Part shown: piece after piece, positions 1 through 64,000 of the stretch
Position numbering within the stretch: position 1 is the stretch's first letter
How the letters are laid out: every line of letters starts with the position of its first letter
Assembly: GCA_964361095.1 (NCBI GenBank)
Contig: CAYHZA010000006.1
Coordinates: 1,828-65,827 of the forward strand
Direction of reading: 5' to 3'
Length of the DNA stretch: 64,000 nt
Source of the DNA: an uncultured Candidatus Saccharibacteria bacterium
GTDB taxonomy: Bacteria > Patescibacteriota > Minisyncoccia > UBA6257 > 2-01-FULL-56-20
Translations under genes and position numbers: made by a program
The notes under the pieces: generated by a model
Seen by the model: only the letters and a program-made list of their open reading frames with translations
Databases searched by the model: none
What the model was told of the DNA's origin: nothing

Positions 1-447
1 AACGGATACGTGAATCTCGTCGATATCAAAACATTCCCGTCAAAACTTATCGCGCTTGAAGAAAAGATCCATCCGCAGCCGTATCCGGGATTGAATATCG
101 ACAACCTTCCGTTCTTTGTGCCGATCGCGACACAGGCAAAAGGAACCACATTCATTCACGATTGGGTATATGAAGAACGAGCCATCTACTATATTGAGCT
201 TAAAAAACTCGGCGCGAATATTATTCTTGCCGATCCGCACCGAGTATACATTGAAGGCCCCACGGAACTGAATGCCGCGGAAGTCATCTGCCCGCCCGCG
301 CTCCGTCCCGCGGTAATTGTGCTGATAGCGATGCTCGCGGCGCGCGGCACCTCCGTGCTTAGGAATGTCTACTCAATCAATAGGGGATATGAGGACTTGG
401 CAAAACGGTTAAACAGGCTTGGAGCGAGGATTAGGGTGATTCGTTGA
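1..447 (+). CDS. murA: UDP-N-acetylglucosamine 1-carboxyvinyltransferase, C-terminal portion (5' end lies outside the window)
   Basis: ORF 10..447 translation matches the MurA C-terminus (..GTSVLRNVYSINRGYEDLAKRLNRLGARI..). There is no start codon at the window edge. Confidence 0.85.
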   Translation, partial: NGYVNLVDIKTFPSKLIALEEKIHPQPYPGLNIDNLPFFVPIATQAKGTTFIHDWVYEERAIYYIELKKLGANIILADPHRVYIEGPTELNAAEVICPPALRPAVIVLIAMLAARGTSVLRNVYSINRGYEDLAKRLNRLGARIRVIR

Positions 448-534
448 CGCGTGGGTAAGGCATCAAGTATCATATATCGAGTGTCACAAGCAGTTTTTCA
501 CATAAAACTTGACGCTTGTCACCTGTCACTTCTC

Positions 535-1542
535 ATGTTCACACGAAAAATCGGTATTGATTTAGGCACGGCAAACACCGTTGTTTTTGTTCCGGGTAAG
601 GGTTTTATTATTAACGAGCCGACGATTGTCGCCTTAAGCAGGCCGGAAAACACAGTGCTCGCGGTCGGGTTTGAGGCGAAGGAGATGATCGGCCGGACAC
701 CCGAAGAAATCGTCGCGTATCGCCCGTTAAAGGACGGAGTGATCGCCGATTACTATATTACGAAGGCGATGCTTTCGTATTTTATCTCGAAAGCAGTCGG
801 CCGTTTTAATGTTTTCAAACCCGACGTCGTCATTTCTGTTCCCGCCGGTATTACGCCGACGGAGCGGAGGGCGGTCGTAAACGCCACGCGCGAGGCCGGC
901 GCGCGGGAGGTATATGTCGTTAAGGAACCTATTTTGGCATCCCTCGGGGCCGGCATTCCCATCAACGCTCGTTCGGGTAATATGATCATCAATATGGGCG
1001 GCGGTACTTCGGAGGTCGCGGTGATCGCTTTGGGCGGAATCGTATCGTGGACAAGCTTGCGCGTCGCGGGCAATAAATTCGATCAGGCAATTTCAAATTA
1101 CGCAAAGAAGCGGTACGGGCTTGCGATCGGAGAGCAGACATCGGAGATGGTAAAAATAGAAATTGGCGCCGCCTGCACCGTGAAAGACAAGATGGAGTAT
1201 CAGCTTCGCGGGCGGGACCTCGTCGGAGGCCTGCCTAAGGATATTATTATCAACAGCAACGAGATCGCCGAAGCGTTAAATCCGTATCTCGTGGAGATCG
1301 CGAGCTCGGTGCAAAGTGTTTTCAACGAAACGCCTCCGGAGCTCGTCGCGGACATTATGGAGAAGGGAATTATCTTGTCCGGCGGAAGCGCGCAACTTCA
1401 TTTTCTCGAGGATTTTTTCAAAAAATATCTCGGCGTGGCGAGCTACGTCGCCCGCGACCCGCTCTTCTGCGTGGCAAAAGGCACGGGTTTGATCTTGAAC
1501 CATTTGGAAACCTACAAACGCACGCTCCTCAATAAAAGATAA
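535..1542 (+). CDS. mreB: Rod shape-determining protein MreB (actin-like ATPase)
   Basis: IGIDLGTANT phosphate-1 motif and MreB-like sequence throughout. ATG at 535 (MFTRKIGIDLGT) is preferred over the ORF-track start at 451. Confidence 0.9.
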   Translation: MFTRKIGIDLGTANTVVFVPGKGFIINEPTIVALSRPENTVLAVGFEAKEMIGRTPEEIVAYRPLKDGVIADYYITKAMLSYFISKAVGRFNVFKPDVVISVPAGITPTERRAVVNATREAGAREVYVVKEPILASLGAGIPINARSGNMIINMGGGTSEVAVIALGGIVSWTSLRVAGNKFDQAISNYAKKRYGLAIGEQTSEMVKIEIGAACTVKDKMEYQLRGRDLVGGLPKDIIINSNEIAEALNPYLVEIASSVQSVFNETPPELVADIMEKGIILSGGSAQLHFLEDFFKKYLGVASYVARDPLFCVAKGTGLILNHLETYKRTLLNKR

Positions 1543-1599
1543 GGGCTTGGTTGAAAAATTTGAACCTATGGTGTAAAATTTTTTCATTACCAAACCTTA

Positions 1600-1703
1600 C
1601 CCAGCCCCACTTTTGCTAGTGACGTTGTATGATAAAAAAATAAATTGGTGTCTTCAGCACATGGAGTGTAGCTCTTGCAATTATAAGCAAAAGTGGAGCT
1701 GGG
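1600..1703. repeat. Long-range imperfect inverted repeat in the mreB-holB intergenic region (18-nt arms, 17/18 complementary, ~68-nt spacer); possible structured RNA or regulatory element
   Basis: CCCAGCCCCACTTTTGCT at 1600-1617 pairs with AGCAAAAGTGGAGCTGGG at 1686-1703. Confidence 0.4.
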
Positions 1704-1745
1704 TGCTTGATTTTATGAACTCGCTTCGCTTCGTATAAAATCGGC

Positions 1746-2588
1746 ATGATTATCGGCCACGAGGATTTCCTTCTTAGTTTCGCAAAACTCGCCGATCGCG
1801 GGGAAATAAGTCATGGGTATATTTTCTGGGGACCCGAGCGCGTCGGGAAAAAAACCGTGGCGCTTGAGCTCGCGCGGTATCTCGAAGAAAAAAAGTTTTC
1901 CGAAAGCGATATCCTAAAAAATAAGGGGAGCATTTTAGGGGATTGCCGTGTGGTCTCGCCCGATGAGACAAAAAAAATAGGGATCGACGCCGCGCGCGAC
2001 ATAAAGTATTTTCTTTGGCAGAAACCGAATCGGAGTGAGTATCGTACCGTTGTGATCGACGACGCCCACCTTTTGACCGCGGAAGCCCAGGACGCTCTCT
2101 TGAAGATCGCGGAGAATCCTCCTGCCTCTACATTGCTCATCGTTATTGTGCGTAATCCCGAACTTCTGACGCCGACGTTAAATTCTCGGCTCCAAAAAAT
2201 TTATTTCGCGCCGGTCGGTGAAGAGAAAATACGGGAATGGCTTATCAAGGAATTTCATCTCGCCGCCGCAAAATCTACGGAAATCGCGAAGTGCTCTTTG
2301 AATACCCCGGGGCGGGCTTACGCCTTGCTCTATGACGAGAAATTTCAAAAGATAAGAGACGCGGCTCGCGCTTTTTTAAAAGTTTCGAGAAGTGAGCGAA
2401 AAAATTTCATTAAAGAGCTTCTTCTCGACGATGCGTTCAATTTTGAGGAATTTTTGGACGCTCTTATCGCGGAACGAGTCGAGGCAAAAAATTTCGGCGA
2501 TTGGCACGACCTTCTCGCATTACGAAAAAACGCGGCGTATGTTAATCTGAATCCGAGGCTTCATCTTGAAGCGTTATTTTCGAAATAA
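1746..2588 (+). CDS. holB: DNA polymerase III delta-prime subunit-like AAA+ clamp-loader protein
   Basis: N-terminal Walker-A-like GPERVGKKT and the delta-prime architecture; 280 aa. Confidence 0.7.
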   Translation: MIIGHEDFLLSFAKLADRGEISHGYIFWGPERVGKKTVALELARYLEEKKFSESDILKNKGSILGDCRVVSPDETKKIGIDAARDIKYFLWQKPNRSEYRTVVIDDAHLLTAEAQDALLKIAENPPASTLLIVIVRNPELLTPTLNSRLQKIYFAPVGEEKIREWLIKEFHLAAAKSTEIAKCSLNTPGRAYALLYDEKFQKIRDAARAFLKVSRSERKNFIKELLLDDAFNFEEFLDALIAERVEAKNFGDWHDLLALRKNAAYVNLNPRLHLEALFSK

Positions 2589-2590
2589 TC

Positions 2591-3142
2591 ATGGAAACAT
2601 ATATTAAAGAGCTGGCCGATTATTTTCGGGCGGCGGTGGAAGAATTTAAAACCGAGATCGCGGGCGTTCGGAGCGGCAGACCGACGACCCAGCTCGTTGA
2701 GAATATCCAAGTGGAGTATGCGGAAGGAATGTACCCGATAAAGCAGCTGGGTTCCTTGGGCATCAAACCACCTCGGGAAATCACGATTACGGTATGGGAC
2801 CAAAACGCGGTTACCGCGGTCCTCAAAGCTATCCAAGACGCAAAGGCGGGGATGAGCGTTCAGAATGAAGGAAATGTTGTCCGGTGTTTTTTACCGCCTT
2901 TGTCGCAGGAGCGCCGCGACGAATTTACGAAGTTGGTTAAAAAGATGTCGGAAGGAACGAGAATTCGGATACGCGGAAATCGCGACGATGTGATAAAAAA
3001 AATAAAGGCCGCGGAGGGAGCGAAGGAGTTAAACGAGGACCAGGTTTTTAAGGGAAAAGAACGGATCCAAAAGCTTGTTAATGAGACCAATAAGCAGATA
3101 GAGACAATGGTGGAGGGGAAGGTGAGGGAGTTAGAAGAGTAG
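2591..3142 (+). CDS. frr: Ribosome recycling factor
   Basis: Full-length match to the RRF family (..VRSGRPTTQLVENIQVEYAEG..). Confidence 0.92.
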   Translation: METYIKELADYFRAAVEEFKTEIAGVRSGRPTTQLVENIQVEYAEGMYPIKQLGSLGIKPPREITITVWDQNAVTAVLKAIQDAKAGMSVQNEGNVVRCFLPPLSQERRDEFTKLVKKMSEGTRIRIRGNRDDVIKKIKAAEGAKELNEDQVFKGKERIQKLVNETNKQIETMVEGKVRELEE

Positions 3143-3176
3143 AGGACTTCGGGATGCGCTTTGTACGAAATGAAAA

Positions 3177-3199
3177 GCCGCCTGGGTTGCCCGGGCGGC
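3177..3199. terminator. GC-rich hairpin between convergent frr and a small minus-strand ORF
   Basis: GCCGCCTGGGTTGCCCGGGCGGC forms a 9-10 bp stem. There is no strong U-tract. Confidence 0.4.
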
Positions 3200-3224
3200 T
3201 GGTCTAGTGTTGGGCCTTTTCGCA

Positions 3225-3407
3225 TTACTTCTCCTCGATTGCGGCTACGATTCTCCATGCAGCAGCCCAGATGCCGAAAATAAGGGCATATGCGAAGAGC
3301 GTGATCCCAAAACCGAGAAAATAGGGCCTGCCAACCACTGTGCCACCGAATGCGGCAAAGAAGAAGGCGCAACCCAAAAATATAGAAGCCTTCGCCCTGG
3401 AATCCAT
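3225..3407 (-). CDS. Small hydrophobic protein (two predicted TM helices)
   Basis: 60-aa ORF with two hydrophobic stretches and no recognisable homology. Confidence 0.3.
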   Translation of the reverse strand: MDSRAKASIFLGCAFFFAAFGGTVVGRPYFLGFGITLFAYALIFGIWAAAWRIVAAIEEK

Positions 3408-3520
3408 CTTGGAGCCTCCTCTATGTCAAACAGTTGAAATAACTGATACTGATTGAATTATATATCAAATATGATACATTGTCAAGTTGTGTATTTTCTT
3501 ATATTTGTTACATTGATTGG

Positions 3521-4804
3521 ATGCTCACCGCGCTTATCGTCATTATCGGTCTTTCGCTTCTGATCCTTGGCCACGAGGCGGGACATTTTTTCGCCGCGAA
3601 ATTTTTCAAACTCCGCGTGGACGAATTCGGCTTCGGTTTTCCGCCGCGGATGTTCGCGAAAAAAATAGGTGAAACCGAATATAGCGTGAACTGGCTCCCG
3701 TTCGGCGGATTCGTAAAGATCGCCGGAGAAAACGACCAGTTTGACAAAGAAACGGGAAAAACGCTTACCGATGAGGAAAAAGCCCGCGTTTTTTACTCAC
3801 AGCCCGCCTTACAGCGAAGCATTATTATTTTGGCCGGTGTTTTTGTGAATTTTATTTTCGCATGGTTTTTGTTTTCTCTCGTGCTTATGGCGGGAACGCC
3901 TTCGTTTCTCGCGATAACGTCCGTCTTGCCCGGTTCTCCTGCCGCATCGGCGGGAATTATGAATAACGATATTTTAAAAAACTTTCGATCGGTTGCCGAA
4001 CTCGAGAAAGCTTTTGAAGCAAAGAACACGCCGGTAGAACTTGAAATACTTCGGGAGACAAAGAGTATAAAAATTCCGTTCGTTCCCGCCGCGACCACGC
4101 GCGAGGTGCGTTCCGCGATCGTAATTGAAGATATCCAATCGAATTCACCGGCGGAGGAGGCGAAACTGAAAAAGGGTGATGTGGTACAGGGCTTCTTGGA
4201 AACAAGTGATTTTATTTCGTTTGTGAACGCGCATCGCGGAGAGGTGATTACGCTCCAAGTGCTTCGCAAAAATGAGATTATAACGATTACACCCCATCTG
4301 CGAAGCGATATTCGCGAAGGAGGTCTCGGTATACTTCTCTCCGAAGGAGAACTCTTCAGCGCAGAGGGACTTTTGGTCAAAAAAGGCGGCATTGAACCGC
4401 AGGGATTTTTTTCGGCGATTGGGGACGGATTAGGCCAAACGCTTGAAGTGGCAAAACTTACCCTCTCGGGTTTCTATGAGCTCATTAAGGGATTGTTTAC
4501 TCGGGGAAAACTTATCGAAGGAATTGTCGGACCGATCGGCATCTTTTCATTCGCGGCAGGAGCCGGCCAGATTGGCTTTTCGAACCTGATCTACTTGCTC
4601 GCGCTTATTTCCGCGAATTTGGCGATGATAAACCTTATTCCGTTCCCGGCGCTCGACGGGGGACGCTTCTTCCTCATCCTCGTCGAGAAGATAAAAGGAT
4701 CGCCGATTTCGGTAAAAACCGAGTCGGTTATCAATACGTTCGGATTTGTGTTCCTTATTTTCTTAATGATCATCGTTGCGGTCCGCGACATCATTAATTT
4801 GTAA
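3521..4804 (+). CDS. rseP: RseP-like site-2 zinc metalloprotease (M50 family) with PDZ domain
   Basis: HEAGH zinc motif in the first TM helix, an internal PDZ-like region, and the C-terminal LDGG motif (PFPALDGGRFF). Start assigned to ATG 3521. Confidence 0.8.
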   Translation: MLTALIVIIGLSLLILGHEAGHFFAAKFFKLRVDEFGFGFPPRMFAKKIGETEYSVNWLPFGGFVKIAGENDQFDKETGKTLTDEEKARVFYSQPALQRSIIILAGVFVNFIFAWFLFSLVLMAGTPSFLAITSVLPGSPAASAGIMNNDILKNFRSVAELEKAFEAKNTPVELEILRETKSIKIPFVPAATTREVRSAIVIEDIQSNSPAEEAKLKKGDVVQGFLETSDFISFVNAHRGEVITLQVLRKNEIITITPHLRSDIREGGLGILLSEGELFSAEGLLVKKGGIEPQGFFSAIGDGLGQTLEVAKLTLSGFYELIKGLFTRGKLIEGIVGPIGIFSFAAGAGQIGFSNLIYLLALISANLAMINLIPFPALDGGRFFLILVEKIKGSPISVKTESVINTFGFVFLIFLMIIVAVRDIINL

Positions 4805-4985
4805 GATTTTATTGCGTTTTTCCTCTAACCCCCGTTACCACTGCCCTATAGCCGTGGTTTTAATCTATACTCTTCGGGTTTTGATAGAATGTATCCACAG
4901 GTTCAAATCTAAGGATTTCTGGTAACGGGGTAAAACGGCATAAGCATTTTAGTTCTCTCGACGGTTGTTCTATACTTAAGGAAGA

Positions 4986-6488
4986 ATGACCCTCTTAATC
5001 AAGAGCGTTCAAGTTTTAGGTTCGCCGTTAAAGCTCCCCGAAAGAGTTGATGTTTTTATAAACGGCGACCGGATATCCGCGATAGGAAATTTTCCCGACA
5101 AAAAAGCCGACTTTATATTTGACGGCCAGGGAGCGTATCTTGCGCCAGGTTTTATTGACGTTAACACCGATTCGGACCATTACCTCTCGCTTTTTGACGA
5201 TCCCGCCCAAGGTGATTTTTTGTCCCAAGGCGTAACAACGATTGTCGGGGGGAATTGCGGATCTTCTCTCGCCCCGCTTATTTATGGGAGTCTTGAGTCG
5301 GTTCAGAAGTGGGGGAATATCAACAAAGTAAACGTTGATTGGCACACGATTGCCGAGTTTTTAAAACTTATCGAAAAGCGGCCGCTGGGCGTTAATTTCC
5401 TCACACTCGTTGGACACTCAACTATCCGCCGCGCCTTGATCGGCGGAACACTGCGCGATCTTACGAAAAATGAACTCGGTGTATTTTCCGAAACCTTAAA
5501 ACGCGGTCTCGGGGAAGGCGCGAGTGGATTCTCGACGGGTCTTGGGTATGTGCACAGTCATCAAACACCTTACGCGGAGATTAAATTGCTCGTGAATATA
5601 GTTCGTGAAAGCGGGGGAGTTTACAGTACTCATCTGCGGAACAACGGCCCCGAACTCAAAGCGTCGATTGACGAAACGATACGCGTTTCTGAAGAGACGG
5701 GGGCAAAAGTTCTCATAAGTCACTTTCTTCCCTTGAAGGGCGTGGAAAAAGAATACGAAGAAGCCCTTGAAACCATTGAGCGTCTTCCGGGCGATCGGGA
5801 TTTCCATTTTGATATATATCCCTTTGATACAAGCGTTATACCGCTCTATAAATTTCTTCCGGACTGGGTTCAAAACGGAGGCATTGAAGTAATGGTGAGT
5901 AATGTTCTTGATAAATGGCTTGAGCCGCGCATCGTAAAAGATCTTCCCAAAATAGCTCCTTACGATTTTATAATTGGACAAGCTACGGATAATACGGCGT
6001 TCGTCGGAAAATCGCTCCGCGATCTTATGGAATTATATTCTCTCCAAGATCCCCGCGAAGCGTTGATGAAGCTTATGATAACGACAAAACTGAGAGCGTC
6101 TATCCATTTTAAAAATATCAACACAAGCCTAGTGAATAAAGGGCTGATACATAGACGTTCGTTTATTGCTTCGAATTCAGCAAGTACGAAAGAGGGAAAG
6201 GGCGTGAAAAAACTCGAACGAACAACCTCGACGTTCACTAAATTTCTTTCCCTTGTTCAGGATGAAAAAATAATGTCGCTCGAGGATGCGATTCGAAAGA
6301 TAACGCTTTTGCCGGCGCGCAAATTTAACGTGGAGCGTCGCGGAGAAATAAAAGAAGGAAATTTCGCGGACCTCACGTGTTTTCGGGGGAGTGAAATTAA
6401 GTTGACGGTTGTGAACGGTCAAGTCGCGTATATGGACGGCATGATCCACGACAAGTCGGCCGGCCGGCCGCTCCGAAGCCATGGCTAG
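4986..6488 (+). CDS. Amidohydrolase-superfamily protein, D-aminoacylase (N-acyl-D-amino-acid deacylase)-like
   Basis: N-terminal ..APGFIDVNTDSDH.. corresponds to the amidohydrolase GFIDVHTH region, but the two His are replaced by N and D. Overall length and motifs fit the D-aminoacylase family. Confidence 0.65.
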   Translation: MTLLIKSVQVLGSPLKLPERVDVFINGDRISAIGNFPDKKADFIFDGQGAYLAPGFIDVNTDSDHYLSLFDDPAQGDFLSQGVTTIVGGNCGSSLAPLIYGSLESVQKWGNINKVNVDWHTIAEFLKLIEKRPLGVNFLTLVGHSTIRRALIGGTLRDLTKNELGVFSETLKRGLGEGASGFSTGLGYVHSHQTPYAEIKLLVNIVRESGGVYSTHLRNNGPELKASIDETIRVSEETGAKVLISHFLPLKGVEKEYEEALETIERLPGDRDFHFDIYPFDTSVIPLYKFLPDWVQNGGIEVMVSNVLDKWLEPRIVKDLPKIAPYDFIIGQATDNTAFVGKSLRDLMELYSLQDPREALMKLMITTKLRASIHFKNINTSLVNKGLIHRRSFIASNSASTKEGKGVKKLERTTSTFTKFLSLVQDEKIMSLEDAIRKITLLPARKFNVERRGEIKEGNFADLTCFRGSEIKLTVVNGQVAYMDGMIHDKSAGRPLRSHG

Positions 6489-7590
6489 CAAATTAGGAAA
6501 AAAAGGCCATAGCCCTGATTATGTTATCCTCTCTCTTATTTTTATTTTGGTGATTTTTGGCTTGGTCATGCTTGCGAGCGCTTCATCGGAACTCGGGAAG
6601 AAGAATTTTAACGATACATACTACTATATAAAGCATCAACTTTTGTATGGTCTTTCTTTCGGGATCCTCGGATTTTTTCTCGCTTCAAAACTTTATTATC
6701 GTTATTATCAAAAATTCGCGGTTGTTCTCTTGCTTCTGAGTTTAGGGGCTTTGGTTTTAGTGTTTACGAGCTTCGGTCATACCGCGGGCGGAGCCGGAAG
6801 ATGGTTAAAACTCGGCCCCATCATTTTCCAACCCGCCGAACTTTTAAAACTTACCTACATTATCTATCTCGCGGCATGGCTCTCAAACTCGCGAAAAGGG
6901 AGGGAGGGAAATTTTTTTGAAGGATTTATGCCGTTTCTTATTATCACGGGACTGATCGGCGGTCTTCTCGTGCTCCAACCCGCGACGAGTACGGTTGTGA
7001 TTCTCGTAAGCGCGGGGTTAGGAACTTATTTTTTAAGCGGAGCGAAATTAAAATTTATTGCGCTCGTGGGACTTTTGGGAATCGCGGGGTTTGCCCTTCT
7101 TATTTATCTTACGCCTTATCGGTTGGCTCGCATTGAAGTTTTTTTTAATCGCGATCAGGATATCGAAGGAAATGGCCATCAAATCAATGAGGCGTTGATT
7201 ACCTTGGGTTCCGGCGGGCTTTGGGGGAGCGGGTATGGACAGTCAACCTCCAAGTTCGGAAGACTTCCCGCGTCCGTTAACGATTCCATTTTCGCCGTAA
7301 TCGGTTCCGAACTTGGATTTGTCGGGGCAGGAACCCTTGTGGTACTTTTCGCATTTCTTTCGTTGCGTATTCTTTGGCTCGCGAAAGATTTTCGGGATCA
7401 CTTCGGTCAGCTGGTTCTTGTTGGTTTCGCAATTATCATCGGTCTTCAGGCATTTGTAAACATGGCGGCAATCTCGGGACTCCTGCCGTTGACCGGTATT
7501 CCTCTTCCGTTTATTAGTTTCGGCGGCACCGCGCTCGCGGTATTTTTGACGATGGGTGGTATTATTAATAATATTTCAAAACATTCGTGA
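6481..7590 (+). CDS. ftsW: SEDS-family peptidoglycan glycosyltransferase (FtsW/RodA)
   Basis: Polytopic membrane protein carrying the conserved SEDS motifs. Confidence 0.85.
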   Translation: MASKLGKKGHSPDYVILSLIFILVIFGLVMLASASSELGKKNFNDTYYYIKHQLLYGLSFGILGFFLASKLYYRYYQKFAVVLLLLSLGALVLVFTSFGHTAGGAGRWLKLGPIIFQPAELLKLTYIIYLAAWLSNSRKGREGNFFEGFMPFLIITGLIGGLLVLQPATSTVVILVSAGLGTYFLSGAKLKFIALVGLLGIAGFALLIYLTPYRLARIEVFFNRDQDIEGNGHQINEALITLGSGGLWGSGYGQSTSKFGRLPASVNDSIFAVIGSELGFVGAGTLVVLFAFLSLRILWLAKDFRDHFGQLVLVGFAIIIGLQAFVNMAAISGLLPLTGIPLPFISFGGTALAVFLTMGGIINNISKHS

Positions 7591-8816
7591 GCGTGACCAT
7601 GGGGCAGATAAAAAAGAAAAATATTAGAATTCTTTTAACGGGTGGCGGAAGCGGGGGACATGTCTATCCGCTTCTTTCGGTTGCCAATTCGTTGCGCCGT
7701 ATTGCAGAACGGGAAAATATAAAGCTTGAACTTTTCTATATGGGACCTGCAGATCAATTTAGCGATCTTTTGCGCGAAGCGGGCATATCCGTAAAAAAAA
7801 TTATGGGAGGAAAGTATCGCCGTTATCCGTCAGTCGCGAATATTTTGAGCCCGTTCCAATTTATTATTGGTGTTTCTCAGGCGCTTTTTAAAATGCTGTT
7901 TCATATGCCGGATGTTATTTTTTCAAAAGGTGGCGCGGGGGCGTTTGGAACGGTTCTTGTTGGTTGGTTTTACCGCGTGCCGATCGTTATCCACGAGTCG
8001 GATGTTGTTCCGGGATTGAATAACGCGTTCTCAAGTCTTTTTGCCCGAAGGGTGCTCGTGGGTTTTGAAAAGGCTACCGAGCGATTCAACGCCTCTAAGG
8101 TTCTTTTCGTCGGAAATCCGACGAGGCCCTTAAAATCTATTCATATGTCCTCCGAAGATGCTAAAGATAAGTTGGGATGCAATCCTCAAAAACCGGTTAC
8201 GCTGGTCATAAACGGCTCTCAGGGCGCGAGGCGCATTAATGATTTTTTTCTTTCCTATATCGGAGAACTAAGTGAAAAAACTCAAGTTATTTTGCAGACA
8301 GGGAGAGCGAATTTTGAAGAAGTAAAAAGACTCGCGGCGGCTGTTTCTCCCAAAGGGAGTGTGCTGAGCGCTAAGCCGGAGATGAGCGAGGCGGAGTTAC
8401 ATCATAAAATGGAGTCGCCGGATTTTTTGAATCAAAAACAAGAAAAGAGTTTTCAAATTACCCCCTACCTTGATGAAGATTTCGAAATAGCGATGGCCGC
8501 CGCCGATCTTGTGGTCGGTCGCGCGGGAAGCGGATCTATCGCGACGGTCGCGGCGTTCGGCAAGCCCGCGATTTTTATCCCTCTTCCCGAATCGGCGAAT
8601 GACCACCAGCGTCAAAACGCCTACGAATATGCAAAAACGGGAGCGGCTTTAGTCGTCGAGGAAACAAATCTTATCCCCAGTATTTTTTTGGGACAGCTGA
8701 AGGATGTTATTGAGCATAGCGAAAAACGCGCCGCAATGGCTCTTGCCGCGAGTAAATTCCAGAAAAACGATGCCGCAGATAAAATTGGAGAAGAAATATT
8801 TCGCGTACTTCTTTAA
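7587..8816 (+). CDS. murG: Undecaprenyl-PP-MurNAc-pentapeptide UDP-GlcNAc transferase MurG
   Basis: ILLTGGGSGGHVYP N-terminal motif and a C-terminal GT28 domain. It overlaps the ftsW stop by 4 nt. Confidence 0.85.
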   Translation: MSVTMGQIKKKNIRILLTGGGSGGHVYPLLSVANSLRRIAERENIKLELFYMGPADQFSDLLREAGISVKKIMGGKYRRYPSVANILSPFQFIIGVSQALFKMLFHMPDVIFSKGGAGAFGTVLVGWFYRVPIVIHESDVVPGLNNAFSSLFARRVLVGFEKATERFNASKVLFVGNPTRPLKSIHMSSEDAKDKLGCNPQKPVTLVINGSQGARRINDFFLSYIGELSEKTQVILQTGRANFEEVKRLAAAVSPKGSVLSAKPEMSEAELHHKMESPDFLNQKQEKSFQITPYLDEDFEIAMAAADLVVGRAGSGSIATVAAFGKPAIFIPLPESANDHQRQNAYEYAKTGAALVVEETNLIPSIFLGQLKDVIEHSEKRAAMALAASKFQKNDAADKIGEEIFRVLL

Positions 8817-8872
8817 GTGAACTAAGGCGGAGGCTCTTAAAATTAGCCCTCATTGATGGTATAATCGACAGA

Positions 8873-10357
8873 ATGACTTCTGCCCCGAGAAGGCAAGTTC
8901 GAGTTCGCATAGCCCCAAGTCCTACTGGGTTTTTTCATCTTGGGACGGCGCGAACCGCTCTTTTTAACTGGCTTTTTGCCCGTCAAAATGACGGTGTTTT
9001 TGTTTTGCGTATCGAGGATACCGATCCGACGCGTTCGGAAAAAAAATACGAGAAAGATATCTTCCAATGTCTTCAATGGCTTGGTCTTTCTTGGGACGAA
9101 GGACCGGACTGGGAGGATAGGGAGGGCAAGAAAAACGGCGCGAAAGGAGAGTACGGACCGTATCGTCAGAGTGAACGAACGGCGATTTATAAAAAATATC
9201 TTGAACGAATTTTATCGGAAAAAAAGGCTTATTATTGTTACTGCGAAAAAGAAGAGTTGAAGGCTGAGGAGCAATCGCTCCTTGCCCAAGGTCTTCCGCC
9301 GAGATACAGTGGCCATTGCCGGCAATACGAAGATAAAGCGTCCGAAGGGAGATCACCGCAGGTAATACGTTTTAAAACTCCAGAAATTAAGGTTGAGTTT
9401 AAAGACATGATTCGAGGTACGGTAACGTTTGATGCCGCTCTTTTTGGCGATATGGTAATCGCGAAAAACCTTGAATCACCGCTCTATAACTTTGCGGTTG
9501 TCGTTGACGACCACGAGATGAACATTACCCACGTGATACGAGGTGAAGATCATATCGCGAATACTCCAAAGCAGATCTTGATGCAACGCGCGTTCGGCTT
9601 TGAGGAGCCGCTCTACGCGCATTTGCCGCTTATTTTAGGACCGGATCGGGCTAAACTTTCGAAACGATACGTAGAAACCTCTCTTGCCGATTATGAAGAA
9701 CGAGGATTTCTTTCGGAAGCGACAGTAAATTTCCTTGCGCTTCTCGGGTGGCACCCGCAAGACAATCAAGAAATTTTTACTCGAGAGGATTTGATTAAAA
9801 AATTTGACGTGAAACGCGTTCAAAAGGGTGGTGCTATTTTTAACGAAGAAAAACTCGATTGGGTAAATGCCGAGCATATCAAAGCATTGAATGAAAAAGA
9901 AATTACCGAGCACCTTCTTCGTTTTTTTGCGGGGAAATCATTCGGAAAGTCTTTTCTCAAGAGGGATTTGCTCAAAAAAATCGTGCATATAGAAAAAGGC
10001 CGCCTTAAGAATTTTGCCGACTTTTTTGAACTTGCGGGCTTTTTTTTCGATCTTCCCGAATACGACAGCCAGCTTCTCTTGTGGGATAAAGAAACAAGAG
10101 TCTCGACCGAACGTATATTACAAGAGGTGCATAATCATTTGGAAACAATGGAACATGGCGAAGTTAACCGTGAATCTCTCGAGGCAAAATTTCAAGATCT
10201 TATTTTAAAAGAAGGGAAGGGGAGAGTCCTTTGGCCGCTCCGCGTTGCCGTTTCCGGCCGCGCGGCGTCTCCGGATCCGTTCGATATCATCGGAGTTCTC
10301 GGCATTGAAGAGAGCACGGATCGTGTTCGAATCGCTCTTAAAAAACTGAAGGCATAA
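8873..10357 (+). CDS. gltX: Glutamyl-tRNA synthetase
   Basis: Class-I HIGH region (SPTGFFHLGTART) and a KLSKR (KMSKS-type) motif. Confidence 0.9.
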   Translation: MTSAPRRQVRVRIAPSPTGFFHLGTARTALFNWLFARQNDGVFVLRIEDTDPTRSEKKYEKDIFQCLQWLGLSWDEGPDWEDREGKKNGAKGEYGPYRQSERTAIYKKYLERILSEKKAYYCYCEKEELKAEEQSLLAQGLPPRYSGHCRQYEDKASEGRSPQVIRFKTPEIKVEFKDMIRGTVTFDAALFGDMVIAKNLESPLYNFAVVVDDHEMNITHVIRGEDHIANTPKQILMQRAFGFEEPLYAHLPLILGPDRAKLSKRYVETSLADYEERGFLSEATVNFLALLGWHPQDNQEIFTREDLIKKFDVKRVQKGGAIFNEEKLDWVNAEHIKALNEKEITEHLLRFFAGKSFGKSFLKRDLLKKIVHIEKGRLKNFADFFELAGFFFDLPEYDSQLLLWDKETRVSTERILQEVHNHLETMEHGEVNRESLEAKFQDLILKEGKGRVLWPLRVAVSGRAASPDPFDIIGVLGIEESTDRVRIALKKLKA

Positions 10358-10363
10358 CTATCG

Positions 10364-11749
10364 ATGAAAAAATCACTGCAAAAAATAATATCGGCGCTCT
10401 TTCTCGTTCTTTTGCTTCCGTTCAACATGCAATCCGCAGGGGTGGCAAATGCGGCTTCTTCAACCCAAGAGATCAGTTCTTCGACGAAAAGTCATGTTTC
10501 GTCCACTATCGATCTTTTGCGTGAGACACTACAACGCCAAATCGAAGAACGGGCGAAGGAGCTTGAACAGGTGAATCGGGAGTTAACCACCACCCAGAAA
10601 AATCTTACTGAGACGAAAACCGATCGCTTAAGCTTACAAAAAGAATTGGATCGTCTTCAGTACACCACGAATCAATTGAAGTTAAACATTCAATCCGACG
10701 AGATTACGGTCCAAAAACTGAATCTTGAAATTCAAACATTAACGTTTGATGTTCAGGATATTCAAACATCCGTCAAGGAAAAACGTTTGGCGATTATTGA
10801 GCTTTTGAGAGCGCTTCAAAAAATGGATCAGGCGAATTTTCTTGTTATTCTTTTAAGAAGCGACAGTTTGGCGGACGGGGTCGCCGAAGCACAGGCATTG
10901 AACGATTTGAATTCAAAACTTACCGTCGACGTGGAGAATCTGAAACGGTTTCAGGAACAACTTTCGGTAAAACTCAAGGAGTTCGATCAAAAACGCGCGC
11001 AAACCAATCGGCATCAGCGCGATCTGGAAAATCGAAAAGTCATTATTCAGGACCAAAAAAATGAACGGCAGAATCTTTTGGTGGTGACAAAAAACAAGGA
11101 AAGCGTTTATGAAAAACAGGTTACGGAACTTCAGAAGCGCCAACAGGAAATTGCCGATGAAATCGAATCGATTGACGCGGAGTTGCGGTCAAAAATCGAC
11201 TTAAGCTTATTGCCGGTCGCAAAACCGGGAATTTTAGGCCTTCCGGTTGAAGGAGTCGCGATGATTACGCAGAGATACGGCGCGACTGATTTTGCGAAGA
11301 GCGCTTATCGGGGGAAATTGCATAATGGCATAGATTTTCGAGCGGTGGTCGGATCTCCGATTATCGCGGCGGAAGCGGGAATAGTTGTCGGAGTCGGTGA
11401 TCAGGACGCGTATTGTTATCGCGGGGCATACGGAAAATATATCGCCATAAATCACGGCAATAACCTTACGACCCTCTATGCGCATCTTTCGAGGCAAGTC
11501 GTAAAGAAGGGACAAAAAGTGGAACGCGGTGAACTGGTAGGCTATTCCGGGAGAACCGGTTACGCGACGGGTCCACATCTTCACTTTACCGTGTTTGCCC
11601 AGCCGACGTTTTACATGGGGCAAAGCCGGACATGCGGCTTAATGCCCTTTGGAGGTGATTTGAATCCCATTGGATATCTGAATCTCGAGGTTCCCGCCGC
11701 GGCTACGGTTGGGGCTACATCAACACCGTCATCAACGACTTCGCGATAA
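10364..11749 (+). CDS. Secreted coiled-coil protein with C-terminal M23 (LytM) metallopeptidase domain, EnvC-like
   Basis: Signal peptide, a long heptad-repeat region, then an M23 domain with HNGIDF..D and HLHF catalytic motifs intact. Confidence 0.75.
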   Translation: MKKSLQKIISALFLVLLLPFNMQSAGVANAASSTQEISSSTKSHVSSTIDLLRETLQRQIEERAKELEQVNRELTTTQKNLTETKTDRLSLQKELDRLQYTTNQLKLNIQSDEITVQKLNLEIQTLTFDVQDIQTSVKEKRLAIIELLRALQKMDQANFLVILLRSDSLADGVAEAQALNDLNSKLTVDVENLKRFQEQLSVKLKEFDQKRAQTNRHQRDLENRKVIIQDQKNERQNLLVVTKNKESVYEKQVTELQKRQQEIADEIESIDAELRSKIDLSLLPVAKPGILGLPVEGVAMITQRYGATDFAKSAYRGKLHNGIDFRAVVGSPIIAAEAGIVVGVGDQDAYCYRGAYGKYIAINHGNNLTTLYAHLSRQVVKKGQKVERGELVGYSGRTGYATGPHLHFTVFAQPTFYMGQSRTCGLMPFGGDLNPIGYLNLEVPAAATVGATSTPSSTTSR

Positions 11750-11785
11750 TTAGACGAAGAAATGATACAATCAGAATAAGAAGAG

Positions 11786-12274
11786 ATGAGGAAATATTTT
11801 TTGATCTGCGCGTTCCTTGTACTCATTGGGTTTTTCCCGGTCCGCGTGTTGGGAGTTGGACCGGAAAACTACCCGTTGAATGCGGAGTTAAATGTCCAAG
11901 ATATTTTTCGCGGCATTACCGCCCCGCTCGACACTTTTTTTGACAGCTTGAGTAAGGTCGGAGTTACAACTATTAGCGTAGGGGATAGCGGTTTGGGAAA
12001 TAGTTCCTCGTGGAATATCGGTGAATTTTTTCTTGGACTAGACCATCGTTTTCAGGAAATTACCGGCATTAGCGTCCTGCAATTTCTGAAGGCAATTATA
12101 GGGATCGTTATCTGGCTCCTTAATCTTTTTATTGATCTTTTTAAATGGCTTTTTTCTCTGGTAAACCCCCACACCACGGGTTTACACCCATGGCTTTCTG
12201 GCTTACGCTTCGCGTTTTTTAACCATTCATCTCCGTCTTCACAGGCGAGGCTTTCTGGTGTGGGGGTAAACTGA
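11786..12274 (+). CDS. Hypothetical secreted/membrane protein
   Basis: 162-aa ORF with a signal peptide and a hydrophobic C-terminal segment; no recognisable homology. Confidence 0.4.
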   Translation: MRKYFLICAFLVLIGFFPVRVLGVGPENYPLNAELNVQDIFRGITAPLDTFFDSLSKVGVTTISVGDSGLGNSSSWNIGEFFLGLDHRFQEITGISVLQFLKAIIGIVIWLLNLFIDLFKWLFSLVNPHTTGLHPWLSGLRFAFFNHSSPSSQARLSGVGVN

Positions 12275-12302
12275 AGGCGTAATTTCGGACTCGTATATCT
12301 TT

Positions 12303-12950
12303 TTGGAAACTATGCGTTTTTATTTTTTTCTTCTTTTTCTGCTTATTGTTTTAATCTCCGCTAATCTTGGGTTTCGGGCGGTTTTTTCGTCCAGATCGGA
12401 TATGTCCCTACGGCGCTCCGGGAATTATGAACTCGCCTCGATAGATTTTAATTTTTTTTCCTCTGATGTGAAAAACCATATTTCTCAGGGATACGGCAAG
12501 ACGCCGTTTTCGATGCTTCGGTATCCCGGAGGTTGGCACAACGGGATAGATATTGCATCCCGAAACGGTTCTCCCATCATTTCCGCAAGCGACGGCGACG
12601 TGTTTGCGATTGGAGATCAGGACAAATTCTGCTTTCGTAAGGGTTACGGGAAATTTGTTATCGTGAAGGATAAGAATAAAGACATGTTTTTGTTATATGC
12701 GCATCTTGGCACGATTAAGGTGAAACAAGGAGATGCTTTAAAGCATGGACAGGTAATCGGTCTTGTGGGAACAACGGGCTTCGAAACGGCGCCGCATCTG
12801 CACTTTTCGGTATTTGAAGAAAAAAACTTTTCGATGAAAAATAAAAACGGTTGCGGACCAAGTCCCAACGGCAACGATACAAGTCCGTTTAAATATCTTG
12901 ATGCCTTGGACGAGACAACGGCGGTGTATATGTCGCATAGATTGACGTAA
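12303..12950 (+). CDS. M23 family metallopeptidase (membrane-anchored)
   Basis: GGWHNGIDI..D and APHLHFSVF motifs. It is a paralogue of the C-terminal domain of the 10364..11749 protein. Confidence 0.75.
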   Translation: METMRFYFFLLFLLIVLISANLGFRAVFSSRSDMSLRRSGNYELASIDFNFFSSDVKNHISQGYGKTPFSMLRYPGGWHNGIDIASRNGSPIISASDGDVFAIGDQDKFCFRKGYGKFVIVKDKNKDMFLLYAHLGTIKVKQGDALKHGQVIGLVGTTGFETAPHLHFSVFEEKNFSMKNKNGCGPSPNGNDTSPFKYLDALDETTAVYMSHRLT

Positions 12951-13053
12951 GATACGTCATAGGTATGTTTACATATTTACTGTCGGGAAATATACCTTGT
13001 GCGACAGGTGTGATTATTAAAAACCTCCCTTATTTCCTATCCCCCATTTTCTT

Positions 13054-14427
13054 ATGACAAAGAAGCTCCACGTTCATTTTGTTGGTATTGGAGGTATCGG
13101 AATGAGTGCCTTAGCGCGTTGGTTTTTGGCAAAAAACTGGGCTGTATCGGGGTCCGATCTTGCGGATAGTGAAATACTGAAGGAACTCCGTAAAGAAGGC
13201 GTAAAGGTTAAAATTGGGCACAAAAAGAGCAACCTGCCTGCTCACCTCCTTGAACCTAAGGCAAAGCCGACCAGTATGGTGATTTATAGTAGCGCTATCA
13301 AGCCCGATAACCCCGAATTAAGGGAGGCAAGAAAGTTTGGAATAAAACCGATGAGTTATGCGGAAACGATCGGATGTTTGACAAAACCGTATAAAACTAT
13401 TGCGGTTGCCGGAAGCCACGGCAAAAGCACTACGACCTCATTGCTGGGTCTTATTGTTATTCGCGCGGGGATGAATCCTACGATTATCGTCGGCACGAAA
13501 CTTAAAGAATTAAGAGGAAAGAATTTTCTCTCCGGAAAGAGCAATGTACTTGTACTTGAGGCAGACGAGTGGAAAGCTGCGTTTTTGCACTACTCCCCTT
13601 TTATCGCGATTGTCACGAACATTGATCGCGAACATTTGGATTTTTATAAAGATCTGAATGCAGTTAAAAAATCTTTTCTGCAATTTTTAAAAAATACGAA
13701 ACCGGAAGGATTTCTCGTCTTAAACCGCGATGACCGCAATGTCCGTTCGCTTTCTCCCGAGATTAAAAAGATTGCCACTCAAAATAATCTTCGGGTTATT
13801 TGGTTTTCGATACAAGAGGATAAGGCTCTTGTACGAGAAATTAAAAAAATAATAAATATTCCCGGCGAGCATAATGTTTCAAACGCGCTCGCGGCGTGTA
13901 CGGTCGCCATCCGATGCTTGGGGATAAAAAAGGCCGTCGCTTTAAAAACTATCGGCGCGTATCGCGGGGCGTGGCGCCGATTTGAATATAAGGGGAAATA
14001 CGACGGCGCCCTTATATTCGACGATTACGCGCACCATCCGACGGAGATCAAGGCAACCCTCAAGGCGTTCAAGGAAAAATACCCGAAGAAAAAATTACTC
14101 TGTGTTTTCCAACCGCATCAGGCAAAACGTCTCCAAGCGCTTTTCCGTGAGTTCCAAGATTCATTTTCCGATGCCGATGAGGTGTTGATTTTTCCGAGCT
14201 ATCAAGTCGCGGGACGGGATGAGCCGTCTTCACGTTTTAACGCGCGGGCGCTCGTTGCCGCAATCCAAAAACGACACCCGCATAAGCTTATTTTTTATCT
14301 CGCAAATCCGCGTGATCTGAAGAAAAAAATCCATACACTCCCTTCCCCTCTTCGCTCGAAGGTTATCGTAATGATGGGCGCGGGAGATATCGTATCTCAT
14401 ACATCTTCTCTTCTCAGACGCCCATAG
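13054..14427 (+). CDS. murC: UDP-N-acetylmuramate--L-alanine ligase
   Basis: HFVGIGGIGMSALA N-terminus and the Mur ligase central and C-terminal domains. Confidence 0.9.
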   Translation: MTKKLHVHFVGIGGIGMSALARWFLAKNWAVSGSDLADSEILKELRKEGVKVKIGHKKSNLPAHLLEPKAKPTSMVIYSSAIKPDNPELREARKFGIKPMSYAETIGCLTKPYKTIAVAGSHGKSTTTSLLGLIVIRAGMNPTIIVGTKLKELRGKNFLSGKSNVLVLEADEWKAAFLHYSPFIAIVTNIDREHLDFYKDLNAVKKSFLQFLKNTKPEGFLVLNRDDRNVRSLSPEIKKIATQNNLRVIWFSIQEDKALVREIKKIINIPGEHNVSNALAACTVAIRCLGIKKAVALKTIGAYRGAWRRFEYKGKYDGALIFDDYAHHPTEIKATLKAFKEKYPKKKLLCVFQPHQAKRLQALFREFQDSFSDADEVLIFPSYQVAGRDEPSSRFNARALVAAIQKRHPHKLIFYLANPRDLKKKIHTLPSPLRSKVIVMMGAGDIVSHTSSLLRRP

Positions 14428-14462
14428 CACTCTCCCCGCGTTGTGGGCTATAATGGACCGAT

Positions 14463-15230
14463 ATGTTTGACAGCTATAAGGATATTGGGAGTTTTAAAGA
14501 ATCGAGCGGATATATCATAGACGGAGTTTGGTATCCTCGCGTAACAAAAATCATCTCCATAAAAGCGAAACCCGCGCTTTTACGTTTTTATGGTGAGGCG
14601 GTGAATTTTAGAGCGGCGCAGAATGTTACCGAAAAATCTGCGGCGGAAGGAACGCTGGTGCACGAAGCCGCTGAAGCAATTCTTTTGGGCAAGGATCCCG
14701 AAGTTGACCTTTCCATAAAACCCTCTATAGACGCTTTTCGAATATTTTTCGAAGAGCGCAATATTCAGAGCGCGCCGGAATGGGTGGAGCGCAGAATTTT
14801 TCATACCGATCATCGTTACGCGGGAACCATCGACGCTTTGGCGCTCATTGACGGGAAATTCGGCGTTTTGGATATCAAAACTTCACAGGGCATTTATCGC
14901 GATTATAATCTTCAAACCGCGGCTTACATGGAAGCACTAAAAGGAGATTTTCGACACCTTCAAACCCGTTGGATATTGCGTATCGATCAGATTCAGCGTT
15001 GTATGAATTGCAGTACGACACTCCGTACAAAAGGTGGCCGTGAAAAGATAAAAAATGGTTTTGGAGGCGGTCTTTGTTCGGTTCGTGAACACAGCTGGGG
15101 TGAAACGGTGGGCGTGGTGGAACTGCAGGAATTCCCCTACTGGCAAAACGACTTTGAGGCGTTTCTTGGCGCGAAGAAATTGTGGGAATGGGAAAATGAC
15201 TATTGGTTGAAGAAGGTCGGGTATTTATGA
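14463..15230 (+). CDS. PD-(D/E)XK superfamily nuclease (RecB/Cas4-like core) with C-terminal Cys cluster
   Basis: Motifs GTIDAL, LDIKTS (D-x-K) and QTAAY (QxxxY), followed by CxxC...C. Confidence 0.5.
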   Translation: MFDSYKDIGSFKESSGYIIDGVWYPRVTKIISIKAKPALLRFYGEAVNFRAAQNVTEKSAAEGTLVHEAAEAILLGKDPEVDLSIKPSIDAFRIFFEERNIQSAPEWVERRIFHTDHRYAGTIDALALIDGKFGVLDIKTSQGIYRDYNLQTAAYMEALKGDFRHLQTRWILRIDQIQRCMNCSTTLRTKGGREKIKNGFGGGLCSVREHSWGETVGVVELQEFPYWQNDFEAFLGAKKLWEWENDYWLKKVGYL

Positions 15231-15316
15231 TACAACTAGTATTAGTATCGTTTCGTTGTCGCGTTTTGGGGAAGGTTTAAAAATACACCGTTCGATTCTC
15301 ATGAGGGAGGTGCCGC

Positions 15317-15685
15317 ATGGAGTTCACAAAGAATTCGGTTGATGTTCAAAAAATCACACTCGCGGAGATCTCGAATGAGAACGATCTGGTGCTTCGGATT
15401 AAAATGGGCGGTGGTGACATCCTTCACCTTGCGCCGATCAAAGTGAGTGCGGGAGAGTTCGCTCTCGCCGAAAACGACGATCCGGCTTTTTTCTGTGTTG
15501 TGAATCTTCCCGTAAACGGCTCTGATTCTTTATTTGAGGTGAACGGGTGCCTCAACTATTTGGCAAGGAATGGCATAAAGGTTTCCCAATTCCCCATCAA
15601 AAAGATTTCAATTGCGCGTGACGGAAATGAGGCGGAACATCTCCGTTTCGTCGCGGAAGAATCCCCGTGGGATGCGGATAGTTAA
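15317..15685 (+). CDS. Hypothetical protein
   Basis: 122-aa ORF with no recognisable homology, followed by an intrinsic terminator. Confidence 0.4.
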   Translation: MEFTKNSVDVQKITLAEISNENDLVLRIKMGGGDILHLAPIKVSAGEFALAENDDPAFFCVVNLPVNGSDSLFEVNGCLNYLARNGIKVSQFPIKKISIARDGNEAEHLRFVAEESPWDADS

Positions 15686-15702
15686 CATCCATAACAAGGC
15701 TT

Positions 15703-15737
15703 GCCAGTTCACCTAAAGAACTGGCCTTTATTTTTTT
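15703..15737 (+). terminator. Rho-independent terminator (8-bp stem GCCAGTTC/GAACTGGC followed by a T-run)
   Basis: Hairpin followed by CTTTATTTTTTT. Confidence 0.7.
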
Positions 15738-15744
15738 AAAAAAA

Positions 15745-15765
15745 AGCCCCTATGACGCAGGGGCT
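15745..15765 (-). terminator. Second hairpin (AGCCCC/GGGGCT) sharing the A/T tract; would terminate minus-strand transcription
   Basis: Hairpin immediately 3' of the A-run as read on the plus strand. Confidence 0.4.
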
Positions 15766-16147
15766 GTAGATGACATGCTCAAAACAAGAAGAAGGTGCCG
15801 GCGAAGCTGACCTAATGTCTTTATGGTATTGGGGAATTCCTTCCGAAAGCGGCACTTTCGGCAGAAGAGCTCCGAATATGTCTCGGAAATATCTTGGTGG
15901 ACAAAACTCCCGCCGCAAACATCATGGAATCCGACAACTCCATTGGGGATTTTTGTCCGATCCCCGCCCACGATATTCGTCACAATGAGCTTGATCCCAT
16001 GTTCGCTAAGCACCATAGCTTTTACCATCTCCCCTCCTCCCGTAAGGCAAGTGATTATAACGGATGATTTGCTGGTCTTATTATTACAATAAATTTAGTT
16101 TTTCGCAAGAAAAGTCTGATTTGGTATACTTTGTAGTAAGCGGTTTT

Positions 16148-16414
16148 ATGAAAATTACTCTACAAGAGCTTTCGGCTCCGGGATGCGTGCACTGCGCCGA
16201 GTTTGAGCGCTTTTGGCATTCGATCGAAAAGGATTTTCCGAACGTGGAATATAAAAAAATCGACATCACAACTCCCGAAGGAACGGATCTTGTTCGTAAA
16301 CATATGATTTTCGCCTCGCCGGGGATCGTTATAAACGACGAAGTTTTTTCCACAGGCGGAATTAACAAGGATAAATTTGTGGCGAAGTTGAAAGAATTAT
16401 CAGAAAAAAATTAA
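16148..16414 (+). CDS. Thioredoxin/glutaredoxin-like protein (CxxC)
   Basis: PGCVHC active-site motif; start assigned to ATG 16148 (MKITLQEL). Confidence 0.6.
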   Translation: MKITLQELSAPGCVHCAEFERFWHSIEKDFPNVEYKKIDITTPEGTDLVRKHMIFASPGIVINDEVFSTGGINKDKFVAKLKELSEKN

Positions 16415-16490
16415 AAATCAAATATCAAAATGCAAAATAACAAGTCAAAACCTAAAAATCTTTTTAGTGTCACTTTGATTTTTGATTTTT
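16413..16490. promoter_or_regulatory. Inverted pair of a 17-nt AT-rich motif TTTGAT(A/T)TTTGATTTTT (copy 1 on the minus strand at 16413-16430, copy 2 on the plus strand at 16474-16490, 43-bp spacer) upstream of doxX
   Basis: Read directly from the sequence. A third copy lies at 22651-22667. Confidence 0.5.
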
Positions 16491-16503
16491 GCACTTTACA
16501 CTT

Positions 16504-16905
16504 ATGAAATTTTTGCAAAAAATTTCGGCAGAATGGGTTCTCCGTATTTTTTTTGCGTGGATGTATTTGTATTCGGGAGTTGATATTATCCAAAATCCCA
16601 AAAGCTGGACGTGGGCAGTGCCAATCTGGTTCAACAATTTCATAACGCAATTTATGCCGATTGAAACGTACATGAGAATCCAAGGAGTCGGCGAAATTAT
16701 TTTCGCGCTCGCATTCCTCGCGTGGTTTTTAAAACCCGTTTTTTTGAAATATATCGCTCTCCTTGCCTCCTTCGAGATGGCGGGCATTTTATTCTTGGGG
16801 AAAACCGGCATTGACTCCATTACCTTTCGAGATATTGGCCTCTTGGGTGGATTAATCGCGCTTGCTATAATATTTAGAGATAGATCCAAGGCAACTATTC
16901 AATGA
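16504..16905 (+). CDS. DoxX-family membrane protein
   Basis: Four predicted TM helices and a DoxX-like N-terminus (RIFFAWMYLYSG). Confidence 0.55.
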   Translation: MKFLQKISAEWVLRIFFAWMYLYSGVDIIQNPKSWTWAVPIWFNNFITQFMPIETYMRIQGVGEIIFALAFLAWFLKPVFLKYIALLASFEMAGILFLGKTGIDSITFRDIGLLGGLIALAIIFRDRSKATIQ

Positions 16906-19163
16906 ACGAAGAATCCGGCTCGCGAAAATTTTTGATAGGCGCTCTTTTCGCCATTCTCGCTATTATAGTTTTCGGGCTTGTTTGGTTTTTCTTAGGCAGT
17001 GGCTCGGCTTCGCCGGTGGGTTTCGGATGGTACTTGTTCAGTTTCGCGGCGGGGCTTTCGATGATCGTACTCCCCTGCACGCTCCCCTTAGCATTTGTGA
17101 TCGTCCCGCTTTCCATGGGAAAAGGACCGATCAGGGGTTTTATGATCGCGATCGCGTTTGGACTTGGCGTAGCGGTTACGTTAAGCATGTATGGAATAAT
17201 CGCGGCGATAATCGGTAAAGTCGCGATTGGTTCTTTAGGGGCGCCGCTTGAGGTTGTAAAAAATTGGCTCTATTTTATCGCGGGAGCATTCGCGTACCTC
17301 TTTGCATTAGGCGAACTTGGCCTCGTGAAGTTTCGGATGCCCTCCTATAGTGGGGCTTTTCCGGGATTTATCCAAAAACAACAAGATATTTTTAAGGCGC
17401 TTCTTCTTGGACTTTTTTTGGGAAATGTGGGTGTTGGGTGCCCGCATCCGGCAACGCCAGTGATACTTACAAGAATTGCCGTTTCCGGAGATGTTTTTTA
17501 CGGCTGGCTTCTCTTTTTTGTCCATGCGACCGGAAGAATTTTGCCGCTTATCTTTTTGGCAATTTTAGGAATCTTGGGCGTGAACGCGCTAAGTAGTCTC
17601 GTAAAACATAAGGAAAAAATTGCGCGCGCAACCGGTTGGGGAATGGTTTTTGTTGCGGCATTTATTCTCGTGCTCGGGCTCTTCTCGCATGATTGGTGGG
17701 TCACATCCGGCCAGCATACTTATCTCGAGGAATTAACGGGCGAAGAACACTATCTGAATATCATCGCGAAGAACCTTGGCGCGGCAAGCGTTCACCAACA
17801 CGGTTTGCCACCGGCAGATAACACCGGTCTTTTTGGCCTGCCGCTTCCGCTCGGAACCTGGACGCTTTTATTCCTCTGGGTACTCCCCTTTTTCTGGTAT
17901 TACTATAAGAAGAAAAAAAATATTGCCGCTATGACGGAGTCACCGGAAAAACAAAGCGAGCAAAAAACACTCCCCTATCTTTTTTGGAACTTCGTCACGA
18001 TTTCCTTGATTCTCGTGTTGGTTTTTGGATACATCCTTCCGAACCGTTTTCTCCAAAATGCCACAATGGAAACTGATCATCATGATCCTGCGCCAAGGAG
18101 TTCTCCTGGTATAATGATGGAAAACCACGCGAGCGGAACGATGGATATGATGTCTATTGACCGCACAGGGCATACCACACACTACCAAGAAGAATTGAGT
18201 CCGGACGAATATAGGGAAAAATATGGAGAAGAACAAGAGGGTGTGGCGGTGAATTTCAACGCGACGCCGGAGTCGCCGACGGTCGGCGAGGAGGTGAAGT
18301 TCGATTTCTATGTGAATGAAAAGCCAAAAGGCACCCCGATTCCGGAATCAGACCTCGGAGTCCAGCATACGAAAAAAATGCACGTGATTGGCGTGCGCCG
18401 TGATCTCAATGAGTTTCTCCATATTCATCCGGTTGCGCCGCAAGAGACTTCCGCTTACTTAAAAACTGTTTACGTATTCGACAAGCCCGGAGATTATAAG
18501 ATATGGTCGGAGATAAATTACCAAGATGTAAACCTTGTTTATGGACATCCGATCCTTACGGTAAGTGGCGAGGGACCCACATCGGAGCTTGCAAAAGAAA
18601 TAACTACGAATCAAATTGTTGGAGACAAATACCAAGTTGCGATCGATTACCACGATGGGCTCTCCGTGGGAGAGAATAATCATATTGATTTCTCGATCAA
18701 AACCCTTACGGGGAATGGAGTTGTATTAGGTGATTTTCTTGGAGCGAAGATGCATCTATCGGTTATTTCCGAAGACCTTGCGCAATTTATTCATACACAT
18801 CCCAATGATCATGGAGGGATGCAAATGGACGACGGCCATGGCCATAGTTCTCTTGTGCCTGTCGCGCGTGCCAACGGCGGTGAGGAAAGTGTGCCGCAAG
18901 ATCATGTCGGTTTTACGGTACCGTTTGCGAAAGAGGGATTTTATAAGATGTTTGCCCAATTCCGTCCGGCGGATGCCACGCTTTCCGTAGACGACGCTTT
19001 GGTCGCGGAATTTTGGATAAACGTTTCAAAAGCGCAGGAGAAAAAACCGGAAGGGATTTCTCCGTGGTGGCGAAATTTGCTCGTTTCTATCGCCGCGATC
19101 TTAATTTTGAGCTGGGTGGTAAAAAAATTTATCACGGTTCCGCTTGACTTGAAAAAACAGTAA
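16902..19163 (+). CDS. Fusion protein: CcdA/DsbD-like thiol-disulfide transmembrane transporter, Met/His-rich linker, and two periplasmic His-motif (HxHP) beta-sandwich-like metal-binding domains
   Basis: LPCTLPL and GCPHP Cys motifs in TM helices. Then METDHHDP...MMENH...MDMMSI. Two repeats contain LHIHPVAP and IHTHPNDHGGMQMDDGHGH. Confidence 0.55.
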   Translation: MNEESGSRKFLIGALFAILAIIVFGLVWFFLGSGSASPVGFGWYLFSFAAGLSMIVLPCTLPLAFVIVPLSMGKGPIRGFMIAIAFGLGVAVTLSMYGIIAAIIGKVAIGSLGAPLEVVKNWLYFIAGAFAYLFALGELGLVKFRMPSYSGAFPGFIQKQQDIFKALLLGLFLGNVGVGCPHPATPVILTRIAVSGDVFYGWLLFFVHATGRILPLIFLAILGILGVNALSSLVKHKEKIARATGWGMVFVAAFILVLGLFSHDWWVTSGQHTYLEELTGEEHYLNIIAKNLGAASVHQHGLPPADNTGLFGLPLPLGTWTLLFLWVLPFFWYYYKKKKNIAAMTESPEKQSEQKTLPYLFWNFVTISLILVLVFGYILPNRFLQNATMETDHHDPAPRSSPGIMMENHASGTMDMMSIDRTGHTTHYQEELSPDEYREKYGEEQEGVAVNFNATPESPTVGEEVKFDFYVNEKPKGTPIPESDLGVQHTKKMHVIGVRRDLNEFLHIHPVAPQETSAYLKTVYVFDKPGDYKIWSEINYQDVNLVYGHPILTVSGEGPTSELAKEITTNQIVGDKYQVAIDYHDGLSVGENNHIDFSIKTLTGNGVVLGDFLGAKMHLSVISEDLAQFIHTHPNDHGGMQMDDGHGHSSLVPVARANGGEESVPQDHVGFTVPFAKEGFYKMFAQFRPADATLSVDDALVAEFWINVSKAQEKKPEGISPWWRNLLVSIAAILILSWVVKKFITVPLDLKKQ

Positions 19164-19179
19164 GCCAACTCCATAGAAA

Positions 19180-19677
19180 ATGAATAAATATTTTATTTTG
19201 GGATTGGTCGGTTTTCTTATTATTGCGGGGGGTGTTTCGTATAAGGTATTTCTCCGGCCGGCGAGTTCCGAGCCCGTCACGACGGGCGAGGTTAAAGAAT
19301 TTACCGTTACGGCAGAAAAAGACGAGTGGCGTTTTACACCCGAAAACATAGAGGTGAATCGTGGCGATAAAATTATCATGACGGTGGTAAATGAAGACGA
19401 CTATGACCACGGTATCGCGATTGATGCTCTCGGGGTTTCTCAACGAATGCCGGCAAATCAAACCATTAAAATAGAATTCGTGACAACCCAAGCAGGAGAT
19501 TTTCCTTTCTACTGTTCTGTTCCTTGCGGCGAGGGCGAAGTTCATGGTGTGAAACGGACGCACTTTGATATGATAGGCACGATTAAGGTGCGCGATTTAG
19601 TGAGGGAAGATAAGAATCCCCTGCCGACGGATACAAACGGGATTCATATTAAAGGCGAGTTAGATATCAATTTATAA
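19180..19677 (+). CDS. Membrane-anchored cupredoxin-like copper protein
   Basis: N-terminal TM helix and a C-terminal FYCSVPCGEGEVHG...HFDM ligand pattern (Cys/His/Met, CuA/type-1-like). Confidence 0.55.
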   Translation: MNKYFILGLVGFLIIAGGVSYKVFLRPASSEPVTTGEVKEFTVTAEKDEWRFTPENIEVNRGDKIIMTVVNEDDYDHGIAIDALGVSQRMPANQTIKIEFVTTQAGDFPFYCSVPCGEGEVHGVKRTHFDMIGTIKVRDLVREDKNPLPTDTNGIHIKGELDINL

Positions 19678-19689
19678 GATCCAATTTTT

Positions 19690-22068
19690 ATGGCCAAGTA
19701 TGTTCTTAAAGTAAAGGGAATGCATTGCGCTTCCTGCTCGGTGCTGATCGACAAACTGATCGGCAAGCAGGAAGGCATCACTTCGATCAAAACGAGCTAC
19801 GGCGCGGAGAAAACGTCTATTGAATTTGATGAGTCAAAGATCTCGCTTGAAAAAATAGATGAGTTTATTCATAAACTTGGCTATGACTTGATCCGTCCCG
19901 ACGAGGCATCCGCCACTCCCGAGGAAGAAGAGGCGAAAGACAGACGCATTATCAAAGAGGCACAGCGGCGCGTTATCGCCGCATTTGCGCTCGCTCTCCC
20001 GATTATCATCTATTACATGGCGCTGCATATGTTCAATTTGAAACATGTGCACGCGATCTATGGCATCGATCTGAACTACATTTACTGGGTCCTCTCGACA
20101 CCCATCCAGTTTATTATCGGCTGGTCTTTCTATAAGAATTCATTCACTTCGATTCGCGTGGGATCCGCGAATATGGATGTACTGGTGGCTCTCGGAACTT
20201 CCGCGGCGTATCTTTACTCAACGATAGGGTTTCTTTTCTTCAACATCGACCATCCGTTCTGGGAGTCCTCCGCCGCCCTTCTTGCATTTATTCTCTTAGG
20301 CCGCTATTTTGAGGCGGTCGCGAAAGGCAGGGCATCGAGTGCGATCAAAGAACTTCTGAAACTTGAAGCGAAAGACGCGCATGTCTTGCGTGATGGACAG
20401 GAGATATTGGTTCCCATCGACCAACTCAAAGAAGGCGACATCGTTGTGGTTCGTCCGGGCGAAAAGATTCCTGTTGATGGCATAATCATTGAGGGAAAAA
20501 GCCATATAGACGAAAAGGTGGTAACCGGTGAATCATATCCGGTTACGAAGACCGTGGGCGACGAAGTAATTGGCGCGACCATTAATCAGGAAGGACTTCT
20601 AAAATTTAGGGTTACAAAAGTCGGGAAAAATACCCTCCTCTCGCAAATTGTCCAAATGGTTGAAGAAGCGCAAGCATCGAAGGCGCATATCCAAGACCTG
20701 GTGGATAAAATTTCCGAATATTTTGTTCCCGCGGTAGTCGTCATTTCTATTTTTGTATTTGTCGGTTGGTATTTCGTGGCGGGACTTCCCTTTCGCGCGG
20801 GATTGATCCGCACGATAGCCGTGCTCGTGATTTCCTGTCCGTGCGCGATGGGACTTGCGACTCCCACCGCTTTGATGGTTGGCATCGGCCGCGCGACAAA
20901 ATTCGGCATTATTTTGAAGGGTGGCGAGGCGCTTGAGAAGGCCTACCAAATTGATGCCATCGCCTTTGACAAAACCGGCACGCTTACGATCGGAAAACCG
21001 ACGGTAACGGAGTTTATACTTCTCGATCCAAGCGTTGATCATAAAAAAGCGTTAGCCGTTATTGGGGCACTTGAAATGGGATCCGAACATCCACTCGCTC
21101 GGGCAATCGCCGAAAAAGCAAAGCAAGAGCTTGGTGAAAAAAATCTTCCCAAAGTTTCTAATTTCGAAGCCGTCGCGGGATTGGGTGTTAAAGGAACAGT
21201 AGAAAAAAAGGCCGCTTTCGTTGGAAATCAGGCCTTTATAGAGGGTTTGGGAATGAAAACCGATAAGTACGCGACGGAAGTCCAAAAGCTTCAGGGTGAG
21301 GCAAAAACAGTCGTTTTCGCGGCATATGGGAAGAAGATTATAGCCATTTTGGCACTTGCCGACACCCTAAAGCCTTATGCTCAAGAAGCCATTCGAGAGT
21401 TAAAAAAGATGGGGAAAGAGGTCATCATGATAACCGGTGATAACCCAAAAACCGCCGAAGCGATTTCAAAACAGATAGGCATTGACAGGTTTTACGCGCA
21501 AGTTCTGCCGCAGGACAAAGCACAGCTCATTAAAAGCATACAAGAAGGAAAAGATTCAACGACGAATGGCGTGAAATCGGGAAGTAAAAAAGTGGCTATG
21601 GTGGGCGACGGCATCAATGACTCCCCTGCTCTCGCGCAGTCGGATTTGGGTATTGCGATTGGTTCCGGCACGGATGTTGCGATCGCGACGGGAGAAATTA
21701 TTTTAGTCAAGGACGATCTCCGCGATGTCGTAACCGCGATACAGCTGTCGGGAAAAACAATCAAAAAAGTCTGGGGTAATCTCTTCTGGGCGTTCGTCTA
21801 TAATGTAGTCGCGATTCCCGTCGCCGGAGGTATCCACCTTCTTGTGACCCAAAGCTCGCTTGGGGTTGCCGCGCCCTGGGTATTAAATACGGTAAGCGCT
21901 ATGGGCGGGCAGGCAGGACAAGTATTCCTTAATCTCTCACAGGCAACGCTTCGTCCGGAAATCGCGGGGTTCGCGATGGCGTTGAGTTCCATTTCAGTCG
22001 TTTTGAACTCCCTGCTTTTGCGGCGTTATACTCCGCCAATTGAGAGATCAATAAGTGTGGTAAAATAA
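19690..22068 (+). CDS. copA: Copper-translocating P1B-type ATPase
   Basis: N-terminal HMA domain (GMHCASCSV), CPC motif ([11 protein letters not shown]), DKTGT, and the [10 protein letters not shown] hinge. Confidence 0.92.
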
Positions 22069-22072
22069 ATGT

Positions 22073-22213
22073 ATGGAAAAAATAACATTAAATATCACGG
22101 GTATGCACTTTGGGTCGCTCGTCGCTATACAGCAACTCGCTCCTTCAAAACCCTCGGTTTTGAATTCGTCCTTCGACTTCGCTCAGGACTCATTCCTACA
22201 CGGGGAAAACTAA
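22073..22213 (+). pseudogene. Degenerate partial duplicate of the copZ 5' end (46-aa ORF with the metal-binding CxxC replaced by FGSL)
   Basis: MEKITLNITGMHFGSLVA.. against CopZ MEKITLNISGMHCGSCAI... The DNA is near-identical over the first ~35 nt. Confidence 0.4.
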
Positions 22214-22250
22214 CCTTTTCCCCGACCCCCTTTTGCCCGCAATGCATTCC

Positions 22251-22259
22251 TGATATAAT
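22251..22259 (+). promoter_or_regulatory. Extended -10 element TGaTATAAT lying 6 nt upstream of the copZ ATG (would give a leaderless copZ mRNA)
   Basis: Sequence match to TGnTATAAT; there is no Shine-Dalgarno sequence between it and the ATG. Confidence 0.35.
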
Positions 22260-22265
22260 TTTTAC

Positions 22266-22472
22266 ATGGAGAAAATCACATTAAATATATCAGGAATGCA
22301 TTGCGGCTCCTGCGCGATTGGAATTCAGATGCTCGTCTCCGGAATGGATGGGGTGAAATCCGTGAATGTTGATTATGAAGGTAAAAAAGGAGTCTTTGAG
22401 TTCGACTCCTCGAAGGTTACCAAAGAACAAATTATCAAAGGTATTGAGGAGTTAGGGTACAAGGCAACTTAG
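22266..22472 (+). CDS. copZ: Copper chaperone CopZ (HMA domain)
   Basis: GMHCGSCA metal-binding motif; 68 aa. Confidence 0.85.
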   Translation: MEKITLNISGMHCGSCAIGIQMLVSGMDGVKSVNVDYEGKKGVFEFDSSKVTKEQIIKGIEELGYKAT

Positions 22473-22598
22473 TTAATCGTTTTTCTCAATAATAATCGGC
22501 GCGTGATTGAATTCACGGTTCGCCAAATAGCCAAGTCCAAAGCTTAAGGTGGCGACTAGAAAGATAATCAGAGTAAAAACAATCTCCCTCTTATGCAT
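22473..22598 (-). CDS. Putative 41-aa membrane-anchored peptide (below the ORF-track size cut-off)
   Basis: MHKREIVFTLIIFLVATLSFGLGYLANREFNHAPIIIEKND. Convergent with copZ and has no homology. Confidence 0.2.
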   Translation of the reverse strand: MHKREIVFTLIIFLVATLSFGLGYLANREFNHAPIIIEKND

Positions 22599-22650
22599 CA
22601 CTACATAATCCCTAATTTTCATTTTTTAACTTTAAATTGTAATTTTGAAC

Positions 22651-22667
22651 TTTGATATTTGATTTTT
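22651..22667. repeat. Third copy of the 17-nt motif TTTGATATTTGATTTTT (identical to the reverse complement of 16413-16430)
   Basis: Exact 17-nt match. It lies in the 3' intergenic region between convergent copZ and the exonuclease gene. Confidence 0.5.
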
Positions 22668-22677
22668 GATCTATGCC

Positions 22678-23397
22678 CTAGAACTGCAAGTAATTTTCCC
22701 ATTTTTCGTAAAGCGCGCGGGTGGCGCGCAGGTCGCCCACGTTATACTTCGCTATTTCTAAGTATTTCTTCTTCTTAAAAAGTGGTCCTACATCGTCTCC
22801 TGTTACGCCGCTCACCTTAGGGCTTTCTATTCCGAATGCCCGCGCCCAGAGGTGCAAGCTCCCCTTCCGTCGAGTCGCCCCATAGAACGAAAGTTGTTCC
22901 AGAAGATCAATATGAAGCGCTTCGGGATTATGCTGATAGAGATACCGTCCGCGCATAAGGTCTTTGGTCGGTCGAATACCAAAAATTGCCGAACGAATCA
23001 TCAAAAACGGAATATCGAATCCCCTTCCGTTAAAGGTGATAAAGACCTGATAGTGCTGCGCGGCTTCCCAAAAACGCTTCAACATCTCCTCTTCTGTCAT
23101 CGGCTTAAAGGTAACGCCGTCTTCTTTTGTTTCTTCTGTTTTTTGACCCGGGGATTGATAATACACAGCGCCCTCATTTTTGTAATAATCGAGCATGCCG
23201 ATCGCAACGATCTGTCCCGTTAAAGGCGAAAACCCAAGGCCGCTTTTCAGGTCTTCGAGAGCTAATTTGTACTCTTCCTCGTCGTCGGATTCTTTCTTAA
23301 TCCAGCGGGTAAGATTTTCTTTAGTCGCCTTATCCAATGCGTCAAAATCCTCTCCGATCGTTTCAATATCCAAAATAAGCTTTTGCTGGGTTGACAT
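22678..23397 (-). CDS. DEDD-type 3'-5' exonuclease, RNase H-like fold (PolB-exonuclease/YprB-like)
   Basis: LILDIETIG (Exo I D-x-E) and FNGRGFDIPFL motifs. Start assigned to ATG 23397 (MSTQQK), not the ORF-track start at 23448, which runs into the palindrome. Confidence 0.55.
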   Translation of the reverse strand: MSTQQKLILDIETIGEDFDALDKATKENLTRWIKKESDDEEEYKLALEDLKSGLGFSPLTGQIVAIGMLDYYKNEGAVYYQSPGQKTEETKEDGVTFKPMTEEEMLKRFWEAAQHYQVFITFNGRGFDIPFLMIRSAIFGIRPTKDLMRGRYLYQHNPEALHIDLLEQLSFYGATRRKGSLHLWARAFGIESPKVSGVTGDDVGPLFKKKKYLEIAKYNVGDLRATRALYEKWENYLQF

Positions 23398-23449
23398 GAT
23401 TGTGAACTTTACACTTATATTACTATACTTAAAAGAGAAAGCGAACAAT

Positions 23450-23481
23450 CACCGAGCACATAAAATTTTATGTGCTCGGTG
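23450..23481. promoter_or_regulatory. Perfect 32-bp palindrome CACCGAGCACATAAAATTTTATGTGCTCGGTG in the divergent exonuclease/rpmA intergenic region
   Basis: Exact reverse-complement symmetry, about 20 nt upstream of a TTGACA -35-like hexamer for rpmA. Confidence 0.5.
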
Positions 23482-23534
23482 CTCTTAATTCTAGATAGAT
23501 TTGACAGTTTCTCTCAAATCTATAGAATTAAGGC

Positions 23535-23807
23535 ATGGCACATACTCAATCAGGTGGTTCAACTAAATTAGGACGCGACTCGCGCTCCAAACGACTCGGC
23601 ATAAAACTCCAAGACGGACAGCCGATCAAGGCCGGTCAAATTATTCTTCGACAGCGCGGGACGAGATATCTTCCCGGTACGAATGTTGTTCGCGCCGGCG
23701 ATGACACGTTATACGCGAAAAAAGGCGGCGTAATAAAGTTTTCTTCAAGAATAAAAATAAGGTTTGACGGCAGACGACGGGAGGCTACGGTTGTTGCTGT
23801 AATATAA
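23535..23807 (+). CDS. rpmA: 50S ribosomal protein L27
   Basis: [16 protein letters not shown].. L27 signature. Confidence 0.92.
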
Positions 23808-24234
23808 CGAGAAGCGTAGCTTTTACGTCTTTTTTAAGATCCAATTCGATCTTGTGCTCACCCAATTCTTTAAGAGGGTGATCGATTTTCGCATCTATCC
23901 GTTCCGTGGTGATGAGCTTATTCTCGCGCAGTGATTTTAAGATCATATCTTTTGTGATCGATCCGAATGTTTTCCCTTCTGCGTTTGTTTTTACGAAGAA
24001 TGTGATTGAACGCTCCTTGAGCCGTTCGGCAAGCGCGAGAAGATGTTTTTTTGTTTCCCCGCCTTCTTTTTCAAGTTTTGCTTTCAGGTTTGTAAGCTCT
24101 TTTGTGGCTCCCGGCGTTGCCGGTTTTACTAATCCTCGCGGAATCAAAAAGTTTTTGGCGTGACCGTCCGAGACTTCTTTCGTGTCGTATTTATTCCCCA
24201 GTCCTTTGATATCGCAAAGTAAAATTACCTTCAT
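23785..24234 (-). CDS. rplI: 50S ribosomal protein L9
   Basis: [32 protein letters not shown].. L9 N-domain plus C-domain. Confidence 0.9.
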
Positions 24235-25472
24235 AATCCTAAAACGGAAATTTCTTTTCTTAAAAGTTCGATCGCTTTTTCAAGCTGCGGATCGCGCTTA
24301 TTCTTTATGTCTTCTTCGGATAGTTTGACGGGAACGTCCGGAGCAATCCCCTCTTCTTCCAATATTTTTCCGCTCGGCAAAACCCAGTGGGCAACGGTAA
24401 TTTTAACCGAAGAACCGTCCCGCAGTTCTTCTATTTCTTGAACCACACCTTTCCCGAATGTTTTTTCTCCGATAAGCTTGATCTTGCGGTTGTCGTGGAG
24501 GGCGCCCGCTAAAATTTCCGACGCCGAAGCGGAACCTTCATTAATAAGAATGACCGTCGGCATTTTTACGAGCGTTCCGTTTCCGTCAGCCTTAAAGACA
24601 TCAGTCGGTCCGCGAGGCCCCTCTTCGCTTACCACGAGTGTTCCCGGCTCCAAAAACCATCCGGCGAGGTCAACCGCGACCGAAAGAAATCCTCCGGGGT
24701 TGTTTCGTAGATCAAGAATAATGCCTTTTGCCTTTGCCGCCCGGGCATTGCTTACCGCCTGCGCGAATTGCGGAAGCGCGACGGCATTAAAACTGTGGAG
24801 CTGGATATAGGCAAAGCTATCTTTCATCTCAAAATCCAGTGTTGGAACGATAATTCTACTGCGAACTATCTTGAATTCTTTAGGCTCTTTCCACTCTTTG
24901 CGTAATACAAGAAGTGTTATAGTGCTACCCTCCGGTCCTCGTATGAGATTAACCGCTTCTTCCACCCCGAGACCGTCCGTAATGTCGCCATCGATTTTTA
25001 AAATAAGATCTCCCGCCATTAATCCCGCGCGGATTGCCGGTGTGTTCTTAAGGGGAGAAACGACGGTCAGAATTTCGTTACGAATACCGATTTCTGCTCC
25101 GATGCCTCCAAAATTGCCGCGTATGTCTTCTTGAAACTTTTTGGCGTTATCGGGAGAAAAAAATTGGGAATAAGGATCTTGCAATGAACTTATGAGGCCC
25201 TGAATCGCTCCTCGGGTCTTTTGTTCAGCGGTTACTTCTTTGTTCTTCAAGTATTTATCATCAACAAGGTTCCAAACTTCCCAGAATAAACTGAAGTCCG
25301 AAGTGTTTGACGGTTTCCCCTCTTCGATATTTGCGACTCCTTTTACCGTAATTGTTTCGGGTATACTCCTTCCGATTTGATACCCGAACGAAAAAACACT
25401 TATTGAAAAAAATCCGATAAGCAGTGTCCACGAAGCGACAAGGATCACTCGACGTTTTGAAAGTGGGCTCAT
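24231..25472 (-). CDS. ctpA: Carboxyl-terminal processing protease (S41) with PDZ domain
   Basis: S41 motifs (GIGAEIG.., ..RNNPGG.., GKGVVQ). Start assigned to ATG 25472 (MSPLSKRR). Confidence 0.85.
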   Translation of the reverse strand: MSPLSKRRVILVASWTLLIGFFSISVFSFGYQIGRSIPETITVKGVANIEEGKPSNTSDFSLFWEVWNLVDDKYLKNKEVTAEQKTRGAIQGLISSLQDPYSQFFSPDNAKKFQEDIRGNFGGIGAEIGIRNEILTVVSPLKNTPAIRAGLMAGDLILKIDGDITDGLGVEEAVNLIRGPEGSTITLLVLRKEWKEPKEFKIVRSRIIVPTLDFEMKDSFAYIQLHSFNAVALPQFAQAVSNARAAKAKGIILDLRNNPGGFLSVAVDLAGWFLEPGTLVVSEEGPRGPTDVFKADGNGTLVKMPTVILINEGSASASEILAGALHDNRKIKLIGEKTFGKGVVQEIEELRDGSSVKITVAHWVLPSGKILEEEGIAPDVPVKLSEEDIKNKRDPQLEKAIELLRKEISVLGL

Positions 25473-25536
25473 ATTTATAGTATTGTACGTCACAATCGCG
25501 CCTTTGTAAAATAAAGAAATGGTATAGAATAAGAGC

Positions 25537-25806
25537 ATGCAAGGTAACGAGGGATATCTCAAAAAACTTCAAGAAAGAAGGCTTGAATCAAAGGTATACA
25601 AGGAGTTTCAGCTTATCGGGCTTGAGATTGCGGAGGCGCTTCACGATCTGAGTCACAAGGCGCTTTATATTAAACTCGCGAAAGAACGGGATAGCCGTGA
25701 TTTACTGCGTAAAGCGAAAGAGGTTTCCGAAAACCCGAACGTAAAAAATAAAGGCGCGTATTTTATGCGAATCATCATGGACGAATCGAAAAAAAATGCC
25801 AAGTAA
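25537..25806 (+). CDS. Hypothetical small basic protein
   Basis: 89-aa ORF with helical, charged composition. Confidence 0.3.
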   Translation: MQGNEGYLKKLQERRLESKVYKEFQLIGLEIAEALHDLSHKALYIKLAKERDSRDLLRKAKEVSENPNVKNKGAYFMRIIMDESKKNAK

Positions 25807-26323
25807 AATTTGGACGATTAAAAATAAAAAAGAGGAGCGGTTCTTGCGAGAGAAAACCAACGTTTTTGAATTTCCTAAATATCATAAAGAAGTTCAAGAA
25901 TTGGTAAAAACTATGCGAGAAACAATGAAGGAAGCGAATGGCGTAGGACTTGCGGCGAATCAAATAGGTCTTACGATGAGAGTTTTCGTAGCGCAAGTTC
26001 CCGATCCGAGTGGAAGTTTAAAATTCTACTCGCTTTTTAACCCGCGCATCGAGAAAACTGGCGGCGAAAAATTATTGCTTGAGGAGGGTTGTTTAAGCGT
26101 GCCGGGTGTATACGGAAAAGTAGAACGCTATGAGCGTGTCACGTTAAGCGGTTTTGATAAAAACGGTAGGTCGGTGAAGATTAAGGCGTGGGGGCTTCTC
26201 GCGCACGTTTTTCAACACGAAGTTGATCACTTAAACGGCGTGTTATTTATTGATAAGGCAAAGGAACTCTATGAAGTTTCTGCCTCCGATCGTATTGCGG
26301 CAAAAAACAAAGCTACTCGATAG
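25796..26323 (+). CDS. def: Peptide deformylase
   Basis: GVGLAANQIG, EGCLSVPG and HEVDHLNG motifs. Confidence 0.9.
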   Translation: MPSKIWTIKNKKEERFLREKTNVFEFPKYHKEVQELVKTMRETMKEANGVGLAANQIGLTMRVFVAQVPDPSGSLKFYSLFNPRIEKTGGEKLLLEEGCLSVPGVYGKVERYERVTLSGFDKNGRSVKIKAWGLLAHVFQHEVDHLNGVLFIDKAKELYEVSASDRIAAKNKATR

Positions 26324-26325
26324 AA

Positions 26326-27168
26326 ATGCGTTATATATTCTTCGGCACGCCGGAATTTGCCGCGATTATCCTTAAAGCGCTTTGCGTGGCGGGATTTCCG
26401 CCCGTGGCAGTTGTTACGAATCCCGACCGGCCGTTCGGGAGAAAAAAAATCATCACTCCCCCGCCATCAAAGCGCGTAGCGCTCGAATGGAATATTCCCG
26501 TTCTTCAACCCGAGAAGATTGACGGGAAATTTATCGAAAAAATTCAAGAGATAAACCCTGAATTTTTTATCGTCGCGGCATACGCAAAAATTCTTCCGCA
26601 AGCGCTTATTGATCTCCCGCCAAAAAAAGCAATCGGCGTCCATCCCTCGCTTCTTCCCAAATTGAGAGGAACAACGCCTATCCAGAGCGCTATTCTTCAC
26701 GGATTGGATGAAACGGGGGTTACGCTCTTCCTTTTAGACTCAAAAGCCGACCATGGGCCGATCTTGGCGCAAAAACGGCTTCCGGTGGGGGGGCAAAGCT
26801 ATCGAATTCTCGCTCATACACTCGCTCTCGCCTCGGGCGATCTTTTGGTTGACACTCTCCCTCGGTGGGAAAAAGGAGAAATTCATCTGATGATTCAAGA
26901 CGAAACGAACGCAACAACGACGAAAAAATTTTCCTCCGAGGACGGGTATGTGCCTATTGAAGTGTTGGAACGCGCCGAATCAGGAGAGGAAATTCTTGCG
27001 TCTCAAGTCGAGCGGAAGATCCGCGCGCTGAACCCCGAGCCGGGAGTGTACACCATGCGGGAGGGGGGACGCATTAAATTACTTGAAGCAATGCTCGAAG
27101 GAAAAAAATTAAAACTCCTTACCGTACAGCGAGAAGGCAAAAAACCGGAACCATTTCGAGGACTATAA
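26326..27168 (+). CDS. fmt: Methionyl-tRNA formyltransferase (short form, 280 aa)
   Basis: N-terminal formyltransferase domain (MRYIFFGTPEFA.., HPSLLP..) and a reduced C-terminal domain. Confidence 0.85.
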   Translation: MRYIFFGTPEFAAIILKALCVAGFPPVAVVTNPDRPFGRKKIITPPPSKRVALEWNIPVLQPEKIDGKFIEKIQEINPEFFIVAAYAKILPQALIDLPPKKAIGVHPSLLPKLRGTTPIQSAILHGLDETGVTLFLLDSKADHGPILAQKRLPVGGQSYRILAHTLALASGDLLVDTLPRWEKGEIHLMIQDETNATTTKKFSSEDGYVPIEVLERAESGEEILASQVERKIRALNPEPGVYTMREGGRIKLLEAMLEGKKLKLLTVQREGKKPEPFRGL

Positions 27169-27169
27169 A

Positions 27170-29230
27170 TTACGCTTCGCGCTCGATTTCCCAAATCTCT
27201 TTTCCGATATACTTTTCGACGATTTCGAGATCTCGGAGAATTTTTTCTTCTTGGGACCGTTCCCGTTCGGAAAAAGAACCCGACTCTTTCGCCTTTTGGA
27301 TGAGCAAAAGTTCGGCGCGGATATCGCGGGAGAGAACGGCAAATCCCCGCTTGATCGATTCTTCGGCTTCTCGTATGTCTTCGAGTAATTTCCGGTGTTT
27401 TTTCTTTGCCTGTCGCCGATGATACAGTGCGAAGCAGATAAGGATAAGAAGCACAAGAAGAAGCGCAAGCGCGATCATAAAGTACACCGCTTCATAGCTT
27501 AAGCGCGAGGTTCCAAGCTGTAGCGCCGCCGCGGACACCGTAAGCCGAATCTGCGGGCTCGGAGGGCTTTGCACTTCCCCTACCCTCGCTTGCGCCCACA
27601 GCGAATATATGCCGGCGGAAAGAAGCTTCGAATGCGTGTAAAACCACTCTCCGTTTTTGTCTGCGGTTACGTTCATGCTTACGGTTTCGCCGCTCTCGTA
27701 ATTTTGAAGATAAAGAACGATCTGGCTGTTGGGAATCACCGCCACGCCCCCGACGTAGAAAATCTCACGATTGGTAATATTTTTTGAAACCTGCGTGATA
27801 ATCGGCGGGGATTCGAGGTTATTCGCGTTTTGGGCATACACTCCCGCAAGCGGAATAACGAACGAGATACCGAAGTAAAGAAAGAAAATAAAAATTCCTT
27901 TGTACTTTTCCCGAAGCGATGTGAGCTCCTCAAGCTTCTTTCGTATTTCTTCGGGCAGTTCCCCGGCGCGATGTTTTGCATCCACGCGCGTATGGCGTCG
28001 ATAAGACCGGTAAACAAGGAATACGGCGAAAATAATCGCGAGTATCCCTATTCCCCATACGACCGCCCAGGGAAGCACAAAATTTCCCCATAGCGTGAGT
28101 CCTTTGGTTTGCACAACGCTAAAAAACGACGTTGTAATTACCAAACGCTGTATTTCCTGGACATAGTTTCCCGCCTTGTCAAACGCGCGAACGAAGACGT
28201 CGTATTCGCCAAGCGAAAGTTCGGGGATATACGGGCTATTTGCCTCGATAAAAAAATTTTGCGCAGTGCGATTTTCGATATTTTCTCCTTCGGGAAGGGT
28301 GAGTCCGACGATCTTCAACTCATAATGGTCGAGTCCCGAAAGCGCGTCCGTCGTCTGAAAATTTATGACCGGCTTTCGAGTGACGGTGCGCGCTTTCGGA
28401 TTTATTTCAATGGTGAAATGCGCGGGCGGCGTCCCGTCGATCTTCAGCGAATAATGGGTAACGCCTCCCCAGCTGCCGCTCCGCAGAGCCTTGATATGAA
28501 AATAATAGATGTCATCGGAGAGATTTTTATACGATTGCGTTGTTTTTTGTCCTTCGGAAATATCGTCGGGGATGTCGATGGGCTGGTTATTCACTACGTA
28601 GCTGTATCCTTGCACGGGCTCATCGCTCCCCCATTGAAGACCGACATTCCGATTCGAATACCACTTTTCCTGGTCGGAATGCGTTGGAGAACTTACCGCA
28701 GGGCCGGCCGGAGGCGGAAGCGCAAGATTATAAATGCCCCCCGTTGTCTGTCCAAGAACGTCTGTCCCCCTCCCGTCGTTTAGGAGCACACGAGAAGTAT
28801 CCTCGAAGCGAATCACCGCGGTGCCGACGGAAACGACACGGAACGTTATTTCGGAGATGAGGCCGGCATTCGTGTTGATGCCCGGATTCGGGATAGCCCC
28901 CTGGAATTTTATGCTTCCCTTCCGATTATCGTACGTTGGTTGGACAACCCATACACCGACAAACGATTTTCCGGCACTTGGAGAAACAACCTGAAGTTTA
29001 TCAGAGGGGAATTTTAAATCGGCTTGGATCGCGTTGATGCTCTGGCTGTTTGTATTGACAAAAATGGAAACCGTAAACGTACTGCCAACAACGTATGTTC
29101 CGGAACTTGGTCCGACGAATAACGACGCGGGAGACGATTGGGCATGCGAACTAAAAAAAACGAAGAAGAGAAAGGTAACTCCAGCGGGGATAAAAATAAA
29201 ATTGGCACAATTTTTTTTTACAATGTTCAC
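27170..29230 (-). CDS. Surface protein: signal peptide, cohesin-like domain, FN3-like domain(s), three TM segments, cytoplasmic coiled-coil tail
   Basis: N-terminal domain (..LKFPSDKLQVVS..) is paralogous to the 30153..31445 protein. FN3-like ..YDVFVRAFDKAGN..; C-terminal charged heptad region. Confidence 0.6.
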   Translation of the reverse strand: MNIVKKNCANFIFIPAGVTFLFFVFFSSHAQSSPASLFVGPSSGTYVVGSTFTVSIFVNTNSQSINAIQADLKFPSDKLQVVSPSAGKSFVGVWVVQPTYDNRKGSIKFQGAIPNPGINTNAGLISEITFRVVSVGTAVIRFEDTSRVLLNDGRGTDVLGQTTGGIYNLALPPPAGPAVSSPTHSDQEKWYSNRNVGLQWGSDEPVQGYSYVVNNQPIDIPDDISEGQKTTQSYKNLSDDIYYFHIKALRSGSWGGVTHYSLKIDGTPPAHFTIEINPKARTVTRKPVINFQTTDALSGLDHYELKIVGLTLPEGENIENRTAQNFFIEANSPYIPELSLGEYDVFVRAFDKAGNYVQEIQRLVITTSFFSVVQTKGLTLWGNFVLPWAVVWGIGILAIIFAVFLVYRSYRRHTRVDAKHRAGELPEEIRKKLEELTSLREKYKGIFIFFLYFGISFVIPLAGVYAQNANNLESPPIITQVSKNITNREIFYVGGVAVIPNSQIVLYLQNYESGETVSMNVTADKNGEWFYTHSKLLSAGIYSLWAQARVGEVQSPPSPQIRLTVSAAALQLGTSRLSYEAVYFMIALALLLVLLILICFALYHRRQAKKKHRKLLEDIREAEESIKRGFAVLSRDIRAELLLIQKAKESGSFSERERSQEEKILRDLEIVEKYIGKEIWEIEREA

Positions 29231-29265
29231 GGTCTTCCTTTATGATGTCTCTTAATTTGTGGAAC

Positions 29266-30153
29266 TCAAGACTGTTTTCGAATTCTTCCTATCCGATACA
29301 TAAGAAATAATAAAAGAACGACGGCAATAAGCAAAATCGGAAAAAAGTTTTTAAGAAAAATCGGCCAGTAGTAAATTACTTGAGCGGCTTGATTCTCGAA
29401 ATTATCGGCAACCCGAAATCCTACCGCCCAGGCATTCGAAGGAATCGCCGCGGGATTATCGACAGGAGTCCACTCGCTCCAAAAAATCCATGTGCGATAG
29501 CGCGCCATTGCCTCCTTCACTCCCGAGCCGTTATCCCTTACAAGGAAGCTCAGAAACTGTTGATTCGGATTAAGGGGATCTTCTTCTAAAGCTAAAAAAC
29601 TGATCTCTGGTGGATTGATATCTTTTTTCTCCGTGATTTGAACAGGAGTTCCCTCGGAAATTGAAAGAGAGGCACTCTCCCGTTCTAAATCCGTTTTTGT
29701 TCCTTTCCCGTTCGCCATATAGGCCTCAGCTGTTTTAAATACGAGAGTCGCTTTGCCTTTTTGAATCGCCTTGAAACGGATGGTCAAAAGCTTTCCTTGA
29801 GACCCCGTGAACTCATGTAAGCTCCCTCCGACAATCTCAATCTCGCCCGGCTTGTTCAGATTGGGCTGGTTTTGCCAAACATCGATGATTGAATTGCTGT
29901 TATTGATTTCTTCCGCAAGAAGGGCGTCGGGAGAGTAAGCAACTACGATGTTATATGCATTGAGCGAAATATCGGAATCAATAAAAACGTTTGCCTCGAA
30001 TTCAGAATCTACGGAAATTGTCGCGGGGATATCAATGTAAAGCTTAGATGTCGCACCCATCGAAAAATTAGTTCCCCAAAGGAAAAAAATGGCAAGAAAA
30101 CAAAAAAGTAATAACGAAAATCTAATTTTAGTACCGAGAATTTTCTCCTTCAT
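29266..30153 (-). CDS. Secreted cohesin-like domain protein with C-terminal TM anchor
   Basis: Signal peptide (MKEKILGTKIRFSLLLF..), a beta-sandwich region (..TLVFKTAEAYMANG..), and a C-terminal hydrophobic anchor. Start at ATG 30153 overlaps the upstream stop (TAATG). Confidence 0.5.
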   Translation of the reverse strand: MKEKILGTKIRFSLLLFCFLAIFFLWGTNFSMGATSKLYIDIPATISVDSEFEANVFIDSDISLNAYNIVVAYSPDALLAEEINNSNSIIDVWQNQPNLNKPGEIEIVGGSLHEFTGSQGKLLTIRFKAIQKGKATLVFKTAEAYMANGKGTKTDLERESASLSISEGTPVQITEKKDINPPEISFLALEEDPLNPNQQFLSFLVRDNGSGVKEAMARYRTWIFWSEWTPVDNPAAIPSNAWAVGFRVADNFENQAAQVIYYWPIFLKNFFPILLIAVVLLLFLMYRIGRIRKQS

Positions 30154-31445
30154 TATTTTTGTACTATCCCAATTTGTTCCACTGTTTCGAACGTATGCTC
30201 GACTTTTCGATGCCACCGCCATAAAACGCGGACCGCATACCCGAGCGCAACAAGAAGCAAAAAACCAAATAAAACAACATAGGGCCAGGGGAAAAAATAT
30301 CCGCCCGCCAAGAGAATGCCCTTTCCGTCTAATATTTGAACAAGAGTATTCGCAATTTCCAGATCCTCTTTAGCTTCTTGAAAATTACCCGCCTCATCAT
30401 AGGCTCTTACGATAATCTGGTATCTTCCCAAGTCAAGCGACTCGGAATAGGGGGAGGCGGCTTCTATGAAAAACTCCTGACCAAAATTTGATGCGATTTT
30501 AGCGCTCAACACCTTAAGCTCATAGTGATCCATTCCAGAAATGGAATCTGTAGTTTCAAAGTTGATAACCGGATTTCTGCTTGCAGTTTTTTTACTTGGG
30601 GCAATTTGAATGCCAAATTTCGCCGGAGAAGTACGATCTATCTTTATGGCATAGTGGGTAATTCCTCCCCAGATGCCGCTTTGAAGCGACTTAATGTGGA
30701 AATAGTGAACGCCATCCGGAAGATCATCATACGTGGCAACTGCGTTGGGACCCTCTGAAACATTATCCGGATCATCGTTTATAGTGCTACTTAAAAGATA
30801 ACTATATCCCGAAACATCCCTAGGACCATCCCACCGCAATACAACATGATCGATATCATACCACTTTTCTTGATTCGGGTTGGTGGGAGAGGTTACCGAA
30901 GGACCCGCAGGTGGTGGAACAGTAAGGTAATACAGCCCGCTCGCCTTTTTCGTCAAAATATCGGTAGCGAGCCCGTCAGCGAGAAACACATGCGAAGTGT
31001 CCAGAATTTTTATCGGCGCCACTCCAACATTCATCACTCGAAAGGTAATTGTTGAAATAACCCCCGACTCGGTATTGATTCCGGGATTGTGGATGCCCCC
31101 TTGAAAGTTAAGCGTGCCATTCCTATTTGAATATGACGGCGGTGACGCCCAAATATCGATGAACGACTTTGCAATGGTAGTCGGCGAAACAACTTGTAGC
31201 TTATCCGGCGGGAAACTGAGATTTATCTCAAGGGCATTCACAAACTGATTGCCAGTGTCAAGATATAAGGAAACAGTGAACGTGCTCCCAACAGAAAAAC
31301 TCCCGCTTGAAGGGCCCAAAAAAACAGAGGCCGTTCCTCTTCCCTGCGCCAAGACCACATGTGGAAAAAAGAAAAAAAACCCCCATATCATAAGAATGAA
31401 CGCGGGAAACAACGAAAGAAATAAGACCTTATTTTTGATTATCAT
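30153..31445 (-). CDS. Surface protein: cohesin-like domain, FN3-like domain, C-terminal TM anchor
   Basis: Paralogue of the 27170..29230 N-terminal half (..LSFPPDKLQVVSPT.., ..YQIIVRAYDEAGN..). Confidence 0.6.
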   Translation of the reverse strand: MIIKNKVLFLSLFPAFILMIWGFFFFFPHVVLAQGRGTASVFLGPSSGSFSVGSTFTVSLYLDTGNQFVNALEINLSFPPDKLQVVSPTTIAKSFIDIWASPPSYSNRNGTLNFQGGIHNPGINTESGVISTITFRVMNVGVAPIKILDTSHVFLADGLATDILTKKASGLYYLTVPPPAGPSVTSPTNPNQEKWYDIDHVVLRWDGPRDVSGYSYLLSSTINDDPDNVSEGPNAVATYDDLPDGVHYFHIKSLQSGIWGGITHYAIKIDRTSPAKFGIQIAPSKKTASRNPVINFETTDSISGMDHYELKVLSAKIASNFGQEFFIEAASPYSESLDLGRYQIIVRAYDEAGNFQEAKEDLEIANTLVQILDGKGILLAGGYFFPWPYVVLFGFLLLVALGYAVRVLWRWHRKVEHTFETVEQIGIVQK

Positions 31446-31507
31446 ACGTGGAGGTGGTTCTTCTTATTATATACCTTTTTACCCAAAAGGATGTGGGGAA
31501 AAAACCG

Positions 31508-32428
31508 CTATGTAGTCCAATAGTAGAGAAGAATAGAAACATCAGCCATACTGACCGTACCATCGCCGTTAAAATCGGAACGCGCGACAGATTTATCTCG
31601 CCGCCCATAGTAGTAAAGTAAGATTGAAAAGTCTCTAATATCAATCCGCCGATCTCCGTTTAAATCTAATGTATCGAGAATATTCGAAACCGATGGCGGT
31701 CGCTCAGTAATTCTAGGGAGCGGTGGGCGGAGCGGCGGTCCTCCGCCGGTCGGTGGGACTTGAACAGTTCCTCCCTGTGGCGGCGGAGCGGGCGGTGTAA
31801 TTTGCGCTTGCGCCGAAAACGTCGGATAACGCGTGTAGGAATCAAGAACGGTTCCGGAAGAATATATCATTCGGAAAAACCAATCATTGGTCGTCGCGGC
31901 GGAGTTATTTTTTATCACCCAATCCCATTCTCCTCGTTGGCTGGCTGGAATCTCATTCGGCGTTTCGGCCGTCGGATTTGATTCCGAATACGATTCGCCA
32001 ACATTCGAATTCCCCAAAACCGGAGCGACGATTATCTGGCCATCGGAGACCCCCGGATTATCAGAAAAAATCCAGGGAGTGGACGTAGTAACATCCGCCC
32101 ACCCCGAAGAAGTAGTTGCTGAATATTGAAGCTTGAATATGGCTCCGGCGGGAAGCGCGAGAATTGTATCTTGGAGATTTATTCTCAAGCGAACCGTAGT
32201 TCCCGCGGCGGGTACAGTCGTTTCTGTATTCTCCGAATCAAGCGCGGTTCCGGGCGTAAGCGAGTCCGCGTTTGAGTACCACCGAAAATCACTTTGCGTA
32301 AGAGTGATAGTTGGGGCAGTAGTGACTACGCTCGTAGTTATCGGCGCGGCAAGGGCATTAAAAAAACCAAACGTGATGACAAAACTTATAAAAATTATAA
32401 AGATCTGATACCATTTCATTCCCAACAT
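31508..32428 (-). CDS. Secreted protein with Pro/Gly linker and C-terminal type-I-like dockerin (two Ca-binding repeats)
   Basis: DLNGDRRIDIRDFSILLYYY and DFNGDGTVSMADVSILLYYW repeats; linker PPAPPPQGGTVQVPPTGGG. Confidence 0.6.
   Translation of the reverse strand: MLGMKWYQIFIIFISFVITFGFFNALAAPITTSVVTTAPTITLTQSDFRWYSNADSLTPGTALDSENTETTVPAAGTTVRLRINLQDTILALPAGAIFKLQYSATTSSGWADVTTSTPWIFSDNPGVSDGQIIVAPVLGNSNVGESYSESNPTAETPNEIPASQRGEWDWVIKNNSAATTNDWFFRMIYSSGTVLDSYTRYPTFSAQAQITPPAPPPQGGTVQVPPTGGGPPLRPPLPRITERPPSVSNILDTLDLNGDRRIDIRDFSILLYYYGRRDKSVARSDFNGDGTVSMADVSILLYYWTT
31741..31796. repeat. ~56-bp DNA segment encoding the Pro/Gly linker; near-identical copy at 39015-39070
   Basis: ctccgccggtcggtgg(g/a)acttgaacagttcctccc.. 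with about 4 mismatches between the two copies. Confidence 0.6.
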
Positions 32429-32432
32429 TCAT

Positions 32433-33380
32433 TTATCTCTGCATTCTGCGCTTTCTTCTTTTGAGCACCATTCGAATGAAGATAATAAAAACAAATAAGG
32501 AGAAACCTATCGCGTAGTAAATCCAATTGTCTTGGAGTGATCGCAAGAAACGTTCCCGAGGATTCGAGAGTGTTCCCTCCTTCAAAACATTGAATATCGC
32601 CCGCTCGCTTTTTATAACCTTCTCTTCTTGATAAAAACTTACGCTTGCCCAATACTGCCCCAAGCCGAGATGAAAATTGATCGGAAACTCAACGACATAT
32701 TCTTTTGTCGCAAAGGGAGGTGTTTCCGGAAAGTCTTTGCTTTTGGGAACATAGGCAAGCCGTACCGCGCCAAAATTGTCAAAAAGTTCGAATGTGGCCG
32801 CGTCAAACGCTTCGGGTACGTTGCCGTCATTCACAAATTTTACGTATGCTCGCGGAGCCCATCCCTCCTCAATGTCGAGAAATTTTACCAGGGCGACATT
32901 AAAATTCCGATAGATATCGTTTCCCACCGTCACATTGATAGCTATCTGCACTCCGAGCGCGATGGCAACCTGACCACCCTCCGTTGTCGGACCGGCGGTG
33001 AAACGTAAATTTCCATGATACACCCCGAGAGCGGCATCTTTGGGTACATCTATTTCGATAGTTAAAGGAAATTGGCGCACTCCTTTTGGAATAATAACTT
33101 CTTTTCCTCCGTTCACCACGAACCAATTTCTAATCCGTTCGTTTACCTCGAGATTTGTTTGTATTTTTACATCATTATCGGGTTGATCTTGAACCAAATA
33201 AACCGTTTGCGAATAATGAGCGCCGGGAACCAAGTGGCTTTCGTTTAAAAACGGAGGAGAAATACCGAATGCCGCGTTTGAAACATGAGGATAAAAAATA
33301 AAAGCCCCAAGCAAAAAGCCGGAAGCGACAATAAAATAAAGAAGGCTAATATTTCGAAAGCCCCTATTCATCTCATTCAT
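32433..33380 (-). CDS. Secreted two-domain protein with C-terminal TM anchor (unknown function)
   Basis: Signal peptide, beta-rich domains, and a terminal hydrophobic helix followed by KRRKRR. Confidence 0.5.
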   Translation of the reverse strand: MNEMNRGFRNISLLYFIVASGFLLGAFIFYPHVSNAAFGISPPFLNESHLVPGAHYSQTVYLVQDQPDNDVKIQTNLEVNERIRNWFVVNGGKEVIIPKGVRQFPLTIEIDVPKDAALGVYHGNLRFTAGPTTEGGQVAIALGVQIAINVTVGNDIYRNFNVALVKFLDIEEGWAPRAYVKFVNDGNVPEAFDAATFELFDNFGAVRLAYVPKSKDFPETPPFATKEYVVEFPINFHLGLGQYWASVSFYQEEKVIKSERAIFNVLKEGTLSNPRERFLRSLQDNWIYYAIGFSLFVFIIFIRMVLKRRKRRMQR

Positions 33381-33459
33381 TATATCATATCAATATTGAC
33401 TTAACAAAACAATAAAACCCCCGGTAATCTAGGGGGTTTTATTGTTTTGTTTCAAAGTT

Positions 33460-34434
33460 CTATGGCTGGAAAAGCGAGGTGAAAAGAGTAACACCCGTAT
33501 ACGTACCCGTTGGTGTACCGGCAAGAACTTCAAGTCCCCAGAATGTTACCTTTGCGACATTCGAAGTACTTGTGGGCGAAGTCAAGAGAAAACCCGTTAC
33601 CGTTACTGCCGATGCGGTAAGTTGAGTGGCGCCACCCGGAAAGGTAAATGTTGATGTGGCAAAGCGCTGGCTACTCGTTGCGATCGCATTTGATCCCGAA
33701 GTCAGCGTTGCTGTCGCCGAGAGTTGAAGCGTCGTCGTTGAATTCCCGGCGTTCGTTGATGTCGCTGTTTGGTTTGATGCTCCGGACGTACTGCTTGCGG
33801 AAAGCGTTCCATAATTTATCGAAGATGTTGTTACATTTATTGCGGTTAAGGTGAGAAGTTCAACTCCAGCGGAATCGGTACTACCCGTGGCATTACTCGG
33901 ATCTCTAAATATTACCGTACCAATCCAATTTTGCGAAGCAAAGGTCGAGGAAGCATCGGTTGCCTGCGCGAAGTATTGTACCGCAACAGTAGTCGTTGTA
34001 TTTGTTGTTCCGCTCGAACAGGTACTTGACGCGGTAAAGGCGGTTGCCACATAACAATTTGCCGCGTCCGGAGTCGCAGAAGCCATACACGTTGATGAAG
34101 TTATTCCGGAGCGGTACAACAAAACCGTTGTACTCGCATTAATACTGGTAATGTCTCCGCAACCGTTATTGTCGCTGATGGTCGCGTTGATGCTTACGTT
34201 TGTCGTGGTATTCGCTGTAAGAACAATACTGCTTGCGGCATTTAAGACGACACTGGTAACCGTTGGGGCCGCGTTGCCAACAATGACGGTACTTGACGCC
34301 GTTTGCGTGGTACCCGCGGCGAAAATAGTATTCGGAATCATAGGGAGAAAGTTAAAAACAGTCCCGAAAAACCCTACGATTAAAATAGCTAAACCTATGC
34401 CGAATCCCAAGTACTCAACTTTCAATTTGTTCAT
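33460..34434 (-). CDS. Thr/Ser-rich secreted protein; C-terminal ~180 aa paralogous to the C-terminus of the 1395-aa protein
   Basis: Shared ..DATDASS.FAS.NW...V...D.S...GS....GVE...L.AI.VTTSSINYG.L..SST.G..NQ.. block. Confidence 0.5.
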   Translation of the reverse strand: MNKLKVEYLGFGIGLAILIVGFFGTVFNFLPMIPNTIFAAGTTQTASSTVIVGNAAPTVTSVVLNAASSIVLTANTTTNVSINATISDNNGCGDITSINASTTVLLYRSGITSSTCMASATPDAANCYVATAFTASSTCSSGTTNTTTTVAVQYFAQATDASSTFASQNWIGTVIFRDPSNATGSTDSAGVELLTLTAINVTTSSINYGTLSASSTSGASNQTATSTNAGNSTTTLQLSATATLTSGSNAIATSSQRFATSTFTFPGGATQLTASAVTVTGFLLTSPTSTSNVAKVTFWGLEVLAGTPTGTYTGVTLFTSLFQP

Positions 34435-34526
34435 ATGACTTATTTATTATAAGTATACCAAAAACGATTTGAATCGTACTGTGCATAACTAAACCCCGTT
34501 AGAGAAGCAGGGTATTGAAATAGACT

Positions 34527-37500
34527 TTAAGGACTAAACACCGCGGTAAAAGTATTGACACCCGTGTATGTTCCCGTCGCTTTCCCTGTAGAAACTTCAA
34601 TCCCCCAGTATGTGGGACTAGAAACGGTATTGGTGCTCGTTGGCGATGTTAATAAAAATCCGGAAACGGCTGTGGCGGCGCTGCTCAATACTTGTTCGAA
34701 TCCACCGAACGTAAACGTGGAAGTCGCGTAATGTTGAGAGCTTGTGGCAATTGAATTCGATCCCAGGGTAAGCGCCGTACCACTTATCTTGAGCGTTGAT
34801 GAGGAGTTGCCCACGTTTTTAATGGAAAGAATTTGGTTCGTTCCGCCGGTGGTACTCGAAGGAGTGAGCGAACCGTAGTTGATACTGCTTGTCGTTACAT
34901 CAATCGCGAGAAGCGTACTCATCTCAACACCACTCGCGGTTGTAGAGGCAGTCGCATTACTTGAGGCATCAGTAACGGTTATCCGCGCGAGCCAATTCTC
35001 GCCGCTATAACTCGAACTCGCGTCCGTCGCATCGGCAAAGTAATAAATCTCCGCGGAACAACTTACCGTGCTTGTGGAATCCGTAAAACTACAGCTTGAA
35101 CTCGCGAGTTGATAACAATTTGAATTATTCGCCGGACAATTCGCGGTACCGCCCGCCCCCGAGCGATAAATCGTTGAGGTCGCATAACGAATATCTCCCG
35201 CGCCGTCGGGATCGCTTGTCGAAGCTCGGGCGATAATGGTCGTCGTTGCGGCAGGAGTAAGAATAATCGCCGTACTTGAGTTTATAGTAACTCCGGAAAC
35301 GGTAGGAGCCGAACCTCCCGCGGGAGCGGTGTATTTCCCTAAAATCACATCGCGGTATACCGGGAGCGACGTGGCCGAGCTCACGGTATAAGTAACACTA
35401 TGCGTGTGACTAGTATCTGCGGCATTTGCGGCAGTACCACTTTTGTTGACTGCATTACCGGAATTGCTTGCGATGTTGGCAAATGTTGTAGAGGCCGTAT
35501 GATTGTGCGTACTGCTCCCGCCCGTGGAACCAAAAGAACTCGCTCCTTTAAGAAATTTTCCGGCATAGGCGCTTCCCGATGTCGAAACGATGCTCCAATT
35601 CGACGGAAGCGATGCGTTATCAAAGAGTGCAATCAAGCCGTCGGGAATCGAAGAAGTTGCGCCAAGTTGGGCAAAAACCACGGTGATAAAAGGCGGCGTA
35701 TTGTTGTCGGCACCAATCGTGCTGGCGGCCGGTATTGTATGATCGTGGAGGTGCGGGTCGGTGTTCTTTCCATTACCACTGTCGTCCAATCTCCCCGCAG
35801 AGGCGCCGGAGGTAAGAGCTGCGGTAGTTGTGGGATTATGCGTGGATGCGCCACCAGTTAGGCCGTCGGCATCACCCCTAAGATATCGCTGGACATTCAG
35901 CGGGGAAATACCGTCACCGTTGAACGCGGAGTAAGAAGACCAGCCGGAAGGGAGAGAAGCTACGGCAACGTCGAAAATGCCGATTGTTCCGTTCGGAAGC
36001 GTAGTGGTCGCGGCGCTTATGAATTTCAGATTTCCAAATATAGGCCGGATGTCTTCTGAAGCAAGCGTTGGATTCCCCCATGTATGTGTGTGCGCTTCGG
36101 TAGCCGAAAACGTACCTATGGCGGCAGTGTTGATTCCGATGCCTGTACCTTGGGTATATGACGAAAACGTAAGCGTGTGTGTTACGTTATCCGCGCTTGA
36201 GGACGCGGAGCCGTAGGTCGAACTCGCCCGCGGAAACACGCCGAAAAATGGATCGGTTGCCACGCACGAAATACATGTCCAACCATTTGGAATTGTCGCG
36301 CCGTCCCAGAGTAATATAACCTCACCCGCCGCGTCGGCGGCTATCTGCCATTTTCTTGATTCTTGCCATGACCCGATTTCCAAGGCCCCTAGTTTATACA
36401 ATTCCGGGCTTACATTGGGCGCTTTGAAAAAATAATTCAGTTCGGCGCTCTCCCCTGCTTTAACATTGACGTTCCACGTAATTGTCTGATCGTGTATTCG
36501 ATTTTCTTTTTTTGAATTCAACTCGTTCGTGATATTAAACGAAAGCGGCACGATTTCACGTATCTCACCCGCGTAATCTTCGTTCGCGACGATATGCATC
36601 GTCATTTTGTAAATTGCCGGAGGGAAAATTCTTGTGGGACCGATACGCTCCACGCTAAAACGCGGCGCTTGCTCCACGCGGAAGATGTCCGTGATCGTGC
36701 GCCCACCGTTAGGCGTTCTCGCGGAAACAGAAACCTCGTACGTTCCCGATTCGTCGGCTTTTATGGAAGCGGAGTAATCCGGTTCATTCGTTACCGTTTC
36801 CGGGCCACATGACAGATTCCGTTTAATTTTTTTATTTGCGGTCGAAAGAAAAATAGTTCTGCCGGATGGCGCTTTGATTTGCGTCTCGATATTCGCGTTG
36901 CATATCGTGTGTCCCTGATCGTCCAATACTCCAAAACCAATGCGTGCCGTATCCCCTATCGCATAGATAGATTTATTAAAATTTACCGCGAGTACGCCCC
37001 ACGTAAAGTCGTTTTCCGTGAAGTAAATGACGCTATTTTTTAATATCCAAAGTCGAAGCGTGTAGCGCCCGGGATGGAACTCACGCTCCGGCTCGGGGAT
37101 ACTAATTCGGAGCTGGTTATTTACATTGAGTAGTATCGGTTCTATATTCGTTTCTTTCCCGTCAGGCCCGATAATGCGCGCGATGATGGGATTGCTTAAG
37201 GTCGGCAAATTACCCGGCGATAGATTTGACTGTGCTTCCGCCGAATTTCGAAAAAGATTTAAAAAAAAACCAAGCCATGCAAAATGGCTTTTCTGCGGGC
37301 GCGCGTATGACGCGGGGCCTTGCGATTGCGCGGGCGGCGAAAAAGAAGATTGTATCGTGGAACTGGGAATCGGCAAGTCGTCGAGGTTTAAATCAAACGA
37401 GGGAGTTTCGCTTGGTCCGAAATCTTTTTGATTGGGCCTCGTCGGGAGGGGTTTTTTACCGTCGGGAAGAGTGATAATACGGGGCGTGTTTTCGAGTGAT

Positions 37501-38714
37501 CCGTTCTCTTCGATTGGTTGGATAGTGGTTTCGCGCGAAAGTAGAGGCGGCAAATCGTAGTGAACTTCAACTAACATTCCGTCAAGATACGCCTTTGGAA
37601 TTTCGCCGATGGTTGTGGGAATACCCTCGACGCTGATTTGCAAACGCCGCAACTCATCCCATGAGCGCACCGGTAACGTCACCGTATAATTCCGCCAATT
37701 TGATTCGTTGACCTTCGCGAGTTCAACCCACGTCTCACCGTCAAAACTATAGTTAATTTTTAGGAAATTATCGTCAGGTGTAGTGTCATTTATGATGGGT
37801 TCAACTTCAGATTGCGGTGTCGGATTTTCTTTGGTTGAGGATACCATTCCTTCGTCCTTATCTTCTGGCGGCACTATTTTTGTTTCTTCGGAAATGGGAG
37901 ACGAGGATACTTCGGACTGGGGCACTAATTTCTCTTCGCGGTTTTCAAGTTCTTGCGCCAAAACTTGATTCAGAAGCGGGCGAAAAATCGAAAAACTTTT
38001 CCGAAGCGGAAGATGAAGATAACTTTGTGGCGCGCTATTTTCTGCGGGAGGAGCGGGTTCCACAATCTGACTTGTTGTTTGAGCTTCCTCGGTGGGCGGA
38101 GGACTCGGCAACGGCTCCGGAGGAGCAACCTCTTTTTTTAGAGGACCTTCACTTGGAGTTTGGTCAGTACTCGTTGCGATTGGCGGCAGCGGATCATTAC
38201 TTTCCGTCGTAGTTGCCGGCACGGGCAGATCTATGACAGGTTCAGGTGTTGTTGATACGGGAATCGACACGGGAGATGGAGATCCTCCGCCCTGCGACTG
38301 AGATTCTCCAACGTGCCAGACGAGCGTTAGGCCAACATTTTTAATTTCTCCCTCGCCTTCATAATCTTGTGGTACAAAATTGCCGCAAAATATGTTTTTT
38401 GCTTCTTTCGTGTAAATACTTGAATTCGCTTGCGTGAACAGCTGGCCATCGGACCCGAATGTCTCCGGCTGACTTTGCGCGTTTTGCGGATTTTGCCAGT
38501 CGCCAAGACAGGTTTCTGGATAAAAATCGGAAACGTCGGCTCTTATAAAAATACTGTTTAAAACAAAGGGTGAAAATAAAAGTGCCAAAACAATAACCGT
38601 AATCGTAAGAAGCCGAGAGGTATCACTGCGGATTGAGCTTCGAAGGATTTTGAAGCGATGAAAAGAAACACCTAAAAATTTCCCCAAAAAATTCCGTTTG
38701 CGCGAGGAATGCAT
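34527..38714 (-). CDS. Giant (1395 aa) membrane-anchored surface protein: Pro-rich stalk, multiple beta domains, H-x-H motif domain, shared C-terminal domain
   Basis: N-terminal signal-anchor. The central ~450 aa is paralogous to the 594-aa protein (WDGATIPNGWTCISC.., spaced HTHTW / HLHDH / SHTHS motifs). Confidence 0.6.
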   Translation of the reverse strand: MHSSRKRNFLGKFLGVSFHRFKILRSSIRSDTSRLLTITVIVLALLFSPFVLNSIFIRADVSDFYPETCLGDWQNPQNAQSQPETFGSDGQLFTQANSSIYTKEAKNIFCGNFVPQDYEGEGEIKNVGLTLVWHVGESQSQGGGSPSPVSIPVSTTPEPVIDLPVPATTTESNDPLPPIATSTDQTPSEGPLKKEVAPPEPLPSPPPTEEAQTTSQIVEPAPPAENSAPQSYLHLPLRKSFSIFRPLLNQVLAQELENREEKLVPQSEVSSSPISEETKIVPPEDKDEGMVSSTKENPTPQSEVEPIINDTTPDDNFLKINYSFDGETWVELAKVNESNWRNYTVTLPVRSWDELRRLQISVEGIPTTIGEIPKAYLDGMLVEVHYDLPPLLSRETTIQPIEENGSLENTPRIITLPDGKKPLPTRPNQKDFGPSETPSFDLNLDDLPIPSSTIQSSFSPPAQSQGPASYARPQKSHFAWLGFFLNLFRNSAEAQSNLSPGNLPTLSNPIIARIIGPDGKETNIEPILLNVNNQLRISIPEPEREFHPGRYTLRLWILKNSVIYFTENDFTWGVLAVNFNKSIYAIGDTARIGFGVLDDQGHTICNANIETQIKAPSGRTIFLSTANKKIKRNLSCGPETVTNEPDYSASIKADESGTYEVSVSARTPNGGRTITDIFRVEQAPRFSVERIGPTRIFPPAIYKMTMHIVANEDYAGEIREIVPLSFNITNELNSKKENRIHDQTITWNVNVKAGESAELNYFFKAPNVSPELYKLGALEIGSWQESRKWQIAADAAGEVILLWDGATIPNGWTCISCVATDPFFGVFPRASSTYGSASSSADNVTHTLTFSSYTQGTGIGINTAAIGTFSATEAHTHTWGNPTLASEDIRPIFGNLKFISAATTTLPNGTIGIFDVAVASLPSGWSSYSAFNGDGISPLNVQRYLRGDADGLTGGASTHNPTTTAALTSGASAGRLDDSGNGKNTDPHLHDHTIPAASTIGADNNTPPFITVVFAQLGATSSIPDGLIALFDNASLPSNWSIVSTSGSAYAGKFLKGASSFGSTGGSSTHNHTASTTFANIASNSGNAVNKSGTAANAADTSHTHSVTYTVSSATSLPVYRDVILGKYTAPAGGSAPTVSGVTINSSTAIILTPAATTTIIARASTSDPDGAGDIRYATSTIYRSGAGGTANCPANNSNCYQLASSSCSFTDSTSTVSCSAEIYYFADATDASSSYSGENWLARITVTDASSNATASTTASGVEMSTLLAIDVTTSSINYGSLTPSSTTGGTNQILSIKNVGNSSSTLKISGTALTLGSNSIATSSQHYATSTFTFGGFEQVLSSAATAVSGFLLTSPTSTNTVSSPTYWGIEVSTGKATGTYTGVNTFTAVFSP

Positions 38715-38797
38715 CTTTTATATTTTAGCATTTTTTGAAGCAAAAAAAACGCCGATTGCTGTTCATAAACCGCAGAAAAGGCGGGGGGCGCCTATCG

Positions 38798-39331
38798 TTA
38801 TGCTATCCAGTAGAACATAAGGACTGACACATCGGGGAAATCAACCGTTTTATTTCCGTTCAAATCATACCTCGAAATTTTAGGCCCAAATTCTTCGTAG
38901 TAAAAAAGCATAATAGAGAGATCCACGATATTACACCGCCCATCGTCATTAAAATCGCATTTCTTTATTATCTCCGGAGTTATTACCGGTTTCTGGGCTT
39001 TCGGAGGAATTCCACCTCCGCCGGTCGGTGGAACTTGAACAGTTCCTCCCGATGGCGGCGGAGCCGGCGGAGTTAGAGGAGTAGCCGGTGTCACGGCCGG
39101 AAAATTTAAAAAGCCACCACGCAAGACGAAGGACGTGCTCGTGGAAATTCCGGTTCCCGGCTGGCCGATGCTTGTACGCAAATTAAACCCGCTTGAAGTT
39201 GCGCCGCTTCCGCCCACGTCAATAACTCCCGCTTCTATTTTAAAATTTGTCGAAGTCGCGGAATCGGCAAGGACTAAAAACGGGAGGCCAAGCAGAAAAC
39301 CGATTATAAAGACGGTAATTCCTTTTTCCAC
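38798..39331 (-). CDS. Small secreted protein with Pro/Gly linker and C-terminal dockerin
   Basis: DFNDDGRCNIVDLSIMLFYY and DLNGNKTVDFPDVSVLMFYW repeats; linker PPAPPPSGGTVQVPPTGGGG. Confidence 0.6.
   Translation of the reverse strand: MEKGITVFIIGFLLGLPFLVLADSATSTNFKIEAGVIDVGGSGATSSGFNLRTSIGQPGTGISTSTSFVLRGGFLNFPAVTPATPLTPPAPPPSGGTVQVPPTGGGGIPPKAQKPVITPEIIKKCDFNDDGRCNIVDLSIMLFYYEEFGPKISRYDLNGNKTVDFPDVSVLMFYWIA
39015..39070. repeat. Second copy of the ~56-bp linker-encoding DNA repeat (see 31741-31796)
   Basis: Sequence comparison by eye. Confidence 0.6.
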
Positions 39332-39337
39332 CGTTTC

Positions 39338-39820
39338 TTATTCGCCATTTTGGCTTAAGAAATTTTTTATCGATTGCACTACTTGTGAATTATCCTTGAG
39401 ATTCTCCCAGAATATAATGGCGCTTCTTGGTACATACATCATATCCTCTGGCCCGTGCAGTTCGCTTCCCAGTTTTACCAAACTTAAATCGGGAACTGCT
39501 CCCCCGCCCTGCTGGAGCGCTTGGCTCGCCCGCAAGTAAAAAATATTCTCAAGGGCGACATATTCCTTGGTTACTTCTTTAAGGTTTCCGAAATATACCT
39601 GATCGTTATTTAAAAAGACCGCCTGCCATTTGTTTTCGTCAATCTTTGGAAAAGTTTTTACGAGAAAGAAAAGGTCTCCAACTTGAAGAATAAGAATAAG
39701 GAGTAGCAAAATAAATACAGCTCCAAAACCCTTTTTGGATCGAGATCGTTCGCCCTCCGGCGCCCCTGCGTTCATAAGATCTTCTGGAGAATTTTTTCTA
39801 AGGTTATTAATGCTATTCAT
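39338..39820 (-). CDS. Membrane-anchored hypothetical protein
   Basis: Charged N-terminus, one TM helix, and a ~110-aa extracytoplasmic domain. Confidence 0.45.
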   Translation of the reverse strand: MNSINNLRKNSPEDLMNAGAPEGERSRSKKGFGAVFILLLLILILQVGDLFFLVKTFPKIDENKWQAVFLNNDQVYFGNLKEVTKEYVALENIFYLRASQALQQGGGAVPDLSLVKLGSELHGPEDMMYVPRSAIIFWENLKDNSQVVQSIKNFLSQNGE

Positions 39821-39858
39821 ACAATTAATATTATCACATCGCCCCGCGCCTGTCAGAC

Positions 39859-42800
39859 CTATGGAGCAGGCGAAAATTCGCCCGGAGATTGTGGAATGTC
39901 CCCTGGCTCGGTAGGTAATTCCTCGGGAACCACTCTCAGGCTTGGATGAAGTATTGGAGATTCCACAGGTGGGGTTGAAGAAGGAGTGGAAGTGGAAGTG
40001 GAAGTGGAAGTCGATATCGGATCTTCGCCTGCAGGATTTTCGCCCTGTGTTTCTCCGTCATTATTGTGAGCATTTTCTGAATTCGATCCGCATACGCCCG
40101 GAAGCGTCTTCAAAATCCCGTCTTCAACCTGAACGCAATATGGATTCTTTGTTTGTACATCGAAGATCGTAAAACCAACAGGCGTCTCGGGAGAACCGAT
40201 TGTCAGTTTCTCTACCGTAAGTTCGCGCATTGAATAAGCCATTAAAGGATCAAGGTTGTAGTTATTAATAATTGAGGTGTTGATCCCTCCCTGTCCGTAA
40301 CCCACATATCCCTGGAGATTACTTCCACCGAGGACGTTTGTTTTCCATTGGGGACTCATAAATGCGAGCACTCTACCTGTGTCGGCGATCGATGTTCCCC
40401 TAAAAGCTTCCATTGCGATCGCGACAACCTTTCCGGAATTCGTTGCTTTCATCGCATAGCCCAGCGTGTCCGACGAAGTCAAATAATCACCCGGCTCAAT
40501 CGGCCCGTTCTGCCCAGTCACTTTTACCGGCAAACGCCCCGCGAGCGCCATGATGATAGAGCCGCGCCCGTCATCACCGCCGCCCGCGACAAGGCCTGCC
40601 GTTTCCGTTACCACTCCCACAAGTTTTTGATCGTACGCCACTCTCGATTTTTCAAATTTCCCCGGTTTCGCAACCGATATGGAAAGGAGGTCTCCCGCCC
40701 CGTAATCTTCGGCGGGACCAACGACTTGGACGAATTCGCCAATGTCCGCCTGCCCTCCATAGATCGAACCGCGCGCGATAATTGAGTTCGCGGTGGTTGA
40801 GCCGTCGGCAGAGGCAAAAAATGCGACAGTGTCCGTTGTGCTTGCGGCCGTCGGCACTGTGCAGTTATTTTTTGCGCAAACTGTAAGCGTGCTTGTTGCG
40901 CTAAATTGCGTCGAAGTTGCAATAGCGATAGTACCCGAGGCGATAACAACCACAGAACTCGACGCCGTAGAACTCCCCACAATAAGCGACGTTCCGAAAT
41001 ATCCCGTGCGAAAGATTCTACCCACCGTTCCAAGGTCAAAAGCATTCGTAAACGAAGGAACGGTATCCAAACTTGTCGAGGAAAGCCGAAGCGTTGAGGT
41101 GTTGTTGATTCCGAAAATAAGCGTAGAGGACGCTACATTCGTCCCCGAACCTCCTTGCGCGATAAAGTTTCCTCCCTTCGTAAACCCAAGAGAATCAGTC
41201 GCTCCCATCGCGCCGCCAAAGGTCAATTTCGGGCCGACATTCGCGGTATTCGCCGCGTTCGAGATAAACATCGTTCCCGCCCTGCCGAGAATCAAGTCCG
41301 CGGTGTTTGTCGCGTTGTAACTCGGAGTGATTTGCGCGCCGATTGCGTTCATAGATTTGACCGGTGATGTTTGGAGGTTTCCACTAAGCTGTAACCCCCG
41401 TAGTGTTCCCCAAGCCGCGCTTGAGGCGTGGATTGACGTAAGCCCCGTCCCTTTGAAAAGGGAAAACGAAGAAAACGAACCGAGAAGCGGCGAGGAGTTT
41501 GGATTCCCCGAAATAGATACTTCGTGTCCGGTAAAAGTACCCGCTACGCCTGTTCCGCCTCCATCGGTGGACTCAAAACCATCAACGAATATAAGCCCAT
41601 AGTTTCCCCCGGTGATGACAGCGCTTGCTCCTATATCCGTGTCAAGCGTCGCGTAAAGTCTAATCCCATTACTCCACCCGCCCTCTGTATCTGAATAATC
41701 TTCACCAATGGCTAAAATCGTTCCGTTCGGGTTGGGTTGGTTCCCAGAAAGAGATGAACCTTTGCCGATAAGCAACCTGCCATTCACTACCGCTCCCTGT
41801 GTAGAGCCGGAAGGGTATGAGGGATAAAGTTGTAAAATCGTAGTCCCCGAAGCGTCTTTGAGGTTCAATCTTCCGAATACCTGCGAAGAACTGCTCCTTG
41901 ACCACTGGAGAGAGTCATCAGCTCCGTTAGTCGTGAAGGTCAGCGTATCTCCGAAAATAGTCGAGGTGGAGGTGAGATACGCAAGATTTGCCGCGAGCGT
42001 ACCCGTAAGCGTAGTCGTCGCTCCCGTAATCGTGGAAAGAGTGGAAGCTCCAGAAATATTCAGCGACGCTCCTTGAAGAAAGCCGCTTGCGGTAAAATTG
42101 GTCGAGGAAACATTTGCGAGCGTGGATTGGCCGGAAATATTGAGGGACGTGCCCTGTAGATACCCCGAGGCAGTAAGATTTGTTCCGGAAGCATTTGTGA
42201 ATCCCATGGTCGGAAATATTCCATAGCCCGATGCGGTGATATTTGTTGAGGAAACCGCCGCAAGAGTTGACTGTCCGGAGACATTAAGCGCCGCTCCCTG
42301 GAGGTAACCAGAAACAGTAAGGTTGGTTCCTGATGCGTTCGTGAAATTCAAGGTTGGGAAAGTGCCGTAGCCGGTAACGGAAATGTTGGTAGACGAAACA
42401 TTGGTGAGCGCGGCGTTCGTGGAGTTCAAAGTCGGAAATGTCCCGTAGCCAAAGACGGTAATATTGGTCGAAGAGACGTTCGTCGAGGAAACAGTAGTAA
42501 GGGCAAGAGACGTTCCCGTAGCGTTCGTGAACGTAATCCCGCTTAACGTCGTGATCCCTCCGACATTTAATGTGTTTGAAAACACAACGGCACCCGCGAA
42601 TGTGGAACTCCCATTCGGAAGATTAATGCCGCCCGACGGATCGAGCTGTAGCACATTATTCGCCGAAGTCCCCGCATGCGCTCCGTCAACTGTGTCGGCG
42701 TTAATCGCGAATCCGGAAGCAACAATTGACTGGCGGGGGGTAAGCGTCTCGAACGCCGCCGTGCTCGTACTATAGACTTCAATTTGAAGGTAATAAATCG

Positions 42801-43155
42801 AGGAGGTATTGAAATCCAAATTCAGCGCCGAAAACCCCTGGTTCGTATCGCCAATCCGAGCGTCGAACACCCCGCTTGTTATCTTGTGCGTGGTCGAAGC
42901 GGGCGCGCTCGCGGGCCAAAGCCGGGTTCCCAATCCCACAGTTGAAGTGCTCCAAATGGAAAACTTGAAATCAAAGTTTGTCCCTGCTGAACTTCCTTGG
43001 AGATTCCCGCTCGCATCCTCAAGCCTGCCCTGATAATTGATGATCTGCGGCACTGCTGCATATGCGCGAACAAAGAACGCCAACGCAGCAAATGCAAATG
43101 CAAAAGAAAGTAACTGAAAAAATGGCCTGTCCTTGAAACGTGCCATAAAGTTCAT
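39859..43155 (-). CDS. Giant (1098 aa) secreted Thr/Ser/Asn-rich repeat protein (fibre/adhesin-like)
   Basis: Signal peptide; ~15 degenerate tandem repeats of the form TNxSxTNxTxSGY..; C-terminal STSTSTSTPSSTPP Pro-rich tail. Confidence 0.6.
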   Translation of the reverse strand: MNFMARFKDRPFFQLLSFAFAFAALAFFVRAYAAVPQIINYQGRLEDASGNLQGSSAGTNFDFKFSIWSTSTVGLGTRLWPASAPASTTHKITSGVFDARIGDTNQGFSALNLDFNTSSIYYLQIEVYSTSTAAFETLTPRQSIVASGFAINADTVDGAHAGTSANNVLQLDPSGGINLPNGSSTFAGAVVFSNTLNVGGITTLSGITFTNATGTSLALTTVSSTNVSSTNITVFGYGTFPTLNSTNAALTNVSSTNISVTGYGTFPTLNFTNASGTNLTVSGYLQGAALNVSGQSTLAAVSSTNITASGYGIFPTMGFTNASGTNLTASGYLQGTSLNISGQSTLANVSSTNFTASGFLQGASLNISGASTLSTITGATTTLTGTLAANLAYLTSTSTIFGDTLTFTTNGADDSLQWSRSSSSQVFGRLNLKDASGTTILQLYPSYPSGSTQGAVVNGRLLIGKGSSLSGNQPNPNGTILAIGEDYSDTEGGWSNGIRLYATLDTDIGASAVITGGNYGLIFVDGFESTDGGGTGVAGTFTGHEVSISGNPNSSPLLGSFSSFSLFKGTGLTSIHASSAAWGTLRGLQLSGNLQTSPVKSMNAIGAQITPSYNATNTADLILGRAGTMFISNAANTANVGPKLTFGGAMGATDSLGFTKGGNFIAQGGSGTNVASSTLIFGINNTSTLRLSSTSLDTVPSFTNAFDLGTVGRIFRTGYFGTSLIVGSSTASSSVVVIASGTIAIATSTQFSATSTLTVCAKNNCTVPTAASTTDTVAFFASADGSTTANSIIARGSIYGGQADIGEFVQVVGPAEDYGAGDLLSISVAKPGKFEKSRVAYDQKLVGVVTETAGLVAGGGDDGRGSIIMALAGRLPVKVTGQNGPIEPGDYLTSSDTLGYAMKATNSGKVVAIAMEAFRGTSIADTGRVLAFMSPQWKTNVLGGSNLQGYVGYGQGGINTSIINNYNLDPLMAYSMRELTVEKLTIGSPETPVGFTIFDVQTKNPYCVQVEDGILKTLPGVCGSNSENAHNNDGETQGENPAGEDPISTSTSTSTSTPSSTPPVESPILHPSLRVVPEELPTEPGDIPQSPGEFSPAP
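41955..42545. repeat. Degenerate tandem coding repeats (period ~39 nt/13 aa, with a higher-order ~117 nt unit) inside the 1098-aa gene
   Basis: Repeated ..SSTNITASGYG.FPT..FTNASGTNLT.SGYLQG..LN.SGQSTLA.V.. units in the translation. Confidence 0.55.
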
Positions 43156-43304
43156 CTATTTTATTATATATTAACACGCGAAAAACTGTGGCGGAAGGGT
43201 GTGCATAAATCAAGCCGCATAGCAGTAATTAGCAGTTAGAACTTAGCCAGTAGAAAACTCGGAAATTTATTTGATCTACGCCCCCTCAACTAAGGTGAGA
43301 TACT

Positions 43305-43366
43305 TTCTTAATTTTCATTAGGCCTTTTGCCTGCCTGCCGGTAGGCAGGGCTATGAAAATTAAGAA
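43305..43366. other. Two-tier hairpin (14-bp perfect outer stem TTCTTAATTTTCAT/ATGAAAATTAAGAA enclosing a GC-rich inner stem) between the 594-aa and 1098-aa genes
   Basis: Read directly from the sequence; there is no adjacent U-tract. Confidence 0.45.
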
Positions 43367-43481
43367 ATACATCGAACCATTATTATTGGCTACTATCTAC
43401 TTTTATTTGACTTTTTATTTTTTGGCATTTTTTAGAGATTAAAAAACCGGCAGATGTGAATAAAATCAATTTTCTTGCTCT

Positions 43482-45266
43482 TTAGCCCCCCGCGATCTGT
43501 TTTAAGAGCGATGAAAGGAAAGTATTTATGATTTCGAGAAGTTTAATATAGAATTGCTGAATTTTATCTTCAAATTGTCGGTATTCGGTAGGAGAAAGAA
43601 TTTTTGCTGATCCCGGAGTTGAATTTATGGGTAAGGGAATTTCATTCGAGATTTCTGGTGGTCGTGGTGATACCGGCGAAAGAGAGCCTCCATACGAAGC
43701 CGGTACGCCGATGGGAATTGTCGCAGGTGTCGGAGCTGGCGTTGGAGATGAAATGGTGTTTACTTCAACGCCGGATACCGTAGTTGAACCGTATATATTC
43801 CCGGCACTGTCGGTTACTGTTATAGTCGCAAGCCAATTTTCCGAAGAAAAATTTGAACTCGCATCGGTCGCTTGTGTCGTATCGTCAAAACTCGCGGTAC
43901 AGCGCACCGTACTCGTGGAATCGGTGAACGCGCAGCTTGAGCTCGCGAGTTGATAACAATTTAAATTACTCGCCGCGCATGTTGCGCCGACAGCCGATCG
44001 ATATATAGTAGAGGTGGCATAACGTATATCCTCCACTCCATCGGGGTCGCTTGACGATGCACTTACGGTAACGGTGGTGGTCGCGTTGGAAGTTAAATTG
44101 ATATCTTGCCCACTATTCAAAAGAACACCGGAAACTGTTGGATCTTGATTCGTATATTGTCCTAAAATCACGTCGCGATATACGGGAAAAGAATTTTCCG
44201 CGCTGCTTGAAATGGCATAGGTCGCGCTATGGGTATGCGACCCAATGGCGGCGTTTACGTCGAATGTATCTTGTATCACATTCGTGGTAGCGCTTGGCAA
44301 GCCGCTTGTGATCGCAGTGCTCGTGTTGTGGCTGTGACTGCTTGATCCGGCAATTGTCCCGAACGCATTCGATCCTTTTAAAAGCCTTCCGGCGTACGCG
44401 CTCCCAGAAGTTGAAACTATGCTCCAGCCCCCGGGCAACGACGAGTTATCGAAGAGCGCGATCATCCCATTGGCGGGCGTTGATGTTGTTCCCAGCTGAG
44501 CGAACACAACCTCGATCGAAGGCGGCGCGTTGCTGCTTTCCGTAAGGCTCCCGGAAATCAGTATGTGTGTATGCGAAGTCGTGCCAATGTTCGCATTCGT
44601 AAGGGTAGTGTTGGTGCCCTCGCTTCCGACTGCCGATCCCGAAGTGACCGCGCCGCGAGAATGGGTATGCGTTGAAGCGCCTCCTGTCGAGGTCGTTTGT
44701 GCGCCTCGCAAGAAGTTTCCGTTCAGTGCGGAATAGTACGACCAATTTGTCGGCAACGAGCTCGTGTTTGATACGTTAAAGATCCCTATGACTCCGTTGG
44801 GCAATGTGGTTGTCGCCGCCTGGATGAATTTGAGATTTTTAAAAGGCGGCCGCACATCGCCGGTTCCTATCGAGGGGCTGCTCCAAGTGTGTGTATGGAA
44901 TCCACTCGCTACGTTCACCTGAGAATCGGTTGAGATCTGAGTGGTGCCACCGAAATCAGCGCTTGAGAAGGTAAGCGTATGGGTTACCGTATCGGTTCCC
45001 GAAGAAGCATTCGCGTATGAAGAACTTGCGCGAGGAAATACACCGAAAAACGCATCTGTGGCTGAGCAGGAAATACACGTCCAGCCAGTGGGAATAACAT
45101 CCCCTTCCCACATGAGAATAAGGTCCCCTGCGGAACCATGCGCCTCTTGGGGAGGCGACTGGATAGGAAGCTTATTGTCTTTCTGATAGAAAAAGAACGC
45201 AGCAGACGCAAAAACGAAAATAAAAATCAGGAAAAGAGCGGCATGGAAAAATCTTCTTGATTTCAT
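43482..45266 (-). CDS. Secreted 594-aa protein paralogous to the central and C-terminal regions of the 1395-aa protein (H-x-H motif family)
   Basis: Signal-anchor, LILMWEGDVIPTGWTCISC.., and five spaced motifs (HTHTW, STHTHS, SHTHIL, SHSHNT, SHTHSA). Confidence 0.6.
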   Translation of the reverse strand: MKSRRFFHAALFLIFIFVFASAAFFFYQKDNKLPIQSPPQEAHGSAGDLILMWEGDVIPTGWTCISCSATDAFFGVFPRASSSYANASSGTDTVTHTLTFSSADFGGTTQISTDSQVNVASGFHTHTWSSPSIGTGDVRPPFKNLKFIQAATTTLPNGVIGIFNVSNTSSLPTNWSYYSALNGNFLRGAQTTSTGGASTHTHSRGAVTSGSAVGSEGTNTTLTNANIGTTSHTHILISGSLTESSNAPPSIEVVFAQLGTTSTPANGMIALFDNSSLPGGWSIVSTSGSAYAGRLLKGSNAFGTIAGSSSHSHNTSTAITSGLPSATTNVIQDTFDVNAAIGSHTHSATYAISSSAENSFPVYRDVILGQYTNQDPTVSGVLLNSGQDINLTSNATTTVTVSASSSDPDGVEDIRYATSTIYRSAVGATCAASNLNCYQLASSSCAFTDSTSTVRCTASFDDTTQATDASSNFSSENWLATITVTDSAGNIYGSTTVSGVEVNTISSPTPAPTPATIPIGVPASYGGSLSPVSPRPPEISNEIPLPINSTPGSAKILSPTEYRQFEDKIQQFYIKLLEIINTFLSSLLKQIAGG

Positions 45267-45312
45267 AAGGTAAGAAAAAAATCCTACTCTAAGTATAGCA
45301 AAAACAATAAAC

Positions 45313-45921
45313 TTACGAGGCGTGCTTCGCGAGGAGGTCGTATTCTTTTATGATGTTGTTTGCAAAACCCCAGTCAAGGTTTTTGAAAAAGGCGTCGAGA
45401 TACGGCTTTCGGTCAATGCCATAGTCCATCGCGTAGGCGTGTTCATAGACATCGAGAACAATAACGGGAATCGCTCCCCAGACGGCGCCTACATTATGTG
45501 AATCCGAGCCGTAGTTATGGAGACGATTATCGCGGAAATCAAAGGCAAGAATCGCCCATCCGCGGGCGCAGATAGCGGTTGTAACCATATCCAATTTCCA
45601 CTCGTCCAAAGAGTCAAAATCTTTCTCTATCATTTTTACCAACTCCCCTTTCGGTTCTCCGTCGCCGGACAGATGCCCAAAATACACTTCGTGCAGTTTC
45701 ATTCCGTTTACGGCGAATGTCTCCTGCCGCTTCAGCTCGCCAATCATGCTATAAACCCCATTCGCCTCTGATTTATCGGCGCCGTCGATTTTTTCTTGAA
45801 TCTCGTTCGTTTTTTTAACGTATCCTTCGTACAGCTTAAAATGCGCCTGTATCATTTTGAGCGTCAATCCGGGCCGATCTTTGTCGATTTTTAATTTATC
45901 TGCCTCAAATGGTTTATGCAT
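45313..45921 (-). CDS. sodA: Fe/Mn superoxide dismutase
   Basis: ..DVYEHAYAMDYG.. C-terminal signature and an N-terminal helical domain. An alternative start at 45960 would overlap the palindrome. Confidence 0.8.
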   Translation of the reverse strand: MHKPFEADKLKIDKDRPGLTLKMIQAHFKLYEGYVKKTNEIQEKIDGADKSEANGVYSMIGELKRQETFAVNGMKLHEVYFGHLSGDGEPKGELVKMIEKDFDSLDEWKLDMVTTAICARGWAILAFDFRDNRLHNYGSDSHNVGAVWGAIPVIVLDVYEHAYAMDYGIDRKPYLDAFFKNLDWGFANNIIKEYDLLAKHAS

Positions 45922-45948
45922 GCGAAATTTTAATAAATTAAAACTTTG

Positions 45949-45980
45949 TGCCGAACGCATAGAACACTATGTGTTCGGCA
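45949..45980. promoter_or_regulatory. 32-nt imperfect palindrome TGCCGAACGCATAGAACACTATGTGTTCGGCA upstream of sod; half-site related to the 23450-23481 palindrome
   Basis: 13/14 arm complementarity. Shared CCGAnCnCATA half-site with the 23450-23481 palindrome. Confidence 0.45.
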
Positions 45981-46021
45981 TTCAATAATTTAAGTTTATT
46001 CATATGTAATCTTCCGAAATA

Positions 46022-46765
46022 TTATTCTAGTGACGTAATAAAAATCTTAACTTCTCCGGTTGCTTTATTCACGATAGCTCCATCAGAGGATCCATCCTGG
46101 ATGTTAGTACTGGGCGAAAGATCAAACCTGTAATAATCATCGGGATTCTTTAAGGTAGGCCACAGATCTTTTACCAACTTGATGGTAGCGTAGGTCCGGT
46201 TTGTTTTTTTTAGGTAATCTTGCAGAATTTTTAAAGCTTGTTCTTCGGTAAGCATGGATGTTTTTGAGTCACTAGTCTTGGTTCGATATTCAACAATTAT
46301 CTCCTGTTTGTCATTGAGAATCAACTTCTCGAATTCCGTGCTCTGCTTCCCGTTCACCGTCATCACGACTTCGTGAGCATCATCCGCTGATTTGTCGAGT
46401 AGTTGGATCGAAGAAAACGGCTTGCCCCAGAGCGTAAAGAAATCTCCCAGTGTAAAATCTTGCGGAAAGTTCGGTTCGATATGAATCTCGCCGGAACTAT
46501 CGTGCGTATGAAGCGCGCGCTCGCACCCGATTACCCCAAGACCGATGGTTGGAGACACCGCGATATCTTTTCCATCAATCATAATTTTTATATGCGGATG
46601 GATATGAAGATTTTCCGGAATTGGCAGAGTCGGATTAATACATGGCACGTTACCCGTTCCGTCCGGTCCGCTTCCTGAGGGGAAGAAATTTTTATACCCC
46701 AAAAGAAGAACTCCCGCCGTGACGGCGAGAAATACATATATAAATGTTTTGTTTGGTTTTTGCAT
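46022..46765 (-). CDS. Secreted His-rich protein (HIHPH / HTHDSSGEIH motifs), putative metal-binding
   Basis: Signal peptide; motifs resemble the HxHP repeats of the 16902..19163 protein. Confidence 0.5.
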   Translation of the reverse strand: MQKPNKTFIYVFLAVTAGVLLLGYKNFFPSGSGPDGTGNVPCINPTLPIPENLHIHPHIKIMIDGKDIAVSPTIGLGVIGCERALHTHDSSGEIHIEPNFPQDFTLGDFFTLWGKPFSSIQLLDKSADDAHEVVMTVNGKQSTEFEKLILNDKQEIIVEYRTKTSDSKTSMLTEEQALKILQDYLKKTNRTYATIKLVKDLWPTLKNPDDYYRFDLSPSTNIQDGSSDGAIVNKATGEVKIFITSLE

Positions 46766-46964
46766 GCTTCAATATTTTAACACAACTATGCCGCTAAAAA
46801 AGACTAGCCAGTCCTTTGTTAAAAATCCTGGTCCTCGCTATCCATTACGAAAACCTCCACACTACGAGTACAAGAGCGCCTATCAAAATAAAAAGAGGGG
46901 CACTCTCAATCGGCTTTTCGCAGCATATTTGACATTTTCTCGGTAGTCGCTAAACTTACATTGT

Positions 46965-47165
46965 ATGAGTATCGATTTAGCCGTAAAAAGAAATTTAAAA
47001 AACAGGAAAGTTACCGTTCAAATAGACGCAGATAAGCTGGAGCGGCTTGCGGCGAGTTTTGGGTTTCTTAACCCTGATTTTCTTAAGAGCTTGGATCGAG
47101 CAGAAAAAAACTACGCAGCAGGCAGATACCGCAAAATCAAATCCTTGCGGGATGTGAAGCGGTAA
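46965..47165 (+). CDS. Putative type II antitoxin
   Basis: 66-aa ORF immediately upstream of, and abutting, a RelE/ParE toxin gene. Confidence 0.45.
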   Translation: MSIDLAVKRNLKNRKVTVQIDADKLERLAASFGFLNPDFLKSLDRAEKNYAAGRYRKIKSLRDVKR

Positions 47166-47438
47166 ATGCTTGAGATTTTTGCCACCAACGAATTTGAGGA
47201 ACGATATCGGAAACTTCCGGTGATTGTTCGGAAGAAGGCAGAAAAACAGGAAATTCTTTTTCGCGAAAATCCTTTTTATCCCTCCCTCCATACCGAAAAA
47301 CTGGAGCCAAAAGGAAAACAAGTGTGGAGTTTTCGTGTTGATAAAAAGTATCGGATATTCTTTCGATTTTTAGAGGAAAATAAAGTTTTATTTCTCACCG
47401 TTGGCCCGCACGATTGGATTTATAAGTTGAGATTTTAA
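47166..47438 (+). CDS. RelE/ParE-family type II toxin
   Basis: ..WSFRVDKKYRIFFRF.E.NKVLFLTVGPHD.IY.. RelE/ParE signature. Confidence 0.65.
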   Translation: MLEIFATNEFEERYRKLPVIVRKKAEKQEILFRENPFYPSLHTEKLEPKGKQVWSFRVDKKYRIFFRFLEENKVLFLTVGPHDWIYKLRF

Positions 47439-47745
47439 GCGTGTCCGCGCAATGGGCGTAAAAAGAATTACGTAATATATTGCGTAACTCAAATTTTAGT
47501 TGGCAAAAATAAAAACAAGGAGTGCGAAGAAAAAATCGGAGATAAAAAAAGCGCCGTGTCCGATTGGCAAAAAGCCGAAAATGGCGTAAAATATTGAAAA
47601 TTGCCGGCTTGCCCGCCGAAACTTTAGTGAAGGCGGGGTCGCCCGCCTGCCCTCCTGCTGAGGGTAAAACGGCCGGCAGGTCTAACGGCCCCGAAACATT
47701 CTTCGAATGTAACGGGGTAAATAGTCCATCGGCCAGCACAAAGTT

Positions 47746-47763
47746 CCGCGCAAAGCTGGGGGA
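47746..47763. repeat. Left arm (CCGCGCAAAGCTGGGGGA) of a perfect 18-bp inverted repeat; right arm at 48222-48239
   Basis: Exact reverse-complement match. A 13-bp inner inverted repeat (47776-47788 with 48119-48131) and a 10-bp direct repeat CTTGCCCCGC (47772-47781 and 48152-48161) are nested inside. Confidence 0.7.
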
Positions 47764-47788
47764 TCGTCTAACTTGCCCCGCCAAATTT

Positions 47789-48139
47789 ATGCCATGTTAT
47801 ATTTATATTCTATGTAATAAGGTTGGAAAACACTATGTAGGTATAACCAAGCTAGACCCAGAAAAGCGCCTATTACGACATAATCGGGGCGAGGTATATT
47901 CGACAAAATTTGGTATACCGTGGCAGGTCGTGTATTTTGAAAAACATAACAATTACCGCGAAGCCCGAGAAAAAGAAAAACAAATAAAAAGCTGGCATGG
48001 CGGCAATGCATTCAAAAAGTTTCTGCACATTACTGCGGGGTCGTCTAGCGGTAGGACATCGGCCTTTGGAGCCGAGTACCCTGGTTCGAATCCAGGCCCC
48101 GCAGCAATGCGCAGAAACAAATTTGGCGGGGTGAAGTAG
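47789..48139 (+). CDS. GIY-YIG nuclease-superfamily protein (YhbQ/UPF0213-like); the reading frame has no stop before running through the tRNA-Gln gene
   Basis: YIYILCNKVGKHYVGITKLDPEKRLLRHNRGE....YFEKHNNYREAREKEKQIKSWHG. The true C-terminus is uncertain. Confidence 0.55.
   Translation: MPCYIYILCNKVGKHYVGITKLDPEKRLLRHNRGEVYSTKFGIPWQVVYFEKHNNYREAREKEKQIKSWHGGNAFKKFLHITAGSSSGRTSAFGAEYPGSNPGPAAMRRNKFGGVK
48035..48103 (+). tRNA. tRNA-Gln (anticodon TTG)
   Basis: Acceptor GCGGGGT/..CCCCGC, anticodon arm TCGGC-CTTTGGA-GCCGA (U33, anticodon UUG), T-arm CCTGG-TTCGAAT-CCAGG. CCA is not encoded. Confidence 0.6.
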
Positions 48140-48277
48140 GACAGCGGCCTTCTTGCCCCGCTAAAGGCGGGGTGGAGACGTATCCCGCCTATGGCGGGAC
48201 AAGTCGGGGTTCGAATCCCTGTCCCCCAGCTTTGCGCGGGAAAACCGTGAATTGGGGTTCGATTCCCTGCCCGGCAG
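48116..48277 (+). other. Two tRNA-like 3' fragments (T-arm plus acceptor-3'-like: CGGGGTTCGAATCCCTG-TCCCCCAGC at 48205-48230; TGGGGTTCGATTCCCTG-CCCGGCAGC at 48253-48278) and GC hairpins. No complete cloverleaf could be folded.
   Basis: Manual folding. tRNA 5'-like fragments (GCGGGGTCG at 47633; GCTGGGGGATCGTCTAAC at 47755) lie upstream of the GIY-YIG ORF. Confidence 0.45.
48222..48239. repeat. Right arm (TCCCCCAGCTTTGCGCGG) of the 18-bp inverted repeat
   Basis: Exact reverse complement of 47746-47763. Confidence 0.7.
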
Positions 48278-48279
48278 CT

Positions 48280-48336
48280 GATTTGTAAGCGTACAAATCA
48301 CGTCGAAACGAGTACGCTTTCGACGCTCATTTTTAT
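48280..48336 (+). terminator. Tandem hairpins (GATTTGTA/TACAAATC and GTCGAAA/TTTCGAC) followed by a T-run
   Basis: Stem-loops followed by CTCATTTTTAT. Confidence 0.55.
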
Positions 48337-48359
48337 AGTATCGAGGTAGACCACAACAC

Positions 48360-48827
48360 ATGAAAGCTTTCATTAACAAAACCCACCACTTTCTTACTAA
48401 GAATAAGGTTGTTGTTGTTTTAATTATCGTCTTATCCGTCGTTGGTACGGCATATACTTTTTTACAAAAAAGTTCGCCCTCAGAAACTTATAATGTTACA
48501 TCAAAAAATCAAGAAGGGGGTATCACGGCTGGTAAGATTGTTGTTGAGGGTGCGACGCCACGACACCTCAATACAGAACACATTGCTGAATTGAATAAAT
48601 ATTTGCCTCCGAGTAGAGAGATGGAAATACAGATTTGGTATTTAATGGGAAATGCAGAGGCTCAACAATATGCTTCAGAAATTAAATCATATCTAGAATC
48701 GCAGGGTTGGAAAGTTGATCCATTTCTGGGGAGTTTTAATTTGTTTGAACCAGTAGTTGGCGTACACGTTAAGAATCTCGGAAAAGAAGGTAAGTGGAGA
48801 TTTGAAGTAGGGAGCATGCCTCAGTAA
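48360..48827 (+). CDS. Membrane-anchored hypothetical protein
   Basis: N-terminal TM helix and a 120-aa soluble domain; no homology. Confidence 0.4.
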   Translation: MKAFINKTHHFLTKNKVVVVLIIVLSVVGTAYTFLQKSSPSETYNVTSKNQEGGITAGKIVVEGATPRHLNTEHIAELNKYLPPSREMEIQIWYLMGNAEAQQYASEIKSYLESQGWKVDPFLGSFNLFEPVVGVHVKNLGKEGKWRFEVGSMPQ

Positions 48828-49024
48828 CGCCCCAACCGAGACCCTCCTTCGCATTATCCCTCGCATTGCTCGGGATCTTCGCTCCGCTACGAGCTACGGA
48901 CGGGCAAAACGGGTCAGCGCATAGCGAGAGACCGAAAAGGGCCAGTTTGATCTATAGAGTCGCCCAAATAATACGCATACCGTTAAAAATTTGCAGTTTA
49001 TCTGTTTCATGTTATCGTAAAAAT

Positions 49025-49243
49025 ATGAACACTATTACTATTCCTAAAAAAGTAGCGGCACGAGGCGATCTTGTGGTTATACCCCGTAAGGATTATGAGG
49101 CACTTTTGGAATTAAAAAGACTCAAGGAATTTTCTCCAACTGTTGCGCAAAAAAAGGCGCTCGTTAGAGCCGAACAAAATTTCCGAAAAGGGAAAACCCT
49201 CGCGTATCATGAGCTTGCCAAAAAACTGGGGTTTACGCGTTGA
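49025..49243 (+). CDS. Putative AbrB/MazE-like antitoxin
   Basis: MNTITIPKKVAARGDLVVIPRKDYE.. swapped-hairpin-like N-terminus; overlaps the downstream toxin gene. Confidence 0.45.
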   Translation: MNTITIPKKVAARGDLVVIPRKDYEALLELKRLKEFSPTVAQKKALVRAEQNFRKGKTLAYHELAKKLGFTR

Positions 49244-49478
49244 TCCTGCTGTTTTTAAAGCATTGAAGGGAATACCTCGGCGCGACGTCGAGGTTATTCT
49301 TGAAGCAATCCGGCTTTTGCCAATTAATCCTTATTTCGGAGATATTCAGAAAATGAAAGGCGAAAGCAACGTATGGCGTCGCCGCGCGGGGTCTTATAGG
49401 ATTTTCTATAAAATTGATGGTATCAACAAGATCATTCTGGTATTTCATTTTGAGCGAAGAACTTCGAAAACTTATTAA
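49209..49478 (+). CDS. RelE/ParE-family type II toxin
   Basis: ..NVWRRRAGSYRIFYKIDGINKIILVFHFERR.. RelE signature. Start at ATG 49209 overlaps the antitoxin 3' end by 35 nt. Confidence 0.65.
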   Translation: MSLPKNWGLRVDPAVFKALKGIPRRDVEVILEAIRLLPINPYFGDIQKMKGESNVWRRRAGSYRIFYKIDGINKIILVFHFERRTSKTY

Positions 49479-49501
49479 AAGCCCCGACCGAGATTGATTC
49501 C

Positions 49502-51082
49502 ATGGAAAAAACTCCGACAAAATCAAAATCCATAAATAGCATGCCGCAAGGTAATGTCATTTTGCGCTTCAATAAGGTTTCCTTTGAATATGGCAAAAAT
49601 CCCATCTTAAGCGAGACGGATTTTTCTATCCGCGAAGGGTCGAAAATTACGCTCATGGGGCAAAACGGGGCGGGCAAAAGCACGATCTTCCAATTGATCA
49701 TGGGCAACCTACAATCCGAATCCGGCGACGTCATCGTCACCAAGGGACTCACGATGGCAACCGCGCGCCAAGTCATCCCCCGCGATGAAATGGAGCTCAC
49801 GGTAAAAGAGTTTTTTGAGAAAGCGTTTATGACCCCTTCGACAGATTCGACAAGCACTTCGGCCGTGAGCTCAGTGCCGAACGGCTCACTGCGGGCAGGC
49901 TCAGGGCGAACCTCGCAGGTTCGAAAAATCTATGATATCGAGCCGCGCATAAAAAAAGTTTTGAGCGTTGTGCATCTCGTGGTCCCCTACGAAAAAATAT
50001 TAAGCAAGCTTTCCGGTGGCCAGCAAGCGCGACTGCTTCTCGCGCAGGCGCTGATACAAGACCCCGATATACTCCTCCTCGACGAACCGACGAATAATCT
50101 TGACAAGCAAGGCATCGCCCACCTTACGCAATTTTTGGTCGACTATCCGAAAACATGCATTGTCATCTCCCATGACGCGGGTTTTTTGAACTCTTTCACG
50201 CATGGCGTTCTTTATCTTGATGTTTTTACGAAAAAAATAGAACAGTATCAAGGAGATTATTTGGCGGTCGTCGAAGAGATCAAAGCGCGGCTTGAGCGCG
50301 AACGCATGAAAAACGTGCGGCTCGAACGCGACATTCAGAACCGAAAAGAGCAGGCAAGTTTTTTCGCGCAGAAAGGCGGCCATATGCGCGACGTCGCCCG
50401 TAAGATGAACGAAAAGATAGAAGAGCTTGAAGGCGATATCGTTGAAGTGCGGCGCGAAGATAAAACAATCAGGAGTTTCGCGATTCTCTGTCAGGAAGAC
50501 ATCAGCGGCCGCATCCTTGAGTTGAAATCCGTTTCTATTATAAAAGACCACAAGCCCACGGCAAAAAAAGTAAATGTAATGCTGAAGAAAAAGGAGCGTT
50601 TGCTCCTCGTAGGTCCGAACGGCATCGGGAAAACAACGCTTCTTGAAACACTCGCGAGCGGTCACGCCAAGGGTGAACACGTCACGCCGGGCATCCGCAT
50701 CGGTTACTATCGCCAGGATTTTTCGACGCTGGATTTTGAGGAAACCGTATATAAGACACTCTCGAACGCGATGCGAAGCGGAACGGAACAAGAACTTCGC
50801 TCCTGCGCCGCCGGATTCCTTTTAGACGCGGAGATTCTCAAAGCAAAAATAGGTGCTCTTTCCGAGGGTCAAAAGGGGCTTGTCGCATTCGCGAAGCTAT
50901 CGCTTGAACGGCCGGGTCTGCTTATTCTCGACGAACCGACGAACCACATCAACTTCCGCCATATTCCCGTAATCGCGCACGCCCTGAATCGCTATGAAGG
51001 AGCAATGGTTCTCGTAAGCCACGTTCCCGATTTCGTAAAACAGATAAAAATCGACCAGGTGCTTGACCTTGAGGCTCTTTAG
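49502..51082 (+). CDS. ABC-F family ATPase (two ABC domains, no TMD; translation-associated)
   Basis: Two Walker A sites (GQNGAGKST, GPNGIGKTT) and two ABC signatures (LSGGQQARL, LSEGQKGLV) flanking a charged linker. Confidence 0.85.
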   Translation: MEKTPTKSKSINSMPQGNVILRFNKVSFEYGKNPILSETDFSIREGSKITLMGQNGAGKSTIFQLIMGNLQSESGDVIVTKGLTMATARQVIPRDEMELTVKEFFEKAFMTPSTDSTSTSAVSSVPNGSLRAGSGRTSQVRKIYDIEPRIKKVLSVVHLVVPYEKILSKLSGGQQARLLLAQALIQDPDILLLDEPTNNLDKQGIAHLTQFLVDYPKTCIVISHDAGFLNSFTHGVLYLDVFTKKIEQYQGDYLAVVEEIKARLERERMKNVRLERDIQNRKEQASFFAQKGGHMRDVARKMNEKIEELEGDIVEVRREDKTIRSFAILCQEDISGRILELKSVSIIKDHKPTAKKVNVMLKKKERLLLVGPNGIGKTTLLETLASGHAKGEHVTPGIRIGYYRQDFSTLDFEETVYKTLSNAMRSGTEQELRSCAAGFLLDAEILKAKIGALSEGQKGLVAFAKLSLERPGLLILDEPTNHINFRHIPVIAHALNRYEGAMVLVSHVPDFVKQIKIDQVLDLEAL

Positions 51083-51096
51083 AAAAGCCTACGACA

Positions 51097-52041
51097 ATGT
51101 CGAAATCTATCCACATTCTTGTTACCGAACCGGAATATTTTACTCCCGAATCATTGCGGAGCATGGAGAAGGTTGGCAAAGTTATCGCGAAACGAATGAC
51201 GCGGAATGAGCTACTCCGAGCGATCGAGAATGTGGATGTTCTTGTTGTTCGCATCGAAACTAACGTAGATAGAGAACTATTGCGACACGCGAAGCGACTT
51301 CGGTGCGTTGTTTCTACGACAACAGGATTAAACCATATTAATGTACGCGCGCTGGAACTGAGTAAGATACTTCTTTTTTCTCTCCGAGGAACACATTCCG
51401 TTTCCACCGCCGAACATGCGCTTGCCCTCCTTTTTTCGGCAGCCCGTAACATACCCACCGCACACACTCATATAAAAGATGGCGGTTGGACAAGATGGAA
51501 ATATATCGGTACCGAGTTAACAGGTAAGACGCTGGGGATTTTTGGAATCGGCCGTGTCGGCACCGAGATTGCAAAGCGCGCCCGTGGCCTCCATATGAAC
51601 GTGATTGCCTATGATCCTTATGTCAAAAAAAACGAAATAGCGCGTCGTGGCGCAACAAAAGTCGCGAGAATAGCTTTTATTAAAAAGAGCGATTTTATTT
51701 CCCTGCATGCACCCCTTACCAAAGAAACAAAAGGATTCTTCGGGCAAAAAGAAATTCATATGATGAAACAATCGGCAATTCTTATCAATACCGCCCGAGG
51801 CGCAATTGTGGAAGAGAGAGCACTCCTTGAAGCGCTTAAGAATCAACGTATCCGAGCGGCGGCAATTGATGTATATCAGGAAGAACCCCTGCCATCTTCA
51901 AGTCCCCTTCTCCGCTATGCGAGAAAACACCAAAATCTAATCCTTACTCCTCATATTGGCGCGTCAACCGAAGAAGCATTACGCAATGCAAGCGCATTCG
52001 CCGCGAAAAATATTAGACGTTTTTTCGGATTACATAAATAA
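51097..52041 (+). CDS. D-isomer-specific 2-hydroxyacid dehydrogenase (SerA/GhrA-like), NAD-binding
   Basis: GIFGIGRVG Rossmann motif and a catalytic His/Glu region (..TPHIGAST.E). Confidence 0.8.
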   Translation: MSKSIHILVTEPEYFTPESLRSMEKVGKVIAKRMTRNELLRAIENVDVLVVRIETNVDRELLRHAKRLRCVVSTTTGLNHINVRALELSKILLFSLRGTHSVSTAEHALALLFSAARNIPTAHTHIKDGGWTRWKYIGTELTGKTLGIFGIGRVGTEIAKRARGLHMNVIAYDPYVKKNEIARRGATKVARIAFIKKSDFISLHAPLTKETKGFFGQKEIHMMKQSAILINTARGAIVEERALLEALKNQRIRAAAIDVYQEEPLPSSSPLLRYARKHQNLILTPHIGASTEEALRNASAFAAKNIRRFFGLHK

Positions 52042-52158
52042 AACAACAATATCCTATCTCCATCTCGGACCGAGGTCTGTCAATAATTCCCTTCCTTATA
52101 CCCCATAAAAAGTCCTCCGCTTGTCCACGCGAAACGCCAATGCTACGCTGAAAGCGTA

Positions 52159-53148
52159 ATGAATCCTGAGACAACAACCAAACGGAGCCCCATTGTTCTT
52201 ATGTGGAAATTCGCGGCCGTTGAAGCTGTCGCGTTCTTCCTTTATTTCGTGGCGACCCTCCTTGGAAATGCAAAGTATGAATTCTACGACCAGCTCTCTT
52301 TTTCGAACTTTCTCTCTTACCAAGCGGCAAAAATGCTTTTCTTGTCCGGCGCCCAATTCGCTCTCACGGTCTACGCATTCCTCTCATGGTACTACGAAGA
52401 TTACACGATCCGACCGGGCTCAATACAGCACTCGCGCGGTGTCATTTTTAAAAAAGAAAAAAATTTTCCAACCGACAGCTCTACGTCGATCACTATTTCA
52501 TCCGGTCTTTTGGGAAAACTTCTCCACTATGGCTCAATACGTATAAAAAATGGCGTATCCTTGTTGGTACTACCTCACATCTCGCGACCGGAACGGATCG
52601 TAAAAGCCATCCGACAAGAATACTCAGCGGACGAAAATGCCTTCGCCGAAAAACCAAACATAGATCAGCTCCTCGCCGAAAACGAACACAATCAGCTGGA
52701 ATTCAAGTCATCCCTCCGATTCGACTATAAAGCGGGGCAGGCTAACCGGGACATCGAGAAAGCCGCGATGAAGACGATCGCAGCTTTTATGAATTCCAAC
52801 GGCGGATATCTAGTGGTCGGCGTAAGCGACACTCGCGCACCTCTGGGACTTCGCAGCGACTACATGACCCTCCAAAGAAAAGACAGCGACGGATTCGAAA
52901 ATCATTTTACCCAATCCTTCAATAGTATGATCGGCCCCGAGTTTCGCAACCTCGTAAAACTGTGGTTTCACAATATTCGCGAACACGACCTCTGCGCTAT
53001 TCAAGTACTCCCCAGCCCGCGGCCGGTTTATCTTAAAGCCGACAACAACGAACAATTTTATATGCGGACGGGAAACATTTCGACCGCCTTGAAATTGAGC
53101 GAAATAGAATCGTACGCGCGTTCCCGTTGGCCACAACGGGCAAGTTGA
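52159..53148 (+). CDS. Membrane protein fusing a bacterial PH (YdbT/bPH_2-like) domain to an AlbA_2/Schlafen-like domain
   Basis: Two N-terminal TM helices. The C-terminal ..HNQLEFKSSLRFDYKAGQANRDIEKAAMKTIAAFMNSNGGYLVVGVSD.. is typical of the AlbA_2 core. Confidence 0.5.
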   Translation: MNPETTTKRSPIVLMWKFAAVEAVAFFLYFVATLLGNAKYEFYDQLSFSNFLSYQAAKMLFLSGAQFALTVYAFLSWYYEDYTIRPGSIQHSRGVIFKKEKNFPTDSSTSITISSGLLGKLLHYGSIRIKNGVSLLVLPHISRPERIVKAIRQEYSADENAFAEKPNIDQLLAENEHNQLEFKSSLRFDYKAGQANRDIEKAAMKTIAAFMNSNGGYLVVGVSDTRAPLGLRSDYMTLQRKDSDGFENHFTQSFNSMIGPEFRNLVKLWFHNIREHDLCAIQVLPSPRPVYLKADNNEQFYMRTGNISTALKLSEIESYARSRWPQRAS

Positions 53149-53162
53149 GATAGTATAATCAC

Positions 53163-53444
53163 ATGAAAAATAATATCATTAAAAGTGCGCTCTTAAATGC
53201 GTTCGCAACGGCTCTCTATATTGCAGGGGTGGCTTCGTTCCTCTTCTACGCGCCCAAGGTATTCCAACCAGAGAAAGCTGATACGATGCTTGCTCCTATG
53301 GTGATGCTTATGCTCTTCGTATTTTCAGTGGCTTTTACCGGCTCATTAATATTCGGCCGACCGATACTTTGGTACATGGACGGAAAAAGAAAGAAGCCCT
53401 TTCTTTGCTTTTCTACACGCTGGGGATATTCTTCGTCATCATGA
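53163..53444 (+). CDS. Small membrane protein (2 TM)
   Basis: Hydrophobic 93-aa ORF with no homology. Confidence 0.3.
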   Translation: MKNNIIKSALLNAFATALYIAGVASFLFYAPKVFQPEKADTMLAPMVMLMLFVFSVAFTGSLIFGRPILWYMDGKRKKPFLCFSTRWGYSSSS

Positions 53445-53999
53445 TAACAACGCTCTCTGTGCTGTACGTTGCTACGTAAAAAATAGCGCCCGCAAAATTT
53501 TAAAAAGCAAAAAACAGACTAACTTTTAAAAGTTGGAATGAGGAAATCTATCCCCCCGAAAAGTCTTATTTCGAAATTTGCTTATAGAGCCAGACGCCGA
53601 GGAGAATAAGATCGATCATTATCACGAGCCATGTGATAATGCCGAAACTCCCTCCTCCCGCCATGGATCCGTACCCATCCATCATGGAACTATTATAGCA
53701 CGGGAAAATAAATCAAAAATACCCGCGTCACCTTTATCCCACAAATAAAAAAGAAAAAGGGCCGCACCACGGTGCAAGCCCTTATTTGATTTCTTGAAAT
53801 TGAAAACCTTTTCATCGCTTTGCGTCTTCGCATCCAACTAATCTTAGACCAAGACTAATCACCAGTGATTGTCCGGTCATAGTTGTCGAGCGTCGTAACG
53901 CCCGATCTTCCCAAGGTTTGACCAAGGATAAGTTCCTCGTCTCTCCCGGAATTTGATGTATCTACCGCAAAGTTCGGAAAAAAATCATCACGTAAAAAC

Positions 54000-55094
54000 T
54001 TACGACACTCTGCCCGCCGCGGGAAGACCCTGACCATCCAGATTTTCTTCATTCCGAACGGCGCGAAGACGTCGCGATTTCTCGTAGACACACTTCGTCG
54101 CGAGGTGACTCTTCATGTTGTCCGGATGAATCTTCATCTCCGGACAATCGGAATTGGGACATCCGAGCTCGAGATTCACACTCGCATTCTTTGCAGTTCT
54201 CCATGCTCGAGTCACGGGGCAAGAACGCCATTCTTCATTGAAGAGGACTCGATAGTCCGGCACCTTGAATATTCCCGAATCGCTTTCACTCTCGGTAGAT
54301 ATTACGGGAATATTGGACATAGCCCCGACCTCCACATGTTCACGGGCGCATGGCGTACCTCGATACTCAATAATCTTCTTGCAAACAAAATGTTGCTTCG
54401 CAAAAAAGTGGTACACCGCACCCGTAGCACCAACCCCGCCAAGTACGGCGAGAAAGATATACCCCCAAAAAACAAAACCCATGCTCTGTTCCCCGCTCGA
54501 AGCAGTATTCTTCTCCGCGCGTAAAGCGGCATTTTCCGCAACGAGCTTGTCTCTTTCGGAATTGATCACGTGAAGTTTCGACTCCGCATCCTTCCTCGCG
54601 GCAATCGCCGTTTCGAGTTCTTTGATTAAACCGGATGCCGGCTTTTGTGCCGTCGCGATCTCCGTCCGTAGATTTTCGTTTACTTTCTCAAGCTCGATAT
54701 TCCGAGCGCGAAGCTCGTTGATCTCTTCCGAATCCCTTGGAGAAATACTCTCAATATGTCGCGGTGCTCTTGTCGCGCTGAGACGAACACGTTCTTTCTT
54801 TATAATCTCACGTGATTTTGCGACAATCTCTGGAGGTGGTATTTCAGCACAGATTTCCGGATACACGACGGTCGTTCCTGCTTGAAGCTTCGCGACTCTG
54901 TCGAGCGTGATATTGCTCTGTTCCATTGAGAACGAGAGCCAATCAAGATTGCACCCTGCATTCACGATGACCTGCGAGGGACCCGGCTGGCTGACACTGG
55001 TGTAACCCTCAACAAGCGCGATCTCTTCTGCCTGCACGGACATGCTGACAACTGCGAGAACGAACACGATGACGAACATCTTCACGAGTTTCAT
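54000..55094 (-). CDS. Bitopic membrane protein: secreted N-domain, coiled coil, TM helix, cytoplasmic Cys-rich domain
   Basis: Signal peptide, heptad region, hydrophobic helix, C-terminal C...C(x5)C..C cluster. Appears GC-richer than its neighbours. Confidence 0.5.
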   Translation of the reverse strand: MKLVKMFVIVFVLAVVSMSVQAEEIALVEGYTSVSQPGPSQVIVNAGCNLDWLSFSMEQSNITLDRVAKLQAGTTVVYPEICAEIPPPEIVAKSREIIKKERVRLSATRAPRHIESISPRDSEEINELRARNIELEKVNENLRTEIATAQKPASGLIKELETAIAARKDAESKLHVINSERDKLVAENAALRAEKNTASSGEQSMGFVFWGYIFLAVLGGVGATGAVYHFFAKQHFVCKKIIEYRGTPCAREHVEVGAMSNIPVISTESESDSGIFKVPDYRVLFNEEWRSCPVTRAWRTAKNASVNLELGCPNSDCPEMKIHPDNMKSHLATKCVYEKSRRLRAVRNEENLDGQGLPAAGRVS

Positions 55095-55367
55095 TGTCCT
55101 GCTCCTTGCCCCAGAGGGGCGGAAAGTGGGAAATCAAGAAAGTTGCCGAAGCGTTAGCGTCTGTTTTTACGATGATAAATTATCAAAACTTCAACAGGGC
55201 CCTTATAGAGCCATCTGTGATACTGCGGATAACATACACTATTTTATAGAATTGTCAACCCCCCGTTAGAAGCATAGCTTCTCACGGGGTAAACCCCATT
55301 TAAGATGACTCTTCTTAAAAATCGTGTTATAATATAAAATCTACAATACATCATCCTTTTTTCTTCC

Positions 55368-57116
55368 ATGCAAAACCCAACACTCCGCGTTCTTAGCTTA
55401 CTCAAAGACCATAAGAAAAAGGTCTTCATTTTGGTTTGCTTCGTTATTTTTGCCTCATTCTTCGACATAACTGTTCCTTTTATTTCGCAAAAGCTTATCG
55501 ATAACCTCATTTCTTTTTTTGAAAACGGCGGCGCTTCCCCTGTGGGAATTTTGATTTTTTCGGCGATCGGAATCCTTATAGCAACCGTACTAAGCCGTAT
55601 TATCGAATCCATTTACGCCTATCATGTTTTTAAAACAGTCACAAAAATTGAGGATAAAATCCGTAACGAAACGTTCGAAAAATATCTTCGTCTACACGTG
55701 CTTTTCCACCACGGATCTTCAAGCGGCCAGATCATCGGACGGATTGATCGCGGTTCTGCGGCAATTTATATTATTCTATATGAGATTTTCGGCTATAACT
55801 TACTCCCGCCGCTTACGATTTTCACAGGCGTCCTTATAGCACTCCTCTTTAAAAACCCTTGGATTGCGCTCGTCACCTTTCTTCCTCTTCCCTTCTACAT
55901 TATAGCTATACAAAAACTTACGAAAAAAATATATGAGATCGAAAAAAGAGCCAACGAAGAGTCCGAAGCGGTAAGTAAAGAAGCGTACGATGTTGCCGGT
56001 AACGTCCTTACGGTAAAAAAGTTCTCTCAAGAACACGCCGAAACCGAAACACAAGCTCGTCTTCAAGCGCAAGTGCGAAGCACGCAATACAGCGCAGAAC
56101 GACTTTGGATCATCATCGAAAATATTCAAACTCTGGTCGCTACGACGGGAAGAATCATCGTCATTCTCGTCGGCGGATTTTTTGTGATACAAGGACGAAG
56201 CACAATCGGCGAGTTCGTTCTCTACGTTACGCTTCAAAATATGGCATACGCGCCGCTTGCGCAACTTTCGGTCATCTTTCCGCGTCTTCGGCGAAATACC
56301 GCGCGCGTGGAGCGACTCTTCGCAATCCTTGATGAACCGATTCATATCACCAATAAACCAAACGCTCTCTCACTTCCGCCGTTTGAAAAAGCAATTGAAT
56401 TTAAAAACGTTTCGTTCCGTTATTCCAAAAAGGGATCATGGGCGGCAAAAAATTTGAATCTCGTTATACCCGTCGGGAACACCGTCGCCTTGGTCGGAAG
56501 AAGTGGCAGCGGAAAAACCACATTCATCAATTTACTCCTGCGGTCATACGACCCGCAAAAAGGATCTATTTGCGTTGACGGACATGATCTTCGGGACATT
56601 GAGCGCGAAACCCTTTTAGCACAAATCGCGGTTGTTCCTCAAGAGGTAGATCTCTTCTCGAGAAAGATTGCCGAAAATATCGCCTACGGCAAACCGAACG
56701 TTTCTCGGAAAGATATCGAACGCGCGGCAAAAACAGCACTCGCACATGATTTTATCGTAAAAGCAGAGAAGGGGTACGATACAGTTGTAGGCGAACGGGG
56801 CATTAAGCTTTCAGGAGGAGAACGCCAGCGCGTCGGAATCGCCCGCGCCGTGCTCCGTGATCCAAGAATTCTTATCCTCGACGAGGCGACAAGCCACTTG
56901 GATACGGAAAGCGAACAATTAATAAGCCGCGCCACAAACGCCCTCATTAAAAATCGCACAACCATTATCATCGCCCATCGTCTCTCCACAGTGCTTCACG
57001 CCGACGCAATCGTGGTTTTTAGAAATGGTGAAATCGAAGCCGTGGGAACACACGCGAAACTTCTCAAATCAAGCCCAACCTACAAAAAGCTTTATTCGCT
57101 GCAATTCAGCGATTAG
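55368..57116 (+). CDS. ABC exporter, fused permease-ATPase (MsbA/lipid A exporter-like)
   Basis: Six-TM N-domain; Walker A GRSGSGKTT, signature LSGGERQRV, Walker B ILDEATSHLD. Confidence 0.85.
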   Translation: MQNPTLRVLSLLKDHKKKVFILVCFVIFASFFDITVPFISQKLIDNLISFFENGGASPVGILIFSAIGILIATVLSRIIESIYAYHVFKTVTKIEDKIRNETFEKYLRLHVLFHHGSSSGQIIGRIDRGSAAIYIILYEIFGYNLLPPLTIFTGVLIALLFKNPWIALVTFLPLPFYIIAIQKLTKKIYEIEKRANEESEAVSKEAYDVAGNVLTVKKFSQEHAETETQARLQAQVRSTQYSAERLWIIIENIQTLVATTGRIIVILVGGFFVIQGRSTIGEFVLYVTLQNMAYAPLAQLSVIFPRLRRNTARVERLFAILDEPIHITNKPNALSLPPFEKAIEFKNVSFRYSKKGSWAAKNLNLVIPVGNTVALVGRSGSGKTTFINLLLRSYDPQKGSICVDGHDLRDIERETLLAQIAVVPQEVDLFSRKIAENIAYGKPNVSRKDIERAAKTALAHDFIVKAEKGYDTVVGERGIKLSGGERQRVGIARAVLRDPRILILDEATSHLDTESEQLISRATNALIKNRTTIIIAHRLSTVLHADAIVVFRNGEIEAVGTHAKLLKSSPTYKKLYSLQFSD

Positions 57117-57200
57117 TGACCGGCACAAGAAAAACCGAGGCTTTTCAAGTCGAGAGCCATAAACCTCCGGTTTTGGTATAATAGAAGCAAGGAATAAAGC

Positions 57201-57659
57201 ATGAAGGTAAAACACGTCCTCGAAAAAAACGTAATAACGATACCCCATACGGCGACATACCGTGAGGCCGCCGAAGTACTGCATAAAAATAATCTAAGCG
57301 GCGCGCCCGTGATTGGAGAAAAAAACCGTCTCGTTGGGATGCTCTCTGAAAAGGATCTCTTTAAAGTCCTGTATCCTTTTTATCAAAGCTACTATGAAAA
57401 TCCGGAACTCTACCTTGATTACGAAAGCAGAGAAACAAAAATTCGTGAAATCGAAAACGAACCGATTATCGGAATGATAACGAAAAATGTAGTAACGATA
57501 GATCCCGAAGCTCCGATTCTCCGCGCCGGAGCAATTATGCTCGCGAAGGGCATCCATCGACTACCCGTCGTGAAAGACAATAAACTTTTAGGCATCGTAA
57601 CTCGTGAGCATATTTACAGCGCCATCTTAAAACGCGAGCTCAATCTGGATGGCGAATAA
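57201..57659 (+). CDS. CBS-domain pair protein
   Basis: Two CBS repeats (..VITIPHTATYREAAEVL.., ..VVTIDPEAPILRAGAIM..). Confidence 0.8.
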   Translation: MKVKHVLEKNVITIPHTATYREAAEVLHKNNLSGAPVIGEKNRLVGMLSEKDLFKVLYPFYQSYYENPELYLDYESRETKIREIENEPIIGMITKNVVTIDPEAPILRAGAIMLAKGIHRLPVVKDNKLLGIVTREHIYSAILKRELNLDGE

Positions 57660-58914
57660 CGTAACAAGAAGTAAGATACAAGGAAGTTTTCCCGTTGGTT
57701 TAATCTTTGCAATCGTCGCGGGGGTTCTTTTGGGTGGTTTATCTTATCTCGTCATTCTTAATGTTGTTCCCCAGACGCCGGAGATTAAAGTTTCAAATGA
57801 CACTCTTTCGGCCACTCCCCTGTTAGTAAATGAGAAATTAAACGTTATCGAAGAGCATCCGCTCAATCCAATCGCGTCGCCTTTAAAAATCAGCCTCGCA
57901 ACCTCCACGAATAACATCCCCTTGCCTCCCCCGAATGCAATCCTATGCAACGACGCGTATTGGGACAAATGCGCGACAGATCAAGAGTTTTTCTGCCCCA
58001 AAACCGGCGCCGCAGTCTGCATTCAAAAAGATATCCCAAAAATAATCGCCCCACGCGAGATAACCGCGAAGGGCCTCGTTGCGCTCCTCTGTCACTATAA
58101 TTCAAAAAATCCATCCATAACCGCGCCCTATACTGACAGCGACGGCAATATATTGAACAAGGCAAGTGGAGCAATCGTAAGCCCCGAAGGATATATCCTC
58201 ACTGCCCGCCATACCGTAGATCCGGAATGGTCAAACATCGCCTACGGAGCATCCACGCCCGCATGGAAGCAGACATTAAACGAAAATATAGTCTTTGACT
58301 ACTGCGAAATCGGAATACCGCCCTCCGAAACACTCCCGAGCGTCGCCGATATCGTAAAAATTAATCCTCAACTCGCCGTGCCGCATCCCTTCCCTTACAT
58401 CGCAAAACTCGCCTTTGTACCACCGCAAAACGACTTGAGCGATCTTGAATATCGTCAACTCGACTTCGCAGTGTTAAAAATATCCGGCCCGCGACCGAAT
58501 TGCGAGCGATTTAATCTTTGTTCCCTTCCTAAAGCTTATCCCTATAATCCCCTCCTTTTGAGCGAAACCTCTCCAAGAAACCAACAGGTCATTAACTTCG
58601 GCTACCCGACGGAACTTATAAATTCTTCAGGGGGAGCATTCACTAATTTCTTCCTTAAGGGAGCCGTGGGGAACATCAATGAATATTACAGCGGAGATAA
58701 GGTATTCAAAGATAGAACTTTCTTATTCGAGTTTTCGGCAAATGACATAATGCATGGCCGATCAGGATCTCCTGTTTTCTATAAAGGATACATAACAGGC
58801 ATCACGTTTTCGGGCAATGCAAAAAATGTTACGATCGATTACGCGGTGGGAGTGCAAGCACTCTATGAAATTCTAAAAAACAATAAACTTGAAAGTACCG
58901 TACGAGCGGAATAA
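57649..58914 (+). CDS. Membrane-anchored trypsin-like serine protease (S1 family)
   Basis: N-terminal TM helix; His in ILTARHTVDP, Asp in LDFAVLKI, Ser in MHGRSGSPVF (a GDSGGP variant). Confidence 0.6.
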   Translation: MANNVTRSKIQGSFPVGLIFAIVAGVLLGGLSYLVILNVVPQTPEIKVSNDTLSATPLLVNEKLNVIEEHPLNPIASPLKISLATSTNNIPLPPPNAILCNDAYWDKCATDQEFFCPKTGAAVCIQKDIPKIIAPREITAKGLVALLCHYNSKNPSITAPYTDSDGNILNKASGAIVSPEGYILTARHTVDPEWSNIAYGASTPAWKQTLNENIVFDYCEIGIPPSETLPSVADIVKINPQLAVPHPFPYIAKLAFVPPQNDLSDLEYRQLDFAVLKISGPRPNCERFNLCSLPKAYPYNPLLLSETSPRNQQVINFGYPTELINSSGGAFTNFFLKGAVGNINEYYSGDKVFKDRTFLFEFSANDIMHGRSGSPVFYKGYITGITFSGNAKNVTIDYAVGVQALYEILKNNKLESTVRAE

Positions 58915-58977
58915 CAGAGATTAAAGTATATTTTTAACAAAAAAACCGGCTCGTATTAAAAATAAATACATTGATCC

Positions 58978-60537
58978 ATGAAAAGAATAAGAAAAATGAT
59001 TCGCGAGCGCATGCTGCTCACTTCAATTGTCGCCGTAGTTGTTTTGACCGGAATTTACTTTATTTTTTTTCGGTCGGAAGATGCCAAGATTCCCACACTT
59101 AAGGTAACGCGCGGAACCATTACCCAAGAAATAAGCGTTACCGGAAAAACAAAACCGGTGCAAGATGTTGACTTGGCATTCGAAAAAAGCGGAAAAATAA
59201 CACTGGCGAACGTTCGCATCGGCGACAAAGTCGTTCCCGGACAATTATTGGTGCAACTTGATACCGCGGAACTTGCCGCTCAACTCCTTGAGGCACAAGC
59301 GAACGCATTGACACAAAAAGCGAAACTGGACGAACTAAAACGCGGCACGCGGGCGGAAGACATAAAAATCAAAGAATCGGAGCTCCGCAAAGCGGAACAA
59401 GATCTGGCGAATCATTATGCCAATGTCGACGATACCGTGAACGAATCCTATGCCAAAGCAGATGATGCGATCCGCAAACAAACAGACCTTCTTTTCACAA
59501 ACGACGAAGAACTCAATCCGCAACTTTCATTTTCGACGAACAATACTCAACTTAAGATAAACGTAGAACAGGGACGTTCTACCGCTTCACAAGGATTAAA
59601 CATGTGGAGAAAAACGATCGACGCCCTGAATGTCCTAACCTCACCCGATAATCTTACAACCGCGCTTCGGGAAGCAAAGCAACGCCTGAATCTCCTCCGA
59701 GATTTCTTAAATGACCTTATGGACGTAGTGACGAACGCGAACGGTATTTCTCAAACGACACTCGATACGTATAAAACAAATATCGCGACCGCGCGAACAA
59801 ATATCAACGGAGCGCTTTCAAGTGTCGCATCACTGGAACAAACAATCGCCTCACAGAAAATAACAGTTGAAAAAATTAGGGATGAACTAAATCTAAAACT
59901 CGCGGGATCGGCTCCCGAAGAAATCCGGGCGCAGGAAGCCCAACTCGCCCAAGCGGAAGCGAAGGCTCAAACCATTGAAGCACAGCTCGCGAAAAACACG
60001 CTCCGATCTCCTATTTCCGGCATTATAACAAAACAAGACGCGAAAGTCGGCGAAATCGTCGGCGCGAATAATCCGATAGTTTCCATAATTTCGGGCAACA
60101 ACTTTGAAATCGAAGCGAATATACCTGAGGCGGATATCGTAAAGATTAAAGTCGGGAACACCGCTCGAATCACGCTTGATGCCTACGGTTCGGAAGTAAC
60201 ATTTGAAGCATCCGTAGTAAAAATAGATCCCGCGGAAACGATTGTCGAAGGGGTGACGACTTACAAAACAACGCTCCAGTTTGGAACAAAAGACGAGCGC
60301 GTCAAATCACACATGACGGCAAACATAGAAATTCTTACCGCCCGCAAAGAAAATGTTATCGCAATTCCCCAAAGAGCGGTCGGAACAAAAGATGGCGGAA
60401 AATTCGTCCGAATCGTTCGCCTCGAAAAAACAGAGGAAGTGAAAATAGAAACTGGTCTTCAGGGATCAAACGGTACCGTAGAAGTTACCATGGGTCTGAA
60501 CGAAGGAGATGAAATTATAACTTCTCGCAATGAATAG
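58978..60537 (+). CDS. HlyD/MacA-family periplasmic adaptor (membrane fusion protein) with long coiled coil
   Basis: N-terminal TM helix, biotinyl-lipoyl-like hairpin, extended coiled coil, C-terminal beta-barrel region. Confidence 0.75.
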   Translation: MKRIRKMIRERMLLTSIVAVVVLTGIYFIFFRSEDAKIPTLKVTRGTITQEISVTGKTKPVQDVDLAFEKSGKITLANVRIGDKVVPGQLLVQLDTAELAAQLLEAQANALTQKAKLDELKRGTRAEDIKIKESELRKAEQDLANHYANVDDTVNESYAKADDAIRKQTDLLFTNDEELNPQLSFSTNNTQLKINVEQGRSTASQGLNMWRKTIDALNVLTSPDNLTTALREAKQRLNLLRDFLNDLMDVVTNANGISQTTLDTYKTNIATARTNINGALSSVASLEQTIASQKITVEKIRDELNLKLAGSAPEEIRAQEAQLAQAEAKAQTIEAQLAKNTLRSPISGIITKQDAKVGEIVGANNPIVSIISGNNFEIEANIPEADIVKIKVGNTARITLDAYGSEVTFEASVVKIDPAETIVEGVTTYKTTLQFGTKDERVKSHMTANIEILTARKENVIAIPQRAVGTKDGGKFVRIVRLEKTEEVKIETGLQGSNGTVEVTMGLNEGDEIITSRNE

Positions 60538-60556
60538 TTTCTCTTAACACATCTCT

Positions 60557-61276
60557 ATGCCCTTACTAGAGGTTAGGAATTTAGAAAAAAACTACAAAGA
60601 CGGAGATACAGAAACCCCGGCGCTTCGCGGGGTTTCTTTTACTATTGAATCCGGAGAATTTCTTGCGATTATGGGACCTTCCGGATCTGGAAAATCAACA
60701 CTGCTCCATATCTTGGGTCTTCTTGATAAGCAAAGTAGTGGAGAATACCTCTTCGATAAAAAAGGATGGGATGATTATGAAGAAGATGAAATCTCGCATA
60801 TTCGCAATAAAAAAATGGGCTTCGTCTTCCAGGCATTCAACCTTCTGCCGCGCACCACGGTATTCGAAAACGTTGAACTACCGCTTCTTTATTCAGATGT
60901 TCCGGAATCCTCATGGAAAAAACGTACACTCGACGCGATCGAAGCAGTCGGCCTTTCTCACCGAGCATATTATGAATCTTCCCAGCTCTCGGGCGGCGAA
61001 AGACAACGAGTCGCCATCGCGCGCGCCTTAGTACGCGATCCTCAGATTATCTTCGCGGATGAACCAACCGGCAATTTGGATTCAAAATCGGGCGGAGTAA
61101 TTATGAAAATCCTCCGCGAATTGAATGAATCGCAAAATCACACGATCGTGCTTATTACCCATGAAACGTACACCGCCGAACATACCAAGCGCATCATCCG
61201 CCTCATGGATGGAAAAATGGTAAGCGATGAACCCGTACAAAAACGCCGGAGTATTAATGACCATAATTTAAAATAA
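60557..61276 (+). CDS. MacB/LolD-type ABC ATPase
   Basis: [35 protein letters not shown]. Confidence 0.85.
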   Translation: MPLLEVRNLEKNYKDGDTETPALRGVSFTIESGEFLAIMGPSGSGKSTLLHILGLLDKQSSGEYLFDKKGWDDYEEDEISHIRNKKMGFVFQAFNLLPRTTVFENVELPLLYSDVPESSWKKRTLDAIEAVGLSHRAYYESSQLSGGERQRVAIARALVRDPQIIFADEPTGNLDSKSGGVIMKILRELNESQNHTIVLITHETYTAEHTKRIIRLMDGKMVSDEPVQKRRSINDHNLK

Positions 61277-61277
61277 C

Positions 61278-62516
61278 ATGACCTTTCGACACAGTTTAAA
61301 AACAGCGCTTCGGGGATTGAAAACAAACAAGTCCCGCTCCGCGCTTACGATTCTGGGAATCGTGATCGGCATCACGGCGATTATTTTAATTATGTCCATG
61401 GGACAAGGAGCCCAAGACCTCATATTAGGCCAGATTCAAGGCTTAGGTTCAAAAACAATCGTCGTAATTCCCGGTCGTGAACCTCGGGGACCCAGCGATG
61501 CCGCGCAAATCTTCAGCGACTCCTTAAAAGAACGCGACATTGAAGCACTCACTCGCACAGAAAACGTACCAACCTTAAAACAGCTCATGCCGATTATCTT
61601 TGGGGGTCAAACCGCCTCGTATCTCGGTGAAACATACCGACTGACGATCTTTGGAGCATCGGAATTCATCAGTGAAATGTTCGATCTTTTCCCGGAAGAA
61701 GGATTGTTCTTCGGCGAAAATGAGATCCGCGGCCGCGCCAATGTTGTGGTCATCGGCTCGAAAGTTAAAGAGGAACTCTTTGGAACCGATGAGGCGCTCG
61801 GAAAAGTGATAAAGATCAAAGACAGAAGTTTTAGGGTTATCGGCATTTTGCCGAAAAAAGGGCAGGTATCATTCTTCAATTTTGACGAAGCAGCCATCGT
61901 TCCCTATACGACCGCACAGCAGTATGTTTTTGGCATCAAATATTTCCATCGCTTTATTATCGAGGCCGATACCGAAAAAGACATTCCGGATACGGTTCGG
62001 GACATTGAACTCACTCTGCGGGATACTCACGGTATTACCGATCCCTCAAAAGACGACTTTTTCGTGGAAACACAGGCCGATCTCGCTAATCGTCTTGGCG
62101 TGATTACGAGCGTGCTTACATTATTCTTGGTTTCCGTTGCCGCGATATCGCTTCTCGTCGGTGGAATTGGAATCATGAATATTATGTTCGTATCCGTTAC
62201 CGAACGCACGCGGGAGATCGGCTTACGCAAAGCAATCGGCGCGACAAATCACGACATCCTCATGCAATTTCTCCTTGAGGCAATTCTCCTCACCGCGATA
62301 GGCGGGGTAATCGGAATCCTTCTCGGCGCAATGTTCGCGTTTACCGCCGCTATTATTCTCACAAACGTCGTCGGCTTGAACTGGACATTTACATTCCCTA
62401 TTTATGCGGCACTCTTGGGACTTGGCATTTCAACACTTATAGGCCTCACATTCGGGCTCTATCCCGCGCGCCAGGCGGCGCGAAAAGATCCCATCGAAGC
62501 GCTTCGTTACGAATAA
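61278..62516 (+). CDS. MacB/FtsX-like ABC permease (4 TM with large extracytoplasmic loop)
   Basis: MacB-type N-terminus (..LRGLKTNKSRSALTILGIVIGI..) and a C-terminal FtsX-like domain. Confidence 0.8.
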   Translation: MTFRHSLKTALRGLKTNKSRSALTILGIVIGITAIILIMSMGQGAQDLILGQIQGLGSKTIVVIPGREPRGPSDAAQIFSDSLKERDIEALTRTENVPTLKQLMPIIFGGQTASYLGETYRLTIFGASEFISEMFDLFPEEGLFFGENEIRGRANVVVIGSKVKEELFGTDEALGKVIKIKDRSFRVIGILPKKGQVSFFNFDEAAIVPYTTAQQYVFGIKYFHRFIIEADTEKDIPDTVRDIELTLRDTHGITDPSKDDFFVETQADLANRLGVITSVLTLFLVSVAAISLLVGGIGIMNIMFVSVTERTREIGLRKAIGATNHDILMQFLLEAILLTAIGGVIGILLGAMFAFTAAIILTNVVGLNWTFTFPIYAALLGLGISTLIGLTFGLYPARQAARKDPIEALRYE

Positions 62517-62573
62517 AAACCGAACAATCATTTCCGAGTGCGCGGTAGGATATGTAATCCCTCAAACAAAAAA

Positions 62574-63482
62574 CTAATTTCTAAGATACCGCCTCACTGC
62601 GATAAAGCTCGAAAGGCTTCCGATCAACACTCCAAAAAGCAGTTGATATCCGAGAAGAATAAAAAAGTTATTGAAAAAGTACTGAAAAAGGTTAAATCCC
62701 GGAACAAATACCTTAAAGTAAGGCGACGCGATAAAAGTGATGGGAGTCGCGATAAAAATACTGAAGAGCGCGGCTAAAACGCCGGCAATAATACCTTCAA
62801 CGACATAGGGACCCCTCACCATGCTGTTTGACGCGCCCACAACACGCATAATACCGATTTCATCGCGATCGGAGTAAATAGCGAGCCGTATCGTGTTGAA
62901 AACCACAAGACCCGCGACAATCGCCATAAGTATGGAAAGCGCGAGACCGCCTCGATTTACGCTGTTAATAATCGAAGCAAGCCGTTCGATCACCAGCTGG
63001 TTCTTCGTATAGCTCACATCATCGATAAACGCGCTTAAGTTTGGACTTGATAAATATTGCGCGATATTCGCATATTGATTTGCCGCATGGGCCTTGATGG
63101 TAAGCGAAGGTTTAAGCGGGTTTTCGTTCAATTGTTCGGCCGCCTGGATAATCGCTTCATCATCCTTATGGTTTTCTTTCAAAATTTCGAGCGCTTGGTC
63201 GCGGGAAATATACGCAACCTGTTTTACTTCCGCCAGGTTCTCAAGCGCTTGTTTTACGTTTAAAATATCGTCTTCCGAAGTATCTTCTTTGAAATAGACA
63301 CTGATATCAATTTTATCCTGAATGGATGCCGCGGCTTCTTTCGTTACCACGTTAAAAAGAATAAGCCCGACCGAAACGGAAAGCGCCAGAACCATAATAA
63401 TAACCGTGGTAGTCGAAAGCCAGCCGTTTCTCCAGAAGTTTTTAAATCCGTAGTGGACTATGCGTGAGATGATGGTGAGCAT
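62574..63482 (-). CDS. ftsX: Cell division ABC permease FtsX
   Basis: FtsX topology and motifs; located immediately downstream of ftsE on the same strand. Confidence 0.8.
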   Translation of the reverse strand: MLTIISRIVHYGFKNFWRNGWLSTTTVIIMVLALSVSVGLILFNVVTKEAAASIQDKIDISVYFKEDTSEDDILNVKQALENLAEVKQVAYISRDQALEILKENHKDDEAIIQAAEQLNENPLKPSLTIKAHAANQYANIAQYLSSPNLSAFIDDVSYTKNQLVIERLASIINSVNRGGLALSILMAIVAGLVVFNTIRLAIYSDRDEIGIMRVVGASNSMVRGPYVVEGIIAGVLAALFSIFIATPITFIASPYFKVFVPGFNLFQYFFNNFFILLGYQLLFGVLIGSLSSFIAVRRYLRN

Positions 63483-63575
63483 TGTTGTTTAGGGTTTAAG
63501 GTGTAGTACTTAGGGTTTATTAAGAATAACGAACGCATCTTAAATGTATAATCGCTACTGGCTATTGGCTAATTC

Positions 63576-64000
63576 CTAAACCAAAATATACCGTCCCTTT
63601 TCTTCATCGCGGATCACCCGACCGTGATCCAAGCTAATAACGCGTTTTTCAAGACTGTTGACGATTTCGTTGTCGTGCGTCGCTAAAATCACGGTTGTTC
63701 CCAATTGATTGATCTTTTGAAGCAATCCGATGATTTCCGACGTATGGAACGGGTCGAGGTTACCGGTCGGTTCGTCGGCGATAATCACCTCGGGACGATG
63801 CACCATAGCGCGAGCAATAGCCACACGCTGTTTCTCGCCGCCCGAAAGTTCGTGCGGAAAATTCACGAGCTTATTGCTTAATCCGACCATATCTAAAACC
63901 TGTGGAGTAAGTTCCGCAATTTCTTTTTGCGCCCTCCCTGCAACCTCAAGAGCAAACGCTACATTCTCATAGGCATTTTTATTGGGAAGAAGGCGGAAAT
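63576..64000 (-). CDS. ftsE: Cell division ABC ATPase FtsE (5' end beyond the window)
   Basis: [32 protein letters not shown]; the reading frame continues to the window edge. Confidence 0.85.

Follow-up and report, generated by a model that had tools for sequence, protein, structure and literature searches.

A DsbD-type membrane domain fused to tandem His-triad Ig-like domains, a candidate membrane core of a copper operon in Patescibacteria

Background

A 753-aa protein encoded by an uncultured Candidatus Saccharibacteria bacterium combines a DsbD_TM-type membrane domain with a tandem His-triad Ig-like module, and is best explained, by comparison of genomes, as the membrane core of a Patescibacteria-specific copper module. 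Its gene is located in a window of 64,000 nucleotides (GCA_964361095.1 CAYHZA010000006.1:1828-65827), which is the whole stretch of DNA analyzed here, and belongs to a conserved operon of six genes for a thioredoxin, a DoxX/MauE-like membrane protein, the fusion protein itself, a CuA-type cupredoxin, CopA, and CopZ (Table 1). We tentatively propose, at not quite an even chance, that the fusion is a thioredoxin-driven reductase of copper or copper sites, rather than of a thioredoxin-like partner, and that it hands copper to the neighbouring CuA cupredoxin. All functions of the fusion discussed in this work we infer from genomics only.

Patescibacteria (CPR) are tiny groundwater bacteria with very small genomes, and they are thought to be without respiratory chains. 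Nevertheless, at least 220 species retain the six-gene copper operon centred on the fusion; the operon may show how copper proteins on the surface of these cytochrome-free bacteria are loaded or powered. In a preliminary description of this DNA the domain combination was regarded as unusual. Neither the fusion nor the operon is described in the literature searched (Patescibacteria cupredoxins, Parcubacteria nirK and multicopper oxidases, CPR CcdA, DsbD with multicopper oxidase or nitrite reductase), but the fusion represents a widespread family, not a rarity: relatives occur in at least 220 species genomes, and 79 of the 80 best relatives, the ones that were examined, have Patescibacteria in their titles. 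Public records name the family “CcdA”, “cytochrome c biogenesis protein CcdA” or “hypothetical”; the second of these labels is misleading and is corrected here.

Table 1. Features of the fusion gene and its operon (positions in the window)
Feature	Coordinates	Strand	Details
Small thioredoxin	16148..16414	+	88 aa from internal Met of ORF 16064..16414; no signal peptide
Small membrane protein, remotely DoxX/MauE-like	16489..16905	+	about 130 aa
Fusion protein (object of study)	16902..19163	+	753 aa; DsbD_TM-type membrane domain and tandem His-triad Ig-like module
DsbD_TM/CcdA six-helix core	17022..17705	+	aa 41-268; Pfam match aa 46-252; redox pair C59, C180
Extracytoplasmic loop (predicted)	17706..17849	+	aa 269-316; invariant H272, E276, E281, H298, H300
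TM7 and TM8 helices	17850..18080	+	aa 317-393; from model and split-gene versions
Met/His-rich disordered linker	18057..18233	+	aa 386-444; pLDDT < 50
Ig-like repeat 1	18234..18581	+	aa 445-560; His triad H494, H507, H509
Ig-like repeat 2	18624..19046	+	aa 575-715; His triad H618, H631, H633
C-terminal transmembrane anchor	19062..19133	+	aa 721-744; from sequence and predicted structure
Membrane-anchored CuA-type cupredoxin	19180..19677	+	Cupredoxin_1 E = 1e-10; ligands H77, C112, C116, H128, M131
CopA, Cu(I)-exporting P1B-type ATPase	19690..22068	+	TIGR01511, TIGR01525; Pfam HMA, E1-E2_ATPase, Hydrolase
CopZ copper chaperone	22266..22472	+	68 aa, motif MHCGSC; orthologues carry HMA domain

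Results and discussion

A DsbD_TM-type membrane domain with an invariant Cys pair

In the fusion, a nine-helix membrane part is joined through a Met/His-rich linker to two beta-sandwich repeats that are homologous to each other, followed by a C-terminal anchor. The CcdA-type Cys motifs had led the preliminary description to relate the N-terminal part to CcdA/DsbD, with an unrelated transporter family as the possible alternative. The Pfam DsbD_TM profile (PF02683) assigns this part to the DsbD_TM family with a score of 32.8 bits (gathering score 27.1) and matches all 66 aligned homologues at E <= 0.1, some of them slightly under the gathering score; partial matches to the membrane regions of DsbD and TsoB were obtained in NCBIfam. 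The motifs VLPC59TLPL and GC180PHPATP contain the only cysteines of the fusion, whose periplasmic parts have none. Neither residue varies among 120 homologues, and of 82 further sequences only one departs from this pattern. Exactly two cysteines are present in 105 of the 120 homologues, and the periplasmic parts of the family are essentially Cys-free. In the structural model, the predicted helices are interrupted at residues 57-60 and 178-183, which are the positions of C59 and C180.

Besides the cysteines, M54, H182, H208, M248, and H263 are invariant within the core, and the membrane part as a whole contains six invariant histidines (H182, H208, H263, H272, H298, and H300). These six residues, together with M54 and M248, are conserved in the alignment of all three architecture classes and, in the predicted topology, would be situated at or outside the Cys pair, lining the outer half of the domain. 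DsbD topology and the positive-inside rule, with KKKK at 336-339, would place the loop that follows the core outside.

The fusion thus shares with the CcdA/DsbD beta-domain (PF02683) the six-helix core, the two transmembrane cysteines at helix breaks, and a co-encoded cytoplasmic thioredoxin, and with E. coli DsbD also the two extra helices that lead from the core to a periplasmic C-terminal domain. In contrast to these proteins, it has no thioredoxin-fold acceptor (DsbD gamma, ResA, CcsX), such an extracytoplasmic domain being absent from the fusion by Pfam; its GCPHP motif lacks the Pro that usually precedes the Cys; its predicted outer half carries the six invariant His as well as Met residues; an extra helix is present at the N-terminus; copper-type Ig domains in tandem form the periplasmic part; and the hosts are not known as cytochrome c makers. 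No relative, CcdA included, was found in the PDB when its sequences were searched with the C-terminal region, the whole-family profile, and the membrane core. DsbD-family reductases coupled to periplasmic copper handling, as proposed for the fusion, are represented by ScsB-ScsC-CueP in Salmonella and by DsbD/CutA2. Unlike the fusion, the Scs system uses the thioredoxin-fold ScsC and a Cys-containing chaperone, and has no fused copper-binding domains.

The Met/His linker and the His-triad repeats

The Met/His-rich stretch reported previously corresponds to the linker, the sequence of which is poorly conserved but the composition of which is kept: Met and His make up 11.3% and 11.5% of the linker in 120 homologues versus 2.5% and 3.7% in the whole-protein background, and 117 of the 120 have at least four Met and His residues there. 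The two following repeats, described earlier by their HxHP motifs, are mutually homologous (BLASTP E = 1e-5) and are both predicted as beta-sandwiches (pLDDT > 90). The motifs comprise H507/H509 in repeat 1 and H631/H633 in repeat 2, and an invariant His is located upstream of each (H494 and H618). The residues of both triads are invariant or changed in one of 120 homologues; conservation of the repeat histidines, on which the preliminary description had made its reading depend, extends to all eighteen distant relatives aligned, which have other architectures. M493 and M617 are conserved at 71-78%, and H489 and H549 of repeat 1 are also mostly conserved. The additional HGGMQMDDGHGH noted in repeat 2 is present, but it lies in a variable, low-confidence His/Met insertion in which only H648 is conserved (90%).

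Neither the fusion nor its isolated repeats matched the Pfam YtkA profile (PF13115) at E <= 5. Since this direct assignment failed, the link to YtkA was drawn via homologues. The profile matches 10 of 66 homologues, the best match (P0070, 31.3 bits against 25.9) falling in repeat 2 and covering only profile positions 49-82 of 85. A phmmer search with aa 441-723 retrieved the CopC-CopD protein P0256 (E = 7.5e-13, over residues 711-952), in which a YtkA match that exceeds the gathering score (29.2 bits) lies inside the aligned region, as well as several stand-alone proteins with near-full-length sub-threshold YtkA matches. These comparisons suggest that the repeats are remote relatives of YtkA/CtaK, not of CopC or cupredoxins. 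No CopC or CopD domain was detected by Pfam in the fusion, which has only the C-terminal module in common with CopC-CopD (YcnJ-type) importers.

In Foldseek comparisons against the PDB, both the whole model and the C-terminal model retrieved nothing beyond generic matches of the multi-Ig or macroglobulin type. The possibility that the repeats are degenerate cupredoxin or multicopper oxidase domains was rejected, as no cupredoxin was found among the 50 best matches listed per search. The top match was Zcp (DUF4198), a periplasmic beta-sandwich that binds Zn, Cu, Co, and Ni and has a triad formed by HxH and a distant His (PMC12663993). Zcp is the best solved structural match and has the same fold type and triad arrangement; however, the structural similarity is only of a generic kind (TM-score about 0.25-0.30, 12-14% identity), and the two differ in genomic context and are unrelated in sequence.

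The tandem module also occurs, in a copper context, in other phyla and in other architectures (phmmer E about 1e-13): the CopC-CopD-YtkA protein P0256, Ig2-cupredoxin lipoproteins, and the CopA-type ATPase P0271, which bears it at the C-terminus. The tandem His-triad YtkA-like module was found in 1439 cluster representatives at E <= 1e-3. Its fusions to CopC-CopD, a CopA-type ATPase, and cupredoxins, as well as the retained triads, suggest that the module belongs to copper trafficking, and its recurrence on CopD importers, CopA exporters, cupredoxins, and a DsbD-type domain provides a context for this large uncharacterized family. Like YtkA/CtaK, the module of the fusion is a beta-sandwich tethered to the membrane on the extracytoplasmic side, has conserved His and Met, and is genetically tied to CuA and membrane copper proteins; a YtkA module placed after a membrane domain is also the design of YcnJ. 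In contrast, the module is single in YtkA/CtaK and tandem in the fusion, where it falls under Pfam detection; the membrane partner in YcnJ is CopD and not DsbD_TM; and CtaK partners with Sco, which is missing from the operon described here.

Conserved operon partners

The cupredoxin and CopA genes had already been recognized as neighbours of the fusion, whereas the thioredoxin, DoxX/MauE-like, and CopZ genes of the same cluster had been missed. The cupredoxin is specifically of the CuA type and is the most constant partner of the fusion, its gene coming next at 69 of 73 loci. Across 69 orthologues, H77, C112, C116, and H128 never change, and position 131 is occupied by Met in 47 and by Gln in 22 of them. 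All five ligand positions align with the CuA ligands of subunit II of the Thermus ba3 oxidase, with an 8-residue loop insertion (H77-x34-C112-x3-C116-x11-H128-x2-M131 versus H-x34-C-x3-C-x3-H-x2-M in CuA). Because the spacing from Cys to His is 11 and not 3, a binuclear CuA site is no more than likely. A match to the CuA domain of NosZ was also obtained. The ligands C112 and C116 are the sole conserved extracytoplasmic cysteines encoded in the operon.

The thioredoxin, which we presume to be the cytoplasmic electron donor to the fusion, is encoded at 61 of 69 loci. It matches Thioredoxin_3 (E = 4.6e-6) and the MJ0307-type thioredoxin, and its CxxC motif is invariant in 67 orthologues, each about 87 aa long. 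The DoxX/MauE-like gene is present at 50 of 69 loci, and its stop codon overlaps the start of the fusion gene (ATGA). Sub-threshold matches to DoxX and/or MauE that span most of each profile were found in 7 of 11 orthologues; the protein has no conserved Cys and is a possible subunit of the system. CopA, which has a single N-terminal HMA domain, is encoded at 42 of 47 loci, and CopZ at 38 of 47.

Three loci were annotated with Pfam, the others being scanned for the operon's own genes only; at these three, no periplasmic thioredoxin-fold gene (ResA/CcsX/ScsC-type) and no ResB/ResC or cytochrome c gene was found. Thioredoxin reductase was rejected as an operon member, as it adjoins the operon in just three distinct loci. 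At locus L002, DsbA-like, glutaredoxin, and TrxR-like genes are located nearby.

Split genes and swapped modules

Split-gene versions of the fusion are present in 12 loci, with stop codons and overlapping or adjacent ATG starts at the junctions. These proper gene boundaries led us to reject assembly frameshifts at the poly-A tract encoding KKKK as their origin. The break lies between TM7 and TM8; therefore, TM8 becomes the N-terminal anchor of the periplasmic module in these versions. The genuine split versions with overlapping stop and start codons suggest that the two halves of the fusion work together.

Multicopper oxidases (MCOs) or the nitrite reductase NirK are fused to this membrane part, or encoded beside it, in sister lineages. 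The swapped-in MCOs are of the two- and three-domain types, and the fused ones resemble cuprous oxidases of the CueO/PcoA type with Met-rich inserts. The fused NirK scores at the equivalog level (324 bits, cut-off 296). NirK was found fused either to the membrane domain or to CopA, which sets the membrane domain alongside a copper supplier. Operons with an MCO or NirK in place of the Ig module retain the cupredoxin without any Ig module; thus, the Ig domains cannot be an obligatory CuA chaperone. Most operons of the Ig2 type encode no terminal enzyme, and stand-alone NirK genes are located near two of them (L064 and L066). Gene counts in the operon, split genes, and the MCO and NirK swaps argue for the coupling of reducing-equivalent transfer to periplasmic copper suggested in the preliminary description, the weakest portion of which is the reduction of Cu(II) to Cu(I) for export.

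Proposed function and alternatives

Assembly of CuA requires a copper chaperone and a reductant for the two cysteines (TlpA or Sco), with CcdA as the membrane source of reductant (PMC9145763). In B. subtilis, CuA assembly is supported by CtaK (YtkA) and by the YtkA domain of YcnJ (PMC13344008, PMC9145763); conserved His and Met were reported as putative copper ligands of CtaK, which is inactivated by the H118Y mutation. In our tentative model, the adjacent cytoplasmic thioredoxin would reduce the C59-C180 pair, which would then open outward and pass electrons to copper or to copper-site cysteines rather than to a protein CxxC. The pair would thereby hold copper as Cu(I) and/or keep the two CuA cysteines of the cupredoxin reduced. 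Copper exported by CopZ and CopA would move via the linker and the His-triad domains to the cupredoxin; in sister lineages, the fused MCO or NirK that stands in the position of the Ig domains would receive it by the same path. The thioredoxin-fold outside partner would be replaced by copper ligands, namely the His/Met-lined outer half, the Met/His tether, and the two His-triad Ig domains. We infer in which direction electrons flow, that the histidines bind copper, what the client is, and what the system delivers, which may be metalation or a sustained electron supply.

The same two tasks, keeping CuA cysteines reduced and delivering copper, are carried out in Bradyrhizobium and Thermus by TlpA, Sco, and PCuAC, with reductant ultimately of the CcdA/DsbD type. 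There the work is divided among distinct proteins, soluble or anchored, whose folds are of the thioredoxin or cupredoxin-like kind, whereas in the fusion both tasks would merge in one membrane polypeptide without a periplasmic CxxC. If so, a one-polypeptide route would exist to CuA assembly, which elsewhere needs TlpA, Sco and PCuAC or CtaK, and DsbD/CcdA chemistry would extend from protein disulfides to metal centres. To our knowledge, reduction by DsbD-family proteins is known solely for thioredoxin-fold partners, and direct action on copper or a cupredoxin loop would be unprecedented. Moreover, His3 sites prefer Cu(II) and are a poor match to a Cu(I) relay, and the similarity of the fused MCOs to cuprous oxidases makes an adjoining copper reductase look futile, unless copper serves as an electron shuttle.

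In an alternative that we consider unlikely, the membrane domain would be a cytochrome-free and quinone-free transmembrane conduit in an electron-supply chain. The chain would start with NAD(P)H and continue via thioredoxin reductase, thioredoxin, C59/C180, copper bound in the His-lined cavity, and the CuA cupredoxin to a terminal copper enzyme. The terminal component would be NirK (nitrite), an MCO (O2), or, in the protein studied here, the His-triad domains, and the purpose would be redox balancing or the removal of O2 and nitrite at the cell surface. CuA centres are known solely as electron-transfer sites, and the CuA-type cupredoxin is the near-constant partner noted above; the swappable slot is filled by electron-requiring enzymes, stand-alone NirK occurs at L064 and L066, and a thioredoxin is encoded in the operon. 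A published analysis of Parcubacterial NirK has the cupredoxin receiving its electrons “by an unknown means” (PMC5581439), and non-classical acceptors have been proposed for DsbD proteins (PMC8238504). On the other hand, the transfer from two-electron thiol chemistry to one-electron copper centres has no precedent in the DsbD fold. CopA, to which NirK is also fused, cannot give electrons, so supply of copper or co-assembly may account for the NirK fusions. The occurrence of Ig2 on CopD and CopA, copper transporters without an electron source, argues that it is a copper-handling module and not a terminal reductase, and the terminal enzyme is absent from most Ig2-type operons. If this chain does operate, the fusion would be the first DsbD-family member with a metal-centre acceptor and would explain how CPR NirK is fed with electrons. 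The sourcing of both copper and electrons for Parcubacterial NirK and cupredoxins now becomes testable.

Somewhat less probable still is that a repurposed DsbD_TM-like domain transports Cu(I) on the two cysteines and H182 by alternating access, similarly to Hg transport by MerT/MerC, with the Ig domains as an outside copper dock, as in CopC-CopD-YtkA importers, and the thioredoxin merely keeping the cysteines reduced. The DsbD fold does operate by alternating access, and the LysE superfamily includes metal-ion transporters. Invariant His and Met residues line the predicted route outward from the Cys pair, and Ig2 is otherwise fused to CopC-CopD (P0256) and a CopA-type ATPase (P0271). An importer acting with CopZ and CopA would also fit B. 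subtilis data that back import and subsequent re-export of copper for oxidase loading (PMC13344008). However, the LPCxLP redox motif and a dedicated thioredoxin gene are retained at most loci, which points to stoichiometric redox cycling, and, apart from M146 in an R-M-P-x-Y loop, we noted no conserved ligands for a metal on the cytoplasmic side. Export is already covered by CopA, and we know of no DsbD_TM member for which metal transport has been described.

An ordinary supplier of reductant, either a CcdA for cytochrome c maturation or an Scs-like system for repair of copper-damaged disulfides with incidental metal domains, is improbable, although it would agree with the public name of the family, with the role of DsbD-family proteins (DsbD = CutA2, ScsB) in copper tolerance, and with the genes near L002. 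Against it stand the lack of partner genes at the three annotated loci, the few loci with adjacent thioredoxin reductase, the six extra invariant histidines and obligatory copper-protein partner that it leaves unexplained, and the inferred absence of electron-transport chains from most CPR lineages (PMC5581439).

Candidate regulatory signals

Scans for promoters and terminators gave results not above those for shuffled sequence. A single extended -10 candidate is located directly upstream of the thioredoxin gene.

Domain architecture of the fusion protein

The preliminary description of an open reading frame with a CcdA-type N-terminal part was confirmed: the DsbD_TM family (PF02683) matches aa 46-252 of the product at 32.8 bits against a gathering score of 27.1, and the only two cysteines, C59 (VLPCTLPL) and C180 (GCPHPATP), are conserved. 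Beyond DsbD_TM, the Pfam search gave no match at E <= 1; among NCBIfam models, the DsbD and TsoB membrane regions are matched in part. In the AlphaFold2 model (66-sequence alignment, mean pLDDT 83.4), an extra N-terminal helix precedes a six-helix core, the helices 1 and 4 of which are predicted to be broken exactly at C59 and C180. After the core come an outside loop (aa 269-316) and two further helices; a disordered linker (aa ~392-424) then leads to a pair of beta-sandwich domains, and a transmembrane helix ends the chain. By the positive-inside rule (KKKK at 336-339; C-terminus rich in Lys), both sandwich domains are assigned to the outside of the cell together with the linker and the loop, in agreement with the known topology of DsbD. 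BLASTP shows homology between the two sandwich domains (E = 1e-5), and the C-terminal region modelled by itself reached a pLDDT of 86.9 and a pTM of 0.83.

Family distribution and residue conservation

A homologue search against 5.8 billion proteins returned 573 matches, the best 120 of which were used. Nearly all of these 120 are full-length (mostly 94-100% coverage, 45-65% identity), their named sources are Patescibacteria, mostly Parcubacteria lineages, and their public names are "CcdA" or "hypothetical". When each GTDB species was represented by one genome, relatives turned up in at least 220 genomes; 79 of the 80 best are titled Patescibacteria, the sole exception being a 1.7 kb contig binned as Gammaproteobacteria. 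The fusion protein is a member of a family and not an oddity.

In the membrane part, C59, C180, M54, H182, H208, M248, H263, H272, H298 and H300 each deviate in at most one of the 120 homologues, and 105 homologues contain exactly two cysteines. A Met/His-rich stretch and two C-terminal repeats with HxHP motifs, also described beforehand, were both borne out: the linker is unconserved in sequence, yet contains 11.3% Met and 11.5% His versus 2.5% and 3.7% overall, and the triads H494, H507, H509 (repeat 1) and H618, H631, H633 (repeat 2) are invariant or have at most one exception. P0202 (742 aa), a more distant fusion of DsbD_TM with the tandem of beta-sandwich repeats (Ig tandem), has Asn in place of H182, since its second Cys motif is GCPNP, retains H208, H263, H272, H298 and H300, and may represent a second subfamily.

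Conserved copper operon

To survey the operon, the ORFs of 83 fetched loci were searched by phmmer with the genes of the window as queries, and the counts refer to loci with sequence extending far enough to judge. The thioredoxin (~87 aa) lacks a signal peptide and has an invariant CxxC. The small membrane protein gives recurrent but sub-threshold DoxX/MauE matches, and its stop codon and the start codon of the fusion gene overlap in ATGA. In the cupredoxin, H77, C112, C116 and H128 are invariant, and Met or Gln occupies position 131. Apart from an 8-residue insertion in the loop, all five positions correspond in the alignment to the CuA ligands of subunit II of Thermus ba3 oxidase, and the protein is accordingly a stand-alone, membrane-anchored CuA-type cupredoxin.

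Operon genes and other features located in the window and in loci with relatives of the fusion protein (L-numbers)
Feature	Location	Strand	Length	Loci with the gene
Thioredoxin (operon gene 1)				61/69
DoxX/MauE-like small membrane protein (gene 2)				50/69
Fusion protein (gene 3)	window 16902..19163	+	753 aa	all, by construction
Cupredoxin (gene 4)				69/73
CopA (gene 5)				42/47
CopZ (gene 6)	window, from 22266			38/47
Copy of copZ 5' end	window 22073-22213		~45 nt near-identical	
NirK, stand-alone	L064:3116-4345	+		
NirK, stand-alone	L066:2151-3278	-		
Gap between stand-alone membrane part and cupredoxin gene	L062:7081-7472		gap ~390 bp	
Thioredoxin-reductase-like flavoprotein, DsbA-like protein and glutaredoxin, upstream of operon	L002 (= L060) 2216-6135			

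Relatives of the Ig tandem

The window's own repeats matched no Pfam model, and YtkA (PF13115) was matched by 10 of 66 homologues, the best match being above threshold with the profile covered only in part. phmmer, run exhaustively on 1.84 billion cluster representatives with aa 441-723 as the query, retrieved 1439 matches at E <= 1e-3, 216 at E <= 1e-10 and 51 at E <= 1e-30. Relatives with other architectures (E about 1e-13 to 1e-17) include a 958-aa CopC-CopD protein, which has the YcnJ architecture and an above-threshold YtkA match inside the aligned region; lipoproteins in which a Cupredoxin_1 domain comes after the tandem module; a CopA-type ATPase that ends in the tandem module (P0271, a partial sequence of 485 aa from Thermomicrobiales); and stand-alone proteins with near-full-length, sub-threshold YtkA matches. 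Both His triads, H489 and H648 are kept across these architectures. In the lipoproteins P0224, P0235 and P0252 (403-418 aa), Cupredoxin_1 ends in a conserved C...F-x-C-G-M-x-M motif, which is not CuA-like. In P0271, one more helix separates the ATPase C-terminus from the His-triad module, and the protein is a direct fusion link between a copper exporter and the Ig module.

Foldseek comparison of the repeats with PDB gave generic Ig-like folds only, with cupredoxins absent among the matches listed. The top match was Zcp, a periplasmic metal binder that uses an HxH pair and a distant His (PMC12663993). The repeats are probably remote members of the YtkA superfamily.

Gene fission and module exchange

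A two-gene version was found in 12 loci, where an N-terminal module of ~350 aa and a C-terminal module of ~400 aa are split between TM7 and TM8; proper stop/ATG junctions rule out a frameshift origin. Other lineages have this membrane domain, all its signature residues intact, fused to different copper enzymes: two-domain or three-domain multicopper oxidases (MCOs), with best NCBIfam matches to CueO and copper-resistance MCOs, or the copper nitrite reductase NirK (324 bits versus an equivalog threshold of 296). Split variants, with MCO encoded by a gene of its own after the N-terminal module, also exist. In a second database search, DsbD_TM-domain fusions numbered at least 15 to NirK and at least 20 to MCO, and a fusion of NirK with a CopA-type ATPase was also found. 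Since Ig tandem, MCO and NirK alternate behind the membrane domain while the surrounding set of thioredoxin, cupredoxin, CopA and CopZ does not change, this slot is a swappable extracytoplasmic copper-protein module.

Stand-alone NirK genes also lie within a few kb of two Ig-type operons, one of them in a Ryanbacteria genome (L066). The NirK-CopA fusions from the second search include P0347 (1151 aa) and P0354 (1139 aa), in which HMA, E1-E2_ATPase and Hydrolase domains accompany cupredoxin domains of the NirK type. A Wildermuthbacteria locus (L062), where only the short gap separates the stand-alone N-terminal module from the cupredoxin gene, apparently encodes no periplasmic copper module between them.

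Functional interpretation

It is already known that a CcdA-type reductant and a CuA copper chaperone work together as separate proteins. CuA assembly is supported in B. subtilis by CtaK (YtkA), which has conserved His and Met and is inactivated by H118Y, and by the YtkA domain of YcnJ; the two CuA cysteines need reduction by TlpA or Sco during assembly, and the membrane source of that reductant is CcdA (PMC13344008, PMC12362106, PMC9145763). The literature searched contained no description of the fusion, of a membrane domain lined with His, of the operon and its conservation, or of the MCO/NirK swapping. By HMM match and Cys pair the fusion protein qualifies for the DsbD_TM family; one defining functional feature, a thioredoxin-fold acceptor, was seen neither in it nor in the three loci with Pfam-annotated genes. 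It is not a CopC/CopD protein.

A thioredoxin gene lies close to the gene with the DsbD-type Cys pair, and no thiol acceptor outside was seen in the fusion protein or in three loci with Pfam-annotated genes. An invariant set of His, Met and Glu is found at the Cys pair or on its outer side, and in the outer loop; the His-triad domain family always accompanies membrane copper proteins, and the constant partners of the fusion protein are the CuA cupredoxin, CopA and CopZ. We propose that C59/C180 would be reduced by thioredoxin and their electrons used to reduce Cu(II) to Cu(I), the CuA cysteines or both, and that copper supplied by CopA would be handed on along the Met/His tether and the triads, with the cupredoxin or a fused MCO or NirK as its destination. 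This reading as a whole is tentative, with a little less than an even chance of being correct. A strict CuA-chaperone role of the Ig domains is argued against by the MCO/NirK-type operons, which retain the cupredoxin without Ig domains.

Sustained electron feed from thioredoxin through the Cys pair, copper and the CuA cupredoxin to NirK or MCO would suit CuA as purely an electron-transfer centre and the unknown electron donor of CPR NirK (PMC5581439); however, NirK-CopA fusions exist and Ig modules also occur on transporters without an electron source, and we consider such a feed unlikely. The analogy with the CopD-YtkA and CopA-Ig proteins would fit a Cys-based Cu(I) transporter, whereas its redox motif is still present and a dedicated thioredoxin accompanies it, and this function is quite improbable. 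A generic CcdA or Scs-like disulfide reductase would leave the His set and the missing acceptor unexplained and is very improbable.

Local variation around the operon

Just upstream of the operon, a thioredoxin-reductase-like flavoprotein is encoded in a few genomes (L002, L036 and L044), in L002 together with a DsbA-like protein and a glutaredoxin; these genes are not general to the operon. In the window, a near-identical copy of the copZ 5' end directly follows the copA stop codon; its ORF begins MEKITLNITGMH, and the real copZ begins MEKITLNISGMHCGSC. Past ~45 nt the copy diverges, and its CxxC is gone, which marks it as the relic of a partial duplication. In another locus (L005), copZ is likewise preceded by a CopZ-like remnant, 56 aa in length.

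Follow-up and report, generated by a model that had tools for sequence, protein, structure and literature searches.

A chromosomal CPR cell-envelope locus that probably builds surface fibres or adhesins and anchors them through cohesin and dockerin modules

A gene cluster between positions 27170 and 45266 of the window (the whole 64-kb stretch of DNA that was analysed) is read here, with somewhat more confidence than doubt, as a cell-envelope locus on the chromosome of an ultra-small, Parcubacteria-like bacterium of the CPR (Patescibacteria), whose products build surface fibres or adhesins and anchor them by cohesin-dockerin interaction. The locus most likely mixes the logic of the Pam and WxL systems with cohesin-dockerin anchoring, as a new variant with no role in cellulose breakdown. 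The initial annotation had described a non-cellulosomal cohesin-dockerin set close to giant fibre-like proteins, and this description stands: the cohesins are anchored, the dockerin proteins are secreted, and the genome is that of a CPR bacterium. An essential dockerin protein is known from the Saccharibacterium Southlakia (PMC10633639), and a groundwater CPR bacterium expresses both cohesin and dockerin proteins (10.1101/2021.08.21.457207).

In the proposed mechanism, three transmembrane proteins would serve as anchors, each exposing one cohesin outside the membrane, and two secreted adaptors would plug into these cohesins with C-terminal, calcium-type two-repeat dockerins, thereby tying fibres or adhesins to the anchors in the membrane. 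One set of cargo would comprise a 324-aa subunit, a 1395-aa giant with the same module at its C-terminus, and a membrane-anchored, 315-aa PapD-like protein that may hold or assemble 324-type modules via beta-strand complementation, as proposed for the PamC/D chaperones and WxLIP; a second set would consist of two further fibre-like giants, of 1098 and 594 aa. Between them, dockerin adaptor and cohesin anchor would do in two pieces, and without a covalent bond, what the membrane-anchored terminator PamR or sortase/LPXTG anchoring does elsewhere.

The cluster comprises eleven consecutive open reading frames, all on the minus strand (as are the genes and modules described below) and separated by tight or overlapping intergenic gaps. 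A hydrophobic N-terminal segment is present in 11 of 11 products, so that the open reading frame list and a Kyte-Doolittle scan agree with the earlier claim of a signal or anchor on every product, these calls being based on simple hydropathy rather than on SignalP. Neither an LPXTG signal nor an usher was found in the cluster.

Three products had been credited with cohesin-like N-terminal domains, and profile searches bear this out. Pfam Cohesin (PF00963, gathering score 24.1) matches the 686-aa protein (27170..29230) at 31.8 bits and the 430-aa protein (30153..31445) at 31.5 bits; the small 318-aa protein (29266..30222, or 295 aa and 29266..30153 by start codon) scores 23.2 bits, slightly under the gathering score, and is matched by the CPR cohesin profile. 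A separate, independent profile, built from the N-terminal domains of 22 CPR proteins, gave 23 matches among PDB sequences (best E 4.9e-7), of which 22 are cellulosomal cohesins. In the 686-aa protein, a signal segment and the cohesin (residues ~35-178) are followed by an FN3/Big_13-like region (~179-385), two transmembrane segments (388-406 and 446-464) enclosing a short cytoplasmic loop, a second extracellular Ig-like domain (Big_13, 498-549), a third transmembrane segment (584-602) and a charged cytoplasmic tail of 83 residues, which would be a conserved feature of this largest anchor. These segments agree with the three crossings and long tail noted at the outset. The 430-aa protein, with cohesin, FN3-like region and one transmembrane segment (390-408), is a paralogue of the N-terminal part of the 686-aa protein, up to residue ~420 (46% over about 420 aa, blastp), and the small protein has a signal segment, a cohesin, a short Ig-like region and a C-terminal transmembrane segment at 293-311. 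For the two proteins said to carry FN3-like domains and membrane anchors, the anchors hold, and the FN3 assignment is weak (Big_13 at 26.8 bits against a threshold of 27; OmpL47-type matches weak). Each protein bears a single cohesin, and they are therefore anchors and not multi-enzyme scaffolds; the "scaffoldin-like" analogy is a loose one. Full-length orthologues of the 686-aa protein (45-48% identity) occur in five related loci (L001-L005), all three of its regions are present in every related locus save L012, and the small-cohesin gene precedes the large-cohesin gene in ten of them.

The two products reported to end in two-repeat dockerins, of 306 aa (31508..32428) and 177 aa (38798..39331), do so. 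Dockerin_1 (PF00404, gathering score 22.9) matches the first at 34.5 bits and the second, below the gathering score, at 20.1 bits; each has two D-x-N-x-D/N...D loops, with S-I/V-L/M-L/M/F-Y/F-Y after every loop, and these positions are conserved in a family alignment of 25 relatives of the 177-aa protein. The two proteins are 42% identical over linker and dockerin (blastp). In the 306-aa protein, a signal segment, a ~190-aa beta-rich N-domain of no known family and a Pro-rich linker precede the dockerin (residues 251-305; nt 31514-31678), whose Ca-loop motifs lie at residues 255 and 285; every one of its weak matches among PDB sequences is a dockerin module or a protein that carries one. The 177-aa protein, a candidate adaptor, has a signal peptide, a 57-aa PamT-like N-module (residues 24-80; nt 39092-39262), a Pro/Gly linker and the dockerin (residues 123-177; nt 38801-38965). 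The NCBIfam model CPR_pilus_PamT (NF058579) matches its N-part only, with E 1.3e-7 and 31 bits against a cutoff of 240. This beta module, which the adaptor would have in common with PamT, was found in 103 representative proteins, always directly behind the signal peptide; of 82 representatives, the PamT model matches 76 and Dockerin_1 at least 35. Its presence ties the locus to the CPR Pam pilus. We infer both the cohesin-dockerin pairing and the assignment of adaptors to their cargo. The adjacent 160-aa single-pass membrane protein (39338..39820), for which Pfam, NCBIfam and PHROG-type searches matched no family, travels with the N-module dockerin gene, its homologues lying immediately upstream of that gene in locus L002 and nearby in L005.

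Besides this PamT-like module, the nature of two proteins had been missed in the initial annotation. The 315-aa protein (32433..33380) is, from its predicted structure, a membrane-anchored protein with a two-domain PapD-like fold, best matched by WxLIP and by pilus chaperones such as FimC, and is a candidate chaperone or holder of the 324-type module. The 324-aa protein (33460..34434) is a strongly conserved, Thr/Ser-rich subunit with two Ig domains that may serve as the major building block of the fibre or as a surface module; its family shows 53-69% identity across 56 members, with four conserved cysteines that make two pairs. No NCBIfam model matched either protein. In the AF2 model of the 324-aa protein (pLDDT 79.7) an N-domain of about nine strands (58-187) is followed by a strand at 191-195 and a C-domain; conservation peaks in the inter-domain linker (196-210), which is coil in the monomer model at a pLDDT of about 71-73. 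Its fold matches are generic Ig and FnIII folds (Foldseek top match RbmA, E 1e-5), which leaves a donor-strand-exchange pilin fold conjectural; we infer polymerisation of the subunit and the polarity of assembly. A consensus scan placed a terminator-like hairpin directly downstream of the gene (33418..33435, minus strand) and a promoter-like site upstream (34446-34473); such sites are no more frequent here than expected from shuffled sequence, and therefore give at most a hint that the gene may be expressed more than its neighbours.

The giants form paralogous families, as had been proposed. The 1395-aa protein (34527..38714), a candidate tip adhesin or displayed adhesin, has a signal anchor, a Pro-rich low-complexity region and beta domains, then three tandem "LP-x-GW ... 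H-x-H" modules (residues ~793-1123; nt 35346-36338), and ends in a complete 324-type module (residues 1134-1395; nt 34530-35315), which the 324-family profile matches with E 1.6e-80 and which is 48% identical to the 324-aa protein by blastp. The 594-aa protein (43482..45266) is a paralogue of its C-half (55% over about 480 aa, blastp) with three modules of the same kind, a Pro-rich stretch, a C-terminal amphipathic helix and the N-domain only of the 324-type module, matched by the family profile at positions 34-184; it has no family, PDB or phage match. The 1098-aa protein (39859..43155) is Ser/Thr/Gly-rich and fibre-like, with ~48-aa tandem repeats at residues ~215-390 between conserved terminal domains, and no Pfam, PHROG, PDB or phage match; its N-domain recurs beside cohesin genes in locus L002 and its C-domain in a 1896-aa giant of L014.

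The cluster is kept as a unit in relatives, and the observation thus withstands the refuting outcomes that the initial annotation had named. Its gene order is repeated at one chromosomal site (fmt, def, S41 peptidase, L9, L27) with 315-type proteins about 50-57% identical. A giant fused to a 324-type module is encoded upstream of the small-subunit gene in five related loci, and in six independent loci such a gene always immediately precedes those for the small subunit and the PapD-like protein; 306-aa orthologues with the same N-domain and dockerin come after the PapD-like gene in four. Two locus types exist, with the cohesin pair common to both, and several of the related loci, in Parcubacteria-like genomes, adjoin fmt/def. 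Type II loci have the cohesin-dockerin triad and, within the flanks retrieved, neither a 315- nor a 324-type gene, so that the triad is independent of these two; other CPR lineages have a simpler form, a PamT-like-module dockerin protein with two cohesin anchors.

Of the alternatives, the one that fares best, though we consider it unlikely, is display without a filament, in which the 315-aa protein holds the shared module of the 324- and 1395-aa proteins as WxLIP would, and the cohesin-dockerin genes are a separate neighbouring device. The gene set mirrors the WxL clusters of Firmicutes (PMC10599100; PDB 9i1y), which consist of a small WxL protein, a large WxL protein with the module C-terminal behind binding domains, and WxLIP (DUF916/DUF3324/TM), a protein resembled by the 315-aa product in its two Ig-like domains, C-terminal transmembrane helix and conserved N-terminal strand. 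However, no DUF916, DUF3324 or WxL Pfam match was found among 56 members each of the 315- and 324-aa families, and the module here is a two-Ig tandem with a single conserved W-G-L/I near the C-terminus, whereas the WxL domain is a peptidoglycan-binding domain with two W-x-L motifs. WxL clusters also lack cohesin-dockerin genes, and a dockerin gene directly follows the 315-type gene throughout related loci, separated from it by a few bases (4 nt in the window), which favours one unit.

It is improbable, more so than WxL-like display, that the locus is a bona fide orthologue of the Pam operon working exactly as in Ca. Mycosynbacter amalyticus (Troman et al., 2026; bioRxiv 10.64898/2026.03.03.709456; structures 25PZ, 25QA), with the 324-, 594- and 1395-aa proteins as PamA/B/E-type pilins, the 315-aa protein as PamC/D, the 177-aa protein as PamT and the cohesin-FN3-TM proteins as PamR. 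Both systems are CPR-specific, Sec-dependent and usher-less, and share a PapD/FimC-like protein with a C-terminal transmembrane helix, two-domain Ig-like subunits with paired cysteines in which the inter-domain linker is most conserved (in Pam, the donated linker of PamA/B), FnIII-plus-TM anchors, the PamT N-terminal module (E 1e-7 to 9e-15), and giants close by, the Pam operon having a "tail fibre-like protein" and ATP synthase genes as conserved neighbours. Yet no cluster protein attains any Pam family threshold, and PamT, the sole Pam model matched, is a 241-aa protein without a dockerin, of which ~70 residues are matched here in a module fused to one. Nor are there ATP synthase genes in the 64-kb window, and the Pam description, in which the pilins are mainly of Saccharimonadia and Microgenomatia rather than Parcubacteria/Paceibacteria-like, mentions neither cohesin nor dockerin.

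An origin as phage tail-fibre genes, or a chance grouping of unrelated secreted proteins without joint function, would fit the undistinctive composition and the "LP-x-GW ... H-x-H" modules of the 594- and 1395-aa proteins, which are reminiscent of phage tail-collar or tail-fibre motifs; with no PHROG, phage-genome or viral-contig match, and with tight gaps and a repeated gene order, this is very improbable. Least credible of all is a polysaccharide-degrading complex, the interpretation given to CPR cohesin and dockerin proteins in the groundwater study (10.1101/2021.08.21.457207), for despite the two domain types in the cluster, Pfam and other family searches matched neither the cluster's 11 proteins nor the dockerin proteins from related loci to any glycoside hydrolase, CBM, polysaccharide lyase or esterase domain (in keeping with the initial judgement that this is not a cellulosome), cohesins are single, and the dockerin partners carry Ig, fn3 or unknown-family beta domains.

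The favoured reading, a fibre or adhesin locus with cohesin-dockerin anchoring, has partial counterparts in several known systems. With respect to Pam, the part of the single PamR would be divided here between a dockerin adaptor and a cohesin-TM protein; a filament is described for Pam and proposed for the present locus, which was compared with the Pam description and the NCBIfam models. Cellulosomal and non-cellulosomal cohesin-dockerin systems, such as the anchoring scaffoldins of Clostridia, have the same cohesin beta-sandwich and two-repeat, EF-hand-like dockerin, with the cohesin at the cell surface and the dockerin on secreted partners; they differ in their SLH or sortase anchoring, where here there is transmembrane anchoring (including a three-TM form with a cytoplasmic tail), one cohesin per protein, Ig/fn3/PamT-like partners in place of enzymes and CBMs, and a lineage-specific S-I-L-L-Y-Y(W) dockerin helix signature. 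Peer et al. in 2009 are said to have recorded both modules outside cellulosome producers. Classical chaperone-usher pili (Pap/Fim) differ in having an usher and an outer membrane, the chaperone-like protein here being membrane-anchored and donor-strand exchange conjectural, and are alike in placing a PapD-fold protein beside Ig-like subunit genes. The small subunit and the giant bearing the same module are paired as the small and large partners are in WxL clusters and in tip-adhesin/pilin pairs, and the giant itself, with an N-terminal "adhesin" part and the subunit module at its C-terminus, is reminiscent of the tip adhesins FimH and PapG.

The eleven consecutive minus-strand genes at 27170-45266 are best filed as a CPR surface-appendage or adhesin locus whose logic, together with one detectable module, is common to the Pam pili of CPR bacteria and the WxL clusters of Firmicutes, and in which cohesin and dockerin would serve for anchoring. 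The genes, named here by the length of their products (686, 318/295, 430, 306, 315, 324, 1395, 177, 160, 1098 and 594 aa), encode membrane anchors with one cohesin each, secreted proteins that carry a dockerin, a membrane protein of PapD fold and a conserved subunit of two Ig domains, which also occurs fused to a giant protein; the gene order is conserved. That the products together form surface fibres anchored by cohesin-dockerin pairing is, on balance, slightly favored. The initial annotation, which saw a cohesin-dockerin surface assembly beside giant fibre-like proteins, is partly supported; it missed the fold of the 315-aa protein, the 324-aa family and its module copies, and the PamT-like module.

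The ORF list agrees with the initial description of the cluster as wholly minus-strand and equipped throughout with signal peptides or anchors. A hydrophobic segment stands at the start of all eleven products, and further TM-like segments, internal or terminal, occur in the three cohesin proteins and in the 315-aa protein. Genes within the cluster overlap or are separated by short gaps; the sole long gap, of 326 nt (43156-43481) between the 594- and 1098-aa genes, had no match in an Rfam scan of the window and may be the boundary of a separate transcription unit. The only Rfam match in the window was a single tRNA gene (48034-48104), and a promoter/terminator scan gave nothing above shuffled expectation. 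Housekeeping genes (fmt, S41 peptidase, SOD, FtsW, MurG, Mur ligase and GluRS) flank the cluster, no mobile-element signature was found in the flanks, and base composition is even across the window, which belongs to a Patescibacteria MAG with NCBI locus tags of the form AAB652_018xx. ATP synthase genes, a marker of the pam neighbourhood, were not found in the window. About 8 kb from the cluster (16902-19163) lies the gene of a 753-aa protein that has a transmembrane domain of DsbD type and may be relevant to disulfide formation in Cys-paired surface subunits; a Schlafen AlbA_2-domain protein encoded downstream (52159-53148) is apparently unrelated.

The cohesin and dockerin domains, as judged by profile matches, are real. 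Against Pfam Cohesin (PF00963; GA 24.1) the 686- and 430-aa proteins score 31.8 and 31.5 bits, and the 318-aa protein is marginal at 23.2 bits. An independent profile, built from 22 N-terminal domains of the window and related loci, was matched in the PDB by cellulosomal cohesins in 22 of 23 cases (best E 4.9e-7). The three cohesin products first proposed are upheld. Each carries one cohesin. The two dockerin proteins also stand as first described, ending in two repeats: Dockerin_1 (PF00404; GA 22.9) gives 34.5 bits for the 306-aa protein and 20.1 bits, below GA, for the 177-aa protein, and in both of them a D-x-N-x-D/N...D loop occurs twice, with an S-I/V-L/M-L/M/F-Y/F-Y helix after it. In the 177-aa protein these loop and helix positions are kept across 25 relatives.

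The linkers of the two dockerin proteins (31700-31790 in the 306-aa gene and 39000-39060 in the 177-aa gene) are near-identical, of the form 'PPAPPP-x-GGTVQVPPTGGG', with a sortase-like V-P-P-T-G inside, away from the C-terminus. The 177-aa family at large does not keep this linker sequence, which suggests that the genome's two dockerin genes underwent gene conversion recently. The 686-aa protein ends in an 83-residue cytoplasmic tail (residues ~604-686, at 27170-27420) with 21 K/R and 19 D/E, an unusual feature for a cohesin protein that is kept in nearly all large-cohesin orthologues.

The 315-aa protein has no Pfam or NCBIfam assignment. The family search found 209 homologues; those with a named source are all assigned to Patescibacteria, Parcubacteria or Minisyncoccia. 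In an AlphaFold2 model from a 56-sequence alignment (pLDDT 91.9), a pair of beta-sandwich domains is accompanied by a TM helix at the C-terminus, the features of a membrane-anchored PapD/FimC-like chaperone of the PamC/D kind. The 324-aa family (56 members, 53-69% identity) has four conserved cysteines; the model (pLDDT 79.7) has about nine strands in its N-domain, then a short strand (191-195) that precedes the C-domain, with the conservation maximum in the inter-domain linker. Fold searches with it returned generic Ig and RbmA matches only. A complete copy of the 324-type module forms the C-terminus of the 1395-aa giant, and its N-domain alone occurs in the 594-aa protein. PDB searches gave nothing useful, whether with single sequences (324, 315, 594 and 1098 aa) or with profiles of the 324- and 315-aa families.

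The anchored-fibre model has two versions, which differ in how the 324-aa protein would act. A Pam-like filament version, in which it polymerises, is plausible, if short of an even chance. In a WxL-like version the protein is displayed only and forms no polymer. The pairing of a small module-only protein with a large one is present; Pfam scans of 56 members each of the 315- and 324-aa families, however, found no DUF916, DUF3324 or WxL (weak matches only, to PapD-like in 3 members and to GH123_N_2), and the 324-aa family has a single conserved W-G-L/I. Display without a polymer is rather improbable.

Three tandem modules of the pattern 'G-x-I-x-L-F ... LP-x-GW ... G-x-F-L-R/K-G ... GG ... H-x-H ... 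H-x-H' are present in each of two giants, the 1395-aa protein (35346-36338) and the 594-aa protein (44172-45149). They may resemble phage tail-collar and metal-binding fibre motifs, but have no Pfam, PHROG or phage match, and the viral-contig and phage searches found nothing.

Directly after its signal peptide, the 177-aa protein has a 57-aa N-module (residues 24-80) with three S/T-x-F-x-I/L strands. This module matches the NCBIfam model NF058579, 'CPR-type pilus protein PamT' (E 1.3e-7; 31.2 bits against a cutoff of 240), in the N-terminal ~70 positions, the remainder of the protein being linker and dockerin; no other Pam model in NCBIfam was matched by cluster proteins. When the N-module by itself was searched exhaustively with HMMER (E <= 1e-3), it was found in 103 representative proteins, always just after the signal peptide. 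Of the 82 hits aligned, the PamT model is matched by 76 (best E 8.8e-15), and Pfam Dockerin_1 is present in at least 35; all four sequences inspected by eye have a two-repeat dockerin. That the cluster is a strict orthologue of the Pam pilus operon is unlikely, because no Pam family threshold is reached and because the Pam system as described contains neither cohesin nor dockerin.

Synteny in relatives, proposed at the outset as a check, is borne out: the gene order recurs among the 14 related loci searched with module profiles, in two arrangements. Type I (the window, L001, L009/L010, L011, L012 and L013) runs from a giant with a C-terminal 324-type module through a small 324-type protein, a 315-type protein, a dockerin protein and a small cohesin-TM protein to a large cohesin; the 306-type N-domain of the dockerin protein and the 3-TM tail of the large cohesin were each detected in all except L012. 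Where flanks are annotated, Type I loci adjoin fmt, def, S41 peptidase, L9 and L27. Type II (L002, L004, L005, L006 and L014) consists of a protein with the PamT-like N-module, often with fn3 and Big_6, that ends in a dockerin, then a small and a large cohesin; a 160-type small TM protein stands at the front in two of the five loci, and a 1098-type giant is adjacent in two. In the window the two arrangements occur together, and there is one further cohesin paralogue (430 aa). From the N-module search counts and these locus arrangements, the PamT-like module and a dockerin are habitually joined in one polypeptide, which is habitually encoded beside cohesin anchors.

Type II loci come from MAGs labelled Doudnabacteria, 'Saccharibacteria' and Minisyncoccia, and one complete locus (L006, CAZNKO010000006.1) from a MAG labelled 'uncultured Gammaproteobacteria', where an error of binning or labelling is likelier than a true occurrence outside the CPR. 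In L014 (Minisyncoccia), two Ice_binding-domain proteins and a sortase are encoded just beyond fmt/def, adjoining the Type II locus (11851-15742). Small genes of PDDEXK_3 or 23S_rRNA_IVP type are inserted in the cluster of some relatives or joined in frame to the upstream side of the small cohesin gene (L009 11900-13204; L001 7587-8894; L013 5804-6151 and 11932-12279); these may be selfish elements or mis-called starts.

In the anchored-fibre model, every protein-protein interaction of which we infer, the dockerins would bind the cohesins, as the conserved adjacency of their genes suggests. The 315-aa protein would hold or assemble 324-type modules by beta-strand complementation, and the giant would be a tip or displayed adhesin that joins the structure through its C-terminal module. 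The N-terminal parts of the dockerin proteins are predicted to bind fibres, so that the appendage would be fastened non-covalently to the membrane; the dockerin adaptor could lie at either the base or the tip of the appendage, and with its cohesin anchor would be a split version of the Pam anchor PamR.

A cellulosome is rejected because there are no enzymes: GH, CBM, PL and CE families are missing from the cluster proteins and related dockerin proteins, as the initial annotation had held for glycoside hydrolases, and each protein has a single cohesin. Also rejected are a sortase-dependent pilus (no C-terminal LPXTG-type signal, only 'VPPTG' inside Pro/Gly linkers of the dockerin proteins), a chaperone-usher pilus (no usher family match in any cluster protein) and a phage origin of the fibre-like giants (nothing in viral-contig scans or tblastn against 50,697 phage records, and none of seven proteins matched in PHROGs).

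An attached life on host cells is assumed for CPR bacteria, or Patescibacteria, and to our knowledge little is known, beyond type IV pili and the newly described Pam pili, of how they build and anchor surface structures without an outer membrane. In many Parcubacteria-like genomes the locus occupies the same chromosomal site, and it joins three elements so far treated apart: cohesin-dockerin modules, a membrane protein of PapD/WxLIP type together with Ig subunits, and the N-terminal module of PamT. Should the model hold, it would supply a testable anchoring mechanism for episymbiont appendages, and the function annotated for cohesin and dockerin genes of CPR bacteria would be corrected. The partners that it predicts, two dockerins for three cohesins and the 315-aa protein for the 324-type module, are small soluble domains open to direct tests in vitro. 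A broader proposal, which must be regarded as doubtful, is that many CPR fasten fibres or adhesins to the cytoplasmic membrane in this way, a PamT-like or other fibre-binding module with a dockerin docking onto single-cohesin TM anchors as a two-piece PamR, and the conserved 3-TM cohesin with its cytoplasmic, coiled-coil-like tail linking the appendage to the cell interior, whether mechanically or through signalling. Two earlier studies noted such genes in CPR bacteria: a metaproteome study of groundwater interpreted cohesin and dockerin proteins as a 'cellulosome' (10.1101/2021.08.21.457207), and a dockerin protein, SEML1_0315, is essential in Southlakia, a cultivated Saccharibacterium (PMC10633639). 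The anchored-fibre model, if it holds, gives a possible reading of that essentiality; were the broader proposal true, some such 'cellulosome' and essential 'dockerin' annotations might describe anchoring rather than carbohydrate degradation.

Among known systems, a WxL cluster has one WxL-interacting protein (WxLIP; two Ig-like domains and a TM helix), a small WxL-only protein and a large one with a C-terminal WxL module (PMC10599100). The 315/324/1395 trio follows the same gene logic of a small module-only protein and a large protein with the module at its C-terminus, but lacks the dual W-x-L motifs. The filaments of Ca. Mycosynbacter amalyticus have been solved and consist of PamA and PamB, pilins that each combine a nine-strand N-domain and a truncated Ig C-domain with a linker strand that is donated (Troman et al. 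2026, bioRxiv 10.64898/2026.03.03.709456). In that account, conservation in the pilins is highest at the linker and at the site that binds it; paired cysteines are present, a 'tail fibre-like protein' is a conserved neighbour, and the pilins occur mainly in Saccharimonadia and Microgenomatia. From AlphaFold models the same authors proposed PamC and PamD as membrane-anchored FimC/PapD-like chaperones, PamT as the tip subunit and PamR as an RbmA-like FnIII-TM terminator or anchor, with no usher; their description makes no mention of cohesin or dockerin. The cluster has in common with Pam a membrane-anchored PapD-like protein, here a candidate chaperone, and the PamT N-terminal module, but it does not reach a full PamT, passing from the N-part of NF058579 into linker and dockerin. 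The PamR-type anchor, an N-terminal strand with two FnIII domains and a C-terminal TM segment, may have a counterpart here in the cohesin proteins, in which a cohesin takes the place of the N-terminal strand and is followed by FN3/Big_13-like regions and TM segments.

Follow-up and report, generated by a model that had tools for sequence, protein, structure and literature searches.

Triplicated HxH modules related to phage tail-fibre tips in cell-encoded Patescibacteria proteins: a candidate single-chain pseudo-trimer

The window analysed here, a stretch of 64,000 nucleotides from the MAG of an ultrasmall Patescibacteria cell of Hainich groundwater, encodes large proteins with repeated His-x-His (HxH) motifs of the kind found in phage tail fibres, and it raises the question of what fold these motifs build in a cellular protein and what that fold does. 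Our reading, to which we give a probability of about 0.6, is that the HxH-bearing unit is a pseudo-trimer made from one chain, with variable loops and two predicted six-histidine metal sites, carried on the Patescibacteria cell in an adhesin role. If this is true, one chain does what three phage chains do together, and it may serve attachment to other cells.

Three proteins at the locus have to be told apart, and the ORF list places all of them on the minus strand, at the coordinates of the original prediction: A1395 (1395 aa, 34527..38714), B594 (594 aa, 43482..45266) and C324 (324 aa, 33460..34434). B594 is identical to a database protein, P0024, listed at NCBI as 'MAG: hypothetical protein AAB652_01830 [Patescibacteria group bacterium]'. 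A1395 and B594 are paralogous, as had been proposed, although the aligned part of A1395 is not residues ~760-1200: BLASTP pairs residues 790-1268 of A1395 with residues 40-505 of B594 (~480 aa, 55% identity, E 5e-136). Sharing of a C-terminal part among all three proteins also stands, but not its supposed length of ~180 aa, which is ~270 aa between A1395 (1129-1395) and C324 (49-324; 48% identity, E 2e-62) and only ~135 aa for B594, whose residues 366-507 match residues 50-198 of C324 (38% identity, E 6e-16) in the first subdomain of the shared part; the true C-terminus of B594 (508-594) is unrelated to it. That first subdomain, a four-Cys one, is probably Ig-like, and in B594 it has no match in Pfam.

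From its N-terminus, B594 consists of a hydrophobic segment (residues 9-27, 45186..45242), the HxH unit (46-372, 44151..45131), the Ig-like subdomain (373-507, 43746..44150, delimited by BLASTP) and a Pro-rich tail ending in an amphipathic helix. A1395 begins with a hydrophobic segment (35-53, 38556..38612), a Pro-rich low-complexity region and a conserved beta-rich region of ~460 aa (330-790, 36345..37727), followed by the HxH unit (795-1128, 35331..36332), the Ig-like subdomain (1129-1268, 34911..35330) and a C-terminal beta subdomain (1269-1395, 34530..34910; both delimited by BLASTP) that is absent from B594. C324 has an N-terminal hydrophobic segment, the Ig-like subdomain (49-198) and the beta subdomain (199-324), with no HxH unit and not a single His. 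Among 177 family proteins, 63 have the ~460-aa region immediately upstream of their HxH unit; it matches the Pfam model MG2 (macroglobulin Ig-like) below threshold only; the full A1395 architecture recurs in relatives such as P0032 and P0072. Neither A1395 nor B594 reaches any family in Pfam or PHROG. A Kyte-Doolittle scan finds one hydrophobic segment, N-terminal, in each of the three proteins, consistent with the membrane anchoring that had been suggested for them; in B594 it is the sole strongly hydrophobic stretch, contains an ASA motif and could be either a signal peptide or an N-terminal membrane anchor.

The five HxH-type motifs listed for each protein in the original prediction are present. 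They start at residues 124, 200, 232, 311 and 344 of B594, and lie at 875, 988/990 (HLHDH), 1070 and 1103 of A1395, in which the motif at 959 (STHNP) is degenerate, as is a further site at ~846 (VTHT). Their number is far above chance: in 20,000 shuffles of either protein or either domain, five were never reached (shuffled mean 0.26-0.33). They hold 10 of the 13 His of B594. The surrounding domain is, much as described before, rich in Ser, Thr, Gly and Ala. Even spacing did not hold up: short intervals of ~30-33 residues alternate with long ones of ~76-79, each module of ~108 aa having two motif positions, so that the period is that of a domain repeat and not of the turns of a beta-helix. The HxH region is a unit of ~325 aa built from three tandem homologous modules, whose profiles align with one another at an hhalign probability of 99.4-99.8% (E 3e-21 to 9e-30). 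Each module opens with a collar-like motif, G-x-I-x-x-F/W ... P-x-G-W ... F-L-R-G ... G-G, and continues with HxH 'a', a variable hairpin of ~28 residues, HxH 'b' and a closing strand, PP(Y/F)xxVxF. In B594, module 1 (residues 46-152, 44811..45131) has a degenerate 'a' position (V94/H96), a 'b' HTH at 124-126 and a GWTCISC (CxxC) motif specific to this module; module 2 (153-262, 44481..44810) has HTH at 200-202 and 232-234; and module 3 (263-372, 44151..44480) has HSH at 311-313 and HTH at 344-346 and ends in PVYRDVILGQYT.

The unit belongs to a family of more than 2,000 clusters that has no Pfam model: a profile search recovers 2,096 cluster representatives at E<=1e-3, and 404 when the limit is set at E<=1e-30. 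In 161 family proteins, namely the best 150 and 11 relatives from the first homologue search, tandem module runs have length three in 159 cases, length six in 5 and length one or two in 13, the short runs falling in sequence fragments (8) or in two long proteins, P0108 and P0148 (5). Across the 158 full-length units of this set, exactly 12 His columns, equivalent to six HxH, are conserved, each at 74-98%, which bears out the conservation in homologues that had been singled out for checking. The sixth family position corresponds to residues 94/96 of B594 and reads V-T-H in both window proteins. Some relatives are very long multidomain proteins, reaching 6,807 aa, in which one or two units are embedded alongside fn3, Kelch and MG2-like domains. 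The ten relatives present in reference genomes all come from MAGs, nine labelled as or consistent with Patescibacteria and one labelled 'archaeon'.

The resemblance to phage tail-fibre HxH motifs that first drew attention to the locus reflects real but remote homology: as judged through intermediate sequences and predicted structure, the module is related to the C-terminal tip or collar module of phage, tailocin and PVC tail fibres, which is present in a single copy on each chain of a homotrimer. A module profile to which two phage tail-collar sequences were added as a bridge finds Photorhabdus Pvc13 (9QGO, E 8e-8), Pa223 (9NXK, 5e-4) and JUB59 C24 (6OV6, 2e-3), three PDB entries deposited with three chains each; a profile made from Patescibacteria alone ranks 9QGO and 9NXK as the top two of 177,635 PDB sequences, at marginal values (E 0.02 and 0.035). 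The Patescibacteria-only module HMM matches two single-module tail-collar proteins over their whole length, that of Synechococcus phage S-SKS1 (E 1.5e-13, in a search space of 3) and Methylophilales phage Venkman gp50, which has HxH at both 'a' and 'b'. The trimeric tips compared, T4 gp37 (2XGF), T4 gp12, JUB59 C24, SU10 gp16, Pa223 and Pvc13, are found by sequence profile and share with the module its order of collar-like start, HxH, hairpin, HxH and 'PPYY..' end strand, with the two HxH about 30-36 residues apart (~35 in SU10 gp16, the same as in the Patescibacteria module). Their His pairs are described as structural, holding Fe2+ at the threefold axis and so stabilising the fibre: in T4 gp37, HxH motifs coordinate seven Fe, and in SU10 gp16 His194/196 and His230/232 'may bind Fe2+ ... 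as occurs in T4 and JUB59'. The module stands at the receptor-binding end of the fibre, as in C24, the receptor-binding tip of JUB59. These tips differ from the window proteins in having one module per chain and building the site from three chains, which in Pvc13 fibres are intertwined, whereas the window proteins fuse three modules in one; they are also parts of a virion or injection particle, whereas the window genes lie in a cellular operon and carry a putative N-terminal export signal.

Closer in layout are phage proteins with three tandem modules per chain and HxH at equivalent places: Pas28 and Pas29 of Actinoplanes phage phiAsp2, and stand-alone proteins of ~410-430 aa from uncultured phages that consist of the three modules only (P0010, P0167 and others). 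Pas28 and Pas29 are matched by the family HMM; module 3 of Pas28 matches T4-like gp12 and tail-collar proteins by tblastn, Pas28 matches phrog_1800 ('tail collar fiber protein'), and GenBank describes Pas29 as 'possible receptor recognizing protein; contains HXHY motifs; similar to phage TuIa tail fiber'. The 'tail protein' group phrog_5795, which contains both, is matched by 3 of 49 relatives and by P0010, while A1395 and B594 themselves fall short of it. Unlike the window proteins, with two HxH per module, the phage three-module versions have 3-4 per module (four in Pas28 and Pas29; 10-13 per unit), the first three at 7-residue spacing, and they lie next to virion genes or on phage contigs, P0010 adjoining portal and capsid genes; sequence identity is only about 19%. 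The Phage Tail Collar Domain of Pfam (PF07484), found also in bacterial MdpB-like proteins, shares the signature 'G.I..W/F....P.GW' with the first ~25 residues of each module, and P0167 reaches it at 26.8 bits against a cut-off of 24; the S-SKS1 protein and Venkman gp50 match it below threshold, as does one of 49 family members (E 0.019), the other 48 likewise not reaching the cut-off, and the model spans only 57 residues, with the HxH-bearing remainder of the module outside it.

Structure prediction bears on how the three modules are put together. With 12 sequences AlphaFold placed the three cores in one confident body (pTM 0.64) and left the HxH hairpins unresolved; with 49 aligned sequences the prediction for a single three-module chain is one compact body at pLDDT 90.9 and pTM 0.85. 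Among viral models Foldseek matches this model best to Pas29 (E 1e-13) and Pas28 (E 1e-12), at probability 1.0 and TM 0.57-0.58; among single PDB chains it finds no match, the trimeric tips included (best E 0.14), as expected if one chain mimics three. From homology and the AlphaFold confidence scores we infer a body with pseudo-threefold geometry, in which the 'a' HxH of all three modules would converge on the pseudo-axis, and the 'b' HxH likewise. By analogy with T4 gp37, T4 gp12, JUB59 C24 and SU10 gp16, each set would form an octahedral six-histidine site for Fe2+ or Zn2+, and the two sites of a unit would staple its modules together. The three a-b hairpins would make up an exposed ligand-binding face. 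The 'a' site may be dispensable or absent in the window proteins, since the loss of HxH at one 'a' or 'b' position shows no correlation with loss at the other two of its kind (phi about 0) and a full 'a' layer is missing from both, A1395 retaining one complete 'a' HxH.

The genes are cell-encoded, as had been stated: housekeeping genes of the Patescibacteria MAG surround them (among the neighbours are def, fmt, SOD and genes for an S41 peptidase and a P-type ATPase), and they belong to a minus-strand operon whose every protein has an N-terminal hydrophobic segment. Between A1395 and B594 lie genes for a 177-aa protein with a C-terminal dockerin-like segment (38798..39331; Pfam Dockerin_1 E 7e-4, below threshold) and for a 1098-aa Ser/Thr-rich repeat protein (39859..43155) to which family searches gave no assignment; both are syntenic at locus L004, the latter at 56% identity. 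Downstream (27170..33380), Pfam and TM scans and synteny reveal a protein of 315 aa bearing TM segments at either end, a dockerin protein of 306 aa (Dockerin_1, 34.5 bits; cut-off 22.9) and three cohesin proteins of 430, 318 and 686 aa with C-terminal TM segments (Cohesin, 31.5 and 31.8 bits; cut-off 24.1; the 318-aa protein just below at 23.2). Orthologues of A1395 occur at loci L004, L005, L007 and L011 with 38-56% identity and conserved gene order in four Patescibacteria MAGs, each followed by one or two C324-type genes. The set resembles cellulosome-type assemblies in its three cohesin and two dockerin-type proteins, syntenic in relatives, and differs from them in having no glycoside hydrolases; A1395 and B594 contain neither a Pfam Cohesin nor a Dockerin domain, and gene order alone hints at a physical link between them and such a scaffold.

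This setting makes it scarcely credible that A1395 and B594 are structural genes of a phage, prophage or tailocin, despite the homology of the module to tail-fibre tips and the three-module proteins on phage contigs: portal, capsid, terminase, sheath and baseplate genes are absent nearby, the neighbours are the housekeeping, cohesin and dockerin genes named above, the gene order of the operon is kept across four MAGs, both proteins have N-terminal export or anchor segments, and neither a scan of IMG/VR viral contigs nor tblastn against 50,697 phage records found a relative. That the His pairs serve metal uptake, storage or catalysis instead of structural stapling is very doubtful; the twelve conserved His and a heavy-metal P-type ATPase gene in the window (19690..22068) would suit such a role, but that gene lies 12 kb off, on the other strand and outside the operon, similarity to enzyme or metal-transport families was not found, and the homologous phage motifs are described as structural. 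Also improbable is the arrangement of the original prediction, a homotrimeric beta-helical fibre in which each HxH meets its copies from two other chains in five or six metal sites. All solved relatives are homotrimeric, yet the five motifs resolve into two positions in each of three modules, runs of three or six modules make up 164 of 177, phage proteins of three modules only exist, and triplicated units in threefold association would assemble nine modules, an arrangement unprecedented among the relatives; the confident compact single-chain model makes a homotrimer needless for joining three HxH.

A further alternative keeps the fold and the phage ancestry and differs over function: rather than a specific adhesin, the unit could be a rigid metal-stapled block or spacer within the cell envelope, in an S-layer-like coat, for example, or in a surface fibre assembled with the cohesin and dockerin proteins, or else a decoy that captures phages. 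We think this rather unlikely. The conserved operon with its membrane-anchored cohesin proteins, dockerin proteins and 1098-aa repeat protein is compatible with it, as is the embedding of units in very long multidomain proteins; against it, the module occupies the receptor-binding end of the fibre in every characterised relative. On the pseudo-trimer reading, A1395 and B594 would be exported by way of their N-terminal signal or anchor and displayed on the cell surface, where they are most likely adhesins, receptor-binding modules whose paralogy would give different specificities. Variability in the unit peaks in the loops that separate 'a' from 'b' in each module, with an entropy of ~3.0 bits against 1.7-2.3 bits in the rest, which fits the earlier suggestion that the tips differ. 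Between A1395 and B594, identity falls to 21-37% in these loops from 50-69% elsewhere while loop length is kept, as expected for a recognition surface.

The three minus-strand reading frames described in the original prediction are present in the window and encode proteins of 1395 aa (A1395, 34527..38714), 594 aa (B594, 43482..45266), and 324 aa (C324, 33460..34434), and the observation of paralogs with HxH motifs is confirmed. In the alignment of A1395 with B594, residues 790-1268 of the former and 40-505 of the latter are 55% identical (E 5e-136). A C-terminal region of about 180 aa had been proposed as common to all three proteins: A1395 and C324 do share their C-termini, over about 270 aa rather than 180 (A1395 1129-1395 with C324 49-324, 48% identity, E 2e-62), but B594 has only the first, four-Cys subdomain of about 135 aa and ends in a different, proline-rich segment with an amphipathic helix at its end. 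All of the HxH motifs listed for the two larger proteins were found, at residues 124, 200, 232, 311, and 344 of B594 and at 875, 988/990, 1070, and 1103 of A1395, which also has a degenerate STHNP at 959; five HxH were reached in 0 of 20,000 shuffles of either protein (shuffled mean about 0.3). The motif spacing, thought to be regular, instead alternates in B594 (30, 76, 32, 79, and 33 residues) because residues 46-372 consist of three tandem modules of about 108 aa. A beta-helix turn repeat, considered as the source of the spacing, is rejected, since these modules set it. Each module has two HxH positions, 'a' and 'b', and the three modules together make up what we call the HxH unit. Only five motifs were counted originally because the first of the six positions (B594 94/96) reads V-T-H in both window proteins.

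When the module profiles were compared in hhalign, they matched each other at 99.4-99.8% probability (E 3e-21 to 9e-30), and the order of elements is identical in all three: a start of the form 'G.I..F/W ... P.GW ... FLRG ... GG', HxH 'a', about 28 variable residues, HxH 'b', and an end strand 'PP(Y/F)..V.F'. Every module begins with an N-terminal 'G-x-I-x-x-W/F ... P-x-G-W' strand pair of Collar type. While a word-indexed homolog search found 11 relatives of the unit, an exhaustive profile search, run over 1.84 billion cluster representatives, yielded 2,096 at E<=1e-3, among them 1,085 at E<=1e-10 and 404 at E<=1e-30. The best 150 of these proteins and the 11 relatives from the first search, taken as the sample for His-column statistics, hold 158 full-length copies of the unit, often two per protein, and reach a length of 6,807 aa. 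Tandem module runs are of length three in 159 cases and of length six in five; the 13 runs of one or two modules fall in sequence fragments (eight) or in two long proteins, P0108 and P0148 (five).

Across the 158 copies, the conserved His columns number exactly 12 and correspond to the six HxH motifs, with each column 74-98% conserved. The 'b' motifs are kept best (92-96% intact), and losses of HxH are uncorrelated within the 'a' layer, the 'b' layer, or a module, in either direction; B594 has five of the six His of the 'a' layer, and in A1395 the 'b' layer is the only complete one. P59, W62, P156, I160, F163, W175, and W281 are conserved at 97-100%. Variability is highest in the a-b hairpins, with an entropy of about 3.0 bits against 1.7-2.3 bits elsewhere, and A1395 and B594 are 21-37% identical within them and 50-69% identical elsewhere, with hairpin length held near 28 residues. 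Variable hairpins of fixed length are the pattern expected of a recognition surface on a fixed scaffold. A separate feature of module 1 is a CxxC, 'GWTC(I/V)SC', found in module 1 only (B594 module 1, 44811..45131, minus strand; A1395 residues 811-817), whose first Cys is 84% conserved across the same copies and in which the Ser preceding the second Cys is 96% conserved. The motif might make a disulfide or provide an additional metal ligand, and its restriction to module 1 breaks the equivalence of the three modules.

Judged by sequence searches, the unit is not covered by any curated family library. Searching Pfam, PHROGs, NCBIfam, and PDB sequences with the window proteins gave nothing usable, and none of 49 diverse family members scored above any Pfam threshold, including that of Collar (PF07484, 24 bits), to which one of the 49 has a sub-threshold match (E 0.019) and the window proteins have none. 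The PHROG 'tail protein' family phrog_5795 is matched by three of the 49 (best E 3.5e-7); the window proteins had no match to it at E<=0.1. Other domains found in the relatives are fn3, Kelch, and MG2-like, a make-up typical of extracellular proteins. In the collection of species-representative genomes, a scan with a single protein matched nothing and a scan with a five-sequence alignment found ten relatives, all in MAGs, of which five are labeled Saccharibacteria, two Paceibacterota, one 'Patescibacteria group', one 'bacterium' (with the same operon), and one 'archaeon'. The relative in the MAG labeled 'archaeon' (contig JAZDMG010000007.1, 236,897 bases) is 30% identical to the unit and has HerA-like neighboring genes; it lies inside an ORF that extends past the 17-kb locus, and the protein must therefore be very large.

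An AlphaFold model of the unit built with 12 sequences placed the three cores confidently relative to each other (pTM 0.64), with all three HxH hairpins at pLDDT <50, and one built with 49 diverse sequences reached a mean pLDDT of 90.9 and a pTM of 0.85, all beta and in one chain. This single-chain pTM means that the modules, as modeled, are packed into a single rigid body and not strung like beads. Foldseek comparison of the confident model with single PDB chains gave no match (best E 0.14), which we read as a limit of chain-by-chain comparison and not as a sign of a new fold. Against BFVD, a set of predicted viral proteins, the model matched two proteins of Actinoplanes phage phiAsp2, Pas29 (E 1.3e-13) and Pas28 (E 1.4e-12), with probability 1.00 and query TM 0.57-0.58, the predicted fold being the same over the whole unit; a weaker viral match that followed is annotated 'phage tail collar domain containing protein'. 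The suggested resemblance to the HxH sites of phage tails reflects true, if remote, homology, as profile, HMM, and Foldseek matches to phage proteins indicate, but the trimeric assembly that was suggested along with it is improbable, each chain carrying three modules and being predicted to fold compactly by itself.

Several lines of evidence link the unit to fiber tips. The gene for Pas29, described in GenBank as a 'possible receptor recognizing protein; contains HXHY motifs; similar to phage TuIa tail fiber', comes after pas27 (putative major tail protein) and pas28, and Pas28 and Pas29 each consist of three modules with four HxH per module, twelve per protein. Both belong to phrog_5795, in which, as in the window family, three tandem modules lie in one polypeptide. 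The third module of Pas28 has matches to phrog_1800 'tail collar fiber protein' and, by tblastn, to tail-collar proteins and T4-like gp12 short tail fibers. An HMM of the module made exclusively from Patescibacteria sequences matches the entire 148-aa tail-collar fiber protein of Synechococcus phage S-SKS1 and two partial stretches, jointly most of the module, of Venkman gp50, which has HxH at both 'a' and 'b' positions and a 'NLPPYYALAYIMKL' end. The HxH positions of the unit align with those of Venkman gp50 and the Pa223 fiber, and its Collar-like conserved residues with those of S-SKS1, Venkman gp50, and VR7 gp12; SU10 gp16 has the same pattern as the window module, two HxH about 35 residues apart. 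In searches of the PDB, a module profile that included the S-SKS1 and Venkman gp50 sequences matched 9QGO 'tail fiber protein' (E 8e-8), 9NXK 'tail fibers protein' (E 5e-4), and 6OV6 'C24 protein' (E 2e-3), each deposited as three identical chains, and with the Patescibacteria-only profile 9QGO and 9NXK came top of 177,635 sequences at marginal E-values (0.02 and 0.035). T4 gp12 reportedly binds Zn through His445 and His447 from its three chains. 9QGO is the Pvc13 fiber of a Photorhabdus contractile injection system, in which three chains are intertwined and the C-terminus resembles the host-binding domains of phage short tail fibers; 6OV6, from a temperate phage of Bizionia argentinensis JUB59, serves as that phage's receptor-binding tip and resembles the tip of the T4 long fiber, whose gp37 holds seven Fe ions via HxH motifs and is similar in part of its sequence to the gp12 collar domain. 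A tblastn search of 50,697 phage records with the B594 unit gave no match, and no relative was confirmed among the IMG/VR viral contigs when they were scanned with the family alignment. A sub-threshold match of residues 171-260 of one phage-type three-module protein, P0164, to the C-terminal domain of T4 baseplate Gp10 (PF21939, E 0.003) hints at a wider kinship among the trimeric baseplate and fiber tips of T4.

HxH phage tips have one module per chain and place three chains on a true threefold axis, whereas the window unit has three modules in each chain. The comparisons show that three copies of a module used once per chain in phage-fiber trimers are covalently fused in the unit. The architecture, probably that of a single-chain pseudo-trimer, occurs in a large family of putative Patescibacteria surface proteins that lacks annotation and differs from the architecture originally proposed. 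Three modules in one chain are not peculiar to cellular proteins, since there are phage proteins that consist of the three modules alone. A second homolog search (30 proteins) added a subfamily of about 410-430 aa made only of the three modules, beginning at residue 1, with 10-13 HxH, the first three in each module being 7 residues apart in these phage-type proteins. One member, P0010 (L017 2161..3417), matches phrog_5795 (E 1.6e-11) and adjoins a phage portal gene and an SU10-like capsid gene; another, P0167 (L019 3289..4572), is encoded on a contig that is phage-like and also carries RecT and a C39-type peptidase; where its second module begins, it exceeds the Pfam threshold for Collar. Cellular proteins and phages share the single-chain triple unit, which has probably been exchanged between them. 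Proteins of the P0010 and P0167 type, from uncultured phages, look like stand-alone single-chain tail 'knobs', of which, to our knowledge, there has been no description so far.

HxH phage tips are encoded among virion or tail genes and assembled on a particle; the window genes, by contrast, share a cellular operon with cohesin and dockerin genes, and SOD, def, and fmt flank it. Read along the minus strand from 45266 to 27170, the order is B594, a 1098-aa Ser/Thr-repeat protein (39859..43155), a 160-aa protein, a 177-aa dockerin-type protein (38798..39331), A1395, C324, and, at 27170..33380, a 315-aa protein, a 306-aa dockerin protein, and three cohesin proteins (430, 318, and 686 aa). Every protein in the series has an N-terminal hydrophobic segment, and the cohesin proteins and the 315-aa protein have C-terminal TM segments. 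Cohesin and dockerin domains are confined to the neighboring genes; A1395, B594, and C324 gave no cohesin or dockerin match, and PDB and phage searches with C324 were empty. Elsewhere the window encodes peptide deformylase, formyltransferase, an S41 protease, Fe/Mn superoxide dismutase, a P-type ATPase, and tRNA-Gln. B594 is identical to NCBI 'MAG: hypothetical protein AAB652_01830 [Patescibacteria group bacterium]', from a 71.7-kb contig of the 0.1-µm fraction of Hainich groundwater. Gene order is conserved in four MAGs, from the 1098-aa gene to the cohesins in L004 and from A1395 onward in L005, L007, and L011, with A1395 orthologs at 38-50% amino-acid identity. In L004, the closest syntenic MAG (190..4270, compared with window 39859..45960), the SOD gene is directly followed by the 1098-aa ortholog, with no B594 between them, so that B594 seems to be an additional, lineage-specific copy of the HxH unit and Ig subdomain.

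In the mechanism that we propose, the three modules would pack around a pseudo-threefold axis, the three 'b' HxH would form one six-His octahedral Fe2+ or Zn2+ site locking the fold, and the three 'a' HxH, where intact, could form a second such site, giving up to two sites per unit; the variable a-b hairpins would then be a recognition surface on a fixed scaffold. Patescibacteria characterized so far are described as living attached to other microbes, and for this reason the most natural function to infer is binding of a partner cell or a surface glycan. We tentatively suggest, with a probability of roughly 0.35, that these CPR episymbionts took over the receptor-binding tip of phage tail fibers, in single-chain, pseudo-trimeric, metal-stapled form, as a host-recognition device. 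The three hypervariable hairpins of each unit would then set host specificity, as receptor-binding proteins set the host range of phages, paralogs such as B594 and A1395 could widen or switch that range, and the units would be mounted on a cohesin-dockerin envelope scaffold.

Other explanations can be weighed against the same evidence. A purely structural role of the unit in the envelope is possible, though we hold it to be rather unlikely. That chains of the A1395 or B594 type still assemble as homotrimers, in the manner of the phage tips, is improbable given the triplication of the module and the compact single-chain prediction. A role of the His pairs in metal uptake or catalysis is unsupported, and we consider it very improbable. 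The kinship with tail proteins might also be explained by a prophage or tailocin origin of the HxH genes, but there are no phage structural genes near them in the window and the cellular synteny is conserved in four MAGs, which makes this the least credible of the explanations.

How ultrasmall Patescibacteria find and attach to their host cells is a largely unknown question in the field. This family is a large group of probable surface proteins that has no Pfam model and whose core is homologous to phage receptor-binding tips, and it is therefore a testable candidate for host recognition; if the host-recognition reading is true, it would be a family of adhesins comprising more than 2,000 clusters (50% identity) and including proteins as long as the 6,807 aa noted for the sample. 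It would also exemplify how triplication can turn an obligately homotrimeric, intertwined, metal-stapled tip into one chain. Phage fibers often require chaperones and correct trimer registration. The conversion to a single chain is relevant to understanding fiber folding and is a possible guide for engineering monomeric receptor-binding modules. Should metal binding be borne out, these proteins, abundant in groundwater, would be a further extracellular pool of protein-bound Fe or Zn, of the kind already proposed for phage tails.

The surroundings of the HxH genes have some features of their own. The cohesin-dockerin operon, syntenic in L004, L005, L007, and L011, is without glycoside hydrolases, which suggests a non-cellulolytic cohesin-dockerin envelope scaffold in a Patescibacterium. 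The 1098-aa protein contains tandem Ser/Thr-rich repeats of about 45 aa, of the form '...VSSTNITxSGYGxFPTxxFTNASGTNLTxSGYLQGxxLNxSGQSTLAx...', together with a 'INADTVDGAHAG' segment and a C-terminal region that is conserved; the protein shows 56% identity in L004 and had no match in Pfam, PHROGs, the PDB, or phage records. The window also has a HigB-like toxin ORF (47166..47438) and a GIY-YIG ORF (47564..48139) whose 3' end overlaps tRNA-Gln (48034..48105) on the same strand, and because of this overlap either the end of the ORF is probably over-called or the tRNA lies within the tail of the gene. Two cohesin ORFs on the minus strand (29266..30222 and 30153..31445) overlap by 70 bases, and the true start of the 318-aa cohesin protein is probably a downstream ATG.
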